A stretch of DNA of 60,622 nucleotides, the filler included. It is 5 parts of 5 records of this genome, joined end to end, with 100 filler letters (N's around TTAATTAATTAA, not from the genome) between each part and the next. Parts side by side here need not be neighbours in the genome. Positions count along the whole stretch, not along the records: positions 1 to 14,918 come from SRR22947725_555; 4 more parts are not named here. One strand, 5' to 3'. Within the stretch, counting starts at the first letter, position 1; each line of letters begins with the position of its first letter. Made by a program: the position numbers and the translations under genes. The notes below the pieces were generated by a model, which worked only from the letters and a program-made list of their open reading frames with translations, searched no databases and was not told where the DNA came from. Below, in pieces: positions 1-60,622 of the stretch.

Positions 1-2
1 CA

Positions 3-677
3 GAAGTTAATATTAATAATAATAACGAGAATAAGGAAAGCTCTGAAAATTCAGATATAAAAAACAACTCTTTGGGCAATAAAGACCCTGAAATAATTCA
101 ATCAGAACAGATAGATGCAAACAAAGATATTTCAAACGACGTATCTAGGTTAGAGGTAGATAATAACGAAAATAACAAAAGCGAAGAGACAAAACAGGCT
201 CTAGATTCAGTTAGAGATGCTGTCTCAAAATCAATAAATAATATTGATAACGGTGTCCAAGAAAACCTAGAAAGAAATGACCCTAACTTAACCAACACTT
301 CTGATATAATATCCAAAGATTTTCAAAAATTTCAAAATATTTTCTCAAATCTATCCGAACTAACTGAGACAGCAATTTACAATACAATACAGAAAAAAAT
401 TATTGAAATTGCTTATGATATAGCAGGTTATCAAATTGATAAAATGCCTGACAAATATGAAAAAAAAATTAAATCATTATTAAAAAATATTAATTGTTTT
501 GAAGATAAAATTACTATTGAAATTAATGAAGAGGATCATCAAGCCATTTCCAAGATAGAAAAATTTAGTGATGGGTTAGATAAATCCATTTTTGTACCTA
601 ACAAAGATCTCTCAAGAGGAGATATTATTTTAAATTGTGATGGTATGCACTACTCAGAAAAAAATATTAATAATTAG
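3..677 (+). CDS. fliH: Flagellar assembly protein FliH (5'-truncated at window edge)
   Basis: Frame is open from position 3. Low-complexity N/E-rich N-terminus; C-terminal FliH-like segment (ITIEINEED...DLSRGDIIL); directly upstream of fliI. Confidence 0.75.
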   Translation, partial: EVNINNNNENKESSENSDIKNNSLGNKDPEIIQSEQIDANKDISNDVSRLEVDNNENNKSEETKQALDSVRDAVSKSINNIDNGVQENLERNDPNLTNTSDIISKDFQKFQNIFSNLSELTETAIYNTIQKKIIEIAYDIAGYQIDKMPDKYEKKIKSLLKNINCFEDKITIEINEEDHQAISKIEKFSDGLDKSIFVPNKDLSRGDIILNCDGMHYSEKNINN

Positions 678-695
678 GTTGGCTAGGGAGAATTA

Positions 696-2015
696 ATGAA
701 TTTCAACGCCAAATTAATAGATAATATTACAAATTTCAAAAGACCAAAGAGAATTACTAGTTCTGGAAGAGTTAACAGGTTTGACGGCAATGTAATTTAT
801 TGTAACCCTTTCCCGGCTCCAATCGGAAGCCTGTGTATTGTTAAAGATCAAATAGGAAAAGAAATTCTAGCAGAGGTCATAAGTTTTGATCAAAATCATA
901 ATATGTTGGCAATATTAGAGCCATCATCACACATTGTAACTGGCTGTGAGGTGTCTTTGCATGACGACGGAAGGTATATTGATATAGATAATACTTTATT
1001 AGGCCGTGTTACTGACGCTTTTGGAAACCCACTTGATGATAAACCATTAGAAAAAATTAATAATAAATGGCCATTAATGGGCAAAGTTATGAACCCTCTC
1101 AAACGAAATTTAATAAAAAAACCGCTAGACGTTGGTGTTAGGGCTATTAATGGTCTTTTAACTGTTGGGCAAGGTCAAAGGTTAGGAATAATAGCTGGAT
1201 CTGGAGTAGGAAAATCTGTTCTTTTAGGAATGATGAGCAAATATACAGAAGCTGATGTAGTTGTAGTTGCTTTGATTGGCGAAAGAGCAAGAGAAGTTGG
1301 CACTATGGTAAACGAATTGTTTCAAGATGAAAGTTCATCAAAAATAAGTGTTGTTGCTGTGCCTGCTGATAGATCTCCCTTGATAAGGATAAGAGCAGCC
1401 AACAGAGCCACAGCAATTGCTGAGTATTTTAGAAGCCAAAATAAAAATGTTTTACTTATAATGGATAGTCTTACCAGGATAGCGCATGCAAAAAGAGAAA
1501 TTGGTTTATCATTGGGAGAACCAACTACTTCTAAGGGATACCCTGCGTCAGTTATATCTATGATACCAAACTTAATAGAAAGATCAGGAACCAATGACGA
1601 GGGTGAAGGAAGTATTACTGCATTTTATACAATTTTAGCTGATGGTGATGATAATAATGACCCTGTTGTTGATACAGCAAGGGCTATACTTGACGGCCAT
1701 ATAGTATTAAGTAGATCAAATGCTCAGATGGGGATTTATCCAGCCATAGATGTTTCACACTCTATAAGTAGAGTTATGAATGACTTAGTTTCTGAGGAAC
1801 ATTTAAATGCCGCAAAGCTATTTAGAAAACATGTTAGTAGTTATATCGAAAACAAAGATTTATTATTAATGGGTGGATATACTCAGGGACAAGATAAAGA
1901 TTTAGATGAAGCTATTTTGATGTGGCCAAAATTGATCGATTATATAACACAATTAAATTCAGACAAAGCTAACTACGAGACTGCCAAATCTGAATTGTTA
2001 AAGCTTTATTCATAG
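696..2015 (+). CDS. fliI: Flagellum-specific export ATPase FliI
   Basis: Walker A AGSGVGKS, LIGERAREV, Walker B LLIMDSLTR, YPAIDV; SD-like GGAG upstream; flagellar context. Confidence 0.95.
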   Translation: MNFNAKLIDNITNFKRPKRITSSGRVNRFDGNVIYCNPFPAPIGSLCIVKDQIGKEILAEVISFDQNHNMLAILEPSSHIVTGCEVSLHDDGRYIDIDNTLLGRVTDAFGNPLDDKPLEKINNKWPLMGKVMNPLKRNLIKKPLDVGVRAINGLLTVGQGQRLGIIAGSGVGKSVLLGMMSKYTEADVVVVALIGERAREVGTMVNELFQDESSSKISVVAVPADRSPLIRIRAANRATAIAEYFRSQNKNVLLIMDSLTRIAHAKREIGLSLGEPTTSKGYPASVISMIPNLIERSGTNDEGEGSITAFYTILADGDDNNDPVVDTARAILDGHIVLSRSNAQMGIYPAIDVSHSISRVMNDLVSEEHLNAAKLFRKHVSSYIENKDLLLMGGYTQGQDKDLDEAILMWPKLIDYITQLNSDKANYETAKSELLKLYS

Positions 2016-2024
2016 GGAATTATA

Positions 2025-2417
2025 TTGGAAAAAAAAATTAAACGTTTTCAAAGGTTGGCAACACTTCAGAAAAGAGATATTTCAAAAAATGTTGCAAATT
2101 CAAATTTGCTTGAGACAGAAATAGTCAAAAATAAAAAACTAATTTCTCAAATAGATGATATTATGGATAATAGCAAAATTGATGGTTCCCAAAATATAAT
2201 AAATTCCGGTTTTTTTAAGAATAATGCTCAATTACTGAGTACATTACAAAGTCAGAAAAATATTGCCAGTAATAGAAATAATTACCTATTAAATGAGCAA
2301 AAAATTGTTAAGAAAAAAATTATAGTCAATCGTTTAAAAAAAATTAAAGCTGAAGAAAAAACTAACGAATATAAACTCATTTATTCTAATGAACTTGAAA
2401 AAAAGAGTTATAATTAA
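2025..2417 (+). CDS. fliJ: Probable flagellar export chaperone FliJ (divergent)
   Basis: 130-aa coiled-coil-like protein between fliI and fliK; TTG start with AGGGA upstream. Positional call. Confidence 0.65.
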   Translation: MEKKIKRFQRLATLQKRDISKNVANSNLLETEIVKNKKLISQIDDIMDNSKIDGSQNIINSGFFKNNAQLLSTLQSQKNIASNRNNYLLNEQKIVKKKIIVNRLKKIKAEEKTNEYKLIYSNELEKKSYN

Positions 2418-2445
2418 TTTTTGTAATGCTACCGTTTTTTGTTAA

Positions 2446-2461
2446 TGGCATTATATTTGCA
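2446..2461 (+). promoter_or_regulatory. Sigma54 (-24/-12) promoter for fliKLMN
   Basis: TGGCATTATATTTGCA with exact GG-N10-GC spacing in the fliJ-fliK intergenic gap. Confidence 0.85.
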
Positions 2462-2488
2462 TTAATCTAAAAAAATACGGAATTCTTT

Positions 2489-3841
2489 ATGAAAATAACC
2501 AACGAAATTAGTAATAACTTCGAATTACTAGCTGGCTCTAAAAATGGAGAAGCTGATCTTTCTATTTTAAGTGGACTATTCAGTATTGATTTTGGTGAAG
2601 GTTCTTTAGATGATAAAGTAAAAAAAAATATAGATGAATTTATCTTTAGTGAAGATAAAATCAAATTTGTTGATTATATTTCAAATATAATACCCATCCT
2701 AGAAAAGGATACAAAAAAACATATCAATTTTGAAACAATTAAAACTCAAATTAGTTTGGATAATTCTATTAAATTAGAAGATAAAGACAGAATTTTACAA
2801 TTTTTAAATCAAGGCAAAAATTATTCAAAAAGTTTTCAGATTAACATGCCACAGCACACTGATAACAAATTAAAAAATAAGACTGTGACTAGTAAATTAC
2901 TAAAGACTAGTAACATTTCATCTAATAATTTAGTTGATCAAAAAAAAATAAACCACAGTCAGCCTATCGATAAAAATATAATTGTTGAGGACATATCAAA
3001 ATATACAAAATCAAACGTTGAGTTAAGTCAATCTCATGAGGTTAATGAAACAAAGATTTTAGATAATAAAAACACTTTTGTTAAAAAAATTAGAAAAAAC
3101 AATTATCCAAATAAAATTTATCAACCACTGAAATCAAAAACATCGCAATTTGATCAATTAAAAGACATGAATTTAGATAAGAAAATTATTATATCTGAAA
3201 ATAATTCTACAATTTCAATGCATAATTATTCTGCTCTAGAAACAATCAAAAAAAATAAAAATGACGTCAAATTAAATAATACCCAATCTTTTAATGTAAA
3301 CATTACAAATCAAACATCCAATCTAGGTCAAAACTTGTCTCATAATAATGATTCATCTTTTTCTAATAATGGTTATAACTCAGTCTTAGAAAATTTGCTC
3401 GATCATCTTGATTTGTCTCAAAAAGGTTGGACGAGTAAATTAGTTTCAAGAATTGAAAACGCTCTGAGTAATGGTGGCGAAGAAATAGAATTCAATTTAA
3501 AACCTAAAAATCTTGGTATGTTGAAAGTATCAGTGAGTCAAAAAAATGGAATGAATACTGTAAAAATTATAGCTGAAAATAGTTTTGTGACGTCCGCATT
3601 GGCTCAAAACGAAAATTATTTGCAGAAATTATTTAATGATCAAGGAATGAATTTGGATTTTACTGCGCAAAACGAAAGTCAGTCATTTGGCTCTAAAAGT
3701 AGTTTTAGTCAAAACTCCAATGAACAACATAAAAATAAGAAAAATGGCCCAGATGAAAAAATTAATCAGATAAATGACAAAAATGACGTAGTTGGTAGCG
3801 AAGATGATTCATCTAGACATATGATTAATGTAATAGCATAA
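2489..3841 (+). CDS. fliK: Flagellar hook-length control protein FliK
   Basis: Long N/S/K-rich disordered region, then C-terminal hook-length domain (IEFNLKPKNLGMLKVSV); position between fliJ and fliL. Confidence 0.85.
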   Translation: MKITNEISNNFELLAGSKNGEADLSILSGLFSIDFGEGSLDDKVKKNIDEFIFSEDKIKFVDYISNIIPILEKDTKKHINFETIKTQISLDNSIKLEDKDRILQFLNQGKNYSKSFQINMPQHTDNKLKNKTVTSKLLKTSNISSNNLVDQKKINHSQPIDKNIIVEDISKYTKSNVELSQSHEVNETKILDNKNTFVKKIRKNNYPNKIYQPLKSKTSQFDQLKDMNLDKKIIISENNSTISMHNYSALETIKKNKNDVKLNNTQSFNVNITNQTSNLGQNLSHNNDSSFSNNGYNSVLENLLDHLDLSQKGWTSKLVSRIENALSNGGEEIEFNLKPKNLGMLKVSVSQKNGMNTVKIIAENSFVTSALAQNENYLQKLFNDQGMNLDFTAQNESQSFGSKSSFSQNSNEQHKNKKNGPDEKINQINDKNDVVGSEDDSSRHMINVIA

Positions 3842-3870
3842 TTGATAACAACCCTATAGCGAGAAGAAAC

Positions 3871-4470
3871 ATGGCAGAAGAAGTTGAAGAAGAACAAAAA
3901 AAAGGTGGTTTAATTAAAATAATCATTTTTGTTGTAGCAGGCATTATGCTGATTGCTGTTGGTTTAGGTATTGGATATTTTATATTTGGTGGAGAACCTG
4001 AACCTGACCCTTCTGCTGAAGTTAATCAAATAATAGAAGGCAAAGAAACAGAAAAAAAAGAAAAAGAAGAAAGTGCTGAAAAAAAAGAGGGTGAAGAAGG
4101 CGAAGAAGGAATAATAACAAAGAATGTTAAAGAGGTTCCAGAGGTTGATGCTTATGAAACCACATATTTTGAATTCCCTGGAGACTTCACAACAAACTTG
4201 AAAGGAAGCCGAAAATTTTTGCAGGTTAGTGTTGGAGTATCAACACAATATGATGAGAAGGTAATGGAAGTGGTTGACTCGCATCAATTAGCTCTGCGAT
4301 CTGAGATATTATCAACCATTAGTGATTTTACAGAAGAAGACATTTCCGGAAGTGACGGTAAGAAGAAATTATCTGATAGATTGATGGTTGTTCTTAATAA
4401 AAAACTGGAGACTTTAAAAGAATTTCCAGGTATTGAAGATGTCTACTTTACTGCGTTTATCCTTCAATAA
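3871..4470 (+). CDS. fliL: Flagellar basal body-associated protein FliL
   Basis: N-terminal TM helix, FTTNLKGSRKFLQVSV, C-terminal IEDVYFTAFILQ. Confidence 0.92.
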   Translation: MAEEVEEEQKKGGLIKIIIFVVAGIMLIAVGLGIGYFIFGGEPEPDPSAEVNQIIEGKETEKKEKEESAEKKEGEEGEEGIITKNVKEVPEVDAYETTYFEFPGDFTTNLKGSRKFLQVSVGVSTQYDEKVMEVVDSHQLALRSEILSTISDFTEEDISGSDGKKKLSDRLMVVLNKKLETLKEFPGIEDVYFTAFILQ

Positions 4471-4484
4471 TCGAGGCCTTAGTT

Positions 4485-5453
4485 ATGTCTAACACGTCAC
4501 GCAAATTATCCTCGGATGAAGTTTCAGCATTAATGGAAGGTCTCCAGTCTGGTGAAATCGATGCTAACTCCGGTTTAAATAATGATGTTGAAGTTACTGA
4601 CTTTACATTTGGTTCTGACAATTTAGAGCTGCTAGGTGATTACTATGCTCTAAGATTAATAAATGAGAGATTTGCTAGGTTGGTTAGAAGTATTTTTTTA
4701 CCGATGATTAGAATTCAGCCAAAAATTAATCCATTTCCACCAGAAGTAAAAACATACGATGAATATAGTGCGGGCCTTAACAGTTTTATGAGTTTAACAA
4801 CTAGTAGGATCGATGAGCTAAGAGGGTCTATGTTACTTGTTTTGGAACCTTCCTTTATTAGTATTTTAACTAACTGTTACTATGGAGGAAAATTAGCAAA
4901 TTTTCCAACAACCAAAGCAGAATTTACTGCAACAGAAGATAGAATTATAGAAATTGTATCAGATGGAATGGGACAATGTTTACAAGCGGCCTGGAAAGAT
5001 CTTATGCCTATTACCATCAAGCATCAAACTCGTGAAATTAATCCACAATTTGCTACTTTAGTAGAAGCCTCAGATTCAGTTATTATTTGTTCTTTTGTAG
5101 TTCAACTCCCTAATATAGATTCTGCTTCTTTTGATATAATTTATCCTCTACAAACATTAAAGCCAATTGCCTCTCTTCTTAGATCTAGAGTTCAATCAGA
5201 TGTGGTAGATGACGATACAAGTTGGAAAGAGAGATTAGAAAAATCAGTTTTAAATGTACCTCTTCCTATTTCCGCTATATTGAGTGAGCCATCCGTACCG
5301 TTATCAAACTTACTTAAATATAAGCCAGGTGATGTTGTTAATTTACCTCCAGTGGATGGCATTGACTTCTTTGTTGATGATAAGCTTTTATTTAAAGCAG
5401 ATATAGGTGAAACAAATGGTCAAGTCGCAGTTAGTTTAAAAAATAAAGTTTGA
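4485..5453 (+). CDS. fliM: Flagellar motor switch protein FliM
   Basis: N-terminal CheY-binding-type motif LSSDEVSALM, EFTATEDRI, EINPQF, C-terminal SpoA domain. Confidence 0.93.
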   Translation: MSNTSRKLSSDEVSALMEGLQSGEIDANSGLNNDVEVTDFTFGSDNLELLGDYYALRLINERFARLVRSIFLPMIRIQPKINPFPPEVKTYDEYSAGLNSFMSLTTSRIDELRGSMLLVLEPSFISILTNCYYGGKLANFPTTKAEFTATEDRIIEIVSDGMGQCLQAAWKDLMPITIKHQTREINPQFATLVEASDSVIICSFVVQLPNIDSASFDIIYPLQTLKPIASLLRSRVQSDVVDDDTSWKERLEKSVLNVPLPISAILSEPSVPLSNLLKYKPGDVVNLPPVDGIDFFVDDKLLFKADIGETNGQVAVSLKNKV

Positions 5454-5471
5454 TATAATTAGGAGAATTTA

Positions 5472-5786
5472 ATGGCAGAAAATGAAACTAAGCCTTCAAG
5501 TGATGAGAATAACACAAATAATTCTGGGATTGATAACCTTAAAGTTCTTGAAAATATTGAAGTTAAACTTACGGTTGAGGTAGGCTCAACAGAATTAAAG
5601 ATAAGGGACCTTTTAAGACTTAATGAAGGTTCTGTTGTTGAATTAGAAAGGTTAGCAGGGGACCCACTTGACATTCTAGCAAATGGCGTAAAAATAGCTA
5701 AAGGTGAGGTTGTTATGGTTGGTGAAAGATTTGGTATTCGTTTTACAGAAGTAACTAACCCAGAGAACCGTGTTCAAAAATTATAA
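5472..5786 (+). CDS. fliN: Flagellar motor switch protein FliN
   Basis: VKLTVEVGSTELKIRDLL...GEVVMVGERFGIRF; AGGAGA SD. Confidence 0.95.
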   Translation: MAENETKPSSDENNTNNSGIDNLKVLENIEVKLTVEVGSTELKIRDLLRLNEGSVVELERLAGDPLDILANGVKIAKGEVVMVGERFGIRFTEVTNPENRVQKL

Positions 5787-5787
5787 T

Positions 5788-5801
5788 TTCAAAAAATTGA
5801 C
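5788..5801 (+). promoter_or_regulatory. Candidate FleQ-type enhancer box
   Basis: TTCAAAAAATTGAC, 2 mismatches to the Pseudomonas FleQ consensus GTCAnTAAAtTGAC, about 55 nt upstream of a sigma54 promoter. Confidence 0.4.
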
Positions 5802-5853
5802 GTTTTAAAATTAATAAAATATAGTTAAATCAATAGTTTAAGTGCTGAAATAA

Positions 5854-5870
5854 TTGGCATCATTCTTGCT
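5854..5870 (+). promoter_or_regulatory. Sigma54 (-24/-12) promoter for fliOPQR-flhB
   Basis: TTGGCATCATTCTTGCT with GG-N10-GC spacing in the fliN-fliO intergenic region. Confidence 0.85.
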
Positions 5871-5899
5871 TCTTTTGTCTAACCATAAAGGAAGTAATT

Positions 5900-6331
5900 A
5901 TGTCACAAACAGTCCCAGATTTTAGCACAGCTATAGTAACAATCTTATTTTTGCTGGTATTAGGTATTGTTGCCTTTATCATTAAGAAAAAAAGTGGACC
6001 ACTAAAAAGAATAATTAAAAATCAAAATAATCTCGAGGTTATTAATCAATTACCTCTTAGAGACGGCTATTTAGCCTACATACTTAAAGTTGGTAATGAA
6101 AATTTTTTCTTTGTGGGTCATAAATCTGGAAGAGGCTCGTTAACACAAATTAATAGCTTGAAAGATGTTGAGCCTCAATTCCAAAAAAATAAAATAGAAA
6201 AACTTTCTATAAATAATAACAGTTCTTCTGAAAAAAAAATCATACATAAAACTGAAGACAAAAAACCTCTTCAACATGTAAATATTTCTGACTTATTAAC
6301 AGCTCATAAAAAGGGAAATAGAGATGCGTAA
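5900..6331 (+). CDS. fliO: Flagellar biosynthesis protein FliO
   Basis: N-terminal TM helix then LEVINQLPL...ILKVGNENFFFVG; position before fliP. Confidence 0.75.
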   Translation: MSQTVPDFSTAIVTILFLLVLGIVAFIIKKKSGPLKRIIKNQNNLEVINQLPLRDGYLAYILKVGNENFFFVGHKSGRGSLTQINSLKDVEPQFQKNKIEKLSINNNSSSEKKIIHKTEDKKPLQHVNISDLLTAHKKGNRDA

Positions 6332-7166
6332 AGCAATTTGCCCACAGCCAGAGAAGAGAGTTTTTTTTATTAAAAATAGATTTCAATCAATGGATAAATT
6401 AAAAAATTTTATGAAACTTATTTCTTTTTCAGCAGCTATTTTATTAATAACAGGTATGTCTACAAATGCTTTTGGTGAAACATTTACATCAGGGTTCCCA
6501 GCATTAAATGTATCAACTAATGGGAATACAACTGAATACTCATTTCCTTTACAAATTTTATTGTTAATGACCGCTTTGACTGTTTTACCATCTTTAGTTC
6601 TTGGGATGACAAGCTTTACAAGAATTATAATAGTGATGTCAATTCTACGTCAAGCACTAGGAACTCAACAAACACCACCTAACCAAGTTCTAATAGCTAT
6701 ATCTTTATTCCTTACATTTTTCATAATGGCACCAACATTTAACAAAGTATATGATAACGCAGCAGCTCCTTACATGGATAAAACTTTGCCTGCTGACAAA
6801 GCCCTTGAAACTGCTAGTGCTGAAATGAAAAGCTTCATGGTTAAAAATACCAGGAAGAGCGACCTAGTTATGTTTTCCGAATTAGCTGGTTTAGAAAAGT
6901 TTGATAAAGTTTCTGACATACCATTCAGAATTGCTTTGCCGGCTTTTATGACCAGTGAACTTAAGACAGCTTTTCAAATAGGTTTTTTGCTATTCTTGCC
7001 ATTTCTCGTAATTGATATGGTTATTTCATCTATATTAATGTCATTAGGAATGATGATGTTATCTCCAATGTTAGTTGCACTTCCTTTTAAACTTTTACTT
7101 TTTGTTTTAGTAGATGGTTGGAGTATGACGGTTGGCTCTTTAGTTAGTACATTTGCAGCAGGATAA
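6324..7166 (+). CDS. fliP: Flagellar export gate protein FliP (start could be 6390 or 6411)
   Basis: MTSFTRIIIV, QQTPPNQVL, SELKTAFQIGF, GMMMLSP, LFVLVDGW. Confidence 0.96.
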   Translation: MRKAICPQPEKRVFFIKNRFQSMDKLKNFMKLISFSAAILLITGMSTNAFGETFTSGFPALNVSTNGNTTEYSFPLQILLLMTALTVLPSLVLGMTSFTRIIIVMSILRQALGTQQTPPNQVLIAISLFLTFFIMAPTFNKVYDNAAAPYMDKTLPADKALETASAEMKSFMVKNTRKSDLVMFSELAGLEKFDKVSDIPFRIALPAFMTSELKTAFQIGFLLFLPFLVIDMVISSILMSLGMMMLSPMLVALPFKLLLFVLVDGWSMTVGSLVSTFAAG

Positions 7167-7171
7167 ATATT

Positions 7172-7444
7172 ATGAGCTTTGATGAGAATATAAGCATGTT
7201 AAGTATGGCCTTTTATCAAGTCTTACTTGTGTCTGGACCAATCCTTATTCTTGCACTAGGCATTGGTCTTTTTATTGGAATAATTCAAGCAGCAACTTCT
7301 ATTAACGAGATGACACTTAGCTTTGTTCCTAAAGTTATAGTTGTCATGTTGGGAATTGGATTATTAGGTAATTTTTTTATGATGGGCCTAGTAGAGTATT
7401 TTAATTTCATTTTTGATCAGGTCGCTGGCGTTGGACAAAACTAA
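7172..7444 (+). CDS. fliQ: Flagellar export gate protein FliQ
   Basis: QAATSINEMTLSFVPK signature. Confidence 0.95.
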   Translation: MSFDENISMLSMAFYQVLLVSGPILILALGIGLFIGIIQAATSINEMTLSFVPKVIVVMLGIGLLGNFFMMGLVEYFNFIFDQVAGVGQN

Positions 7445-7461
7445 GTTGGAAAGTTTACATT

Positions 7462-8274
7462 ATGAGTTCTACAGCTTTAAGTTTACCAGGAATTGACTTA
7501 TTCAATTTATATCAGTATCTAGTAATTTTTTTTATTGCATCTTTAAGAATTTCCTCATTTTTAATTAGCGCCCCGTTTTTTTCGTTAGGCGGTATTCCCT
7601 TACAGGTAAGAATTGTAGCTGGTATTAGTCTTACAGCTTTTTTGTTCCCTGTAATCAAAGTTCCTGATTTACAAACCATTCCAGGTTTTAATTTATTTAT
7701 AATAATATTATCAGAAATAGGAATTGGTTTATCAGTTGGACTTATCTTAACTATCATATTTTCAGCAGCAGCAGTAGCAGGAGAAAAAATTGCTTCTACT
7801 GCAGGATTATCTATGTCAAGTATGATTGATCCTCAATCTGGAGGACAGACACTTGTTTTAAGTACTGTGTTAATATTGTTTTTAATTTCATGTTTTTTAT
7901 CTCTAGATGGTCATTTGTTCATAATTAAAATGTTATTGGAAAGTTATGTATATTTACCCATTGGATTAAGTATTAATTTTTTCCAAGCAAGTAATATAGC
8001 TATAGATACTTTTGGAGATATGCTTTATCTAGCAGCGCTTATTAGCTTGCCGGTTGTGGGTGGTTTATTATTAATACAGGCGTCAATTGGCGTGATTACT
8101 AGATCTGCTCCATCTTTAAACCTTTTTTCATTTGGTTTTCCAATAGCACTAATTGCAGTTTTTGTTTTTTTATATGCTGGGGTAGGACCTATTTCAGATG
8201 CATTTTCAGATTTAACGGGTACAGGAATAAACTTAATAGAAGAAGTACTTCAATCATATCAAAAGAGAAATTAA
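7462..8274 (+). CDS. fliR: Flagellar export gate protein FliR
   Basis: Multi-TM; GLSMSSMIDP, LDGHL, RSAPSLNLFSFGFP. Confidence 0.94.
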   Translation: MSSTALSLPGIDLFNLYQYLVIFFIASLRISSFLISAPFFSLGGIPLQVRIVAGISLTAFLFPVIKVPDLQTIPGFNLFIIILSEIGIGLSVGLILTIIFSAAAVAGEKIASTAGLSMSSMIDPQSGGQTLVLSTVLILFLISCFLSLDGHLFIIKMLLESYVYLPIGLSINFFQASNIAIDTFGDMLYLAALISLPVVGGLLLIQASIGVITRSAPSLNLFSFGFPIALIAVFVFLYAGVGPISDAFSDLTGTGINLIEEVLQSYQKRN

Positions 8275-8277
8275 AAA

Positions 8278-9435
8278 ATGGCTGAAGAAGATAATTCACA
8301 GGATAAAACCGAAGAACCATCCCAACGGAAATTAGATAAAGCAGCAGAAGATGGTCAAGTTTTAACATCAAAAGAAATGTTTGTATTTACAACATTGATT
8401 ATGGGACTTATGGTACTCACTTCTATTCCTTTTTTTGCTCAAGAATTTTTAGCAATATGGAAAAATTTTTTCTTATTTGATTTGAATTATATAATAAATG
8501 TTTCACCCTATTCGGGTTTAGGAAAAATGATAAAGTATGTCATTTATATAACTTTGATAGTCGGCGTTCCATTGATAATCACTATATTAATAACTCAAAT
8601 GGCAATGGGAGGAATAAATTTTGCTCCTAAAGGTTTTTATTTTAAGTCTAATAGAATTAATTTATTATCTGGGCTAAAAAGAATTTTTTCATCAAAGGGG
8701 TTGGTTGAGTTAATTAAATCCTTATTCAAAGTAGGTCTTTTAGGAGGGATTACTTTTGGCGTTATATACTTAAATATTAAAGATATAATATATCTGTCTG
8801 AAAGAAATCTGTATACCGCACTATCAAATCTCTTAGATAATTTTCCACAATTGACAATTTCATTATTAATAGCCCTTGGTTTTATAGCTATTTTTGATTT
8901 TATTTGGCAAAAATATACGCATATAGAAAAACTAAAAATGACAATTAAAGAGGTAAAGGACGAGCATAAAGACAGTGACGGTTCCCCAGAGGTTAAACAA
9001 AAAATTAGGAAGTTACAAAACGAAATTTCTAATAGGGCTGCCACACAAACTGCAGCCCTTGATAATGTTCAGGATGCCTCAGCCATAATCACTAATCCAA
9101 CTCATTTTGCTGTTGCTATTAAGTATGAAGTAGGTGAAAGCGGAGCTCCTGTAATTCTTGCCATGGGTAGGGGAATGATAGCTGAAAAAATTATTAAATT
9201 AGCTGATGATAATAAAATAACCGTTTTCCAAAGCCCTTTATTGGCTAGAGCGCTATATTTTACTGGTGAAATAGGTAAAGAAATATCAGAAAACTTATAT
9301 TCAGCTGTGGCTTCTGTATTAGCCTATATCTTTAAAATTGAAAGAGGTGAAGAAACTGATTATCCTGATTTTGAAATACCAGAGGAAATGGCATTTGATG
9401 AATATGGAAAAAAATTAAATAAGGATCAAGAATGA
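8278..9435 (+). CDS. flhB: Flagellar export specificity switch FlhB
   Basis: KTEEPSQRKL N-terminus, DGSPEVK, NPTH autocleavage site, PLLARALY. Confidence 0.96.
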   Translation: MAEEDNSQDKTEEPSQRKLDKAAEDGQVLTSKEMFVFTTLIMGLMVLTSIPFFAQEFLAIWKNFFLFDLNYIINVSPYSGLGKMIKYVIYITLIVGVPLIITILITQMAMGGINFAPKGFYFKSNRINLLSGLKRIFSSKGLVELIKSLFKVGLLGGITFGVIYLNIKDIIYLSERNLYTALSNLLDNFPQLTISLLIALGFIAIFDFIWQKYTHIEKLKMTIKEVKDEHKDSDGSPEVKQKIRKLQNEISNRAATQTAALDNVQDASAIITNPTHFAVAIKYEVGESGAPVILAMGRGMIAEKIIKLADDNKITVFQSPLLARALYFTGEIGKEISENLYSAVASVLAYIFKIERGEETDYPDFEIPEEMAFDEYGKKLNKDQE

Positions 9436-9662
9436 GTGTAAGAAGAAAAAAATCATTTGGTCAAATAGTTATAACTGCCATGTTTTTCTGGTCAGCCTTG
9501 TTATGCCACTTTGAGGCCAGTTCTCTTAAGGAGCAAGGTGATTTATTAAATGCATATTTATATTGGTTTTTTGGTTTTACAGCAATTCTTGGAGGTTTCA
9601 GGTTTAAAATAGCTGAATTAATTTATGGGTTAATTGATTTTATAAATAAAAATAAAAAATAG
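9432..9662 (+). CDS. Small two-TM membrane protein, translationally coupled to flhB
   Basis: ATGA overlap with the flhB stop; two hydrophobic segments. Confidence 0.6.
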   Translation: MSVRRKKSFGQIVITAMFFWSALLCHFEASSLKEQGDLLNAYLYWFFGFTAILGGFRFKIAELIYGLIDFINKNKK

Positions 9663-9670
9663 TTTAAATT

Positions 9671-9862
9671 ATGAATATAAAAAAAAATAATAAAAAAATA
9701 GTAACATGTAACGGGTGTTTATATTTCTTTGTTACTTACAAAAAAGAAAGACCCTGGGGCTGTAAAAAATTTGGTTTTATTTCAAAATTTTTACCAGCAA
9801 GAGAAGTATTTAGCACAACTGGTATAGAATGTGCATATAGAACTGAGAAAATTTCTAATTAA
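9671..9862 (+). CDS. Small four-cysteine putative metal-binding protein
   Basis: CNGCLYFFVTY...PWGCKKFGF...TGIECAY pattern (CxxC-x14-C-x22-C). Confidence 0.7.
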   Translation: MNIKKNNKKIVTCNGCLYFFVTYKKERPWGCKKFGFISKFLPAREVFSTTGIECAYRTEKISN

Positions 9863-9899
9863 TTTGTCTGTAAATTTTTAATATTTGTAAGGTTTAAAA

Positions 9900-10613
9900 A
9901 TGGATACAAAAATGGAAGCTGTTCAAGAAAGCATCAAACTAGCTTTAGATGCTGCAGATGCAGCTACTGATGTAACATCAGAATATAATAAAGTTAAAAA
10001 AGCTCATGCATTATTGGAGGCTAAAGTGAAACAAATTCATAAGTATACTACAGTTGTATTTCTATCTTCTATTGTGTCAGGCTTAGCTGTTATTATATTT
10101 AGTGCAATTTTATTTATGCAGTCTTCAAATAAACTTACTAATATGACAGAAACTAGTAGAGAAGCTCTTGTAGTTTTTGCAGAAAATGTTGATGGCGTTA
10201 ATGCTTCATTAAAAAATCTTGATACAGCAATTAAAAAACAAGGTGACTTATTAGAAATTAATGAAAAACTAGTTATTACGCTTGATAAAATAGAAAAAAG
10301 AGTCCAGAAATCAAATGAAAACACAGTCGGAGAATTACAACTAATAACTAAGACTTTGATAGATGAAATAAGTAAAAACACGCAAGCTAATATTGACAAT
10401 AACAAAAAACTTAATGCCAATTTAGAAAAACTAAACAAATCAAATAGTAGGACAATTTCTAAAGCAATTCAGCAAATAAGTAATAAGGCAATTTATAAAC
10501 AAATAGTTGCTAATCAAGCAATACAGGCGCAACAAATTTCAAAACTTGTAAAGCAGAATAATAGTGTTTTAGGAAAAATTGCAGATAAAACAAGCAGGAT
10601 TAAATATCCTTGA
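9900..10613 (+). CDS. Bitopic coiled-coil membrane protein; candidate MotF-like motor component
   Basis: 237 aa, single TM at about residues 52-73, long heptad-rich C-terminal region, just downstream of flhB. Confidence 0.55.
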   Translation: MDTKMEAVQESIKLALDAADAATDVTSEYNKVKKAHALLEAKVKQIHKYTTVVFLSSIVSGLAVIIFSAILFMQSSNKLTNMTETSREALVVFAENVDGVNASLKNLDTAIKKQGDLLEINEKLVITLDKIEKRVQKSNENTVGELQLITKTLIDEISKNTQANIDNNKKLNANLEKLNKSNSRTISKAIQQISNKAIYKQIVANQAIQAQQISKLVKQNNSVLGKIADKTSRIKYP

Positions 10614-10626
10614 TAAATATTAATTT

Positions 10627-11361
10627 ATGGATAAAAAAATGGATGATGAAAATCTTTCTGACCAAGCTACTGACCAAAAAAAATTTTTACAAATAAAATC
10701 AATTAGAACTTCATCGAATGCTTTTTTAATGAAGCTAAAAGAAGGCGATATATTAATTGCATTAGATGGAAAAGAAGTTCATCAATCTTATGAAGATTTG
10801 TCTAAGGAATTAAAAGAAATAAAGGAAAGAAAAGTACTCACTTTATGCAGAGAAGGGGTTTTCTTTAATACGTTTGTTGAAGGTTCTTTAGGAGTGATTT
10901 GTGAACAAGTCGAATATGATAAAGTGCCTGAACTCAATAACTTTAAACTAAATGATTTTTTTAAATCAGATGTACTTTATCATCAATATGAATTATTTAA
11001 AAAACCTGAATCAATAGCAATTTTACTTAATACATCACCAACAATACTTGCTAGTCTAGCACCACCACTTTGGATGATTCAAAATCGGTTGTGGACATTA
11101 TTTTCTATCACTATGTTATTTTATTTTTTTCTTTTTATGATTTCTCCATGGTTATTTTTTATAGGTTGGATATTGAAATCTTGGTATGTAGGAACTTCAC
11201 AAGTAGATATTTTAAGGCTTTTTTATAGACTTGGAAATTATAGACTAAGTTCAATTTTTTGTGCAGAAAGTGAAAAAGAGGCCCAAGAATTATCTAGAAA
11301 ATTTGATAACAAAATTGATTTTTATTATTCTTATTTAGAACCAGCTATTTTAGAAGATTAA
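10627..11361 (+). CDS. PDZ-like domain fused to a membrane domain (DUF2628-like)
   Basis: SSNAFLMKLKEGDILIALDGKEV resembles a PDZ core; C-terminal PPLWMIQNRLW plus TM helices. Confidence 0.55.
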   Translation: MDKKMDDENLSDQATDQKKFLQIKSIRTSSNAFLMKLKEGDILIALDGKEVHQSYEDLSKELKEIKERKVLTLCREGVFFNTFVEGSLGVICEQVEYDKVPELNNFKLNDFFKSDVLYHQYELFKKPESIAILLNTSPTILASLAPPLWMIQNRLWTLFSITMLFYFFLFMISPWLFFIGWILKSWYVGTSQVDILRLFYRLGNYRLSSIFCAESEKEAQELSRKFDNKIDFYYSYLEPAILED

Positions 11362-11371
11362 TTTTGAAAAA

Positions 11372-12079
11372 CTAACTGCTATTAGCCTTTATGACTTCAC
11401 CTTTATAAATTTTATCGCTAAATATCTCATTTATTATCAATTTTGCAACATGAATTGGCTTGTTTAAATTTTTTGATCCCTCACCTGGCATTGCTATTTT
11501 TCTCATTGGTGTATCGGTTTTCCCAGGGTCAATTATAGAAATAGATAGGTTATTATGTTTATTTTCTAATGCCCATATCTTAACTATATGTTCAAGAGCT
11601 GCCTTTGAAACAGAATAAGCTCCCCAAAATGGTTTAGGTTTGCTAGCTAAAGAAGAACTCAAAAATAATGCTTTTGGTTTTTTACTATTTTTTAATAATG
11701 CATCAAATGAACGTATTAATCTATGGTTACTTATTGCATTAATATTTAAAACTTCTATAAATTCTTCGTTAATTTGATGATGAATGGGGCCTAAGGTGCC
11801 TAGAGTAGCTGCGTTTGAAATCATAATATCTAACTTTTTCCACCTTTTAAAGATCTCCATTCCCAATCTGTCAATACCTAAAAAATCTTTCATATCTAAT
11901 TGAGCAACGGTACAAGTTCCATTATTGGACAAAATAGCGTCTTCGGTTTTTTTAAGACCTGATAAGTTTTTATCAGTAATTATTGTATGTATATTTTTCT
12001 GGGCTAATTGTTGAGCTGTTTCTGCTCCAATACCACTGCCGGCTCCAGTGATTAAGGCATTTAATTTATTTTCAGTCAT
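11372..12079 (-). CDS. Short-chain dehydrogenase/reductase (YciK-like)
   Basis: TGAGSGIG, YSVSK catalytic motif, DPGKTDT; overlaps the purF end. Confidence 0.9.
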   Translation of the reverse strand: MTENKLNALITGAGSGIGAETAQQLAQKNIHTIITDKNLSGLKKTEDAILSNNGTCTVAQLDMKDFLGIDRLGMEIFKRWKKLDIMISNAATLGTLGPIHHQINEEFIEVLNINAISNHRLIRSFDALLKNSKKPKALFLSSSLASKPKPFWGAYSVSKAALEHIVKIWALENKHNNLSISIIDPGKTDTPMRKIAMPGEGSKNLNKPIHVAKLIINEIFSDKIYKGEVIKANSS

Positions 12080-13496
12080 TCGTCTTTGAGTTTATTTTAA
12101 GTATCTCTGAAACATCTATTGGATAGTCACCAGTAAAACAATGGTCTGTAAATTGAGGTGACTTAGTATTTCTTTCATTAAAACCCATAGCTTTATAAGT
12201 GCCATTTAAGGATAAGAAAAACAGTGAATTTGCACCTACGATTTTAGTCATTTCTTCTAGGTTAAATTTAGAAGCTATTAACTCACTATAATTGGGCGTA
12301 TCAATGCCATAGAAATCAGGATGTTTTATTGGTGGGCATGATATACCCAAATGTACTTCTTTAGCTCCTGCTTCAAAAACCATTTTTACAATTTTATTTG
12401 CGGTAGTTCCTCTTACTATTGAATCATCAATAAGAATTACTCTTTTGTTTTCAATACATGATTTATTTACGCTATGCTTAAGTTTCACGCCAAATTGTCT
12501 AATTGTTTGTGAAGGTTCAATGAAAGTACGTCCAACATAATGACTTCTTATTATTCCTAACTCAAATGGTATAGATGATTTTTGGGAGAACCCAATGGCT
12601 GCCGAAACACCAGAATCTGGTATAGGCACAATTACATCTGCGGATATTTTGTTTTCTATAGCTAGTTGTTCGCCTAAAGATTTTCTATAAGTATAAACAG
12701 TTTTGTTATCGACTATACTGTCGGGACTAGCAAAATAAATCCGCTCAAAAATACAAGGCCTTTCTGGTATTTTGTTTAAAGGTTTGATAGATTCAATACC
12801 ATTATCAGTAATGACAACTATCTCTCCATTTTCAACATCCCGAATGTATTTAGCTCCAATCATATCTAATGCACATGTTTCTGAAGCTAATACTGGTGAA
12901 CCGTTTTTATCACCCAAAACCAGTGGTCTGATACCCAAGGGGTCTCTTACACCAATAAGCTTCTTATTCGTTAGAATAATAAGAGAGTAAGCTCCTTGAA
13001 TTTGAGAAAGGGCATCTGTAAGTTTATCAATTAATTTTTTTTTTCTAGATCTTGCCACTAATTGAAGTATTATTTCTGTGTCTGAAGAAGTTTGAAAAAT
13101 TGATCCACTCTCAACTAATTGTTTTTTAATTGAGAAAGTATTAGTTAGATTACCATTGTGAGCACAAGCAAAGCCTCCCATTGCTAGGTTTGCAAATAGA
13201 GGCTGTAAATTTTCTGGTTTTGATTCTCCTGTTGTAGAATAACGAACATGGCCAATTGCAGTTTTTCCAGGAAGTTGAGATAATATATCAGTGTTATTAA
13301 AATTATCTCCTACTAATCCTTGCTTTCTTACGGAGTGAAAATTTCGACCATCAAAACTAACTATTCCCGCACCTTCTTGTCCTCTATGTTGGAGTGAGTG
13401 AAGTCCAAGAGTAGTTAGCACAGAAGCTTCCTCTGTTCCAAATATGCCAAATACACCGCACTCATCTTTAATTCGGTCTGTATATTTGCAATACAT
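12072..13496 (-). CDS. purF: Amidophosphoribosyltransferase
   Basis: Propeptide then CGVFG, QHRGQE, GHVRYST, HNGNL, PRPP loop LIDDSIVRGTT. Confidence 0.97.
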   Translation of the reverse strand: MYCKYTDRIKDECGVFGIFGTEEASVLTTLGLHSLQHRGQEGAGIVSFDGRNFHSVRKQGLVGDNFNNTDILSQLPGKTAIGHVRYSTTGESKPENLQPLFANLAMGGFACAHNGNLTNTFSIKKQLVESGSIFQTSSDTEIILQLVARSRKKKLIDKLTDALSQIQGAYSLIILTNKKLIGVRDPLGIRPLVLGDKNGSPVLASETCALDMIGAKYIRDVENGEIVVITDNGIESIKPLNKIPERPCIFERIYFASPDSIVDNKTVYTYRKSLGEQLAIENKISADVIVPIPDSGVSAAIGFSQKSSIPFELGIIRSHYVGRTFIEPSQTIRQFGVKLKHSVNKSCIENKRVILIDDSIVRGTTANKIVKMVFEAGAKEVHLGISCPPIKHPDFYGIDTPNYSELIASKFNLEEMTKIVGANSLFFLSLNGTYKAMGFNERNTKSPQFTDHCFTGDYPIDVSEILKINSKTND

Positions 13497-13521
13497 TAAT
13501 TCTGCCTTATAAATAGTTAAT

Positions 13522-14043
13522 CTAAATTTTTTGTTCTTTTGTGACTATAACGTCTTCATCTAAGAAAATTTCTTTCAAAATATCACCAATATTATCTAGG
13601 TAATGAAAAGAGTATGCCTCAAGAAGCCATTCTGGCAAATTTTCACCTACTAAATACTTAAAGCCTAAAAATAATAAAACAACAATTAAAACTCCACGAA
13701 AAGCACCAAAAATAAAGCCAATCAATTTATCAAATAATAACACTTCGGATGTATTAAATTTTGGTGATAACCATGTTGTAATTAAGTGACAAACAAACAA
13801 AGAGGTTAAGAATGGAACTGCAAAAGCAACAACATCTATAATAATTTTTTGAGTAACGTATTCAGATATAATAATTCTAAATTTATCAAAGAAGTTAAAT
13901 GCTATTACAATTGAAAACACCCAAGAAAGTACGCTAAAAATTTCTTTAACAAAACCTCTAAAGGCAGCAACGACACAAGATGTTAATATAATGGATATTA
14001 TTAGAATATCTATTCCATTAAAAATATTATTTAAGAAGTCCAT
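13522..14043 (-). CDS. cvpA: CvpA (colicin V production) family membrane protein
   Basis: RGFVKE, DKLIGFIFGAFRG; canonical position upstream of purF. Confidence 0.9.
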   Translation of the reverse strand: MDFLNNIFNGIDILIISIILTSCVVAAFRGFVKEIFSVLSWVFSIVIAFNFFDKFRIIISEYVTQKIIIDVVAFAVPFLTSLFVCHLITTWLSPKFNTSEVLLFDKLIGFIFGAFRGVLIVVLLFLGFKYLVGENLPEWLLEAYSFHYLDNIGDILKEIFLDEDVIVTKEQKI

Positions 14044-14047
14044 TGAT

Positions 14048-14918
14048 TTAATTTGCCTCAGAGTTCTTGCTAATTAGTTCAACTAGGTCTTTTAACAGTG
14101 CAACATTATTATAACTCATGTTTTTATTATCTATAACTTTTTGCTTTATGGGAAGGGTAAAACTATCGAAACCTAATTTAAAAGCTTCTTTAATTCTTAA
14201 TTCTGGTTGGGTAACTTTTCTAACTTCACCTGACAATCCAATTTCACCAAAAAAAACACTTTTTTCATCTATTGCAATATTCTTTACTGAAGAGATTATC
14301 GCCGCCGCAACAGCCAAATCAGCAGCAGGCTCAAAAATCTTTATACCTCCAACTATATTTAAGAAAATATCCATATTAGATAAATGAATTTTGCATCTTG
14401 CTTCTAAGACTGCACACAACATAGAAAGTCTTGAAATATCCCAACCAACAATTGTTCTTCTTGGAGAGGCTAGTGATGATGGGGTAACAAGCGCTTGAAT
14501 TTCAACGAGTATTGGTCTTGTGCCCTCAAGGCCAGCAAAAACAGCGTTACCAGGAATATTTTTTTGTCGATCAAGTAAAAACAATGAGGAAGGATTTGAA
14601 ATCTCTTTTAGTCCATTAGATAACATTTCAAAAACACCAATTTCATTAGTAGGTCCAAATCTATTTTTAATGCTTCTTAAAATACGAAACTGAAAATTAT
14701 TATCACCTTCAAAATACAGAACTGTATCTACCATATGTTCTAAGACTCTTGGACCAGCAATATTTCCATCTTTAGTAACATGTCCAATTAAAATTAGAAT
14801 AGTATTAGTTTTTTTTGCAGCAATTATTAATTCATGAGTAGTGGCCCTTACCTGAGACACTGTCCCTGGAGCACTATCTAATTGGGGCAAATACATTGTT
14901 TGAATTGAGTCAACAACA
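14048..14918 (-). CDS. radA: DNA repair protein RadA/Sms (5' part lost at contig end)
   Basis: VVDSIQT, GHVTKDG, KNRFG motif, Lon-like C-terminal domain (GEIGLSGEVR). Confidence 0.95.
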
Positions 14919-15018
14919 NNNNNNNNNNNNNNNNNNNNNNNNNNNNNNNNNNNNNNNNNNNNTTAATTAATTAANNNNNNNNNNNNNNNNNNNNNNNNNN
15001 NNNNNNNNNNNNNNNNNN
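14919..15018. other. Artificial contig spacer
   Basis: 44 N + TTAATTAATTAA (stops in six frames) + 44 N. Confidence 0.98.
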
Positions 15019-16212
15019 CAAATAGCCAAAGGAAATTATAAGAAAATCATACCTGAGATAGGTAAGGACGAGTTAGGAACATTGGTAAGATCCTTTAATA
15101 CGATGACATATCAACTAGATACTGCTACTAAAAATTCTAAAAAAAATAGGAAAAGATTGGAGGATGCTAGAGCATTTTTAGATGCCACTCTAACAAATTT
15201 AGCAACAGCAATTGTGGTCATTGATAAAAAAAATAAAATAAAATTGTACAATAAATCCGCAGCAAATTTATTGGGTTTCAAGGCATCAAATATGGTTGAT
15301 GAAAACTTAACAGATGCTATAAAAGATTTGAAAAAATTTGATGCTGTCATAAAATTTATTGATGAAGCCCAAGAAAAAAATAACAAATCCCTATATAGTA
15401 CAAAAGAAATTTCTATAGGCTTACAAAGCGAAGAAAAAACCTTAATTCTAAAACTATCATCTTTGTTAGAAAGCTCCGAAAAATCGTATATTCTAGTTTT
15501 AGAAGATATATCAACTATTGCAAAAGCACAGAGACAAATTGCATGGGGTGAAATAGCTAGAAGATTAGCACACGAGATTAAAAATCCGCTTACGCCAATT
15601 CAGCTATCAGCAGAAAGAGTTCAAAATAGGATAGTAAATAAATTAAACAAAACGGATAAAGATTTATTGAATAAATCAACCACTATAATAATAAAGCAAG
15701 TGGATGCATTGAAGTTAATGGTCAATGAATTTGCAGAGTATGCTCGCTCACCAAAGATAGTGAGAAAAACAATAGATATTATTGAGCTTCTAGATGAAAT
15801 TTCCTACCTGTATTCAGATCAACATTTTGAAATTAAAAAAAATTATCCAAAAAATAGAAGATCTATAAAAATAGATGAAAATAAATTCAGACAAGTCCTA
15901 ATAAATATTTTTGATAATTCAAAAGCAGCTCTTAAAAATGTTAAAAACCCAAAAGTTTCTATAACATTAAAATTTGATAGAGATTTAATCAGACTTAAAT
16001 TTGAAGATAATGGTATTGGTATACCAAAAGAAATTATTGATAAAATATATGAGCCTTATGTTACATCTAAGAAGGCAGGAACAGGTTTAGGTCTAGCAAT
16101 TGTTTATAAAATAATTGAAGATCATTCTGGGATAATAGAAATTAAAAATACAAAACCAAGTGGCGTATGCATAAAAATAACACTTCCAGTTGAGGATCAT
16201 AAAATTGGATAA
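15019..16212 (+). CDS. ntrY: NtrY-like HAMP-PAS histidine kinase (5'-truncated)
   Basis: HAMP (DELGTLVRSFN), PAS, H-box AWGEIARRLAHEIKNPLTPIQLSAER, G-boxes DNGIGI and GTGLGL. Confidence 0.85.
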   Translation, partial: QIAKGNYKKIIPEIGKDELGTLVRSFNTMTYQLDTATKNSKKNRKRLEDARAFLDATLTNLATAIVVIDKKNKIKLYNKSAANLLGFKASNMVDENLTDAIKDLKKFDAVIKFIDEAQEKNNKSLYSTKEISIGLQSEEKTLILKLSSLLESSEKSYILVLEDISTIAKAQRQIAWGEIARRLAHEIKNPLTPIQLSAERVQNRIVNKLNKTDKDLLNKSTTIIIKQVDALKLMVNEFAEYARSPKIVRKTIDIIELLDEISYLYSDQHFEIKKNYPKNRRSIKIDENKFRQVLINIFDNSKAALKNVKNPKVSITLKFDRDLIRLKFEDNGIGIPKEIIDKIYEPYVTSKKAGTGLGLAIVYKIIEDHSGIIEIKNTKPSGVCIKITLPVEDHKIG

Positions 16213-17431
16213 GCAAAAAACTAAAATTCTGGTTATTGATGATGAAAAGGATATCAGAGACTCTTTAAAAGATATTCTTACCGATGAGGGTTATAAAATT
16301 TTCCTTGCTGCCAATGCCTCAGAAGCAAAAGAAAAAAAATTATCAGAAAAAATAGACCTAATTTTGCTTGATATATGGATGCCAGATATAGATGGATTAT
16401 CTTTACTTAAAGAGTGGGCAGGCAATAATGAAATTAACTGCCCTGTTATTATGATGTCTGGACATGGAACTATAGATACTGCTATAGAAGCAACAAAAAT
16501 AGGGGCTACAGATTTCTTAGAAAAACCAATCTCTTTGCAAAAACTTCTTAAGACTATTTCAAGCTCATTAAAAAACGCATCTATAATAAAAAAAATAGAT
16601 AAAGTTTTTTTTGAAGAATGTAGGCTGAACTATATAAAAGATATTGAAATTGAGATTAATCAGCTGAAGTCTTCTGAATTAATCTCATTGGTTGGCGAAA
16701 AATCTAATCTTACAGATATTTTTATTTCAATTGTATTTAACACTAATTATTATTTAGTAAAAAAACCTTCAGATATAAATGAAAACTTATTAAATTTAAT
16801 TGAGACTTCAGGGTTAAGATTTGTATTAATTGATAATTGCTTTGATGGAACAAAGAAATATGAAGATTATAAAAAAATATTTAACGAATTAATTTCAAAA
16901 AAAATCAAGATTCTAATTTTGGAAAAAGAACAATCTAGTCTGGATATATTTTTTAAAAATGAAAAAAATATTCCTATATTTAAATTTCCAAAATTATCAG
17001 ATGATAAAGATATTATTCCTGATTTATCGAATGCATTACTTACATTTCATTTAAACAAAAATCCTAATATATTATTTAAAGTTTTAGATAGTTCGGCACT
17101 CAATTCATTAAGAAATTATCCTGAGATAGAAAAGATAGATCAACTAGATGAAATTATTATTTCATTAATAAAAAAATCAACCAACGAACTTATAAAAAAA
17201 GAAGATGTTGAAAGTCTTTTAAGTGAAAATAATAATGTTAAAAAAAATCTGGACACTGATATTAATTTTTTATATGAAAAGCCTCTCAAAGAATCAAGAG
17301 ATTTGTTTGAAGCCATGTACCTAAGTTTTCATCTTAGTCAAAATAAATCTATAACTGAATTATCAAAAAAAACAGGAATTGAAAGAACACATCTTTATCG
17401 AAAATTAAAGCAATTAGGAATTAAGATCTAA
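16205..17431 (+). CDS. ntrX: NtrX-like response regulator (REC, degenerate AAA+, Fis HTH)
   Basis: VIDDE, LLDIWMP, SGHG, FLEKP; C-terminal GIERTHLYRKLK. Likely TTG start at 16205 with GAGGA upstream. Confidence 0.8.
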   Translation: MDKQKTKILVIDDEKDIRDSLKDILTDEGYKIFLAANASEAKEKKLSEKIDLILLDIWMPDIDGLSLLKEWAGNNEINCPVIMMSGHGTIDTAIEATKIGATDFLEKPISLQKLLKTISSSLKNASIIKKIDKVFFEECRLNYIKDIEIEINQLKSSELISLVGEKSNLTDIFISIVFNTNYYLVKKPSDINENLLNLIETSGLRFVLIDNCFDGTKKYEDYKKIFNELISKKIKILILEKEQSSLDIFFKNEKNIPIFKFPKLSDDKDIIPDLSNALLTFHLNKNPNILFKVLDSSALNSLRNYPEIEKIDQLDEIIISLIKKSTNELIKKEDVESLLSENNNVKKNLDTDINFLYEKPLKESRDLFEAMYLSFHLSQNKSITELSKKTGIERTHLYRKLKQLGIKI

Positions 17432-18196
17432 TTCCGTGACTATAGGTACATGATCGGATGGTCTTTCAAGAGAGCGTGTAGAATTGTCAATGTATGCTTT
17501 TTTTAAAAAAGGCAATAGCTTGTTTGATAGAAGTATATGGTCTATCCGCATTCCTAAGTTTCTTTTAAATGGAATTCTATAATCCCACCATGAAAATTGA
17601 ATCTCATTTGGATTTATTTTTCTAAATGTATCAATAAATCCTGTTTCAAGAAATTTATTAAAGTAGTCACGTTCCTGGGGTGAGGTTAAAATTTTCTCAC
17701 CCCATGATTTAGATTCATAACAATCTAACTTTGAAGGAGCTATATTAAAATCTCCAGTAATGATATTTGCTATATCAGAATTTTGTGTTTGTAGAAAATT
17801 TAGAAAGGACTTAAGCCAATTAATTTTATATTCAAATTTTTCTGAGTTGAGAGCTTGGCCGTTAGGTACATATGCAGAAAAGATTCTCTGACTAAAACCA
17901 TTACTGTTTGTGTATATACCGGATATTAATCTTTTTTGCTCATCATGAAATTTAGGTATATCTAACTGAACATCTGTCAGTTCTTTATTACTAATTATGG
18001 CGACTCCATTGTAAGTATTTTGTCCATTATGATATGAAAATAGCCCATTTTTTTTGAAGATATCATGAGGAAAGTTATCGTTGTTTTGCTTTGTTTCTTG
18101 CAAACAAAGTACATCGGGTCGATTTAAAATTATCCAGTCTAAGACTTGAGGGAGACGAACTTTTAAAGAATTAACATTCCATGAAGCTATCTTCAT
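17414..18196 (-). CDS. xthA: Exodeoxyribonuclease III
   Basis: SWNVNS, LQETK, YVPNG, GDFN, WWDYR, RIDH, SDHVP. Confidence 0.95.
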   Translation of the reverse strand: MKIASWNVNSLKVRLPQVLDWIILNRPDVLCLQETKQNNDNFPHDIFKKNGLFSYHNGQNTYNGVAIISNKELTDVQLDIPKFHDEQKRLISGIYTNSNGFSQRIFSAYVPNGQALNSEKFEYKINWLKSFLNFLQTQNSDIANIITGDFNIAPSKLDCYESKSWGEKILTSPQERDYFNKFLETGFIDTFRKINPNEIQFSWWDYRIPFKRNLGMRIDHILLSNKLLPFLKKAYIDNSTRSLERPSDHVPIVTELDLNS

Positions 18197-20208
18197 TAAT
18201 TCGTAAGCCCATGATGAAAAAGTAAGGCATCAATTTTTGGCTTTCTACCCCTGAAGGCGATAAAAGAATCCATTGCAGACCTAGATCCACCTCGTGAAAG
18301 AATCTCCTTCCTAAATTTATTACCCGCAGTCTTCGATAAAATTCCTATATCTTCAAATAAACTATATGCATCTGCAGAAAGAACTTCAGCCCATTTATAA
18401 CTGTAGTAAGCAGATGAATAACCACCTGAAAAAATATGACTAAAACTATGAGGAAATTTGTTCCATGTGGGTGTATTTATGACTGAAACTTCAGATCTTA
18501 CATTTTTAAGAATTTTCATAAAATTTCTATTTTTGGAAGAGTATTCACTGTGAAGTTTAATGTCAAACAATGCAAATTCAACTTGTCTTAATGTTTGCAT
18601 GCCTGACTGGAAATTTTTTGATGCTAAAAGTTTATTAAAAAGTTTTTTAGGCATACAAGTTTTGGTAGCCTTATTGAATGACATATCTTTAATAACTGAC
18701 CATTCCCAACAATAATTTTCCATAAATTGACTAGGGAGTTCAACCGCGTCCCACTCTACTCCTTTAATTCCAGAGATAGAATATTCAGTTACTTCTGTTA
18801 AGAGATGATGAAGTCCGTGACCAAATTCATGAAACAATGTAATGACCTCATCATGAGTTAAAAAGGCCTTTCCATTTAGTGGAGGTGTAAAATTACACGT
18901 TAAGTATGCAACGGGTTCTTCTTCCTCATTTTTAAATTTAAACCTTGATATTGCCTCGTCCATCCAAGCTCCACCACGTTTATTTGGCCTAGCATATAAA
19001 TCTAAATAAAACTTGCCCACTAGTTGCTTTTTATTATTATGTATCTCAAAAAATTTAACATCTTTATGCCAGGTTGAGGTATTTGTTTCATGAATATTCA
19101 AACCATAAATTTTTTTACATATATTAAAAAGACCATTTAAAACGTTATTGATCGGAAAATATTGTTTAATTTCTTCATCGGTTATACTGAATTTTCTTTT
19201 TTTAAGTTTTTCTGACAAATATGGAATGTCCCAGGGTTCAACTTTAGAAAAACCAAATTCACTCGCTATTTCATGAATATCACTCATATCTCTTAATGCT
19301 GATTTTTTGGCTTTTCTTGTTAGTTTAGATAAAAAAGATGAAACTTCTTTTGATGACCTAGCCATTTTTGTTTTTAAAAGCATAGATGAGATATCAGTGA
19401 AGCCTAACAGTTTTGATAATTCATATTTGAACTTAAGAATATTATTTATATTTTTTGTATTATCAAATTTACTATTCATTAAAGCAGAAGCTTTTGTGGA
19501 GTATGCGTAGTAGATATCCTTCCTCAATTTTCTATCATCCGCATATTGAATAATTGGTAAATAGCTTGGAAAATCAATAGTAAATAACCAACCTTTAATT
19601 TTTTTAGCCTTGGCTTTTGAGAGAGCAGACTTAACTACATCATTAGGGATTCCTTTTAAGGAACTTTTGTTTGAAACAACTAACTTGAAATTATTAATTG
19701 AATCTAAAATATTTTCATCAAATGAAGATGATAGTTTTGATAAATGACTTTGTATTTTTTTAAATTTTAGCTTTTCTTTTTTTGGTAGTGCAACTCCAGA
19801 TAGTTCAAAAGATATAATTTCATTTTTTACAAGTTTCTTTTGTGCCTCAGTTAGATTTAAATTATTTTTGAGTAATTTTTTATATTTGCTATACAAGATA
19901 TGGCTTTGTCCAAGATCAGAAAAATACTCAGTGATCATAGCAAGTGCTTGGTTATATGCTTTTCTGTATGAGGCAGAGCTTCTCACAGAATTTATATGAT
20001 TAATGTAGGACCAAACCCTTCCTAACTTTTCATTACATTTTTCCAATGGAATGATGAAGTTATTCCAATTCGGTAATTCTTTTATCGATTCTATTTTTAA
20101 TATGCTCTTTCTATTATCAATAATGACTTTATTAATAGCTGGAATGACATGTTGAGATTTTATTACATTGAAATCTGGAAGCTTATCTCTTACTAAAAAT
20201 GGGTTCAT
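18196..20208 (-). CDS. prlC: Oligopeptidase A (M3 peptidase)
   Basis: KRGGAWMD, HEFGHGLHH, DAVELPSQ, YYSYKWAEVL. Confidence 0.95.
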   Translation of the reverse strand: MNPFLVRDKLPDFNVIKSQHVIPAINKVIIDNRKSILKIESIKELPNWNNFIIPLEKCNEKLGRVWSYINHINSVRSSASYRKAYNQALAMITEYFSDLGQSHILYSKYKKLLKNNLNLTEAQKKLVKNEIISFELSGVALPKKEKLKFKKIQSHLSKLSSSFDENILDSINNFKLVVSNKSSLKGIPNDVVKSALSKAKAKKIKGWLFTIDFPSYLPIIQYADDRKLRKDIYYAYSTKASALMNSKFDNTKNINNILKFKYELSKLLGFTDISSMLLKTKMARSSKEVSSFLSKLTRKAKKSALRDMSDIHEIASEFGFSKVEPWDIPYLSEKLKKRKFSITDEEIKQYFPINNVLNGLFNICKKIYGLNIHETNTSTWHKDVKFFEIHNNKKQLVGKFYLDLYARPNKRGGAWMDEAISRFKFKNEEEEPVAYLTCNFTPPLNGKAFLTHDEVITLFHEFGHGLHHLLTEVTEYSISGIKGVEWDAVELPSQFMENYCWEWSVIKDMSFNKATKTCMPKKLFNKLLASKNFQSGMQTLRQVEFALFDIKLHSEYSSKNRNFMKILKNVRSEVSVINTPTWNKFPHSFSHIFSGGYSSAYYSYKWAEVLSADAYSLFEDIGILSKTAGNKFRKEILSRGGSRSAMDSFIAFRGRKPKIDALLFHHGLTN

Positions 20209-20272
20209 ATGGATTGAAATTTAAATATTTAAATTGATAAGGCTAAATTAAGCAAAAAAAATTCCAATTAAA

Positions 20273-20605
20273 TTAATTTTCAGCAGAAAAATTAGTTCTT
20301 TTAAAATTACTTTGAGAATTATGATCCTTCATTTTTTCGTTATGTTTTATTATTTGTTTATCGAGCTTATTTACTAATAAGTCGATCGATTGATACATAT
20401 CAGGACTTGAACACTTGGCATGAAGATCAGTTTTAGGCAAATAAATATTCCCTTCAGCATTATGGGTAATATTATCAACACTTAGTATAATTTTAATTTC
20501 TAAAATACTGTGCGAATGCCCCTTTAATTTTCTTATTTTTTTTTCAATATGGTCTTTTAGACCTTCAGTAATCTCTAGTTTATGACCAGTAATATTTATT
20601 TCCAT
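20273..20605 (-). CDS. hpf: Ribosome hibernation promoting factor (short HPF)
   Basis: INITGHKLEITE, DMYQSIDLLVNKLDKQ; downstream of rpoN. Confidence 0.93.
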   Translation of the reverse strand: MEINITGHKLEITEGLKDHIEKKIRKLKGHSHSILEIKIILSVDNITHNAEGNIYLPKTDLHAKCSSPDMYQSIDLLVNKLDKQIIKHNEKMKDHNSQSNFKRTNFSAEN

Positions 20606-20614
20606 AAGTTAATT

Positions 20615-21922
20615 TTATACTTTTCTTTGGTTGGATGGCAAAATTTTTAATTTTAAGCGATATTTTGCAATCGTCCTTCTAGAAATATTTATTCCAAGTT
20701 TATTTAGCGTATTGCAAATCTGAGCATCTGAATAAGGTTTATTTACATCTTCATTTTCAATAAGGGTTTTTATTTTATGAGTAATTGATTTTGATGAAAT
20801 ATCTTTATTATCTCCACTAATTGAATTGTTGAAAAAAAATTTAATTTCGTATATTCCATGTGGAGTAGAAATAAATTTATTTGAAGAGATTCTTGAAATT
20901 GTGGATTCATGAAGTTCAAGTTCATATGCAATATTTTTTAATGATAGTGGCTTAATATACGATTCACCTTTTTCTAAAAAATCAATTTGATTTTTCATAA
21001 TTGCTTTGGTTACTCTTAAGATGGAAATTGACCTTTCACTTAAGTTTTTAATTAACCATTTAGCTTCCTGAAATTTTTCCTTTAATTCTTGATCATGCTC
21101 ACCTTTTATTATATTTTGAGCATTATTAACTATTTTAAGTTGAATACTATTTTCCTCATTTAATGATGTAACCCAATCTCCCTTTTCCTTATGCATAAAT
21201 ACATCTGCATTTATAAATGATGTTTTGCTTATTTTTTGATAAATAAGCCCGGGTTTTGGGTTTAATTTTTTTATTAAAGCAATAACTTTTTCTAAATCCG
21301 CATCATTGCATTTTAAATTCTTCATCAATTCTTCATAATTTTTGTTGCCAAGTAAATTTAAATAATTTTTGGTCAATATTTTCGCCAAGTTGCAAATATT
21401 ATCTTGAGGCTCTATGAGTTCTAACTGGATTGTTAAGCATTCTGAGAGATCTCTTGCGCCAATCCCAGGGTGCGTTGAATTTTGAATAAGCTTCAATAAT
21501 TTTTCTATTTCATTTACGTGAGGTTTTTTTTCTAATGATATAGAGCTTATTATTTCATCAATTGAACTTATTAAATATCCATTTTCATCAATTGAATCAA
21601 TAAGATAAGATAATATTAATTGATCTTCAGGGCTAAAATTAAAAATAGAAATATTTTCAATTAAATATTCCTTTAAAGTTTGATTTTTTATTTCGGAGTT
21701 GAAAACATCATAATAATCTTCATTTGATGAATTAGTGTATGGTAATTTTTTTTGAGATAGTAATGATTCATCTTTTGCAGCGAGAAAAACATTATCTGAT
21801 AGGTACTCCTCGATTAAATCATTTAATTCAGATTGGGAGGCATTTAGAAATTTAATTGATTGCTGAAGAAGCGGCGTTAATTTTATGGATTGCGATAATC
21901 TAAAATTTAAACCTAATTTCAT
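20615..21922 (-). CDS. rpoN: RNA polymerase sigma-54 factor
   Basis: Region I LTPLLQQSIKFL, PGIGARDLSECL, LHESTISR HTH, RpoN box SRRTIAKYR. Confidence 0.95.
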   Translation of the reverse strand: MKLGLNFRLSQSIKLTPLLQQSIKFLNASQSELNDLIEEYLSDNVFLAAKDESLLSQKKLPYTNSSNEDYYDVFNSEIKNQTLKEYLIENISIFNFSPEDQLILSYLIDSIDENGYLISSIDEIISSISLEKKPHVNEIEKLLKLIQNSTHPGIGARDLSECLTIQLELIEPQDNICNLAKILTKNYLNLLGNKNYEELMKNLKCNDADLEKVIALIKKLNPKPGLIYQKISKTSFINADVFMHKEKGDWVTSLNEENSIQLKIVNNAQNIIKGEHDQELKEKFQEAKWLIKNLSERSISILRVTKAIMKNQIDFLEKGESYIKPLSLKNIAYELELHESTISRISSNKFISTPHGIYEIKFFFNNSISGDNKDISSKSITHKIKTLIENEDVNKPYSDAQICNTLNKLGINISRRTIAKYRLKLKILPSNQRKV

Positions 21923-22645
21923 TTAAAGAGTAAAGTTTTCGCCTAAATAGATGTCTTTTACATTTTGATTTTGAGCAATCACTCTTGGAGATCCTTTAGC
22001 AAAAATTTCTCCTTGATTGACAATATAAGCTTGATCACAGATACCTAAGGTTTCCCTTACACTGTGGTCAGTAATTAGAATGCCAATTCCATTAGAAGCA
22101 AGTTGTTTTATAATTTTTTGAATATCAATTACAGCTATAGGATCAATACCTGCAAAGGGTTCATCAAGAAGTATGAATTTTGGATTATTTGCTAGACATC
22201 TTGCAATTTCAACCCTTCTTCTTTCACCTCCAGAGAGGCTAATTGCTGGGTTTTTTTTAATATGTTGAATATTTAATTCTTGCAATAGGCGCTCAAGCTC
22301 AACTTGGATTTGTTTTTTATTTAAGTTTTTTAGCTCTAATATGCTTAAAATATTTTCGCTCACATCCATTTTTCGAAAAATTGAAGGCTCCTGAGGTAAG
22401 TATGAAATTCCTTGTTTTGCTCGCATGTGAATAGGTGTTTTAGTCAGATTTTTTTTATCTAATAAAATATTGCCGTGATCTGCAGCTATTAAACCAACTA
22501 TCATATAAAAAGTAGTCGTTTTGCCTGCTCCATTGGGTCCAAGAAGACCAACGATTTGCCCACTTGTAATTTCAAGAGAAACATTTTTCACAACAACATT
22601 TTTTTTATAGCTTTTTCTTAAGTTTTGTATTGTTAAGGTAGTCAT
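21923..22645 (-). CDS. lptB: LPS export ABC ATPase LptB
   Basis: [34 protein letters not shown]. Confidence 0.96.
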
Positions 22646-23163
22646 TATTTTTTTGGTTTAATAATTGCTTTTGTTCGACCTTTTTTCTTAGAGGTCTCAT
22701 CATTATCCTTTCTAGATAATGCCTGGGCAAACTCACTTGTAGCGTCATACATTATGTAATCACCCCATACCTCATCATCTCCTCTTTTAACAAAAGCCTC
22801 TTCATATAAATGAATTTTATCCATGTGGCCGTCATACTCAATTCGGAGTGCTTTACCTTCAATGTACTCATCCGAATCTTTCATTTTTTGCTTGAAAGTT
22901 GTTGGGTTACCGATAGATGTACTATGTTGAAAGCCTTGTCTATCCTCCCTAATAATCAACCTGTCTGCGTTTATAATTAGAGAGCCTTGAGTTAGAACAA
23001 CATCGCCTTCATAAGTGCTAGTATTTTTTGTTTCTTCGACCATCATCGTATCAGCTTCAATTTCTATAGGTTGATCACTGTCTGCTTCCTCTGAAAAAGC
23101 AAGCTCAGGGATTAAAATTACTAGCAAGAAAGTAAAAAAGATATTTTTATTTAATGTATTCAA
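22645..23163 (-). CDS. lptA: LPS transport periplasmic protein LptA
   Basis: Signal peptide, [21 protein letters not shown]; between lptC and lptB. Confidence 0.92.
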
Positions 23164-23753
23164 TATTTGAATCTTTTATCGCCCTTTGGTTTTTCATAAC
23201 GAACTTTTACATTGCTTAAAAGTTTTAAAACACCATCTTTATTATCATACTTCATTCCAACACCGTCTATTTCAATATTTGGTTCCTGAATCATCTTTAC
23301 TGCCTTTTGGCTTGTAACAACATCTAATTTTGAGTAGATATTTAGTTCATTAGTATAAAGCTTCAAAACCTTTTTTGTTTTTGTTGGAAGTCTAACAAGA
23401 ATGGCATTTTCTTTAAGAACAATCTCCTCGCCTTTGTCACTTACCTCGCCAATATCACTATATATGGTCGAATGTTTTTTTTTATTTTTATATTTTGTAT
23501 AAAAAGGCTTGGTTAACGTAGTTTTATTTTGTTCTTCAAAATGTTTCATATATTTAGCTTTGAGGGAAGATTGTAAATTACCATCTTTATCAGTTTTTGT
23601 GGAGTCAAAGTTTTTTAGAAAAAATGATGGTCCACTATTTTTACTAATAGTAAAGTTTTTATATTCATTGATAACTTCCTCTTTAAGCCAAAATGAGGCT
23701 AACGCAACAATAGCTATAAAAATTAAAGCAAATGAAGTTGATAGAAAGTTCAT
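23160..23753 (-). CDS. lptC: LPS export protein LptC
   Basis: N-terminal TM, beta-rich periplasmic domain ending LLSNVKVRYE; operon position. Confidence 0.88.
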   Translation of the reverse strand: MNFLSTSFALIFIAIVALASFWLKEEVINEYKNFTISKNSGPSFFLKNFDSTKTDKDGNLQSSLKAKYMKHFEEQNKTTLTKPFYTKYKNKKKHSTIYSDIGEVSDKGEEIVLKENAILVRLPTKTKKVLKLYTNELNIYSKLDVVTSQKAVKMIQEPNIEIDGVGMKYDNKDGVLKLLSNVKVRYEKPKGDKRFKY

Positions 23754-24709
23754 AAAATTCTTGCTTTGAAGAGGCTTTGAAGAGTAAGTGAACCTACTAA
23801 GGAGTTATTTTTCTCAATAATTAAAAAGGACGTAATTTTTTGTTTTTCCATGATCTTAAGAGCTTCTATTGCCATTTGTGAGTTTCTTAATTTAACGGGA
23901 TTTTTTTTCATTACCTCAGACATAGGTGTTTCAAGTGAAATGTGATTTAAAAGTGATCTTCTTAAGTCTCCATCAGTAAATATACCTTTTGGTATATTTT
24001 GGCTATCTATAATTGCTGTAAAACCCAGTTTCTTTTTTGTAATTTCTTCTATTGCATCTTTAACAGTTGCTTCTAATCTTACTTTTGGAGTAGATTCATA
24101 GTCAATCATAATTTCATTAATATGGACTATTTTACCAAGAGAGCCACCTGGGTGTGATCTTGCAAAGTCCTCTGTGCCAAAATTTCTTTCGTCAAGCACA
24201 CAAACAGCTAGTGCGTCTCCTAATGCTAACATGAGCGATGAGCTTGCAGTTGGAGCAAGATTAAGAGGACATGCTTCTTTTGTTACTGAAGAATCAATAT
24301 GAATATTACTTTCAGCAGATAAGTTAGACTTTTTATTTCCTGTGATACTTATAATTTTTGCACCTATTCTTTTGATATGAGGGAGCAATATCATTAATTC
24401 ATCACTTTCGCCTGAATTAGAAAGAAAAATTACGATATCTCTTTCTGTAATCATACCCAGATCACCATGACTTGCTTCACCTGGATGCATAAAGAAAGAT
24501 GGGGTTCCTGTGCTTGAAAATGTAGACGCTATTTTGCCTGCAATATGACCCGACTTTCCGATCCCACTTAGTATGACTCTGCCTTTACATTGAAGAATAT
24601 AGTCGACAGCTTGAGAAAATTCATTTGATAATCTACTTGCAGCTATCGTAATTTCATTTGCCTCAATTTTTAAAACATCTTGGGCTAGTTTGATTCTTTT
24701 GGATGACAT
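23750..24709 (-). CDS. kdsD: Arabinose-5-phosphate isomerase (SIS + CBS)
   Basis: GIGKSGHI, HPGEASHGDLG, EACPLNLAPT, SHPGG, tandem CBS domains. Confidence 0.94.
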   Translation of the reverse strand: MSSKRIKLAQDVLKIEANEITIAASRLSNEFSQAVDYILQCKGRVILSGIGKSGHIAGKIASTFSSTGTPSFFMHPGEASHGDLGMITERDIVIFLSNSGESDELMILLPHIKRIGAKIISITGNKKSNLSAESNIHIDSSVTKEACPLNLAPTASSSLMLALGDALAVCVLDERNFGTEDFARSHPGGSLGKIVHINEIMIDYESTPKVRLEATVKDAIEEITKKKLGFTAIIDSQNIPKGIFTDGDLRRSLLNHISLETPMSEVMKKNPVKLRNSQMAIEALKIMEKQKITSFLIIEKNNSLVGSLTLQSLFKARIL

Positions 24710-24796
24710 ATTTTCATATAAATTATATTTATAATTCCATAAGTATAGTGTGGTTTGATAGTAGAATAAAGGATATAAAAAAGGTTTTAATAGTTT

Positions 24797-26773
24797 ATGT
24801 TTGAATCCCTTCAGTTAATAATTTTATTGCTTGTCAGCTCTGTTTGTTTAGTAGCTCTTTTTAAATATTTATCACTGCCCCCTATGATTGCATATTTTGT
24901 GGTGGGCCTAGTTCTTGGCCCTAACGCTTTGGCAATTCTTCCAGACTCTGAATCAAGTCGACATTTTGTAGAATTTGGAATTGTTTTTTTAATGTTTACG
25001 ATTGGTTTGGAATTTAGTCTACCTAAGCTAAATTCAATGAGAAAAATATTGTTTGGGTTAGGTGGCTCACAAGTATTAATCACGCTAATAGCCGTAATAA
25101 TAATTGGTCTCTTTTTTGGTTTGCAATTACCCTCAGCTTTCATTATCGGTGCAGCACTAACAATGTCATCTACGGCAATCGTCTCAAAGATTTTAATTGA
25201 AAGATCTGACTTAAACAGTCGTCATGGGCGTTTGTCTATTGGCATTCTATTATTTCAAGATATCGCAGTAATATTTATCTTAATTTTAATTCCTGTTTTT
25301 AATAATTTAGATGCCGATTTATTTAAACTCATATCATTTGCATTATTAAAAATTATTTTCTTGTTATTTATTGTGTTTAAAGCTGGAAAACCTGTCATGA
25401 ACTTTTGGTTTGATATTGTTGCAAAAAATAAATCAAGAGAACTATTTGTTTTAAATGTCTTGATGATTACACTTATTTTTTCATATTTCACTAAACTAGC
25501 AGGGTTATCTTATGCGCTTGGAGCCTTTCTTGCTGGCATGATTATTTCTGAAACTCGATACAGACACCAAGTTGAGTCAGATATAACTTCATTTAGAAAT
25601 ATTTTATTAGGTCTATTTTTTATAAGTGTGGGAATGATGCTTAATATAGATATTTTTAAAAGTAACTTCGCACTTATTATTTTTCTTTTTTTTACTTTTA
25701 CAATTTTTAAAATCGTTCTAATAACAGCTTTAACAATGATTTTTAAATATGAGTTGGGAGTTGGAATTAGGACTGGAATTATTTTGTCTCAAGCGGGTGA
25801 ATTTGGTTTTGTTATTCTCGCCCTGGGACAAAAAAATGGAATAATATCTGGTGATATATTTCAAATAATTTTATCTGTTTGTTTGTTGTCTATGTTAATC
25901 GCACCAATACTAATTCCACTGAATGGTCGAATTGCAAGATGTATCGCTAAAGGATACTCAAAAAAATCAGAAACACTTGTTAAACAAATTGAAGGAGTGG
26001 GCCATGAGTATTCAGATCATGTGATCTTGTGCGGCTATGGAAGAAGTGGACAGTACCTTGGGAGGTTTTTAAAAGAAGAAAATATAGATTTTATAGCCAT
26101 TGATATGGATTTAAACAGAGTAAGTGATGCATCTATTGCAGGCGAAAACGTAATGTATGGAGATGCGAGTAGAAGAATTGTTCTTAAGGCAGCGGGAATA
26201 GAGAGAGCAAAAGCAATTATTGTTGCATATACAGATGATAGGTCTACAGAAAAAGTGCTTAACGTAATAAGAGAATCCTATCCCATCTTACCTGTAATTG
26301 TTCGTACGAAAGATGAGTCTTCTGTAGAAAAATTACAAAATGCTGGGGCGACAGATGTAGTGCCAGAAGTTCAAGAAGGAAGTTTAATGTTAGCTTCACA
26401 TGCTCTCGTATTACTCGGTATACCCCTAAGCAATGTTATAAAAAAAATTAGAATTTTTAGAAGTGATAGATACAAAATGTTTCGGGGCTACTTTGCTGGG
26501 GCAACAGACGTTGACTCGGAAAGTGTTAATCAAGATTTACTGCAACTTCACTCAATTGAAATAAAAGAATATTTTTTTGCTAATAACAAAACAATTTCTG
26601 AATTGATAATAAAGAGTTTTGATATAGAACTTCAATATATAAGAAGGCCTAATATGCTTGAAAATATTGAGCCAAGACCAGACATTCTGATATCTTCAGA
26701 TGATATTTTAGTTATTGTAGGTACCCAAATAAATTTAAATTTGTTTGAAAAATATGTAATCAATGGAGACTAA
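24797..26773 (+). CDS. CPA2 cation:proton antiporter with RCK domains (KefB/KefC-like)
   Basis: FLMFTIGLEF, SSTAIV, LLFQD, QAGEF, GYGRSG TrkA-N, C-terminal TrkA-C-like region. Confidence 0.9.
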   Translation: MFESLQLIILLLVSSVCLVALFKYLSLPPMIAYFVVGLVLGPNALAILPDSESSRHFVEFGIVFLMFTIGLEFSLPKLNSMRKILFGLGGSQVLITLIAVIIIGLFFGLQLPSAFIIGAALTMSSTAIVSKILIERSDLNSRHGRLSIGILLFQDIAVIFILILIPVFNNLDADLFKLISFALLKIIFLLFIVFKAGKPVMNFWFDIVAKNKSRELFVLNVLMITLIFSYFTKLAGLSYALGAFLAGMIISETRYRHQVESDITSFRNILLGLFFISVGMMLNIDIFKSNFALIIFLFFTFTIFKIVLITALTMIFKYELGVGIRTGIILSQAGEFGFVILALGQKNGIISGDIFQIILSVCLLSMLIAPILIPLNGRIARCIAKGYSKKSETLVKQIEGVGHEYSDHVILCGYGRSGQYLGRFLKEENIDFIAIDMDLNRVSDASIAGENVMYGDASRRIVLKAAGIERAKAIIVAYTDDRSTEKVLNVIRESYPILPVIVRTKDESSVEKLQNAGATDVVPEVQEGSLMLASHALVLLGIPLSNVIKKIRIFRSDRYKMFRGYFAGATDVDSESVNQDLLQLHSIEIKEYFFANNKTISELIIKSFDIELQYIRRPNMLENIEPRPDILISSDDILVIVGTQINLNLFEKYVINGD

Positions 26774-26776
26774 TTG

Positions 26777-27784
26777 ATGGCCTTAAGAGCCGTTATTATT
26801 GGTGGAGGTATTGTTGGTTGTTTAACCGCAATTAAACTTATAGAAAATGGATATGATGTAACTATGATTGATAGATCAGTGATAGGGGAGGAATCATCAG
26901 CTGCCGGAGCAGGAATAATATTTCCACTAATGCCATGGAACTATAAATCAAGAGTGTACGAGTTATGCCTTGATGCTTTAAGTTTTTATAAAAATTTCTC
27001 AAAAAAACTTGTCAAATATGGATTTGAAGATCCAGAATTTATTGAATCAGGAATGATCTGCATTGAACCGGAGGATAAAAGAGAAATTTTGCAATGGGCT
27101 AAAAAAAATAATTTTAGAATAAATGAATATTTATTTCATAATAGACCTGCATACGAACTCCTTAAGGTAGCTCAAATTAATCCCAAAAAATTAATGATAT
27201 CCATAAAGCAATACCTCTTAGAGCTTGGCGTTAATTTAATTGAGAATGTACGTATGTCTAAAATTGAAAATAAATCAAATTATTTGAAGGAATGGCCAAC
27301 AGAAAGTAATGGATTTATAAAGGGCGATCTTTTTGTAACAACCTTAGGAGCTTGGAGCTCAGAAATTAATGATGATCTTAGAAATAGAATCTACCCAATA
27401 AGAGGTCAAGTTATTATCTATCCAAAATCTGAAATTAAACTTGATAAAATTTTATATAAAGATGATTTTTATTTATTACAAAGAAAATGTGGATCAATTT
27501 TAGCAGGAAGCACAGTTGAAAATGTAGGTTTTAATAAAACTACTACGTTAGAAGCAGCAAAAGAACTTAATGAGAAGGCAGTTGATCTGGTTCCAGAATT
27601 AGGTGCACTTGATCCATGTAATCAATGGGCAGGTTTAAGGCCGGGAGCTAAAGAAAATATTCCATTCATAAAGCAAGACAACTTTTATAAAAATGTTTAC
27701 ATAAATTCCGGACATTACAGATATGGACTGACTATGGCACCAAAATCTGCTGATGAATTATTGCAATTAATTGAAAACAATTAA
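26777..27784 (+). CDS. FAD-dependent oxidase, glycine oxidase ThiO/DAO family
   Basis: GGGIVG, SSAAGAGI, YPIRGQ, WAGLRP, GHYRYG. Confidence 0.82.
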   Translation: MALRAVIIGGGIVGCLTAIKLIENGYDVTMIDRSVIGEESSAAGAGIIFPLMPWNYKSRVYELCLDALSFYKNFSKKLVKYGFEDPEFIESGMICIEPEDKREILQWAKKNNFRINEYLFHNRPAYELLKVAQINPKKLMISIKQYLLELGVNLIENVRMSKIENKSNYLKEWPTESNGFIKGDLFVTTLGAWSSEINDDLRNRIYPIRGQVIIYPKSEIKLDKILYKDDFYLLQRKCGSILAGSTVENVGFNKTTTLEAAKELNEKAVDLVPELGALDPCNQWAGLRPGAKENIPFIKQDNFYKNVYINSGHYRYGLTMAPKSADELLQLIENN

Positions 27785-28652
27785 ATTGAAAAAAATAAAG
27801 ATAATTTGGCGTTTCAGTGATGGTAAGTTAGGCCATGACAAACAGTCTATTGCGCTTATAAAAAACATAAAAAATTGTACTAAGTGCAGAGTGTTCGATA
27901 TAAATGTAAAAAGCTTTAAAGATGCTTTCTTAGGAATATTTTTTAAAAAATATAAAATTGCGACAGGTATGCCTAAACCTGATATTGCAATAGGGGCAGG
28001 ACATAAAACACATTTTCATTTGTTGGCCACAAAAAGATGTTTTAAAGCAAAAATTATAGTCATCATGAAACCTAGTCTTCCGACAAAATTATTCGATTTA
28101 TGCGTAATTCCGAAACATGATGAGTTTAAAGATAGCTCAAATATTATTACCACTCATACCCCTATGGTAAGTATAAATTCGAAAATAAAAAAAAAGGAAA
28201 ATATAGGATTATTTTTGGTAGGTGGTCCCTCAAAACACTATTATTGGAATACAAAATTAGTTTTAGATCAAGTAAAGGAAATATCAAAAAAATTTAAATG
28301 CAGTAAGTTTTTTTTGACAACTTCAAGAAGGACGCCGATAAATTTTATTAATGATCTAGATAATTTAAAACTTAAAAATATTAAGGGATATGAATACGCA
28401 AAAATAGAGAGTAATTGGCTGGATAAGCATATCGGTAAGGTTAAAAATATCTGGGTCACAAATGATTCATACTCGATGATTATTGAAGCTATTGCTTCAG
28501 GAGCCAACACAGATATTATTGACCTGAAAATTAAAAAAAATACAAAATTATCTGGCGAAATAAGCATGATTAAGCGAAATATAAGAAAAAAAATACCTAT
28601 TCAAAACGAAGCCAAAAGGGTGGCTAAATTCATTCAAAAAAAATGGTTATAA
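27771..28652 (+). CDS. ELM1/GtrOC1-family putative glycosyltransferase
   Basis: SDGKLGHDKQS, IPKHD, LVGGPSKHY, TTSRRTP, VTNDSYSMIIEA. Confidence 0.8.
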   Translation: MKTIKLKKIKIIWRFSDGKLGHDKQSIALIKNIKNCTKCRVFDINVKSFKDAFLGIFFKKYKIATGMPKPDIAIGAGHKTHFHLLATKRCFKAKIIVIMKPSLPTKLFDLCVIPKHDEFKDSSNIITTHTPMVSINSKIKKKENIGLFLVGGPSKHYYWNTKLVLDQVKEISKKFKCSKFFLTTSRRTPINFINDLDNLKLKNIKGYEYAKIESNWLDKHIGKVKNIWVTNDSYSMIIEAIASGANTDIIDLKIKKNTKLSGEISMIKRNIRKKIPIQNEAKRVAKFIQKKWL

Positions 28653-29770
28653 ATAAAAAATTTTCTGTTTTACAGGCGCTTCCAGATTTAAATTCTGGGG
28701 GTGTTGAGCGAGGGACTCTGGAAGTGAATAAATATCTAGCAAGTAAGGGATATCGTTCAATAATCGTTTCTAACGGTGGACGTATGGTAGGGCAAGTTTT
28801 AAAAGATAAAGGAGAGCACCATAAGTTAGCAATAGGAAAAAAAAATATTTTGACAATATTCACTATTTTTAAATTAATCAAATTAATCAAAAAAAATAAG
28901 ATTGATATTGTTCATGCAAGGTCTAGGCTACCGGCTTGGGTCTGTTATTTTGCAATAAGACTCATAAAAAAAAGTCATAGGCCAATCTTTATTACAACAG
29001 TTCATGGACCCTACTCAGTAAATTTTTATAGCAGCATCATGACGAAAGGAGACAAAGTAATTGTTGTATCGAAAATGATCCAAGATTATGTTTTAAAAAA
29101 TTATAAAATAGATAGGAAGAAGATTTTTTTAAACTATAGGGGAGTGTCTAATAAAGATTTTCCGTTCAATTTTAAAGCACCAAAAAATTGGTTAAAAGCA
29201 TGGTATCAAAAATATCCTCAAACCAAGAATCAAATAATTTTAACCTTACCAGCGAGAATATCACGTTGGAAAGGACAAGAAGACTTTATTGAATTGATTG
29301 AAAAACTCACTCATAAATATCCAAATGTTCATGGTTTAATCGTAGGAGAAGTAAAGAAAAAAGACAAATTTAAGAAGGAATTGGAAAAAAAAATTAGTAA
29401 ACTAAAGCTTAATAAAAATATTACATTTGTAGGTCACCGAAGTGATATAAGAGAAGTTATGTCTATTTCAAAAATAGTTTTTTCATTATCTATAGAACCT
29501 GAAGCTTTTGGAAGAGTTTCGCTAGAGAGTTTATCAATAGGAGTACCCGTAATTGGATACGCTCATGGAGGAGTAAAGGAGCAACTAAATAAGTTATTGC
29601 CAAAAGGATTAATTGATGTTGGTAAAGTTGATGATGCAAAAAAATTATCTATGAAATGGATAAGATCTACGCCTGATGTAAAACAGAATGACTTTTTTAC
29701 TCTTGAAAAAATGTTAAACAATACTTTCAATATATATAAAGAATCAATCGAGAAAAAAAGGATCACATGA
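28643..29770 (+). CDS. Glycosyltransferase family 4
   Basis: GGVERG, HARSR, RISRWKGQ, PEAFGRVSLE (E-x7-E). Confidence 0.9.
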   Translation: MVINKKFSVLQALPDLNSGGVERGTLEVNKYLASKGYRSIIVSNGGRMVGQVLKDKGEHHKLAIGKKNILTIFTIFKLIKLIKKNKIDIVHARSRLPAWVCYFAIRLIKKSHRPIFITTVHGPYSVNFYSSIMTKGDKVIVVSKMIQDYVLKNYKIDRKKIFLNYRGVSNKDFPFNFKAPKNWLKAWYQKYPQTKNQIILTLPARISRWKGQEDFIELIEKLTHKYPNVHGLIVGEVKKKDKFKKELEKKISKLKLNKNITFVGHRSDIREVMSISKIVFSLSIEPEAFGRVSLESLSIGVPVIGYAHGGVKEQLNKLLPKGLIDVGKVDDAKKLSMKWIRSTPDVKQNDFFTLEKMLNNTFNIYKESIEKKRIT

Positions 29771-29771
29771 T

Positions 29772-30680
29772 ATGAATAAGATTAATCCAAATTTTTTGAT
29801 AAATTACAAAAGTAGATTAAAACCTCATTTAAGGAAAATTTTTAGAAAAAAACCTTATTTATCACTAGACAATTTGAAAGGAGATAGCAATCAACTGATT
29901 GCAGGACCGTTCCTAGGAGAATTTGGATGGGAATTAATGCAATGGCAGGGTTATCTAAGGCAGATGTCTAAATTTTATAAACATGTTATTGTTTACGGCA
30001 GGAGCACATCGGCATATTTATATAAAGATTTTGCCTCTGAATTTAGAGCAATGGATGTTTCTTCTTGGGATACTGATGCTTATTTGTTACGTGATTTTGA
30101 TTATTTAAAATGGGCAAACCAGTTTAAAGGTCAAGATATATTGCTTGCAGATAATAGATGTAAAGAGCTTTCAAGCATAATGCATCAAGACTTTATTTCT
30201 TATGGAGCAAAGAAAAAAGCAAATGAATATGATTTAATAATTCATGCGAGAAATATTCCATTTCTCAAGGGGAATAAAAAAAAATCATTACGTAACTGGT
30301 CAATAAATGAATGGGATCAACTATGTAGCGCATTGCCTCAGTTAAAAATTGCATCAGTGGGAATACAAGAGCTTTCATATGCACCCAAAGGCACAGATGA
30401 TTTAAGAGGTATAAGTACAGAACAACTTTGTTCAATTTTAGCCAGTTCAAAATGTTGTGTAGGACCCTCATCTGGATTAATGCATTTAGCAAGTTTATGT
30501 AAAACGCCCCATTTAGTTTGGACTTCAAACAATAATGGGTCCAAAAGATTTGGCGGTGTTGCTTATCGATATTTAAGAAGCTGGAACCCACTAGCGACAA
30601 GAGTTAAATTAATTAATGAAGAGGGAGATCAGCCTTCATTTGAGTATGTAAGACAAGAAATATTAGATTTTCTAAAATGA
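29772..30680 (+). CDS. Divergent GT-B / GT9-like glycosyltransferase
   Basis: GPFLGEFGWEL N-terminal motif; RNW and VGPSSGLMHLA resemble GT9 KRW and GxDSGxxHxA. Confidence 0.55.
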   Translation: MNKINPNFLINYKSRLKPHLRKIFRKKPYLSLDNLKGDSNQLIAGPFLGEFGWELMQWQGYLRQMSKFYKHVIVYGRSTSAYLYKDFASEFRAMDVSSWDTDAYLLRDFDYLKWANQFKGQDILLADNRCKELSSIMHQDFISYGAKKKANEYDLIIHARNIPFLKGNKKKSLRNWSINEWDQLCSALPQLKIASVGIQELSYAPKGTDDLRGISTEQLCSILASSKCCVGPSSGLMHLASLCKTPHLVWTSNNNGSKRFGGVAYRYLRSWNPLATRVKLINEEGDQPSFEYVRQEILDFLK

Positions 30681-30724
30681 ATTTATGCTTGATGTGGAGT
30701 TAAAAAAATAAAATATTTAAATTT

Positions 30725-31526
30725 ATGAAAAATAAAGAAAATATTCTAATTATAAAACATGGGGCATTAGGTGATCTTATTCAGGCTGATGGAATTTTTA
30801 AATCAATTAGAGCAAATCATAAAAATACAAAAATTTTTCTTTTAACTACGAATAGTTTTTTTAGCTTAATGGAAACTTGTCCACACATTGATGATGTATT
30901 GATTGATAACAGACCCTCTATTTTAAATATCATTTCTTACATAAATCTATATAAAAAAATAATCAAATTTAATTTCAAAGTTATTTATGATTTACAGAAT
31001 TCTCAAAGAACTTATATTTATCGTAAATACTTATTTAACAATACAAAGTGGATATCTACAAATAGAAAAGATCATCCAATATCCGGTTTACGTGGATTGG
31101 AAGATATGATGAAAGAGAATTTAATTGGTAGTAAAATTTTTAAACCAGATCTAAGTTGGTTATCAGGAGATATCGAAAAACTATTAAAAAAAAATGAAAT
31201 CCAATCAAAATATGTTGTATTGCTCCCTGGCTCATCAAAAAGCAATCCTTTAAAAAGATGGCCTTATTTTAGTAAATTAGCGAAATTGCTTGTCTTAAAA
31301 GGTCACGAAGTAGTCACTATTTTGGGACCAGAAGAATTAGAGATTGAAAATTTAATGGTGGGGCATATTCTAAAAAATTTAGATTGGCATGAATTGTCAG
31401 GTGTTATTGAAAATTCGTGTTTTATTGTTGGAAATGATTCAGGACCATCACATATTGCTTCATGTTTGAATAAAAAAGGCTTTGCACTATTTGGACCTTC
31501 AACTTCTGCAAAAAGATCTGAATTAA
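30725..31526 (+). CDS. Glycosyltransferase family 9 (heptosyltransferase-like), 3'-truncated
   Basis: ILIIKHGALGDL, DLQNS, KRWP, GNDSGPSHIA, LFGP. Confidence 0.9.
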
Positions 31527-31626
31527 NNNNNNNNNNNNNNNNNNNNNNNNNNNNNNNNNNNNNNNNNNNNTTAATTAATTAANNNNNNNNNNNNNNNNNN
31601 NNNNNNNNNNNNNNNNNNNNNNNNNN
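31527..31626. other. Artificial contig spacer
   Basis: Same 44N-TTAATTAATTAA-44N linker. Confidence 0.98.
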
Positions 31627-33531
31627 AATATGCTCCCAAAAAACAGGTTCAAAATATAATTTGTCTGCAGTGTCAAAATCAGTAGAGACAGTTTCTGGAT
31701 TACAGTTAATCATAATAGTTTCATAACCAGCTTCTGCACTTGCTAAAACTCCATGAACACAACAATAATCAAATTCAATTCCTTGACCAATTCTATTTGG
31801 ACCAGACCCTAAGACTATAACCTTCTTTTTGTCTGAGACAACGCTTTCATTATCAGAATAAGCATCTTTATTTTCAATCTTTACCTGACTTTCAAAAGTA
31901 GAATAATAATAAGGAGTTTTAGCTCTAAATTCTGCAGCACATGTATCAACAAGCTTATAAACTCTATTAATATCCATTTCTTGACGCTTATTATACACTT
32001 GACTCTCTAAACATTTTAAAATGTGTGCTATTTGTCTATCTCCATATCCTTTTTGTTTAGCTTCTAATAATAATTCTTTTTCAATAGTATCAATTGTGAA
32101 GTTAGATATCTGTTTTTGTAAATGGTATAGCTCTTCATATTGTCTTAAAAACCACATGTCAATTTTAGTAATATCATGAATTCTACTTAATGGAATACCC
32201 ATTTGAATAGCGTCAAATATCACAAATACTCTATCCCATGATGGATTTGACAACTTACTAATAATTAAGTCATAATCATTATATCCCTTTCCATCAGCAC
32301 CTAAACCATTTCTTTTGATTTCTAATGATTGGGTAGCCTTATGCAAGGCTTCTTGAAATGATCTTCCAATACCCATTACTTCACCAACTGACTTCATTTG
32401 CAATCCTAAAGTCCTATCACTACCTTCAAATTTATCAAAATTCCATCTTGGTATTTTAACTATGACATAATCTAGTGTAGGTTCAAATAAAGCAGATGTT
32501 GATTTAGTTATTTGGTTATTTAGTTCATCTAAATTATAACCGATTGCCAGTTTTGCTGCTACCTTAGCTATAGGATAACCAGTTGCTTTACTAGCTAAGG
32601 CTGAAGATCTAGAAACCCTAGGATTTATTTCAATTGCTATTATGTCTTCATTTGTATCTGGACTTATAGCAAATTGAACATTACACCCTCCAGCAAAATC
32701 TCCAATACTTCTCATCATATGAATAGCCATATCTCTCATTTTTTGATATGTAGCATCACTTAATGTCATAGCTGGAGCTACTGTAATTGAGTCTCCAGTA
32801 TGTATTCCCATAGGGTCCATATTTTCTATGGAACAAATTATCACAACGTTGTTATTTGAATCTCTTAAAAGTTCTAATTCATACTCTTTCCACCCAATTA
32901 AAGCTTTATCAATCATCACTTCGTGAATTGGTGAAATCTCTAAACCTCTTGTTAGTAGTTCATCAAAATCATCTTCTTTGTACACAATTGAAGCACCTGC
33001 ACCACCTAATGTATAAGACGCTCTAATTACCAAGGGAAAGCCATATTCTTGAGCTATTTCTTTTCCTTTGAGGTAAGAATTTGCAGTAGATTGTGGAGCC
33101 ATAGGAATTCCTATATCTAACATTAAATTCCTAAATTGTTCTCTATCCTCAGTTATATTAATTGCCTGGATATCAACACCAATAATTTCTACATTGAAAT
33201 CTTCCCAAATTCCTTTTTCATCTGCTTCAATACATAAATTTAGAGCAGTTTGACCACCCATAGTAGGAAGTACTGCGTCTATTTGTGGATGTTCTTTTAA
33301 AATTTTTATTATTGATGAAGATGTTAATGGTAACAAGTAAACATGATCTGCCATTGAAGGGTCAGTCATTATAGTTGCTGGATTAGAATTTATTAATATA
33401 GTTTCTATACCATCTTCATGTAAAGATCTCAAAGCTTGAGTTCCTGAATAATCAAATTCACAGGCTTGACCAATGATGATTGGACCTGAACCAATTATAA
33501 GAATTGACTTTAAATTGTTGTTTTTTGGCAT
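31627..33531 (-). CDS. carB: Carbamoyl-phosphate synthase large subunit (3'-truncated)
   Basis: IGQACEFDYSG, EINPRVSRSSALASKATG, GSGPNRIGQGIEFDY. Confidence 0.97.
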
Positions 33532-33581
33532 TAATTATGAATTAAATTTAACCTATTTTCAAAAATAGCTATCAAAAAGAT

Positions 33582-33614
33582 AAAAAAAAAGGCATTGCTA
33601 ATAGCAACACCTTT
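33582..33614 (-). terminator. Intrinsic terminator after rpmH
   Basis: Minus strand AAAGGTGTTGCTATTAGCAATGCCTTTTTTTTT: stem with two G-U pairs followed by a U tract. Confidence 0.8.
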
Positions 33615-33637
33615 AATATATTAACAATTGTTAATCA

Positions 33638-33799
33638 TTATTTTTTGTGACGAATTTCAGACGATACTGAAAGTTTTTTTCTACCCTTTGCTCTTCTTCT
33701 GGCTAAGACTTTTCTCCCACTAACAGAAGCCATTCTTTCCATAAAACCGTGTTTATTTCTTCTTTTTCTTTTAGAAGGCTGAAATGTTCTTTTTGGCAT
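33638..33799 (-). CDS. rpmH: 50S ribosomal protein L34 (absent from ORF track)
   Basis: Manual translation [53 protein letters not shown], 53 aa. Confidence 0.97.
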
Positions 33800-33858
33800 G
33801 TCTTGATTTTTTTATTTAAACTAATATTAAAGTTCTTAATTACATTAAAAACTGCGGG

Positions 33859-33889
33859 CAAATATACAAAGAGTTTTTGCTTTGACAAA
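33859..33889 (-). promoter_or_regulatory. Bacteroidetes housekeeping promoter for rpmH
   Basis: TTTG (33886-33889), 19-nt spacer, TATATTTG (33859-33866) on minus strand; matches -33/-7 consensus. Confidence 0.75.
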
Positions 33890-33956
33890 TCTAAAAATTA
33901 AAAAAATTATTAATTGTTTTTATTAACTTTGTACATCTAAAAAAAAAATAGAATAA

Positions 33957-34517
33957 ATGTTTAATAAATATATTAAAATCTTTTTTGCTGTTGGCGCATT
34001 AGCATATTCAACTTATGAATTTAGTGAAGGGTATATTGGAGCAGGAATTATGTATATTCTTCTAGCTTCAATATTCATATTTCTTTTCTTTAAAAACGAA
34101 ATGATATTGTTAGCATTTTTTCAGTTAAGGAAGCAAAACTTTGAAGGCGCTAACAAATGGCTTTCTAAAATCAAAAATCCAAAATCTTCACTAACAATAA
34201 AACAACAAGGATATTACAATTATCTTAAAGGGATTATGGTTTCTCAAACCAACATGAACGAAGCTGAAAAATACTTCAAAAAAGCTATTAGTTTTGGATT
34301 AAGTATGGATCATGATTTAGCTATGGCAAAATTAAATCTAGCAGGTATAGCATTTAGTAAAAGAAGGAAAATTGAAGCTCAAAAGTTATTAAGTGAAGCT
34401 CAGAAACTTGATAAAAGAAATATGCTAGCTGATCAAGTAAAAATGATGAAAGCACAAATGAAGAAAGGTCAAATGCCTAATCAGCATTATGGTGGTCAAA
34501 GATCCCAAAGAAGGTAA
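33957..34517 (+). CDS. Membrane-anchored TPR-like protein (flavobacterial)
   Basis: Two N-terminal TMs then TPR-like helices (YYNYLKG...AEKYFKKA); TAACTTTG at 33924-33931. Confidence 0.7.
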   Translation: MFNKYIKIFFAVGALAYSTYEFSEGYIGAGIMYILLASIFIFLFFKNEMILLAFFQLRKQNFEGANKWLSKIKNPKSSLTIKQQGYYNYLKGIMVSQTNMNEAEKYFKKAISFGLSMDHDLAMAKLNLAGIAFSKRRKIEAQKLLSEAQKLDKRNMLADQVKMMKAQMKKGQMPNQHYGGQRSQRR

Positions 34518-34534
34518 TTTTTAATTAATTAAGA

Positions 34535-35200
34535 TTAAACTTTTTTTTCCTCGATTAACAGAGTCAAGTTTTTGTTTAACCATCGATACTTTGTTAGTAT
34601 CAATGCATGTGTTGCTCCAGGAACTATTATACAGTCTTTGATTAAGCTGATTGGGAATGTCAAATCTCTATCACCATGTATGTGAATCACTTCTTGCAAG
34701 GGCTTTTCTTGTTTCCAATTTAATATCTCACGAATCGCCCACTTTAAGTAATTTTCATCTCTTACTGACAAGTATTTATCAATTAAATCTAGCTTTTTAT
34801 AAATTTTATTAATTTTTAATGATTTAGATATATTAAAAACATCATCAAATAATTTTAGAGGAAAGTAATTATATAGTTTTAAAAACTTTGCAGATTTCAT
34901 GTATAGAGGTAACTCACGGTTAGATTTTATACTAGAAATTATAATTACTTTTTCAACATCAATTAGTTTACTGATTTCTTGAACGATTAAACCACCAAAA
35001 GAGACACCAATAAGAATTGGATTCTCATGTTTAATAAAATCCAAAAATCTTTTAGAATAGTTTTCAATACTCTCATTTAAAACTGGTTTCGTCCATTTCA
35101 AGAAGTGAATTTCATATTTTTCATCAGAAAACTTAATCCTTTTAAAGATAAGAGGGTTTGCTGACATTCCTGGCATAAGGTATATATGTTTCGTTCTCAA
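34535..35200 (-). CDS. Alpha/beta hydrolase
   Basis: MPG oxyanion loop, GVSFGG, HIHGDRD, GATH. Confidence 0.85.
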   Translation of the reverse strand: MRTKHIYLMPGMSANPLIFKRIKFSDEKYEIHFLKWTKPVLNESIENYSKRFLDFIKHENPILIGVSFGGLIVQEISKLIDVEKVIIISSIKSNRELPLYMKSAKFLKLYNYFPLKLFDDVFNISKSLKINKIYKKLDLIDKYLSVRDENYLKWAIREILNWKQEKPLQEVIHIHGDRDLTFPISLIKDCIIVPGATHALILTKYRWLNKNLTLLIEEKKV

Positions 35201-35292
35201 TACTTTAATGTTTGTAAAATTCCTAAAGCGAATTTATTTTTTGTAATTTTGTAGAAATATTTTTCTTAATTTTTCAATTAAAATCATATTGC

Positions 35293-35577
35293 ATGGCATT
35301 AACTGATAATACTTTTTTACGACAATATGAGCTAAAAGTTAATAATGAATTAGCGATAATTGAATATTCACTCCAAGATAGAAAAATTTTCTTAACAAAA
35401 CTTATTATACCAGAATCAGTAATTGAAAATACATTTACTGAAGAATTTTTGATTTTAGTTCTTGAAGATATTAGAGGCAGAGAAATAAGTGTAGTTCCAA
35501 CTGCACCCACTATAGCTAAATTTATTAGAAAAAACAGAAAATATAAAAGAATGCTTCCTGTAGGAATTAGAATTTAA
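35293..35577 (+). CDS. Small GNAT-like (YjdJ-type) acetyltransferase
   Basis: DNTFLRQYEL, AIIEY, VVPTAPTIAKF; TAATTTTG at 35244-35251. Confidence 0.7.
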   Translation: MALTDNTFLRQYELKVNNELAIIEYSLQDRKIFLTKLIIPESVIENTFTEEFLILVLEDIRGREISVVPTAPTIAKFIRKNRKYKRMLPVGIRI

Positions 35578-36905
35578 GCTAATTCAAACATTTTAAATTT
35601 AACTCTTACAAATCCTTCATTATCAATTGACTCTAAGTCTACATGATGTAGTGTGTTTACAAGTTTAGGATTCCAAGGATAACGTATTTTTACATAGTTA
35701 TCAGTGAAACCATGTATATACCCTTTCTTATTTTCTGACTCAAATAAAACTTTTTTACGCTTACCCAATTGAGACTCATAAAACATTCTTCTCTTCTTAA
35801 GTGAAAGAGATCTAAGGATTTTACTTCTTTTTGATCTTATTGAATTTGGAACTATATCAGAAAATTCACTAGCTAATGTATTGTCTCTTTCAGAATAACT
35901 AAATACATGTAAATAAGAAATGTCTAAAGAATTTAAAAAATCAAAAGTATCCCTAAAATATTCTTCAGTCTCACCAGGAAATCCAACAATAACATCCACT
36001 CCAATACAGGCATCCGGCATTAAATTTTTTATAAAATTTACTCTGTCAACGTATAAATCTCTAAGATATCTTCGCTTCATAAGTTTTAAAATTTCATTAT
36101 TTCCACTTTGAAGAGGTATATGAAAATGAGGGACAAATAAATTACTTTTTGAAACAAATGAAATTATTTCATTTTTAAGTAAATTAGGTTCAATAGAAGA
36201 AATTCTAATTCTATCAATTGAAGAGGTTTTATCTAAACTTTCTATTAAATCCAAAAAAGTACTTTCATGTTTTTTGTTTCCAAACTCTCCTTTTCCGTAA
36301 TCACCAATATTAACTCCAGTTAATACAATTTCTTTAATTCCAGTTTTTGAAATTTTTTCTGCATTATTAATTATAGAATTAATGTCATCACTTCTTGAAA
36401 TACCTCTTGCTAAAGGAATAGTGCAATAAGTACATTTATAATCACAACCATCTTGAACTTTTAAAAATGCTCTTGTTCTGTCTGAAACAGAATAACTACT
36501 GATATAATTATCAACATCATCAATATTACATGAATATACTTGAGCAGTATCATTAACAGAAATTTTGTCTAAATAATTTAATATGTTAAATTTCTCGTTT
36601 GCTCCTAAAACCAAATTAACACCTAAAACATTTGCTAATTCATTTGGTTTTAGCTGGGCATAACATCCAATTGCAATTATAAATGCATCTGGATTAATTT
36701 TTTTTGCTCTTTTTACTACAGTTTTAAACTTGTTGTCAGCATTTTCTGTGACAGAACAAGTATTAATTACATATATATCAGCAGGATCATTAAAGGAGAC
36801 TTTTTTAAAGTTGTTTTCAACAAAATCACGTGCGATAGTAGATGTCTCTGAATAATTCAGCTTACAACCAAGTGTATAAAAAGCTACTGTATTTAATAGA
36901 TTCAT
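35574..36905 (-). CDS. mtaB: tRNA t6A37 methylthiotransferase MtaB
   Basis: TLGCKLNYSE, NTCSVT, radical SAM CDYKCTYC, RISSIEP, C-terminal TRAM-like region. Confidence 0.93.
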   Translation of the reverse strand: MNLLNTVAFYTLGCKLNYSETSTIARDFVENNFKKVSFNDPADIYVINTCSVTENADNKFKTVVKRAKKINPDAFIIAIGCYAQLKPNELANVLGVNLVLGANEKFNILNYLDKISVNDTAQVYSCNIDDVDNYISSYSVSDRTRAFLKVQDGCDYKCTYCTIPLARGISRSDDINSIINNAEKISKTGIKEIVLTGVNIGDYGKGEFGNKKHESTFLDLIESLDKTSSIDRIRISSIEPNLLKNEIISFVSKSNLFVPHFHIPLQSGNNEILKLMKRRYLRDLYVDRVNFIKNLMPDACIGVDVIVGFPGETEEYFRDTFDFLNSLDISYLHVFSYSERDNTLASEFSDIVPNSIRSKRSKILRSLSLKKRRMFYESQLGKRKKVLFESENKKGYIHGFTDNYVKIRYPWNPKLVNTLHHVDLESIDNEGFVRVKFKMFELA

Positions 36906-36947
36906 TTTGTACTTTTACAAAGCTGCAAATTTACAACTTAAAGTCAT

Positions 36948-38540
36948 ATGAATAAAATCATTATTAAAATCAAATTAATACTTACAGTATTATTATTTAA
37001 TTCTTGTAGTGATAAATATAATGATAAAGATAATTTAGTCTTTAGGTACAACGAACATAAAAACATCAGTTCTTTAGACCCTGCGTTTGCCAAAGATAAC
37101 GCTGATATATGGGTAATCAATCAACTATTTAATGGCTTAGTTGAAATGGATAAAGATTTAAATATTATTCCCTCCATAGCAAAAAGTTGGACTATAAGCG
37201 AAGATGGAAAGACTTACAATTTTAATTTAAAAACTAACATAAAATTCCATAAGCACATATTGTTAAATGACAGAAAAGTTATTGCTAATGACTTTACATA
37301 TAGTTTTGATAGAATTTTAGATAAAAGACTAGCATCTCCGGGTGCTTGGGTGTTAGATAAAGTTAAAGATTATGAAGCAGTTAACGACAGTGTATTTAAA
37401 ATACAGTTAAAAGAGCCGTTCAATGCATTTTTAGGAATTTTATCAATGAAGTACTGCTCCGTTGTTCCAAAAGAAATTGTTGAGCACTATGGTAACGATT
37501 TTAGGAAAAATCCAATTGGGACAGGACCTTTTAAATTTAAAAGATGGGAAGAAAACATAAAATTAGTACTTAGAAAAAATGAAAATTATTTTGAAAAAGA
37601 TGAGAAAGAAAACCCACTACCCTATCTTGAGGCAGTTGCCATAACATTTATCCCAGAAAAACAAAGTGAATTTTTAGAATTTGTTCAATCTAATTTAGAC
37701 TTTATTTCAGGCTTGGATGATTCATACAAAGACGAAATTTTAAATACTGATGGAACTTTATCTAATAAATATTCTAAAAATATTAATGTTGTTAGAGCAC
37801 CATATTTAAATACTGAATACTTAGGATTTTATAATGAATCAACTAACTCAGTTGTTAAATCTAAACTTATAAGAAAAGCAATAAATTATGGATTTGACAG
37901 AAACAAAATGATAAAGTTTTTGCGAAATGGTATTGGAGTAAATGCAAACTCAGGTTTTATCCCAGATGGATTGCCTGGATATTCAAAAAAAGCTTATTAT
38001 AAATATAATCCGGAATTAGCTAAAAAATTGGTATTAGAGTATATCGATAAATCTGGAGATAAAAACCCTACTCTAAAATTAACGACTACCAGTAATTATT
38101 TAGTGTTTTGTGAGTTTATTCAAAAGGAAATTGAAAAAATTGGAATTAATATAATAGTTGATGTTATTCCTCCATCATCATTAAAAGAAGCCAAGGCTAA
38201 TGGTAAATTAGATTTCTTTAGAGCTAGTTGGGTTGCTGATTACCCAGATGCTCAAAATTATTTATCACTCTATTACAGTAAAAACTTCGCTCCACTAGGA
38301 CCAAATTATACACATTTTTCAAATGAAATTTACGATAAACTATATGAAGAATCTTTAGGTGAAAGAAAACAAATAAAAAAAGAAATACTTTATAAAAAAA
38401 TGGATTCGATTATAATGGAAGAATCAACTATAGTTCCATTATTCTACGATGAAGTAATTAGATTTTCACATAAAAACATTTTTAATTTAGGTATTAATCC
38501 AATAAACATCTTAGATCTAAGAAGAGTTACTAAAAATTAG
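36948..38540 (+). CDS. Family 5 ABC substrate-binding lipoprotein (orphan)
   Basis: Lipobox-like LFNSC, SLDPA, PSIAKSW, PIGTGPF, WVADYPD. Confidence 0.88.
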   Translation: MNKIIIKIKLILTVLLFNSCSDKYNDKDNLVFRYNEHKNISSLDPAFAKDNADIWVINQLFNGLVEMDKDLNIIPSIAKSWTISEDGKTYNFNLKTNIKFHKHILLNDRKVIANDFTYSFDRILDKRLASPGAWVLDKVKDYEAVNDSVFKIQLKEPFNAFLGILSMKYCSVVPKEIVEHYGNDFRKNPIGTGPFKFKRWEENIKLVLRKNENYFEKDEKENPLPYLEAVAITFIPEKQSEFLEFVQSNLDFISGLDDSYKDEILNTDGTLSNKYSKNINVVRAPYLNTEYLGFYNESTNSVVKSKLIRKAINYGFDRNKMIKFLRNGIGVNANSGFIPDGLPGYSKKAYYKYNPELAKKLVLEYIDKSGDKNPTLKLTTTSNYLVFCEFIQKEIEKIGINIIVDVIPPSSLKEAKANGKLDFFRASWVADYPDAQNYLSLYYSKNFAPLGPNYTHFSNEIYDKLYEESLGERKQIKKEILYKKMDSIIMEESTIVPLFYDEVIRFSHKNIFNLGINPINILDLRRVTKN

Positions 38541-39708
38541 ATCTGTATGAACTAGTAATGTTATTGAGATGAGTGAGTATTGCCTTATCCTGATCAGAAA
38601 AAATACAGTTTCTTCTTTTCATAACATTATCATTGACTTCAAAAACTTTTTCAATCCTATAGTCAGAGAAACCTTTATTACCACCCCAAGAAAAACTTGG
38701 AATGAAATTTCTTGGAAAACCAGAGCCAAAAACATTTGAACAAACTCCTACTACTGTTCCTGTATTAAACATTGTGTTTATACCACTTTTACTGTGATCA
38801 CCCATGATAAGTCCACAAAATTGCTCACCAGTGGATAAAAATTTATTATGATCATAATTCCAGATTTTAACATCTGCATAATTATTTTTTAAATTTGATG
38901 TATTTGTGTCTGCTCCTAAATTACACCACTCTCCAATCAAAGAATTACCTAAAAAACCATCGTGACCTTTATTACTATATCCTAGAACTACAGAATTACT
39001 AACCTCGCCACCAATCTTGCAATGAGGACCAATTGTAGTTCCTCCATATATTTTTGAACCAAGTTTTAAAGTAGAATATTCACACAAGGCAAATGGACCT
39101 CTAATTAGAGTTCCTTCCATAATTTCACAATTTTTTGATATATAAATTGGGCCATTAGATGCATTTAAAGTCGAATATTCCATTTTAACTCCTTCATCGA
39201 TAAAAATATTTTCAGGATTAATTAGATTATTAGTTTTTGAAATTTTTGATGAATTTTTATTTTTTGTTAAAAGAGTAAAATCTTCTATAATTGCTGATGA
39301 ATTAATTTTAAATATGTCAGTTAGGCTGTTTAATTGTAAAACTTTATCGTTGTAAGGTATTTTTTTAAAAGAATCTAAATCCACTTCATCTTGGTTTTCT
39401 TCAGAATAAAAGGCTATTAAATCATCACCAGAATTAATCAATTCATTTGGTTTAAGATTGATTATTAAATTTACAAGCTTATTGTTTGGTAAAAAAGACG
39501 CATTAATAAAAATATTCTTATCAAATTCTAACATGGGATACTTATCAGATAAGTAATCCTCAGTAACAAATGAAATTGTAGACTCTAGAAAAGCTTCCCA
39601 TTTTTCCCTGATTGTTAATATACCAACTCTAATTTCTGCAACAGGTCTTGTGTAGGTTAATGGAAGTAAATTATTTCTACTAGGGCTATCAAATAAAATA
39701 TAATTCAT
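38530..39708 (-). CDS. Bacteroidetes GlmU-like protein (nucleotidyltransferase-like + hexapeptide repeats)
   Basis: LLPLTYTRP, left-handed beta-helix region, NKGHDGFLG, GADTNTSNLKN; likely start MNYILFD at 39708. Confidence 0.85.
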   Translation of the reverse strand: MNYILFDSPSRNNLLPLTYTRPVAEIRVGILTIREKWEAFLESTISFVTEDYLSDKYPMLEFDKNIFINASFLPNNKLVNLIINLKPNELINSGDDLIAFYSEENQDEVDLDSFKKIPYNDKVLQLNSLTDIFKINSSAIIEDFTLLTKNKNSSKISKTNNLINPENIFIDEGVKMEYSTLNASNGPIYISKNCEIMEGTLIRGPFALCEYSTLKLGSKIYGGTTIGPHCKIGGEVSNSVVLGYSNKGHDGFLGNSLIGEWCNLGADTNTSNLKNNYADVKIWNYDHNKFLSTGEQFCGLIMGDHSKSGINTMFNTGTVVGVCSNVFGSGFPRNFIPSFSWGGNKGFSDYRIEKVFEVNDNVMKRRNCIFSDQDKAILTHLNNITSSYRSNF

Positions 39709-39730
39709 GATGTGAATTTTGTGTAAAAAT

Positions 39731-39763
39731 AAAAAAAAGCCTTTCAAAAAGATGAAAGACTTT
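39731..39763 (-). terminator. Intrinsic terminator after L31 gene
   Basis: Minus strand AAAGTCTTTCA-TCTTTT-TGAAAGGCTTTTTTTT hairpin plus U tract. Confidence 0.75.
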
Positions 39764-39788
39764 AATAAATTATATATTTAAAAAGTAT

Positions 39789-40040
39789 TTACTTCTTAAA
39801 TTTAGAGTATTTGTTCTTGAACTTGTCTATTCTACCAGCTGTATCTACTAATTTAGATTTTCCAGTATAGTATGGGTGAGAAGTTCTTGAAATTTCCATT
39901 TTAACAAGTGGGTATTCAACTCCTTCATGTTCAATAGTTTCAGCTGTATTAGCAGTTGATTTAGTTATAAAAATATCATTATTTGACATATCTTTAAACG
40001 CTACTAATCTGTAATCCTTAGGATGAATATCTTTTTTCAT
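39789..40040 (-). CDS. rpmE2: 50S ribosomal protein L31 type B (no Zn cysteines)
   Basis: True start [27 protein letters not shown]; 83 aa; TAGATTTG at 40067-40074. Confidence 0.95.
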
Positions 40041-40164
40041 CGATAAATGTTTTAAATTTTGAGGTGCAAATCTAGATATTTTTTTAATATATAACAATAT
40101 AATCTGAAGTTTATTTAATCTAGAAATTGGTTTTCCTATATTTGTTGATATAAAAAATAAAAGT

Positions 40165-40686
40165 ATGGAAACTGAATTAAAAAACATTGCAACAGATTTA
40201 GCATATAAACTTGGAGGAGTCCTAACAATAACTACTGTTATAGCGTACTCTGTAGATTTTAAATTATTCTTGAATCCCTTTATAGGTCTTGGATTTGGAA
40301 TACTTATAATTTTATTTGGGATCTTTTCAATAATTCAATCAAAAAAACAAAATAATGGGATTATATCCTTTGTAGAAGCTTTTAAATCTTACTTTACAAC
40401 AATTTCATTGGGTTATTTTATTGGCAGTTTAACTACAATTTTAGTTTTTGTCATTGTTGACCCCGATGCAGCAAAGATTTTGGATGAAGAAATGCTAGTA
40501 ATGACTAAAGAAATGCTTGAAGGCTTTGGCATGTCAAAAGAAATGATAGCTCAAAATTTAGAAGAAGCCTCTAAAAAAAGTAATTTTTCATTATCTAGTA
40601 TATCATTACAATACGTCATGAATTTAGCATTTTTCTCTGTTATCGGATTAGTGGCGTCATTCTTTTCTAAAAAAGAATCCAAATAG
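40165..40686 (+). CDS. DUF4199-like four-TM membrane protein
   Basis: [15 protein letters not shown]; upstream of GT2; TATATTTG at 40137-40144. Confidence 0.7.
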
Positions 40687-40692
40687 TATAAA

Positions 40693-41640
40693 ATGGACAT
40701 TTCTATTGTTATACCATTATTAAATGAAAGTGAATCTTTAGTTGAACTAAGTCTTAAAATAGACTCAGTTATGAAAGAGAATTCATTTAAATATGAAGTA
40801 ATTTATGTAGATGATGGCAGTGATGATGATTCTTGGAAAATTATAAGTTCTATTTGTATTGAAAATAATTCGTTTAAAGCTATAAAATTTTCTAAAAATT
40901 ATGGTAAATCACAGGCCTTACATGCTGGCTTTGAAATTGCAGATGGAAATGTAGTATTTACAATGGATGCAGATCTACAGGATGACCCGGAAGAAATTCC
41001 AGAAATGTATAATTTGATTATTACTAAAAACTTAGATATTCTTTCAGGATGGAAGAAAAAAAGATTTGATCCAGTTTTAACAAAAAACCTTCCATCAAAG
41101 ATATTTAATCTTTCTGCAAGATTAACTTCTGGCATTAAATTAAATGATTTTAATTGCGGGTTAAAAGGGTATAAAAATGAAGTTGTAAAAAACATAAATG
41201 TCTATGGTGAAATGCATAGGTACATACCCATATTAGCCAGTAACGAAGGGTATAATAAAATTGAAGAAAAAATTATTAAACATAGACCAAGAAAATATGG
41301 TCAAACAAAATTTGGTATGAGTAGATTTAGTCATGGTTTTTTAGACCTAGTTACAATATGGTTTTTGTCAAGATTTGGTAAAAGACCAATGCATTTTTTT
41401 GGAACTATTGGAGCATTAATGTTAATTATAGGGTTTATGTTTGCATTATACTTAGGAATTGATAAAATATATTTAAATCCTGAAGGTAGATTAATTACAG
41501 AGAAACCTGAGTTTTTTATCAGCTTAACAACTATGATCCTTGGAAGTCAATTTTTTGTTGCTGGATTTTTAGGTGAAATGATAACTAGAAATAATCAAAA
41601 TAAAAAACAATACAAAATAGACCAAAAAATAAATAGTTAA
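40693..41640 (+). CDS. GT2 polyprenol-phosphate glycosyltransferase (ArnC/GtrB-like)
   Basis: VIPLLNE, DDGS, MDADLQDDP, two C-terminal TMs. Confidence 0.9.
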   Translation: MDISIVIPLLNESESLVELSLKIDSVMKENSFKYEVIYVDDGSDDDSWKIISSICIENNSFKAIKFSKNYGKSQALHAGFEIADGNVVFTMDADLQDDPEEIPEMYNLIITKNLDILSGWKKKRFDPVLTKNLPSKIFNLSARLTSGIKLNDFNCGLKGYKNEVVKNINVYGEMHRYIPILASNEGYNKIEEKIIKHRPRKYGQTKFGMSRFSHGFLDLVTIWFLSRFGKRPMHFFGTIGALMLIIGFMFALYLGIDKIYLNPEGRLITEKPEFFISLTTMILGSQFFVAGFLGEMITRNNQNKKQYKIDQKINS

Positions 41641-41657
41641 CAAAACTATTACATTAT

Positions 41658-41869
41658 ATGAGTTACAAAAATATTTATAAAGAATGGCTAAAAGATCCAT
41701 TTGATAATGAGACAATTAAAGCCACTAGAGAATTAGCAAAAAATGAAAATGAGTTAGAGGACAGCTTTTATAAAGATCTTGAGTTTGGAACTGGTGGAAT
41801 GAGAGGCTTAATGGGTGTTGGAACTAATAGAATTAATAAATACACTCTAGGAAAAAACACACAAGGTAT
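41658..41869 (+). CDS. Phospho-sugar mutase (PGM/PMM), 3'-truncated
   Basis: LEFGTGGMRGLMGVGTNRIN. Confidence 0.88.
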
Positions 41870-41969
41870 NNNNNNNNNNNNNNNNNNNNNNNNNNNNNNN
41901 NNNNNNNNNNNNNTTAATTAATTAANNNNNNNNNNNNNNNNNNNNNNNNNNNNNNNNNNNNNNNNNNNN
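41870..41969. other. Artificial contig spacer
   Basis: Same linker. Confidence 0.98.
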
Positions 41970-41970
41970 G

Positions 41971-42609
41971 GGGCCAAATGGAGCAGGAAAAACTACTTCA
42001 TTTTATATGATTGTTGGGTTGATTAAGCCGTTAAGTGGAAATATTTTTTTAGATGACAAGGACATAACACGATACCCCATGTATAAACGTGCTCAAAACG
42101 GAATAGGGTATTTGGCTCAGGAAGCGTCCGTATTTCGCAAACTTACTGTAGAACAAAATATCAAAAGCGTATTGGAGTTAACAGATTTATCTGTTAAAGA
42201 ACAAGAAAGCAAAACTGAAGCACTTTTAGAGGAATTTGGACTAACGCATATTCGAAAAAGCCGTGGTGATTTACTTTCTGGTGGAGAACGTCGAAGAACA
42301 GAAATTGCCAGAGCGCTTGCTACCGACCCGAAATTTGTTTTACTGGATGAACCTTTTGCAGGCGTTGACCCTGTTGCTGTTGAAGACATTCAAAAAATCG
42401 TTGCGCACCTAAAACAGCGAAACATCGGCATTTTGATTACTGACCACAATGTTCAGGAAACTTTAGCCATTACCGACAGAACATACCTCATGTTTGAAGG
42501 GAAGATTTTAAAAACAGGGACACCAAAAGAATTGGCTGAAGATGAAATGGTTCGTAAAGTATATTTAGGACAAAATTTTGAACTGAGAACAAAAAAACTT
42601 AGCCTTTAA
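41971..42609 (+). CDS. lptB: LPS export ABC ATPase LptB (5'-truncated)
   Basis: GPNGAGKTT from 41971, [26 protein letters not shown]. Confidence 0.94.
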
Positions 42610-43264
42610 TCCGCATGTAAATAGTTCCAAAAAAGCCATAAGACAATATCACGGCAGACAAAGCCTCAGCCTTATAAAAAACCAACACAGGAATTACAAT
42701 TAGAGCAAAAATTAGAGCAAATGCTGATGGCCTTCCATGAACAAACTTTTGACTGGGGAGCATGAGTTTTGAGACCATAAGCAGTGCCAATAAAGATGTA
42801 GTTAAAACAACTATTTCGTAATTAACGTCAATAGGTAGAAAGGGAATTCCAACCACAAATAAAGCAAATGCTGGAGTTGGCATTCCTTCGAAATCTAGTT
42901 GACTAGAAGGTGTGATATTAAAGCGGGCGAGACGGTAAACTGCAGCAAGAGTTACTAAAAAACCTAAGGGAGAAAGAAATACATAATCATAAGGAAGGTT
43001 TTCAGCTAAATAATAATTTAAGAAAAAACCTGGAACAACACCAAAAGAAATAACATCACTTAGAGAATCGAGTTGCTTGCCAATTTCAGAAGTCACTTTT
43101 AGCCCTCTAGCAAACAAACCATCTGTACTATCAAAAAAAACGCCAATTAATATCCAAGTAAGAGTCATTTTATAATCTTGACTAACAACTGACAATAAAG
43201 CCATACAGCCAGAAAGAGCATTTAGAAGCGTGAGTGTATTAGGAATGAAAGATTTAAATCGCAT
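42599..43264 (-). CDS. pssA: CDP-alcohol phosphatidyltransferase (PssA-like)
   Basis: [15 protein letters not shown]...[22 protein letters not shown]. Confidence 0.85.
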
Positions 43265-43318
43265 GATTATTTTTGGTTAAGTTTATACAAACTTATACAA
43301 TAATTGTACTTTCGTCAC

Positions 43319-44881
43319 ATGCCAAACAAATTATTGCTAACTATTCTTTCAGGACTTCTTCTTGGTCTTTCTTGGCCAGTAAGTGGTTTCGCTCCTTTAC
43401 TTTTTGTTGGATTTGTTCCAATGCTATGGTTAATAAATAGTAGTAAAACCGAACGTTTTTGGCGATTTTTTGGAAGGGTGTTTATTGGTTTTTTTATCTG
43501 GAATGCTATTGCCACGTGGTGGCTTTGGAATGCTACTGTTTTTGGAATGTTCTTCGCAATGACAGTAAACAGCGTGCTTATGGCGTTAATCGTGGTTCTT
43601 TGGAGACGTGTGGATCGTACGATAGGTGAGAAAACAGGCCTTATCTTTTTACCCCTAGCGTGGATTAGTTTTGAGAAAATGCACTTAGGTTGGGATTTTT
43701 CATGGCCTTGGTTAAACCTTGGAAATGGTTTTGCTGCTTATCCAAATTGGGTGCAATGGTATGAATACACAGGTAGCTTTGGAGGGGCACTTTGGATTTG
43801 GATAGTAAACATTATGGTTTTCAAAGTATTTGTTCGTTTTAAGAAAACCAAAAATATAGGTCACACTTGGATACAACCAGTTCTAGTGATTTTAATTCCA
43901 ATACTGCTTTCGTACTACATACTCTTTACCTATAAAACTGAAAATAACACCCCCATAAATGTTATAATTGTCCAACCTAATATCGACCCATACACGGATA
44001 AGTATTCATTAACAAATCAAGAATTATACACCGACTTAATAGCGCTAATAACCCCAGAGCTTTCGAAAAGCCCACACCTGATTGTAACTCCAGAAACCTA
44101 TTTTTCAGAAGGTGCCGGTGTGTTTCTCCCAACATTCAATCAAAACGCACTGTACACTAATATGCTGCGCTTTTCGACAGACAACAACACCCAATTTCTA
44201 AATGGGATACAATTTTACAACACGTACAATGAGGCCAATAAAACAGAAACAGCCAATAAACTTAAAAATGGAATTTGGGCTGATTTTTACAACAGTGCTT
44301 TTTTAACGGATACTACTGCACCTCGTGTTTATCATAAATCAAAGCTTGTTGTTGGTGTAGAAACCCTTCCATATAGAAGTGTCATTGAGCCATTACTTGG
44401 CAATATTATGCTAGATTTTGGAGGAACATTATTTGTTCGAGCAACACAAAAGGAACGCGCTGCTTTTGAACTTTATAATGGAGATCGTGTTGGACCAATC
44501 ATATGCTATGAATCTATATATGGAGAATTTGTAAACGAATATGTTCGTAAAGGCGCAACAGTATTGGCTATAATGACAAATGATGCTTGGTGGGGTAATA
44601 CACCAGGACATAAACAACACCTTGCATATGCTAGTCTTCGAGCAATAGAAACACGCAGGCCCGTTGTTAGATCAGCCAACACAGGAATTTCTGGGTTTAT
44701 CAATCCACTAGGCGAGATTAAGGAAACTCTTTCTTACAACAGTAAGGGAGTACTTACTGCAACCGTAATTCCACAAACAAAACAAACACGCTATGTACAG
44801 TTTGGTGATTATATTTTCCGCATTGGTGGGTTTCTTTCGGCGTTTATCCTAATTTTCACCTTTGCACGTACGAGAAATTGA
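43319..44881 (+). CDS. lnt: Apolipoprotein N-acyltransferase
   Basis: N-terminal TMs, FSWPW, VQPNI, triad PET / KSKLV / ICYES, TNDAWW, RSANTGIS. Confidence 0.92.
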   Translation: MPNKLLLTILSGLLLGLSWPVSGFAPLLFVGFVPMLWLINSSKTERFWRFFGRVFIGFFIWNAIATWWLWNATVFGMFFAMTVNSVLMALIVVLWRRVDRTIGEKTGLIFLPLAWISFEKMHLGWDFSWPWLNLGNGFAAYPNWVQWYEYTGSFGGALWIWIVNIMVFKVFVRFKKTKNIGHTWIQPVLVILIPILLSYYILFTYKTENNTPINVIIVQPNIDPYTDKYSLTNQELYTDLIALITPELSKSPHLIVTPETYFSEGAGVFLPTFNQNALYTNMLRFSTDNNTQFLNGIQFYNTYNEANKTETANKLKNGIWADFYNSAFLTDTTAPRVYHKSKLVVGVETLPYRSVIEPLLGNIMLDFGGTLFVRATQKERAAFELYNGDRVGPIICYESIYGEFVNEYVRKGATVLAIMTNDAWWGNTPGHKQHLAYASLRAIETRRPVVRSANTGISGFINPLGEIKETLSYNSKGVLTATVIPQTKQTRYVQFGDYIFRIGGFLSAFILIFTFARTRN

Positions 44882-44971
44882 AAGCTTTTGAAAATGAGCA
44901 ATTTAGGATAAAAAAAATTTTATCAAACCACTCAAGTTGTGTATTTTTGAGCTGCGTTAAATCAAACTGCT

Positions 44972-45517
44972 ATGAAGATTTACACCAAAACAGGCGATAA
45001 AGGCCAGACTTCTCTAATTGGGGGAAACCGAGTCTATAAAAGTGATTTGCGAATAGAGTCCTATGGAACTATAGATGAATTAAATTCATGGTTAGGGCTG
45101 CTTGTAGAATACTTACCCAAAGACCGTAAAGAAGAGGTACAACAAATTCAACAGCTATTATTTGCTATTGGTGCAATGCTTGCAAGTAAATCGACAGAGC
45201 AAAAACGCCCTTTTGCTGTAATTCAAAAGGAAGATGTAGAAGCTCTCGAAAAAAACATTGACTATTACGAGAATTTATTGCCTTCCATGACGCATTTTAT
45301 CCTGCCTGGCGGTTCTAAGGCGTCTGCACAGACGCATATTGCGCGTTGTGTATGCCGACGAGCAGAGCGAATCATTGTTCAACTTAGCAGACTTGAACAC
45401 GTAGATTTATTACTGCTTGCCTTTATTAACAGGTTATCAGACTATTTATTTTGTCTCGCCAGAGCCTTTTCACACTGGGAAGGATCAGAAGAAATAAAAT
45501 GGATTCCGAATAAATAA
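44972..45517 (+). CDS. PduO-type ATP:cob(I)alamin adenosyltransferase
   Basis: KIYTKTGDKG, YGTIDELNS, FILPGG, RRAER, NRLSDYLF. Confidence 0.92.
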   Translation: MKIYTKTGDKGQTSLIGGNRVYKSDLRIESYGTIDELNSWLGLLVEYLPKDRKEEVQQIQQLLFAIGAMLASKSTEQKRPFAVIQKEDVEALEKNIDYYENLLPSMTHFILPGGSKASAQTHIARCVCRRAERIIVQLSRLEHVDLLLLAFINRLSDYLFCLARAFSHWEGSEEIKWIPNK

Positions 45518-45577
45518 TATTTTCTTGGAAAATTGAGATAAAAATTTATTTTTGCACCTCATTAAAACAACAACTTT

Positions 45578-45799
45578 ATGTACTGGACTTTAGAACTTGC
45601 ATCGTATTTGAGTGACGCGCCTTGGCCAGCGAATAAAGACGAGCTGATTGACTATGGAATACGAACAGGAGCTCCACTAGAAGTAGTAGAGAATTTACAA
45701 TCAATTGAGGATGAAGGTGAAATCTATGAAACTATTCAAGAGATTTGGCCCGACTACCCCACTGATGAAGATTATCTGTGGAACGAAGACGAATACTAG
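45578..45799 (+). CDS. DUF2795 family protein
   Basis: MYWTLELASYLSDAPWPA...; TATTTTTG at 45547-45554. Confidence 0.85.
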   Translation: MYWTLELASYLSDAPWPANKDELIDYGIRTGAPLEVVENLQSIEDEGEIYETIQEIWPDYPTDEDYLWNEDEY

Positions 45800-45859
45800 T
45801 ATTCAAATTATCCACTCATCCGTTTTTTTCCTTACTTTTGAACTCCTAGATTCTTCCCT

Positions 45860-48800
45860 ATGAGTGTATTGAGTGGTATTCTAAAAACATTTGTTGGCGA
45901 CAAAGCCAAAAAGGACCTTAAAGGGATTTATCCTTTGGTTGATAAGATCCATCAGGCTTCAACAACTGTAAACACCCTCACTCACGATCAATTACGAGAG
46001 AAAACAGCGGAATTTAAGTCCGAAATAGCATCCATAAGGGCACCCTTTTTTGAAGAAATAGCCGCACATAAAACCGCCATTGATGCCTTAACAGATATCG
46101 ATGAAAAAGAAGAACGCTATACAGAAATTGATCGGATTACGCAGCTAGCACACGATGCCGTTTCATCTTATTTAAATGATATTTTACCTGAAGCTTTTGC
46201 CGTGGTAAAAGAAACCGCACGTAGATTTAAAGAAAATGAACAGCTAGAAGTTACTGCAAATGCCTTTGATAGAGCAATTTCAGTTAAAAAAGGAAATGTT
46301 AAAATCAAAGGTGATAACGCCTATTGGGCAAATGCTTGGGATGCTGCAGGTAAATCAGTAACCTGGGATATGGTACATTATGATGTACAGCTTATTGGAG
46401 GTATCGTGTTGCACCAAGGTAAAATTGCCGAAATGCACACTGGGGAAGGAAAAACACTCGTAGCTACTCTCCCTGTTTATTTAAACGCATTATCAGGAAA
46501 TGGCGTTCACTTAGTAACCGTTAACGATTACTTGGCTAAGCGAGACAGCGCTTGGATGGCTCCAATCTTCGAATTCCATGGAATGTCGGTTGATTGTATC
46601 GATTATCACAAACCCAACTCCGAAGAACGTAGAAATGCATACAAAGCTGATATAACCTATGGAACAAACAATGAGTTTGGCTTTGACTACTTGCGCGACA
46701 ACATGGCGCATGCAATGGATGATTTGGTTCAACTCCCCCACCATTTTGCTATTGTTGATGAAGTAGATTCTGTACTTGTAGATGATGCTCGAACTCCACT
46801 TATCATATCTGGCCCTGTTCCTGATGGTGACCGTCACGAATTCCAAGCTTTAAAGCCACAAGTTGCTGCGTTAGTTTCACAACAACGCCAACACCTAACG
46901 GCAGTTTTAGCTGAGGCAAAAAAACTCATAGGTGCAGGTGACACTAAAGAAGGTGGGCTACTCCTATTACGTGTTTTTAGAGGGCTTCCAAAAAACAAGG
47001 CGCTTATTAAATTCTTGAGTCAAGAAGGGGTGCGCCAACTTCTACAAAAAACAGAAGCGCATTACATGCAAGACAATAACAGAGAAATGCATAAAGTGGA
47101 TGCAGATTTAATGTTTGTCATTGACGAGAAAAACAATCAGATTGAACTTACAGACAAAGGGGTAGAATACCTATCAAAAGATGGCGACGATACTGATTTC
47201 TTTGTTTTGCCAGATTTAAGTGGTGCCATTTCAGCTATAGAACAGAAGGGGAATAGCCCAGAAAAAGAAGCTGAAGAAAAAGAACAGTTATTTAAAGAAT
47301 ATAGCATAAAGAGTGAGCGTATTCATAGCATGAACCAATTGTTAAAGGCATTTACGCTATTCGAAAAAGATGTTGCTTACGTAGTCATGGACAATCAAGT
47401 AAAGATTGTTGATGAACAAACAGGGCGTATAATGGACGGCCGTCGTTATTCTGACGGATTACATCAGGCAATTGAGGCCAAAGAAAATGTAAAAATTGAA
47501 GCCGCTACTCAAACCTTTGCTACAATTACGCTCCAAAACTACTTTCGAATGTACCGCAAGCTAGCGGGGATGACAGGTACAGCAATAACAGAAGCTGGAG
47601 AATTTTGGGAAATTTACAAATTAGATGTTATTGAAATTCCCACCAATAGACCCATTGCACGTAAAGATGAAGACGATCTTATTTATAAAACAAAAAGAGA
47701 AAAATACAACGCAGTAATAGAACATGTTACTGAACTCTCACAAGCAGGACGACCCGTGCTTATTGGTACCACTTCCGTAGAAATATCCGAGCTGCTTAGT
47801 CGTATGCTTGCGATACGAAAAGTGCATCACAACGTTCTTAATGCAAAATTGCATAAAAAAGAGGCGGATGTTGTAGCCGAAGCAGGTAACCCTGGTATCG
47901 TGACTATTGCAACCAATATGGCAGGTCGTGGAACAGATATCAAAATTAATGATGCGGTTAAAGCAGCTGGTGGACTGGCTATAATTGGAACGGAACGCCA
48001 TGACTCTAGGCGTGTAGACCGTCAGTTACGTGGGCGTGCTGGACGTCAAGGAGATCCAGGAAGTTCTCAGTTTTATGTGTCGTTAGAAGATAATTTAATG
48101 CGCTTGTTTGGGTCAGAACGAATCTCTAAAATGATGGACCGAATGGGTCATAAAGAAGGAGAAGTGATTCAAGCAGGGATGATGACACGCTCTATAGAAC
48201 GTGCTCAAAAGAAAGTAGAAGAAAATAACTTTGGTATTCGTAAACGTCTTCTTGAGTATGATGATGTAATGAATGCACAGCGAGAAGTGATTTATAAGAG
48301 GCGGTATAATGCTTTAAATGGAGAACGTCTACAAGTAGATATTGCAAACATGTTATATGAAACATGTAGCGAAATATGTACATCTAATTTGGCGAACAAA
48401 GATTACAAACAGTTTGAGTTTGAAATTATTCGATTATTTTCTCTTACTAGCCCCGTTAGTCAAGCGGTTTTTGAACAACAAAACGAAACAGAACTTACCG
48501 AGACAGTATACCAAGCAGCAATTGCACACTACCAGAAAAAAATGGAAGAGAATGCTGCGCGTGTATTCCCAGTTGTTAAGGACGTTTATCAGAACCAAAG
48601 CAACACTTTTAAACGCATCGTGGTTCCATTTACAGATGGAGTAAAAACACTTAATGTGGTTAGCGATCTAGATAAAGCCTTTGAGAGTGAAGGGAAAAAT
48701 CTTATCCGTGATTTTGAGAAAAATATAAGCTTAGCCATAATTGATGAGTCCTGGAAAGATCATTTACGTAAAATGGATGAACTTAAGCAGTCAGTTCAAC

Positions 48801-49222
48801 TTGCGGTACATGAACAAAAAGACCCGCTATTAATTTACAAATTTGAGTCATTTGAATTATTCCGTGCATTTATAGATCAAGTAAATAGAAACATTATCTC
48901 TTTCTTATTTAAAGGTGAACTACCTACACAAGACCCTAAAAATATCCGAGAAGCTAGAAGTTTCCGTAGAAAAGATCGTGTGAGCACTTCTAAAGAAGAA
49001 GTACTTAATCAAGATCAACAAGCCATGCGTCAAGCAGCACAGCGCTCTGGAAGAAGCACTGTTGATAAAGCTGAGACGATTGTTAGAGAACGTCCGAAAA
49101 TTGGTCGAAACGAGCGTGTAACAATTCAACATGTGGTTAGTAGCGAGAAAAAAACAGTCAAATTTAAGCAAGCAGAACCCCTACTAAACAAAGGAGAATG
49201 GATGCTTATTGAGGACCAATAA
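45860..49222 (+). CDS. secA: Preprotein translocase SecA (long Bacteroidetes form)
   Basis: MHTGEGKT, DEVD, ATNMAGRGTDI, QLRGRAGRQGDPG; TACTTTTG at 45833-45840. Confidence 0.98.
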   Translation: MSVLSGILKTFVGDKAKKDLKGIYPLVDKIHQASTTVNTLTHDQLREKTAEFKSEIASIRAPFFEEIAAHKTAIDALTDIDEKEERYTEIDRITQLAHDAVSSYLNDILPEAFAVVKETARRFKENEQLEVTANAFDRAISVKKGNVKIKGDNAYWANAWDAAGKSVTWDMVHYDVQLIGGIVLHQGKIAEMHTGEGKTLVATLPVYLNALSGNGVHLVTVNDYLAKRDSAWMAPIFEFHGMSVDCIDYHKPNSEERRNAYKADITYGTNNEFGFDYLRDNMAHAMDDLVQLPHHFAIVDEVDSVLVDDARTPLIISGPVPDGDRHEFQALKPQVAALVSQQRQHLTAVLAEAKKLIGAGDTKEGGLLLLRVFRGLPKNKALIKFLSQEGVRQLLQKTEAHYMQDNNREMHKVDADLMFVIDEKNNQIELTDKGVEYLSKDGDDTDFFVLPDLSGAISAIEQKGNSPEKEAEEKEQLFKEYSIKSERIHSMNQLLKAFTLFEKDVAYVVMDNQVKIVDEQTGRIMDGRRYSDGLHQAIEAKENVKIEAATQTFATITLQNYFRMYRKLAGMTGTAITEAGEFWEIYKLDVIEIPTNRPIARKDEDDLIYKTKREKYNAVIEHVTELSQAGRPVLIGTTSVEISELLSRMLAIRKVHHNVLNAKLHKKEADVVAEAGNPGIVTIATNMAGRGTDIKINDAVKAAGGLAIIGTERHDSRRVDRQLRGRAGRQGDPGSSQFYVSLEDNLMRLFGSERISKMMDRMGHKEGEVIQAGMMTRSIERAQKKVEENNFGIRKRLLEYDDVMNAQREVIYKRRYNALNGERLQVDIANMLYETCSEICTSNLANKDYKQFEFEIIRLFSLTSPVSQAVFEQQNETELTETVYQAAIAHYQKKMEENAARVFPVVKDVYQNQSNTFKRIVVPFTDGVKTLNVVSDLDKAFESEGKNLIRDFEKNISLAIIDESWKDHLRKMDELKQSVQLAVHEQKDPLLIYKFESFELFRAFIDQVNRNIISFLFKGELPTQDPKNIREARSFRRKDRVSTSKEEVLNQDQQAMRQAAQRSGRSTVDKAETIVRERPKIGRNERVTIQHVVSSEKKTVKFKQAEPLLNKGEWMLIEDQ

Positions 49223-49223
49223 T

Positions 49224-50330
49224 ATGGTTGTCGTTGTCGCACCCAGTTACCCCTACAGAGGAGGTATAGCAGACACCACCGATGCTTTTGTTACAACACT
49301 CTTAAAACAAAATCAAGAGGTAGCTGTTGTTTCTTTTTCAATTCTCTACCCAAGACTACTTTTTCCCGGTAAAACACAATTCACAGAAGAACAAAAGATA
49401 TTACCTTACAAGTCAGTTCGACTTATAAATACCATAAATCCATACAGTTGGTGGAAAACGGCAAAATACATTAACCATCTTAAACCCAAGGCCGTAGTAT
49501 TTCGTTACTGGACTCCTTGGCTAGCACTTTCATATAGTGTAATTACCCGTTTTATAAAATGCAAAAAAATTGCATGGGTTGACAATGCGCTACCCCACGA
49601 ACGAAAAATAGCTGATGAAGTTTTGTTAAAAGCTTTTCTTGCAGGAATCAACGAAGTTGTAACTATGTCAGAAAAGGTTTCTTCAACACTAGAAGGATAT
49701 ACAAAACAGCCTGTAAAAATGCTTTTTCATCCAATAAACAATCATTTAGCTGAGCCTATAGATAAAGCAAAGGCTGTAGCAGCTTTAGGCTTGGATGGTA
49801 CGTTTGAGCACCTATTATTCTTTGGTCTTATTCGACCCTACAAGGGGCTGGACACTCTTATAAAAAGCCTTCCTGCACTATTAAAAAAAAGGCCTGTCGT
49901 TCGTGTTTTGGTTGTTGGTGAACCCTATGAACCAATGGAACGCTATCATGCCCTAGCAGTATCCTTAAACGTAGATGAAAAAATTCTTTTTCATGATCGT
50001 TTTGTACCAAATGCTGAAATTTCTTTGTGGTTTTCAGCCTGTGATTGGGTTGTACAACCCTATAAATCAGCTACACAAAGTGGCATCACTCCTATGGCAA
50101 TTCATTATTCACGACCAACTGTAGTGACAGATGTTGGCGGATTGGCCGATGGCATTACACCAGAAACAGGCCTTGTTTCAAAGGCAAACCCAACTTCCCT
50201 TGGCAAAACACTCGAAAAAGCTCTTGCCAATACTAAATCCTTCCAAAATCCAAAAGCATTTTCAGTGCTTAGGAAAGAGAAAAGTTGGCATAAATTTTGT
50301 CAAGAATTTACAAATGATTTCTTAAGCTAA
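49224..50330 (+). CDS. Glycosyltransferase family 4
   Basis: PYRGGIA, FFGLIRPYKG, PYKSATQSG, TDVGGL; ATG right after the secA stop. Confidence 0.88.
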   Translation: MVVVVAPSYPYRGGIADTTDAFVTTLLKQNQEVAVVSFSILYPRLLFPGKTQFTEEQKILPYKSVRLINTINPYSWWKTAKYINHLKPKAVVFRYWTPWLALSYSVITRFIKCKKIAWVDNALPHERKIADEVLLKAFLAGINEVVTMSEKVSSTLEGYTKQPVKMLFHPINNHLAEPIDKAKAVAALGLDGTFEHLLFFGLIRPYKGLDTLIKSLPALLKKRPVVRVLVVGEPYEPMERYHALAVSLNVDEKILFHDRFVPNAEISLWFSACDWVVQPYKSATQSGITPMAIHYSRPTVVTDVGGLADGITPETGLVSKANPTSLGKTLEKALANTKSFQNPKAFSVLRKEKSWHKFCQEFTNDFLS

Positions 50331-50334
50331 ACCT

Positions 50335-50994
50335 ATGCAACTATTTATTTCAAGTATTATGAGTAGTACCCTTTTGGCATGTACAATTGCAGCGCCAAAA
50401 GCAACAGATAACACACTTCCTGCTACGTCACAATCATATAATGTAGCGCAACATTTAGAAACAGCTTATTTTGCCTCAGGCTGTTTTTGGTGTGTTGAAG
50501 CCGTTTTTGAACAAGTTAATGGTGTTGAGGAAGTCCTTTCTGGTTATGCAGGAGGTGACACTGTAAACCCTACCTATAGTCAAGTAGTAACAGGAAGAAC
50601 GGGGCATGCCGAAACCACAAAAGTAATTTATGATCCTAAAAAAATAGATTTTGAAACCTTGGTTACGGTCTTTTTTGGATCCCACGACCCTACCACACTT
50701 AACCGACAAGGTCCTGATAAAGGAACCCATTATCGTTCCATCGCTTTTTATCAAAATGATGCAGAGAAATTAATTATTAAAGAGCATATTGAAAAGCTAA
50801 CAAAAGCTGAACGGTATATAAACCCCATAGTCACTGAAGTAAAGGCATTTGATGTGTTTTATCAAGCTGAGGACTATCACCAAAATTATGAACAGAACAA
50901 TCCAAACAATCCCTACATCAAGGCAGTATCAAAGCCACGGGTTAGTTCATTTTTACAAGCCTATCCAGAACTTCTTAAAAAGGGTTTGGAATAA
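50335..50994 (+). CDS. msrA: Peptide methionine-S-sulfoxide reductase with lipoprotein-like signal
   Basis: GCFWC, GYAGG, GHAE, RQGPD, AEDYHQNY; N-terminal LLAC. Confidence 0.93.
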   Translation: MQLFISSIMSSTLLACTIAAPKATDNTLPATSQSYNVAQHLETAYFASGCFWCVEAVFEQVNGVEEVLSGYAGGDTVNPTYSQVVTGRTGHAETTKVIYDPKKIDFETLVTVFFGSHDPTTLNRQGPDKGTHYRSIAFYQNDAEKLIIKEHIEKLTKAERYINPIVTEVKAFDVFYQAEDYHQNYEQNNPNNPYIKAVSKPRVSSFLQAYPELLKKGLE

Positions 50995-51538
50995 ACTTTT
51001 TATAAAGTGTAGCGAAACCCCATCCACCAAACATTCCAAACAAGGTGCCGCTTAGGACATCAAGGGGATAGTGTACTCCAATATAAATCCGACTGTACGC
51101 AACAACAGAAGCTACTACAAACAGGAGATACATCATTCTGAAGCGTTTTGCGAAAAGGGTAACGAACAAAGTTGCCATGGCAAAGGAATTTGAGGCGTGA
51201 CCAGAAAAATACCCGTATTTACCACCACAACTTGGTTTAACCCGACGCATGATATCCATAATTTCTGGCTCATGACAAGGTCGTAAGCGCTGGAAACCAC
51301 TTTTAAATAGGTTGGTGATTTGATCAGTAAACGTAATGAGTAAGGCAATTGTAAGCAACAGCCAAAGGGTGTTTTTCCATCCCAGCCAATTGGACGAAAA
51401 AATGGTTAACACTAGGTAGAAAGCAATGGTATATCGCTTATCTGTTATATGCATCCATAAAGAATCAAAACTTGTGCAACCTAATCCATTAAGCCAAAGA
51501 AAAAGTTCTTGATCCCATAGTAAAAGCGTGTCCATCAA
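50975..51538 (-). CDS. PAP2 family phosphatase
   Basis: KSGFQRLRP, SGH, SRIYIGVHYPLD. Confidence 0.9.
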   Translation of the reverse strand: MMDTLLLWDQELFLWLNGLGCTSFDSLWMHITDKRYTIAFYLVLTIFSSNWLGWKNTLWLLLTIALLITFTDQITNLFKSGFQRLRPCHEPEIMDIMRRVKPSCGGKYGYFSGHASNSFAMATLFVTLFAKRFRMMYLLFVVASVVAYSRIYIGVHYPLDVLSGTLFGMFGGWGFATLYKKFIPNPF

Positions 51539-51768
51539 TCCTTGTATCGAGTAATTTCAGTGTCGTAAAAAGCAGTTGCACGTTCAATCCATGAAGCAAC
51601 TTCTTCAGTAGCATTTTCCTTATCACCTTCAGAGAAAGACTCCCACCATTCCAAATCGTCATTAGCAAGATTTAGAACAAACCGAGGAAAGCGTGTATGT
51701 ACAACAAAAACAGCTTCGGGGAAGTCAGCATTATCAGCGAGCAAAAATTCTGGTAACGTTTCAGTCAT
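51535..51768 (-). CDS. Small acidic conserved hypothetical protein
   Basis: LPEFLLADN...HTRFPRF; overlaps both neighbours. Confidence 0.7.
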   Translation of the reverse strand: MTETLPEFLLADNADFPEAVFVVHTRFPRFVLNLANDDLEWWESFSEGDKENATEEVASWIERATAFYDTEITRYKD

Positions 51769-53125
51769 GAATTTTAATCATTTTATTGGTTAAATACCTA
51801 AAGCGAAGATACAATAACAATGATGAAACAACGAGGCCAAAACACAAGCCTATCCAAACACCTTGAGCACCCATATCCATTGATAGACTCAAATATAACA
51901 TCACAGGAACCCCTGTAAGTCCATAGGCCAAAAATGTAATCCATGTAGGAATACGAACGTCTTGTAGACCTCTTAAACTCCCTAAAGCAACAACTTGAGC
52001 ACCATCAAAAATTTGAAAAAAAGCTGAAATAAAGAGTAGTGATGCCGCCAATTCAGCTACTGCAAAAGTATCAAGTCCTGTTGAAGCTTCTAGATACAAC
52101 CATGGTAAATAATCACTGAAAAGAATAAAGAAGGCAGCAAATAGAATATCTAATAAAAATGTTAATAGGAAAATTGATAATGCGATTCGTTTTAGCTCTC
52201 GAAACGCACCTAATCCTTTTTGGTTGCCTACACGTATTGTAGCGGCTACGCTTAAACCCATAGCGACCATGAAGGTCATAGAAGAAAGGTTGAGCGCAAT
52301 TTGATTTGCAGCTTGGGCATCTTTGCTTAAAAAACCGCACACCCAAATGGCAAACGTAAAAAAACTAACTTCAAAAAACATTTGCAAAGAAGAAGGTAAA
52401 CCCAACTGGATTAATCGTTTTCTCTCTTTAAGGTGTGATGAAAGTGAAACCAGTTTTCGTATGTAAAACGATGTTCTGGGATCCTTATAAAGAAGGTAAA
52501 TCAAAAATAGCAACATAGTAACTCGAGAAAGCAACGTTCCTACCGCAGCTCCAGTAACCCCCCATTTTGGAAATACCCAAATTCCAAAAATTAAAAAGTA
52601 ATTGGCAATTACATTAATAACATTCGCTAAAAGAGTCGCATACATGCTGTAACGTGTTAGGGACATACCATCTGAAAACTGCTTAAATGCTTGAAAGATA
52701 ATTAAGGGAATAAGCGAAAAGGCTACCCAATTTAAGTATGGGAAAGCGAGTTCAACAACGGAAGGCTCTTGACCCATTCGAAACAAAAGGGGCTTAGCGA
52801 CATAAACAGCCATAAAAAGAACCACGCCCAAAATGATACACAAACGAAGACCCTCACGTAATACATGCTGTATTGATGTGGTGTCATCAGATGCATCTGA
52901 TGCCGCGATTAAAGGAGTGATTGCAGTAGAAAAACCAATTCCAATAGCCATGGCAATAAAAACAAAACTGTTGCCTAAAGAAATAGCTGCCAGTTCGGTA
53001 GTGCCAAGTTGACCTACCATAATATTGTCTACAAACTGAACTAAGGTATGTCCTACCATTCCCAGCATGACAGGCCAGGCTAAGCGAATGTTTGTTTTAA
53101 ATTCTTGGGTATATCCTTGAAACAT
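51761..53125 (-). CDS. MATE family efflux transporter (NorM-like)
   Basis: LAWP, FVDNIMVG, GLP...FFEV, AANQIALN, LRGLQD; about 12 TMs. Confidence 0.92.
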   Translation of the reverse strand: MFQGYTQEFKTNIRLAWPVMLGMVGHTLVQFVDNIMVGQLGTTELAAISLGNSFVFIAMAIGIGFSTAITPLIAASDASDDTTSIQHVLREGLRLCIILGVVLFMAVYVAKPLLFRMGQEPSVVELAFPYLNWVAFSLIPLIIFQAFKQFSDGMSLTRYSMYATLLANVINVIANYFLIFGIWVFPKWGVTGAAVGTLLSRVTMLLFLIYLLYKDPRTSFYIRKLVSLSSHLKERKRLIQLGLPSSLQMFFEVSFFTFAIWVCGFLSKDAQAANQIALNLSSMTFMVAMGLSVAATIRVGNQKGLGAFRELKRIALSIFLLTFLLDILFAAFFILFSDYLPWLYLEASTGLDTFAVAELAASLLFISAFFQIFDGAQVVALGSLRGLQDVRIPTWITFLAYGLTGVPVMLYLSLSMDMGAQGVWIGLCFGLVVSSLLLYLRFRYLTNKMIKIHD

Positions 53126-53134
53126 AGATTAATC

Positions 53135-53702
53135 CTAGCGGTCTAAGGAATTTGGTACAGGACCTACAAGACCATATGTATCATATAAATAGATCAGTGA
53201 GGTCATCGTTGCTGCACCAAGTTCAAGCTCGCGTTTATTTACCGCATCAAACGTATCGTTTTCAGCATGGTGGTGATCAAAATATCGTTGGGAGTCTGGA
53301 CGTAATCCCGCCAAAACGTTGTACGTGTTTTTGAGTGGTCGGATATCAGCACCACTCCCACCCTGTTCAAAATAATGGATCAAATAGGGTTTAAATAGCG
53401 CTTTCCACGATTGTATCTGAGCAAATTCTGAGTCTGAACATGAAAATGAAAAACCTCTTGGAGTAAAGCCACCAGCATCAGACTCTAAAGCGAAAATATG
53501 TTGTTCTTTAGATGATAACGCGCTTTCAGCATACGCATTACCTCCACGCAAACCATTTTCTTCATTCATGAAGAGTACAACTCGGATGGTCCGTTTTGGT
53601 TGATACTCAGTGACCTTAAATAAGCGTAATACTTCCATGGACTGCACTACACCAGCCCCATCATCGTGAGCGCCATCTCCTAAATCCCAAGAATCTAAAT
53701 GT
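53135..53702 (-). CDS. M28 peptidase (carboxypeptidase Q-like), 5'-truncated
   Basis: HLDSWD, AHDDGAG, NEENG, ESD, YFDHHH. Confidence 0.88.
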
Positions 53703-53802
53703 NNNNNNNNNNNNNNNNNNNNNNNNNNNNNNNNNNNNNNNNNNNNTTAATTAATTAANNNNNNNNNNNNNNNNNNNNNNNNNNNNNNNNNNNNNNNNNN
53801 NN
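53703..53802. other. Artificial contig spacer
   Basis: Same linker. Confidence 0.98.
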
Positions 53803-54720
53803 AAGTGTCTAATTATTGGTTCAGGACCTGCCGGATATACTGCTGCTATTTATGCTGCAAGAGCTAATATGAGTCCAGTTTTATACCAAGGAATTCAGCC
53901 TGGCGGACAACTAACGACAACAAATGACGTTGAAAATTTCCCTGGATATCCAGATGGAATTACTGGCCCTGAAATGATGATTCAATTACAAAAGCAAGCT
54001 GAGAGATTTGGTACAGATGTCAGAAGTGGATGGGTCACAAAAGTTGAGTTTAATGATGGATTAAAAGTATGGGTTAATGATAATGAAGAATTAGACTGTG
54101 AAACTATCATAATATCAACAGGAGCTTCAGCCAAATATTTAGGTTTAGAATCTGAACAAAAATATTTAAAACTAGGTGGCGGAGTCTCTGCTTGTGCAGT
54201 TTGTGATGGGTTTTTCTACAAAAATCAAGATGTTATAATTGTTGGTGCAGGTGATTCTGCTTGTGAAGAGGCACATTATCTTTCTAAGTTGTGCAATAAA
54301 GTTACAATGCTAGTTAGAAGAGATGAGTTTAGAGCTTCTAAGATTATGCAAGAAAGAGTAAAAAATACAGAAAATATTGACATTCTATTTAATACAGAAA
54401 CTGTTGAAGTTATTGGCAATGACCAAGTTGTTGACTCAGTTTTGGTTAAAAATAATAAGACTGATAAGCAAACTACAATTCCAGTTACTGGTTTCTTCGT
54501 AGCTATTGGTCATAAACCTAATACTGATATATTTAAGCCATACTTAGATATGGATGAAACGGGTTATATAGTAAATGAGCCTGGGTCTAGTAAAACAAAT
54601 ATTCCTGGAGTTTTTGTTTCTGGTGATGCTGCTGATCATGTTTATAGACAAGCTATTACTGCTGCTGGAACAGGTTGTATGGCTGCCTTGGACGCAGAAA
54701 GATATTTAGCATCATTATAA
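53803..54720 (+). CDS. trxB: Thioredoxin reductase (slightly 5'-truncated)
   Basis: IIGSGPAG from 53803, VENFPG, CAVCDG, GAGDSA, YRQAITAAG. Confidence 0.96.
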   Translation, partial: KCLIIGSGPAGYTAAIYAARANMSPVLYQGIQPGGQLTTTNDVENFPGYPDGITGPEMMIQLQKQAERFGTDVRSGWVTKVEFNDGLKVWVNDNEELDCETIIISTGASAKYLGLESEQKYLKLGGGVSACAVCDGFFYKNQDVIIVGAGDSACEEAHYLSKLCNKVTMLVRRDEFRASKIMQERVKNTENIDILFNTETVEVIGNDQVVDSVLVKNNKTDKQTTIPVTGFFVAIGHKPNTDIFKPYLDMDETGYIVNEPGSSKTNIPGVFVSGDAADHVYRQAITAAGTGCMAALDAERYLASL

Positions 54721-54724
54721 TTAT

Positions 54725-55174
54725 ATGAATTCAATAAAATATACTTTTTTTTTATTTTTCCAACTTCCATCAGCATTCTTTTGTGGAGTTAGACTAAAGT
54801 ATTTAGATTCTTTAAAATCAATTGTTTCAATAAACCATTCCTGGTTTAATAAAAACCCGTTTAAATCAATTTTCTGGGCAGCACAAGGTATGGCTGCTGA
54901 ACTAACAACAGGTTCTTTAATAAAAAATGTTATTAAAGAAAGTGGACTGAATGTTTCATATCTCGTAGTTGAAAATAAATCATCTTTTTTCAAGAAGGCA
55001 ACCGGAAAAATAATTTTTGAATGTAATCAAGGCAAAGAATTACAAGATTTATTTAATTCATTTAATCAAGACAATAATAATGCCACTATTGAGCTTAAAT
55101 CGGTTGGGGTAGACTCAAACAATGTAAAAGTTTCAGAATTTAGTTTTACTTGGTCTTTGAAAGTTAGGTCTTAA
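54725..55174 (+). CDS. Hot-dog fold thioesterase-like protein (DUF4442-like)
   Basis: LPSAFFCGVR, NKNPFKSIFW, AAELTTG, FKKATG. Confidence 0.75.
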   Translation: MNSIKYTFFLFFQLPSAFFCGVRLKYLDSLKSIVSINHSWFNKNPFKSIFWAAQGMAAELTTGSLIKNVIKESGLNVSYLVVENKSSFFKKATGKIIFECNQGKELQDLFNSFNQDNNNATIELKSVGVDSNNVKVSEFSFTWSLKVRS

Positions 55175-55473
55175 CTTTTAAAGTTTTTAAAGATATATTG
55201 TCCTTTTAGGACCTCTTTTTTGTTATTTAAAACATCATCCATTTTTTTAAATTCATTTACTATATTTTTTGCTTGAACAATTATCTTATTTCCCATCTCT
55301 GATAATTCAATTGGTTTTTTTGTTCTATCAAATATTTTAACTTTTAATTCTTCTTCGAGCTTTTGTATTTGCATACTTAAAGTAGGTTGAGAAATATTAC
55401 ATATATAAGCTGCCTTAGTAAAATTTCTAGTTTTTTCTAACGTAATTATATATTTTAACTGAGTGATAGTCAT
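55171..55473 (-). CDS. OxyR-like LysR regulator, DNA-binding domain and linker only
   Basis: MTITQL...NFTKAA...SQPTLSMQIQKLEEEL...FDR; stops at 100 aa with no effector domain. Confidence 0.8.
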   Translation of the reverse strand: MTITQLKYIITLEKTRNFTKAAYICNISQPTLSMQIQKLEEELKVKIFDRTKKPIELSEMGNKIIVQAKNIVNEFKKMDDVLNNKKEVLKGQYIFKNFKS

Positions 55474-56156
55474 CGTAATACCTTAACATTATTGATAAAA
55501 ATATTACTTATTGGCCAATCTAAATCATCAGTGTCTACTCCGGCAATTTTATCAACTACATCCATTCCTTTTGTAACTTTACCAAAAATAGTATAATCTC
55601 CATCTAAAAAGTGCGCTCCTGATTTACTTTGAACTATAAAAAATTCGTAAGGAGAGGCTAGTTTGTGAGGGTTTTCTATGATACTACTAGGCATACTTAC
55701 CATTCCTCTTGAATGTTTAAATCCGTGGTTGTTATCTACAGGAAGTAAATATTTTCCAATTGACTTTCTTTTTCTCCAAATCTTTTTGTTGTCGCTATTT
55801 CCACCTTGGATAATAAAATTATTAATCACTCTATAAAATTGTGTGCTTTTGAAATAATTTAATTTAGATAAATACAAGAAATTAGATCTATGAAACTTAG
55901 TTTCGTTAAAAAGAGTTATTTCAATCTTACCCATATCAGTGTCTAATTCTATAACATTTTCCTTATGAATTTTGTCATATTCTAAGAAAAAATCCATAGC
56001 GTTTTTTTCTGTTAAAACAAATTTTGACTTATCTTTTGAAGCTTCTTTTTTTACTTTACTAACACTAGTAACTTTAGTTTTATTTATATTTTTCTTATCT
56101 TCTATAGTGCAGGAAGATAACAATGAAGCAATTAAAAACAGATATAGTAATCTCAT
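55470..56156 (-). CDS. Cyclophilin-type peptidyl-prolyl isomerase lipoprotein
   Basis: LLSSC lipobox, FYRVINNFIIQGG, FFIV, LDGDYTIFGKV. Confidence 0.88.
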   Translation of the reverse strand: MRLLYLFLIASLLSSCTIEDKKNINKTKVTSVSKVKKEASKDKSKFVLTEKNAMDFFLEYDKIHKENVIELDTDMGKIEITLFNETKFHRSNFLYLSKLNYFKSTQFYRVINNFIIQGGNSDNKKIWRKRKSIGKYLLPVDNNHGFKHSRGMVSMPSSIIENPHKLASPYEFFIVQSKSGAHFLDGDYTIFGKVTKGMDVVDKIAGVDTDDLDWPISNIFINNVKVLR

Positions 56157-56168
56157 TACTTATTAAAA

Positions 56169-56828
56169 ATGAATTTTAAAGATCTAAAACGTATAATACC
56201 AAAGTTAAAGTTAAGTAATTTAAATTCAAAAACGTCTCAAATTAATCTAGCACCAAGTTTTAGAAAAGAATTTATAAAACTTAATAGTAATAAGCTCTTA
56301 AACTCAAAGAAAGCCGCTGTAACAGCAGCATTGTACGCTGATGAGAATAATCTAGTAAGATTAATATTAATTTTAAGAAATACCTATAATGGAGTTCATT
56401 CAAATCAAATTGGCTTTCCAGGTGGTAGAGTAGAAGAGGATGACAAAACTCTATTTGATACAGCAATTAGAGAAACCTATGAAGAAATTGGTGTAGCTGT
56501 AGAAAAAAATGAATTAATTAAAGAGTTAAAGGAAATTTATATTCCTCCAAGTAATTTTAATGTATACCCTTTTTTAGTTTTATTAAATCACCCACCTTGT
56601 TTTATGAAAGACGATAAAGAGGTTAAAGAAATTATTACAATAGATTTAGATTCTTTACTTAATTGCAAAATTACTCAGACTTTAATACCAGTTCCTACTA
56701 TATTAAATGAATTAAACACTCAAAATGATGTGTTAGTACCAACCTTTAAATTAGCTGGCTATAATGTTTGGGGAGCTACAGCAATGATGCTTTCTGAAAT
56801 AAGAGATTTAATTAACGATGTTATTTAA
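56169..56828 (+). CDS. Nudix CoA pyrophosphatase
   Basis: HSNQIGFPGG then Nudix box TAIRETYEEIG; VWGATA. Confidence 0.9.
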   Translation: MNFKDLKRIIPKLKLSNLNSKTSQINLAPSFRKEFIKLNSNKLLNSKKAAVTAALYADENNLVRLILILRNTYNGVHSNQIGFPGGRVEEDDKTLFDTAIRETYEEIGVAVEKNELIKELKEIYIPPSNFNVYPFLVLLNHPPCFMKDDKEVKEIITIDLDSLLNCKITQTLIPVPTILNELNTQNDVLVPTFKLAGYNVWGATAMMLSEIRDLINDVI

Positions 56829-56861
56829 CTTTTATTAACTTAGCGCTTTAATCAATCATAC

Positions 56862-57659
56862 GTGGGTCTTTTTAAGAGAAATCCTTTTGGTCATATTTTA
56901 TTTATAAAGAAATGGTTAATTCGTATTCTTGGTACTTTATCCCATCGCAGATTTAGAGGTTTCAATGAACTAAAAATTGAGGGTTCTGAGATAATCAAAA
57001 ATTTACCTGATAAAAATGTTTTATTTATTTCTAATCACCAAACATATTTTGCAGATGTAGTTTCTATGTTTCATGTATTTAATGCTAGTTTAAAAGGAAG
57101 GGTCGATTCTATTAAAAATGTTGGCTACCTATGGCACCCTAAACTTAATATGTATTTTATTGCTGCAAAAGAAACAATGACATCTGGCTTACTACCAAAA
57201 ATAATGGCATATGCTGGGTCTGTGAGTATTGAAAGAACTTGGAGAAGTAAAGGCGAAGATGTTAAAAGGCAAGTTAAAATGAGTGATGTTTCTAAAATTG
57301 GTACAGCTTTAAATGATGGTTGGGTTATTACTTTCCCACAAGGAACTACAACTCCTTTTAAACCCATTAGAAAAGGAACGGCATTTATTATTAAACAATA
57401 TAAACCCATAGTAATTCCCATTGTAATTGACGGTTTTAGAAGATCATTTGATAAAAAAGGGCTGAGAATTAAAAAGAAAAATATCCTTCAATCAATGGAA
57501 ATTAAACCTCCTTTAGATATTGATTATGAAAAGGATACAGCAGAAGATATTGTTACAAAAATTGAATATGCAATAGAACAACATCCTTCATTTTTAAAAG
57601 TTATTTCAAAGGAAGAATTGAAAAAAAATAATGAGCTAAATAAAAAAAGAGAGTGGTAG
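56862..57659 (+). CDS. Lysophospholipid acyltransferase (PlsC family)
   Basis: SNHQTYFAD (HxxxxD), FPQG; GTG start. Confidence 0.88.
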   Translation: MGLFKRNPFGHILFIKKWLIRILGTLSHRRFRGFNELKIEGSEIIKNLPDKNVLFISNHQTYFADVVSMFHVFNASLKGRVDSIKNVGYLWHPKLNMYFIAAKETMTSGLLPKIMAYAGSVSIERTWRSKGEDVKRQVKMSDVSKIGTALNDGWVITFPQGTTTPFKPIRKGTAFIIKQYKPIVIPIVIDGFRRSFDKKGLRIKKKNILQSMEIKPPLDIDYEKDTAEDIVTKIEYAIEQHPSFLKVISKEELKKNNELNKKREW

Positions 57660-57896
57660 TTATTTTTTTGGAGGCAATGGACCTCTAAGATGAATTATTA
57701 ATGCATTTAGAAAGTTTCTTAACATTTGATCTCCACATTCCATATATTTTGGGTGATTCTCATTTCTAAAAAATGCATTAAGTTCACTTTTTGAAACTTT
57801 AAAATCTACCAATGTAAATATCTTTATAATATCATTATCTCTTAGCTTGTGTGCCACCCTGAGTTTTTTAAAAATATCATTATTAGTTAGTCCCAT
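57660..57896 (-). CDS. DUF1456 (YehS-like) protein
   Basis: TNNDIFKKLRVA...CGDQMLRNFLN...RG. Confidence 0.82.
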   Translation of the reverse strand: MGLTNNDIFKKLRVAHKLRDNDIIKIFTLVDFKVSKSELNAFFRNENHPKYMECGDQMLRNFLNALIIHLRGPLPPKK

Positions 57897-57900
57897 ATTT

Positions 57901-60318
57901 TTATTTTTTTTTATTCTTTAAATATTTTTCAAGCCACTTATCTTGTTCCCACAATACATGAAAAATACTTTCCTTAGATCTGTATCCATGACTTTCCTTT
58001 GGTAGCATAACAAGTCTTACTGTAGCGCCTAGCCCCTTTAAGGCGTTAAAATACCTTTCACTTTGCATCGGGTATGTTCCTGAATTATTATCATCCTCAC
58101 CATGAATTAATAATAATGGTGTTTTCATCTTGTCTGAGTGCATAAATGGTGACATTGAATAATAAATTTCTGGTGATTCCCAATAACTTCTTTCTTCACT
58201 TTGAAAACCAAAAGGGGTCAAGGTTCTATTGTAAGCTCCGCTTCTAGCGATTCCTGCAGAAAATAAATTACTATGCGATAAAAGATTAGCAACCATAAAA
58301 GCGCCATAACTGTGTCCTCCAACTGCTACACGGTTAGTATCTATATAGCCTAACTTATCAACAGCATCAATTGCAGCCTTTGCATTATCTACTAACTGTA
58401 TTCTAAAACTGTCATTTGGCTCAATATTATCTTCTCCAACAATTGGAAAAGAAGCATCGTCTAAAACAACGTAACCTTTAGTAATCCAATAAACCATTGA
58501 ACCATAATATGGATACGTAAATTTATTTTCATTTTTTGTGCTTTGTCCGGCACTAGATTTATCTTTAAACTCCCTTGGATAAGCCCATAAAATCATAGGT
58601 AACTTTTCTTTGGATTTTTTATCATAGTCAACTGGTAAATATAATACCCCAGAAAGCTCAAGACCATCATTTCTTTTATATTTAATAACTTCTTTATGTG
58701 CATCTTTAATAGGATCAAAAGGGTTTTTAAAAAATGTGTATTGAGTAAGTTTCTTATTATTAATTTTTTTTGTAAAATAATTTGGAAAATCAACAGCAGA
58801 TTCAATTCTTACAAATAATTCATTATTACTTGGACTAAAATCAATTATTGATTCAAATTTATCAATATAGTCCGATTCAAATATTCTATTTTTTTCAAAG
58901 CTATTTATATTGATTTTATCAATAAATGGAAATTGTCCATTTTTAGTATATCCATCTCCTATAAGAAAGGCATTGTCAGATTTTAATTTAATTACATTTT
59001 TGTTTAACGAGTTCTTTTCTTTTATAAAGTAACCAGGATCGCTGTAATTATCTTGATAATTTCTATCAGTTAGGATTGATATTTTTGATTTATTATTTGA
59101 TGGATTAAATGCATATATTTTTTCATTTCTTGTATTCCACCAATAGTCATAAGCAATTGCAAAATTATCATTTCCCCAATCAATCCCTCTAAATCTATTA
59201 ATTGTTTTTAATATGCTAATACCTTCACCATAATATGGCTTCTCTATTTCAAATACTTCATCTCTAAATTCTACTTCATTTGAGGGGTCTCCTGAGTCAA
59301 GAGCTTTGACATAGGTTAAAGTTGAGGGTTTGTCTGATCTCCAGCTGAAATTTCTTTTACCAGTTCTTACAGACATAAAACCTTTTGGTAGTTCTTCAAT
59401 TAAAGGAACATCAATTAGGTTTTGAATAAGCTCAGAATTTTTCGAATATATATTAACTGAGTTAGGAAATCTTCTGTAAGTAACTATGTATGAAAACGGT
59501 TTTTTAATTTCACTTACCATAACGTAATTACCATCTGGAGATACAGAAATATTTGTATACATCCCTTTATTCAACCATTTTTTATGAGAACCATCTGTTG
59601 AGACTTTATATAACTCAGAAGTTGCAAGCTGCTCAAAATTTAATTCATCTGTTTTGTTTTTTAATAAATCTTGATATGTTCTATTTTGTGCTTTTTCACC
59701 AAAATTTGATGAAATTGTTGGGCCTGTTGGTACTACATTATTAGACTCAATTAAATCCATTTTATCTTGTGGAATTACCTTAACAAGTAAATTTTTACTG
59801 TCTGAAAACCAATTAATTACATTTCCAATGTTAGAGTTTAATTTAAGATCAAAAACTTTATTTGCTGATCTAGATTTTAAATTCAACACCCAAAGTTCAA
59901 CTCCGAAATCAGTTGTATGAGTAAAAGCAATCATCTTTTCATTAGGAGACCAATTAAGATTAGATATTTTTGGGTTTATTGGCATCCCTACTATTTCTTT
60001 TGGATCAGCCTTAGAATCTGAAAACCCTTTTAACTTAATATTATTGTAATATGTAATCCTACTACCAATGTTAGTTTTAGGATTGATTCTAAGCCCTGCT
60101 AGTCTCAATTCTTTAGTAGAAAGTTCTTCAATTGATTTATAGTTACTTCTGTATAAAAAAATTAAATAATCTTTATTATTATCGTAAATAACTGATGGTG
60201 GTCTATCAAATTCAACTAATTCTAATATTTCAGATGAAGGCTGTTGATATGAAATATTTTCTTGAGAAAAAGAATTTAAAGTTAACAGTACTAAAAGTGT
60301 AAGTAGTATTTTTTGCAT
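57901..60318 (-). CDS. Secreted S9 prolyl oligopeptidase-family peptidase
   Basis: Signal peptide, propeller repeats (WSP, VSPDG), GGHSYG, HGEDD, ESHG. Confidence 0.92.
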   Translation of the reverse strand: MQKILLTLLVLLTLNSFSQENISYQQPSSEILELVEFDRPPSVIYDNNKDYLIFLYRSNYKSIEELSTKELRLAGLRINPKTNIGSRITYYNNIKLKGFSDSKADPKEIVGMPINPKISNLNWSPNEKMIAFTHTTDFGVELWVLNLKSRSANKVFDLKLNSNIGNVINWFSDSKNLLVKVIPQDKMDLIESNNVVPTGPTISSNFGEKAQNRTYQDLLKNKTDELNFEQLATSELYKVSTDGSHKKWLNKGMYTNISVSPDGNYVMVSEIKKPFSYIVTYRRFPNSVNIYSKNSELIQNLIDVPLIEELPKGFMSVRTGKRNFSWRSDKPSTLTYVKALDSGDPSNEVEFRDEVFEIEKPYYGEGISILKTINRFRGIDWGNDNFAIAYDYWWNTRNEKIYAFNPSNNKSKISILTDRNYQDNYSDPGYFIKEKNSLNKNVIKLKSDNAFLIGDGYTKNGQFPFIDKININSFEKNRIFESDYIDKFESIIDFSPSNNELFVRIESAVDFPNYFTKKINNKKLTQYTFFKNPFDPIKDAHKEVIKYKRNDGLELSGVLYLPVDYDKKSKEKLPMILWAYPREFKDKSSAGQSTKNENKFTYPYYGSMVYWITKGYVVLDDASFPIVGEDNIEPNDSFRIQLVDNAKAAIDAVDKLGYIDTNRVAVGGHSYGAFMVANLLSHSNLFSAGIARSGAYNRTLTPFGFQSEERSYWESPEIYYSMSPFMHSDKMKTPLLLIHGEDDNNSGTYPMQSERYFNALKGLGATVRLVMLPKESHGYRSKESIFHVLWEQDKWLEKYLKNKKK

Positions 60319-60382
60319 GTTATTTATATTTATGAAAAAAAATAATTATGTGATAATTTAGATTGTTATAATTAAAATAAAT

Positions 60383-60622
60383 TTATTCTAAAATTACATT
60401 TCTTATCGAAGGATTAAAAGGAGTTTTAATTAAATTACCACTAGAATCAATTAACTCAAGCTTTATATTAATTTCTCCTTTTGGCAGTCCTTCTATATAG
60501 TAAGGAGCCCACTCATCTATTATGAACTCTGTATCTTGAATTGTAGCCCTTACTTTATTTCCGTTTTTTGAAATTTCTGTGTTAACCAAATAGAAATCAA
60601 GTAATAAATTTTCTGTATCTGC
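60383..60622 (-). CDS. Hypothetical protein, C-terminal part only
   Basis: Frame open to the window edge (ADTENLLLDFYLVN...). Confidence 0.65.
   Translation of the reverse strand, partial: ADTENLLLDFYLVNTEISKNGNKVRATIQDTEFIIDEWAPYYIEGLPKGEINIKLELIDSSGNLIKTPFNPSIRNVILE

Follow-up and report, generated by a model that had tools for sequence, protein, structure and literature searches.

A Fla1-like flagellar gene cluster on a chromosomal contig of an AT-rich marine SAR116-like alphaproteobacterium

The stretch of DNA analyzed here (the window, 60.6 kb) consists of five contigs joined end to end, the first of which, contig A (positions 1–14918), comes from the chromosome of an AT-rich marine SAR116-like alphaproteobacterium. 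We consider it very probable that this contig is genuine and that it encodes the export-apparatus and switch half of the only flagellar system of its lineage, a system belonging to the family of the Rhodobacter (Cereibacter) sphaeroides Fla1 flagellum. Contig A is followed by an artificial spacer, N44-TTAATTAATTAA-N44 (14919–15018, no strand), which has no biological meaning.

Gene content and organization of contig A

The flagellar genes of contig A are all on the plus strand. The first, fliH (3–677; PF02108, E = 3.1e-6), is open at its 5' end at the window start, and its missing 5' part is found on the 99%-identical contig G042:C110 (L112:2–394). The flagellar export ATPase gene fliI (696–2015) obtains 548 bits with TIGR03496 (FliI_clade1), the best of the three FliI clade models, and is also above the cut-off for TIGR01026. 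The next ORF (2025–2417) is assigned as fliJ by position only: it encodes a 130-aa charged, helical protein that had no match in a family search, and it lies between fliI and fliK, in the place of Salmonella fliJ and of a hypothetical protein of Octadecabacter. It is followed by fliK, for hook-length control (2489–3841; PF02120, E = 3.1e-13), fliL (3871–4470; PF03748, E = 3.3e-19), fliM (4485–5453; TIGR01397, 264.5 bits, above cut-off) and fliN (5472–5786; TIGR02480, 104.9 bits, above cut-off). The assignment of fliO (5900–6331) is weak (TIGR03500, E = 1.3e-4, below cut-off), the product having an N-terminal transmembrane (TM) segment and the gene preceding fliP (6324–7166; TIGR01103, 259 bits, above cut-off). 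The cluster ends with fliQ (7172–7444; PF01313, E = 4.6e-23), fliR (7462–8274; TIGR01400, 171.5 bits, above cut-off) and flhB (8278–9435; PF01312, E = 2.9e-100; TIGR00328, 343 bits, below its cut-off of 349). ORF calls and family matches thus recover the contiguous fliHIJKLMNOPQR-flhB cluster of the original prediction, together with its setting in AT-rich DNA with tiny spacers: the GC content of positions 1–14918 is 30.8% and the intergenic spacers are mostly shorter than 30 nt.

Downstream of flhB is a module of four further plus-strand genes: u76 (9432–9662), coding for a small membrane protein, and u63 (9671–9862), coding for a small four-cysteine protein, both without a family match; u237 (9900–10613), coding for a bitopic coiled-coil membrane protein; and u244 (10627–11361), coding for a PDZ-domain membrane protein with a weak match to PF17820. 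The u76 homologue profile matched 20 ORFs, all directly 3' of flhB in alphaproteobacterium-hosted Fla1-like loci, and the u63 profile 19 ORFs, all within such loci, while those of u237 and u244 matched 22 ORFs each, with Rhodobacterales among the u237 matches. The module is absent from the examined flanks of 54 other loci among L046–L100 and of the Salmonella locus. The predicted model of u237 is all-helical, with a TM segment at about residues 50–73; its size and TM position fit the stator-activating protein MotF as described in the available part of PMC7277832 (24 kDa, TM 54–74), of which it is probably a homologue. The predicted model of u244 (pLDDT 90.2) has an N-terminal domain resembling the PDZ domains of RseP, Nas2 and MucP (Foldseek TM-score 0.62–0.70 on the target, rmsd 2.1–2.7 Å, E = 1.4e-3 and weaker).

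The remainder of contig A comprises minus-strand housekeeping genes: a YciK-like short-chain dehydrogenase (SDR; 11372–12079; PF00106, with NF006509 below cut-off), purF (12072–13496; TIGR01134, 473 bits, above cut-off; alphaproteobacterial in the tree), cvpA (13522–14043; PF02674, E = 5.4e-28) and the C-terminal 282 aa of radA (14048–14896; TIGR00416 model positions 182–452 of 454). The last is partial because contig A ends at 14918, and its N-terminal part is present on G042:C110 (L113:14535–15032). The cluster had been described as abutting SDR-purF-cvpA-radA; the SDR side does adjoin it, with a convergent u244/SDR junction of 10 nt, but flhB itself is separated from that side by the four conserved ORFs.

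Sigma54-type promoter motifs

Two sigma54-type −24/−12 motifs of the form TGGCAT-N5-TTGC are predicted on the plus strand, namely TGGCATTATATTTGC (2446–2460), 29 nt before fliK, and TGGCATCATTCTTGC (5855–5869), 31 nt before fliO. They are the sole zero-mismatch matches to TGGCAYN5TTGC in the window; allowing up to one mismatch yields 11 matches, these two included, versus 5.5 expected, and the looser pattern TGGC-N8-TGC yields 6 versus 3.0 expected. The fliK motif is conserved 22–44 nt upstream of fliK in L021, L022, L023, L028 and L031, and the fliO motif 43–46 nt upstream of fliO in L021–L024 and L026, and in L027, L040, L041 and L145 a motif of the latter type likewise precedes the place of fliO/fliP. 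The sites anticipated before fliK and fliO are therefore present as exact motifs that recur in the same places in relatives, and they may act as promoters. A weaker plus-strand match, TGGTATAGAATGTGC (9820–9834), 66 nt before u237, may be a third such site; relatives, including the Octadecabacter plasmid, have TGGCA(T/C)-N5-TGTGC 69–155 nt upstream of the u237 homologue.

Identity of the host

PurF of contig A is 49–89% identical to its counterparts in 15 alphaproteobacterial genomes versus 36–41% in 13 gamma- and betaproteobacterial ones, and the PurF tree separates the 15 alphaproteobacterial rows from the 13 others with SH-aLRT support of 100/100 (all trees are from "quick" searches, with SH-aLRT as the sole support type). 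These identities and this split bear out the alphaproteobacterial host that had been proposed. The closest genomes, single-cell contigs included, are labelled SAR116 cluster, and a 96%-identical u237 protein is labelled "Candidatus Puniceispirillales bacterium". In the PurF tree the clade of the window joins IMCC14465 (PS1) and a Rhizobiales-labelled MAG (SH-aLRT 95) to the exclusion of Puniceispirillum, so the order-level name used for the host is provisional. The suggestion that the host comes from groups usually considered non-motile does not hold, as flagellar genes in SAR116 have already been reported (available portions of PMC10703444, PMC6040077 and PMC3368413).

Relationship to known flagellar systems

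The R. sphaeroides Fla1 system corresponds to the fla3 type of Rhodobacterales, since the accessible text of PMC5030684 equates fla3 with R. sphaeroides "fla1"; family membership was judged against named clusters of Rhodobacterales whose assignment to that type is published. As stand-ins we used plasmid pOA238_118 of Octadecabacter arcticus 238 (L145) and four Rhodobacterales genomes. The present system shares with them the order fleQ <> fleT-fliE-F-G-H-I-J, fliK-L-M-N-(O)-P-Q-R-flhB with unnamed homologous ORFs next in line, an HTH-less FleT-like activator (51% identical), sigma54 motifs and, elsewhere in the genomes, FlgT and a MotA-like gene beside rpoN. It differs from them in its host, which is a pelagic bacterium of 30% GC and ~2 Mb outside Rhodobacterales, in its distribution across several loci, flhA-flgT and rpoN-motA being separate from the cluster, and in protein identities of only 39–67%; unlike R. 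sphaeroides Fla1, it has no second, CtrA-type set alongside it and is the sole flagellar system. The polar clusters of marine Gammaproteobacteria (Vibrio, Shewanella, Aeromonas, Alteromonas and Methylophaga) and Salmonella fliE-R have the same order fliEFGHIJ-fliKLMNOPQR; further points of likeness are that FliI is best matched by FliI_clade1, FliP identities of 49–59% and a sister or polytomous position in trees, and FlgT is another feature in common with Vibrio-type motors (PMC7277832, in part). The present system differs from them in the alphaproteobacterial PurF of its host, in the four-gene module after flhB and in its FleQ/FleT pair. Native alphaproteobacterial clusters, represented by plasmids of Sulfitobacter sp. 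SK025 and Loktanella salsilacus and by the second FliP of Thalassovita and Rhodobacter sp., have alphaproteobacterial hosts and the same core structural proteins. As had been stated, however, they are arranged differently (flhA-fliR-flhB / fliM-fliL / fliF-fliH-fliN-fliP-fliG in Sulfitobacter and Loktanella, with flaF and flbT); their FliP is only 34–45% identical, and long, supported branches set them apart.

FliP identity to the window is 61–67% in the Rhodobacterales loci of the Fla1-like clade (65% for the Octadecabacter plasmid), and 49–59% in gammaproteobacterial genomes. Plasmid clusters of Sulfitobacter, Loktanella and Acetobacter give 43–48%, and the second FliP copies found in Thalassovita and Rhodobacter sp. 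give 39% and 34%, respectively. In the FliP and 7-protein trees, the system groups with Rhodobacterales fla3-type clusters, including that of the O. arcticus plasmid, and the alphaproteobacterial Fla1-like clade has SH-aLRT support of 100 in both 7-protein trees (18 of 34 rows and 13 of 25 rows), in agreement with the Fla1-like character originally claimed. In the 25-row 7-protein tree with an actinobacterial outgroup, the native alphaproteobacterial-type clusters branch off first, and the gamma/beta and Fla1-like rows form a clade with support of 100 under a site-heterogeneous model. Constraining all alphaproteobacterium-hosted systems to one clade costs 21.7 lnL and is rejected (p-AU 0.013). 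Hence the flagellar proteins lie with Fla1 and gamma/beta rows, nearer to the latter than to native alphaproteobacterial-type clusters, whereas PurF lies with Alphaproteobacteria, which is the incongruence expected from the first reading of the sequence.

Relative to the gamma/beta rows sampled, for which gammaproteobacterial genomes were restricted to the top FliP matches, the Fla1-like clade takes a sister or polytomous position and does not branch from within them. Amino-acid composition deviates in many rows and, as the tree analysis itself warned, the long branches of the native alphaproteobacterial-type clusters and the outgroup meet, so the gamma/beta affinity could be partly long-branch attraction. 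The clade might then be an old, vertically inherited alphaproteobacterial lineage, with the fast evolution of CtrA-type systems drawing these towards the outgroup. The monophyly and long stem (1.02–1.14) of the clade are compatible with this, as are the labels of its rows (Rhizobiales, Rhodospirillaceae, Rhodobacterales, PS1 and SAR116), its own markers (the way fleT is arranged and the module of four genes behind flhB) and the remark in the available part of PMC12363192 that fla3 was recruited "from other alphaproteobacterial orders". We nonetheless regard vertical descent as unlikely in view of the AU test, the full support under the site-heterogeneous model for the branch joining gamma/beta and Fla1-like rows, and a fliEFGHIJ-fliKLMNOPQR order that is that of Salmonella and unlike that of the Sulfitobacter and Loktanella clusters. 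Furthermore, the other descriptions of FlgT come from Vibrio, Aeromonas and Pseudoalteromonas, and the published view is one of transfer from an ancestral gammaproteobacterium (both from the accessible text of PMC7277832).

Complement, conservation and functionality of the system

The host's own fleQ, fleT, fliEFG, rpoN, flhA, flgT, motAB and flagellin genes lie outside the window and were read from the 99%-identical contig and from relatives. On that contig are fleQ, flagellin genes, fliD and, ahead of fliEFG, a fleT whose product lacks the HTH; flgT, rpoN and motA are elsewhere in those genomes. In both G042 and G043 a FleQ-like gene (AAA+ plus HTH_8) and a FleT-like gene point away from each other, with fliE-fliF-fliG downstream of the latter. 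The FleT-like product is an AAA+ protein lacking HTH_8 at E = 1e-5; it shares 51% identity with the Octadecabacter activator encoded ahead of fliE and 44% with its FleQ-like paralogue. FlgT_N adjoins flhA in five of six related genomes, and rpoN, with a MotA-like gene beside it, is present in all six. G042 and G043 have one rpoN each; R. sphaeroides, by contrast, has a paralogue dedicated to the flagellum.

The 16 reading frames on the flagellar side are all open and of conserved length, and the promoter motifs are conserved. For u237 there are 2,928 metagenome homologues, of which the best 120 are all at least 95% identical, a pattern that suggests purifying selection in an abundant population. 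Contigs from two metatranscriptome libraries cover fliL-fliP and u237-u244, which makes expression of the cluster possible but falls short of proving transcription. A decaying relic in a streamlined genome, building no flagellum, is thus very unlikely, even though HIMB100 is listed as "motility unknown" (PMC3368413, part available), motility in members of the low-GC clade is a prediction from their genes, Octadecabacter strains with fla3 as their sole cluster are described as non-motile (accessible text of PMC5030684), and 17 of 61 relatives lack an FlhB match, many of these assemblies being small. The cells would be expected to swim.

Of 61 relatives of G043, 44 carry FlhB of this type, never with a second, native-type copy; its identity is 82–100% in 27 genomes and 48–53% in 16, with gene fragments only in one, and each of G042–G045 has a single FliP. 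The system is therefore the single, conserved one of the lineage, inherited within it. This bears out the view of an old system, whose composition is unremarkable (GC 0.304 in the flagellar versus 0.322 in the housekeeping part), but not that of a distinctive acquisition by this organism. Recent horizontal acquisition as a genomic island is likewise very unlikely. Fla3-type clusters are mobile among Rhodobacterales, one being on a plasmid (PMC12363192, in part), the purF adjacency occurs only in the closest relatives, and L024 and L026 have no SDR or purF in the stretch examined after u244; against these stand the stepwise drop of FlhB identity from 100% to 48% across the carriers, the similar identities to L022/L023 of flagellar proteins (86–89%) and PurF (87–89%), the absence of compositional contrast, the status of FliP and FlhB as the sole copies in these genomes, and the lack of mobile-element genes in 1–14918 and in 32 kb of G042:C110 flanks.

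Integrity of contig A and the remaining contigs

Contig A is 99% identical over all 14,918 bases to G042:C110:15035–29953, part of a 47.5-kb contig of an alphaproteobacterial MAG on which the core-chromosome neighbours include radA, mlaE, alr, dnaB, rplI-rpsR-rpsF, fabD-fabG-acpP-fabF, mltG, gmk, ksgA and pdxA. The order from fliH to radA is identical on L022, a 210-kb single-cell genome contig, and on L023, at 75–77% nucleotide identity. Among DNA runs, a 6,699-nt contig of X2 spans 8165–14863 with 12 differences and a 1,286-nt contig of X12 spans 11113–12398 with none, and positions 10400–12400 are found at a word share of 0.96 in 13 runs from 10 studies. Since independent contigs of two unrelated metagenome runs bridge the 11361/11372 junction, where a coverage check had been advised, there is no misjoin.

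The other contigs in the window stem from other organisms, and rpoN at 20615–21922 is consequently not that of the host. Contig B is 99% identical to G001, in whose genus FlhB is found in 0 of 25 genomes and whose radA and purF are only 70–72% identical to those of contig A, over short stretches; contig D, with a GC of 0.386, encodes a long NF009536-type SecA. Taken together, the assembly therefore does not represent a single genome. That the window concatenates such material might suggest a gammaproteobacterial fragment misjoined near 11365 or a contaminant contig, but this is very unlikely, given that the join recurs in the MAG contig, two single-cell contigs and the two metagenome runs, that GC and GC3 are unchanged across it, and that the mixed origin affects the other contigs and not contig A.

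Proposed working of the system

By analogy with R. sphaeroides, we infer a regulatory cascade in which the FleQ-like enhancer-binding protein and sigma54 would switch on fleT-fliEFGHIJ, after which FleQ together with the HTH-less FleT would activate the sigma54 promoters upstream of fliK and fliO and probably that of u237. The products would be the hook-length ruler, FliL, the C-ring proteins FliM and FliN, and the export gate (FliOPQR and FlhB), and the same promoters may also yield the clade-specific module, with u237 as the probable MotF and u244 as the PDZ membrane protein. The putatively sigma54-linked four-gene module, with its MotF-like protein, was found only in alphaproteobacterium-hosted Fla1-like loci.

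Organization of the flagellar locus and its promoter motifs

The extent of the flagellar finding coincides exactly with contig A (1-14918), which encodes on the plus strand, in order, a fliH cut at its 5' end, fliI, fliK, fliL, fliM, fliN, a weakly matching fliO, fliP, fliQ, fliR and flhB, with a 130-aa ORF, also on the plus strand, occupying the fliJ position between fliI and fliK. Immediately 3' of flhB lie four further plus-strand ORFs of 76, 63, 237 and 244 aa (9432-11361; hereinafter u76, u63, u237 and u244), which the original prediction had left unnamed. Ten bases beyond 11361, on the opposite strand, are SDR, purF, cvpA and radA, the last of which is truncated by the contig end and retains only its C-terminal 282 residues. 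The flagellar cluster had been described as abutting these housekeeping genes; the convergent gap is indeed 10 bases, but the four extra ORFs intervene between flhB and the SDR gene.

The two largest gaps on the plus strand each hold one exact sigma54 -24/-12 motif, namely TGGCATTATATTTGC before fliK (2446-2460, plus strand) and TGGCATCATTCTTGC before fliO (5855-5869, plus strand). These are the only matches to TGGCAYN5TTGC with zero mismatches in the whole window, where allowing up to one mismatch yields 11 matches against 5.5 expected and the looser TGGC-N8-TGC pattern yields 6 against 3.0 expected. Both predicted promoters are kept in relatives, and a weaker candidate lies before u237. The Fla1 system of Rhodobacter sphaeroides has sigma54 promoters at these same two positions, before fliK and fliO. 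The GC and GC3 values are alike in the flagellar and housekeeping parts of the contig. The fliHIJKLMNOPQR-flhB cluster with sigma54 motifs before fliK and fliO is thereby confirmed; it is real, intact and correctly read.

Physical linkage and identity of the host

A FliP scan of species-representative genomes confirmed 590 relatives; within the best 80 of these, the top locus is a 47.5-kb contig (L021) of a metagenome-assembled genome (MAG) labeled "uncultured Alphaproteobacteria bacterium", which matches contig A at 99% across its whole length. The next loci are the single-cell contigs "Alpha proteobacterium SCGC AAA536-K22" (210 kb, GC 0.308) and "SAR116 cluster ... AG-892-O07", which at 75-77% nucleotide identity are fully syntenic with contig A between fliH and radA, the four ORFs, SDR, purF and cvpA included; since these derive from single cells, no binning artefact is possible there. 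The 11361/11372 junction is further spanned by contigs from two unrelated metagenome runs, of 6,699 nt (covering 8165-14863) and 1,286 nt (covering 11113-12398), and the stretch 10400-12400 is present in 13 DNA runs from 10 studies. Its recurrence in MAG, single-cell and independent metagenome contigs speaks against the misjoin near 11361-11372 that had been a concern. The few apparent joints have sides of 20-21 letters and occur in single contigs, and we read them as cross-matches rather than rearrangements. On the radA side, the 99%-identical contig continues with mlaE, alr, dnaB, rplI-rpsR-rpsF, fabD-fabG-acpP-fabF, mltG, gmk, ksgA and pdxA, a flank that by its gene content is plain core chromosome.

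A search of 30 named genomes with related flagellar clusters recovered PurF in 28, with an identity to the window protein of 49-89% in alphaproteobacterial genomes and 36-41% in gamma- and betaproteobacterial ones. In a 28-row PurF tree, from which the near-identical row of the MAG G042 was excluded, 15 alphaproteobacterial rows separate from 13 gamma- and betaproteobacterial rows with a support of 100 on either side (here and below, SH-aLRT-type values). The window protein forms a clade (100) with SCGC AAA536-K22 and SAR116 AG-892-O07, which lies beside IMCC14465, of the PS1 clade, and a Rhizobiales-labeled MAG (95), away from Puniceispirillum. A u237 homologue of 96% identity is labeled "Candidatus Puniceispirillales bacterium"; given the PurF placement away from Puniceispirillum, an order-level name thus reflects the depositors' labels and one protein. 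The prediction of an alphaproteobacterial host is borne out by the PurF split and the higher identity to alphaproteobacterial genomes, and its grouping with SAR116-labeled genomes is supported by PurF, the one housekeeping protein used.

The 60,622-base window consists of five contigs separated by four artificial 100-base spacers (N44-TTAATTAATTAA-N44; 14919-15018, 31527-31626, 41870-41969 and 53703-53802), and its remainder has a different provenance. Contig A has a GC of 0.308, and the values for contigs B (15019-31526), C (31627-41869), D (41970-53702) and E (53803-60622) are 0.298, 0.281, 0.386 and 0.290, respectively. Contig B is 99% identical to positions 51883-68391 of contig C54 of genome G001, which extends past both of its ends with other sequence. 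Contigs C and D have no close match to G001, to genome G002 or to the relatives of contig A. By these matches, at least three different organisms stand behind the window contigs; the assembly they come from is hence either mixed in its binning or not binned at all, and sequence outside 1-14918, including the rpoN gene and the ntrY/ntrX pair of contig B, is unusable as context. That contig A might be a flagellate member of the genus of G001 is rejected, as only contig B matches G001: FlhB was found in none of 25 genomes of that genus (1.2-1.4 Mb), and the radA and purF genes of G001 are only 70-72% identical to those of contig A over short stretches. Contig B encodes a sensor kinase cut at its 5' end (15082-16212), an NtrX-like regulator scoring under the model's cut-off (16190-17431), an RpoN (20615-21922) that is not that of the flagellar host, oligopeptidase A and a KefB/C-like transporter. 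Contig D encodes Lnt, a MATE transporter and a 1120-aa SecA with its best and full-length score against NF009536, a type typical of Bacteroidota; this contig is probably from another phylum. Rfam and tRNA scans of the whole window returned no matches.

Phylogenetic affinities of the flagellar proteins

The FliP of contig A is 59-89% identical to those of SAR116-, PS1- and Puniceispirillum-labeled genomes, 61-67% to those of Rhodobacterales loci of the Fla1-like clade (65% for the Octadecabacter arcticus plasmid) and 49-59% to those of gammaproteobacterial genomes (52% for Salmonella). The values are 48% for an Acetobacter plasmid cluster, 43-45% for Sulfitobacter and Loktanella plasmid clusters, and 39% and 34% for the second FliP copies found in one Thalassovita and one Rhodobacter genome, respectively; the named native alphaproteobacterial reference clusters were drawn from a plasmid collection. 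In a FliP tree of 86 rows obtained by a quick search, the alphaproteobacterium-hosted Fla1-like clusters constitute a clade of 27-28 rows (95) placed among gamma- and betaproteobacterial rows, with four native-type alphaproteobacterial rows outside on long branches (97). A first tree of seven proteins (FliI, FliM, FliN, FliP, FliQ, FliR and FlhB; 1855 columns), built from 34 of the 86 loci picked across groups, recovers the alphaproteobacterial Fla1-like clade (18 rows, 100) as sister to 15 gamma- and betaproteobacterial rows (89). In a second seven-protein tree of 25 rows, to which two annotated native alpha-type clusters and an actinobacterial outgroup were added, the native rows diverge first and the gamma/beta and Fla1-like rows are united with a support of 100. 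Constraining all alphaproteobacterium-hosted systems to one clade is worse by 21.7 log-likelihood units (p-AU 0.013). All of these trees come from quick searches, with SH-aLRT as the sole measure of support. The amino-acid composition deviates in many of the rows and, as the tree tool warned, the native rows and the outgroup join through long branches.

The assignment to a Fla1-like system holds, given the grouping with the Rhodobacterales fla3-type rows in both the seven-protein (100) and the FliP (95) trees. The further claim that the system is gamma-derived fares less completely: it is nearer to the sampled gamma- and betaproteobacterial systems than to the native alphaproteobacterial ones, but the sampled gammaproteobacteria do not enclose the Fla1-like clade, which stands next to them as a sister group or shares a polytomy with them. 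A gammaproteobacterial origin of the clade is consistent with these data and not proven by them. A native CtrA-type cluster is ruled out by its different gene order (fliF-fliH-fliN-fliP, flhA-fliR-flhB, flaF/flbT), a FliP identity of just 34-48%, the trees and the AU test. One locus of the Fla1-like kind, L044 (GC 0.409), is a contig from a MAG that bears the title Flavobacteriaceae bacterium; it carries an alphaproteobacterial Fla1-like cluster with all four ORFs after flhB, lies within the alphaproteobacterial clade of the FliP tree and is probably a mis-binned contig of that public MAG.

Hallmarks of the Fla1/fla3 family in related genomes

PMC5030684 reports a sole fla3 superoperon in Octadecabacter and equates the type-3 cluster with the R. 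sphaeroides flagellum first called "fla1", which makes the cluster on the O. arcticus 238 plasmid pOA238_118 (L145) a named member of the Fla1 family. In the R. sphaeroides Fla1/fla3 system, fliEFGHIJ is followed by fliKLMNOPQR-flhB on one strand. On both the 99%-identical contig and the single-cell contig, fliE, fliF and fliG lie immediately 5' of fliH, and contig A with these upstream genes matches the Octadecabacter order. According to PMC7277832 and PMC11999139, Fla1 uses a pair of sigma54 enhancer-binding proteins, of which FleQ has a DNA-binding domain and FleT lacks it, and in R. sphaeroides the fliEFGHIJ operon begins with fleT. The same arrangement is seen on the 99%-identical MAG contig G042:C110 and the single-cell contig G043:C1: a FleQ-like protein of 375-380 aa with Sigma54_activat and HTH_8 domains is divergent from a Sigma54_activat protein of 398-414 aa with no HTH_8 at E 1e-5, which directly precedes fliE. 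This HTH-less activator is 51% identical to the pre-fliE activator of Octadecabacter and 44% identical to its own paralogue.

Several flagellin genes lie on the 99%-identical and single-cell contigs, which further carry fliS, fliD and hook-associated genes. The flagellins of the relatives are very long (588-1007 aa; L115:5130-8153, L115:8216-10441, L115:11775-13784 and L112:7538-9304) and adjoin fliD and fliS; upstream, the single-cell contig has two giant ORFs of ~1,690 and 2,130 aa (L114:304-5388 and 9173-15574). Among six related genomes searched for other components, all encode FlhA, RpoN (a single copy each, and two in IMCC14465) and a MotA-like protein scoring under the model's cut-off. 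The MotA-like gene lies within 1.5-2 kb of rpoN in all six (G042:C53, G043:C3, G044:C9, G045:C3, G053:C172 and G057:C7; neighborhoods L149-L154 and L169-L172), similar to the Octadecabacter plasmid, where rpoN is near motA. A match to FlgT_N (PF16548) over the cut-off adjoins flhA in five of the six, including G042 and G043, elsewhere than the window; FlgT is the H-ring protein of R. sphaeroides Fla1 (PMC7277832). The rpoN copy of IMCC14465 that adjoins motA is ~5 kb after flhB. A dedicated in-locus paralogue (rpoN2) was not found in G042, G043, G044, G053 or G057, whose single rpoN lies elsewhere, and an rpoN2 inside the locus may be particular to R. sphaeroides and not a trait of the family.

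A conserved four-gene module downstream of flhB

Profiles built from homologues of u76, u63, u237 and u244 matched 20, 19, 22 and 22 ORFs, respectively, among 84 loci, every match being directly 3' of flhB and in the same order in alphaproteobacterium-hosted Fla1-like clusters. The holders include Octadecabacter, Paracoccaceae, Rhodobacter sp., Thalassovita and L044, the locus binned as Flavobacteriaceae; within the available flanks, the module was not found in the other 54 loci of the set L046-L100, two native alpha-type loci or Salmonella. A sigma54 motif, TGGCA(T/C)-N5-TGTGC, precedes the u237 homologue in many relatives, and a degenerate version, a putative promoter, is found before u237 itself (9820-9834). 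RNA-library contigs start just past it, at two differing positions, 9839 (X16) and 9863 (X14); a contig edge does not mark where a transcript begins, and we attach no meaning to these positions. Nor can genes be ranked by their depth in these libraries.

The u63 product (9671-9862) has four cysteines (C13, C16, C31 and C54) in its 63 aa, is kept in 19 alphaproteobacterial Fla1-like loci and has no family match; it may be a zinc-ribbon miniprotein. The 237-aa u237 product (9900-10613) is bitopic and all-helical with a TM segment at ~50-73; its structural model, one long helix with a pTM of 0.27, says no more than coiled coil, and the ESM Atlas returned only "hypothetical protein" clusters. In Octadecabacter, Paracoccaceae, Rhodobacter sp. 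and Rhodobacterales, the homologues that its profile finds after flhB have a TM segment starting at ~53 if plausible start codons are taken. The review PMC7277832 describes MotF of R. sphaeroides as a 24-kDa bitopic protein, "restricted" to some Rhodobacteraceae, whose TM segment spans residues 54-74 and whose C-terminal part is periplasmic. In size and TM position u237 fits this description, and it is rather likely to be a MotF homologue. The u244 product (10627-11361) is modeled with high confidence (pLDDT 90): its N-terminal domain is a PDZ domain that resembles those of RseP, MucP and Nas2 (Foldseek E 1.4e-3 and weaker), followed by a membrane hairpin of helices and a small domain at the C terminus.

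An old and sole flagellar system of a pelagic lineage

Each of four genomes examined has one FliP, and FlhB of the contig A type is found in 44 of 61 relatives of the single-cell genome (82-100% identity in 27, 48-53% in 16 and gene fragments only in one), in none of which is there a native-type FlhB alongside; the other 17, for which genome quality is not given, have no FlhB match. The single FliP and FlhB, this wide carriage and the even GC and GC3 together indicate that this flagellar system is old, belongs to the lineage itself and is the only one it has. The original prediction had placed the host in groups usually considered non-motile, a view that is not supported, as most relatives carry this FlhB and SAR116 flagellar genes are already published. 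These reports describe an enrichment of genes for flagellar assembly and motility in SAR116 (PMC10703444), the assignment of motility contigs to SAR116 (PMC6040077) and, for HIMB100, 41 COG-N genes and the entry "motility unknown" (PMC3368413). As the Fla1 family too is well described, the finding is not a first-order surprise. In the literature searched, which covered few subscription journals, we found no paper that assigns the SAR116 flagella to the Fla1/fla3 type. The modest addition is that the Fla1 family, the FleT arrangement and the candidate MotF module span pelagic alphaproteobacteria as their sole flagellum.

Taken jointly, and tentatively, these observations could mean that the Fla1/fla3 flagellum, rather than being fostered by a few Rhodobacterales, is quite possibly the only flagellum that a broad radiation of pelagic alphaproteobacteria (with labels such as SAR116, PS1 (IMCC14465) and "Rickettsiales" MED) has, and has been maintained there by vertical descent. 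It would have its own module after flhB, whose products are, in order, a small protein of the membrane, a miniprotein with four cysteines, a homologue of MotF and a PDZ membrane protein, with a sigma54 motif before the third gene. If this is true, MotF would not be specific to Rhodobacteraceae, and pelagic alphaproteobacteria, rather than a gammaproteobacterium directly, could have supplied the fla3 clusters of Rhodobacterales.

The finding adds to the potentially motile bacteria an abundant, AT-rich marine lineage with genomes of ~2 Mb, whose proteins are found at an identity of at least 95% among very many ocean metagenome proteins. Its motor type is now indicated, with predicted sigma54/FleQ-FleT control and with FlgT, a kind whose details are known only from R. 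sphaeroides; this provides concrete predictions of regulators, promoters and stator helpers for SAR116 cultures and metatranscriptomes. More generally, the Fla1/fla3 family and the candidate MotF are extended beyond the range known so far, with a bearing on the source of the Rhodobacterales clusters.
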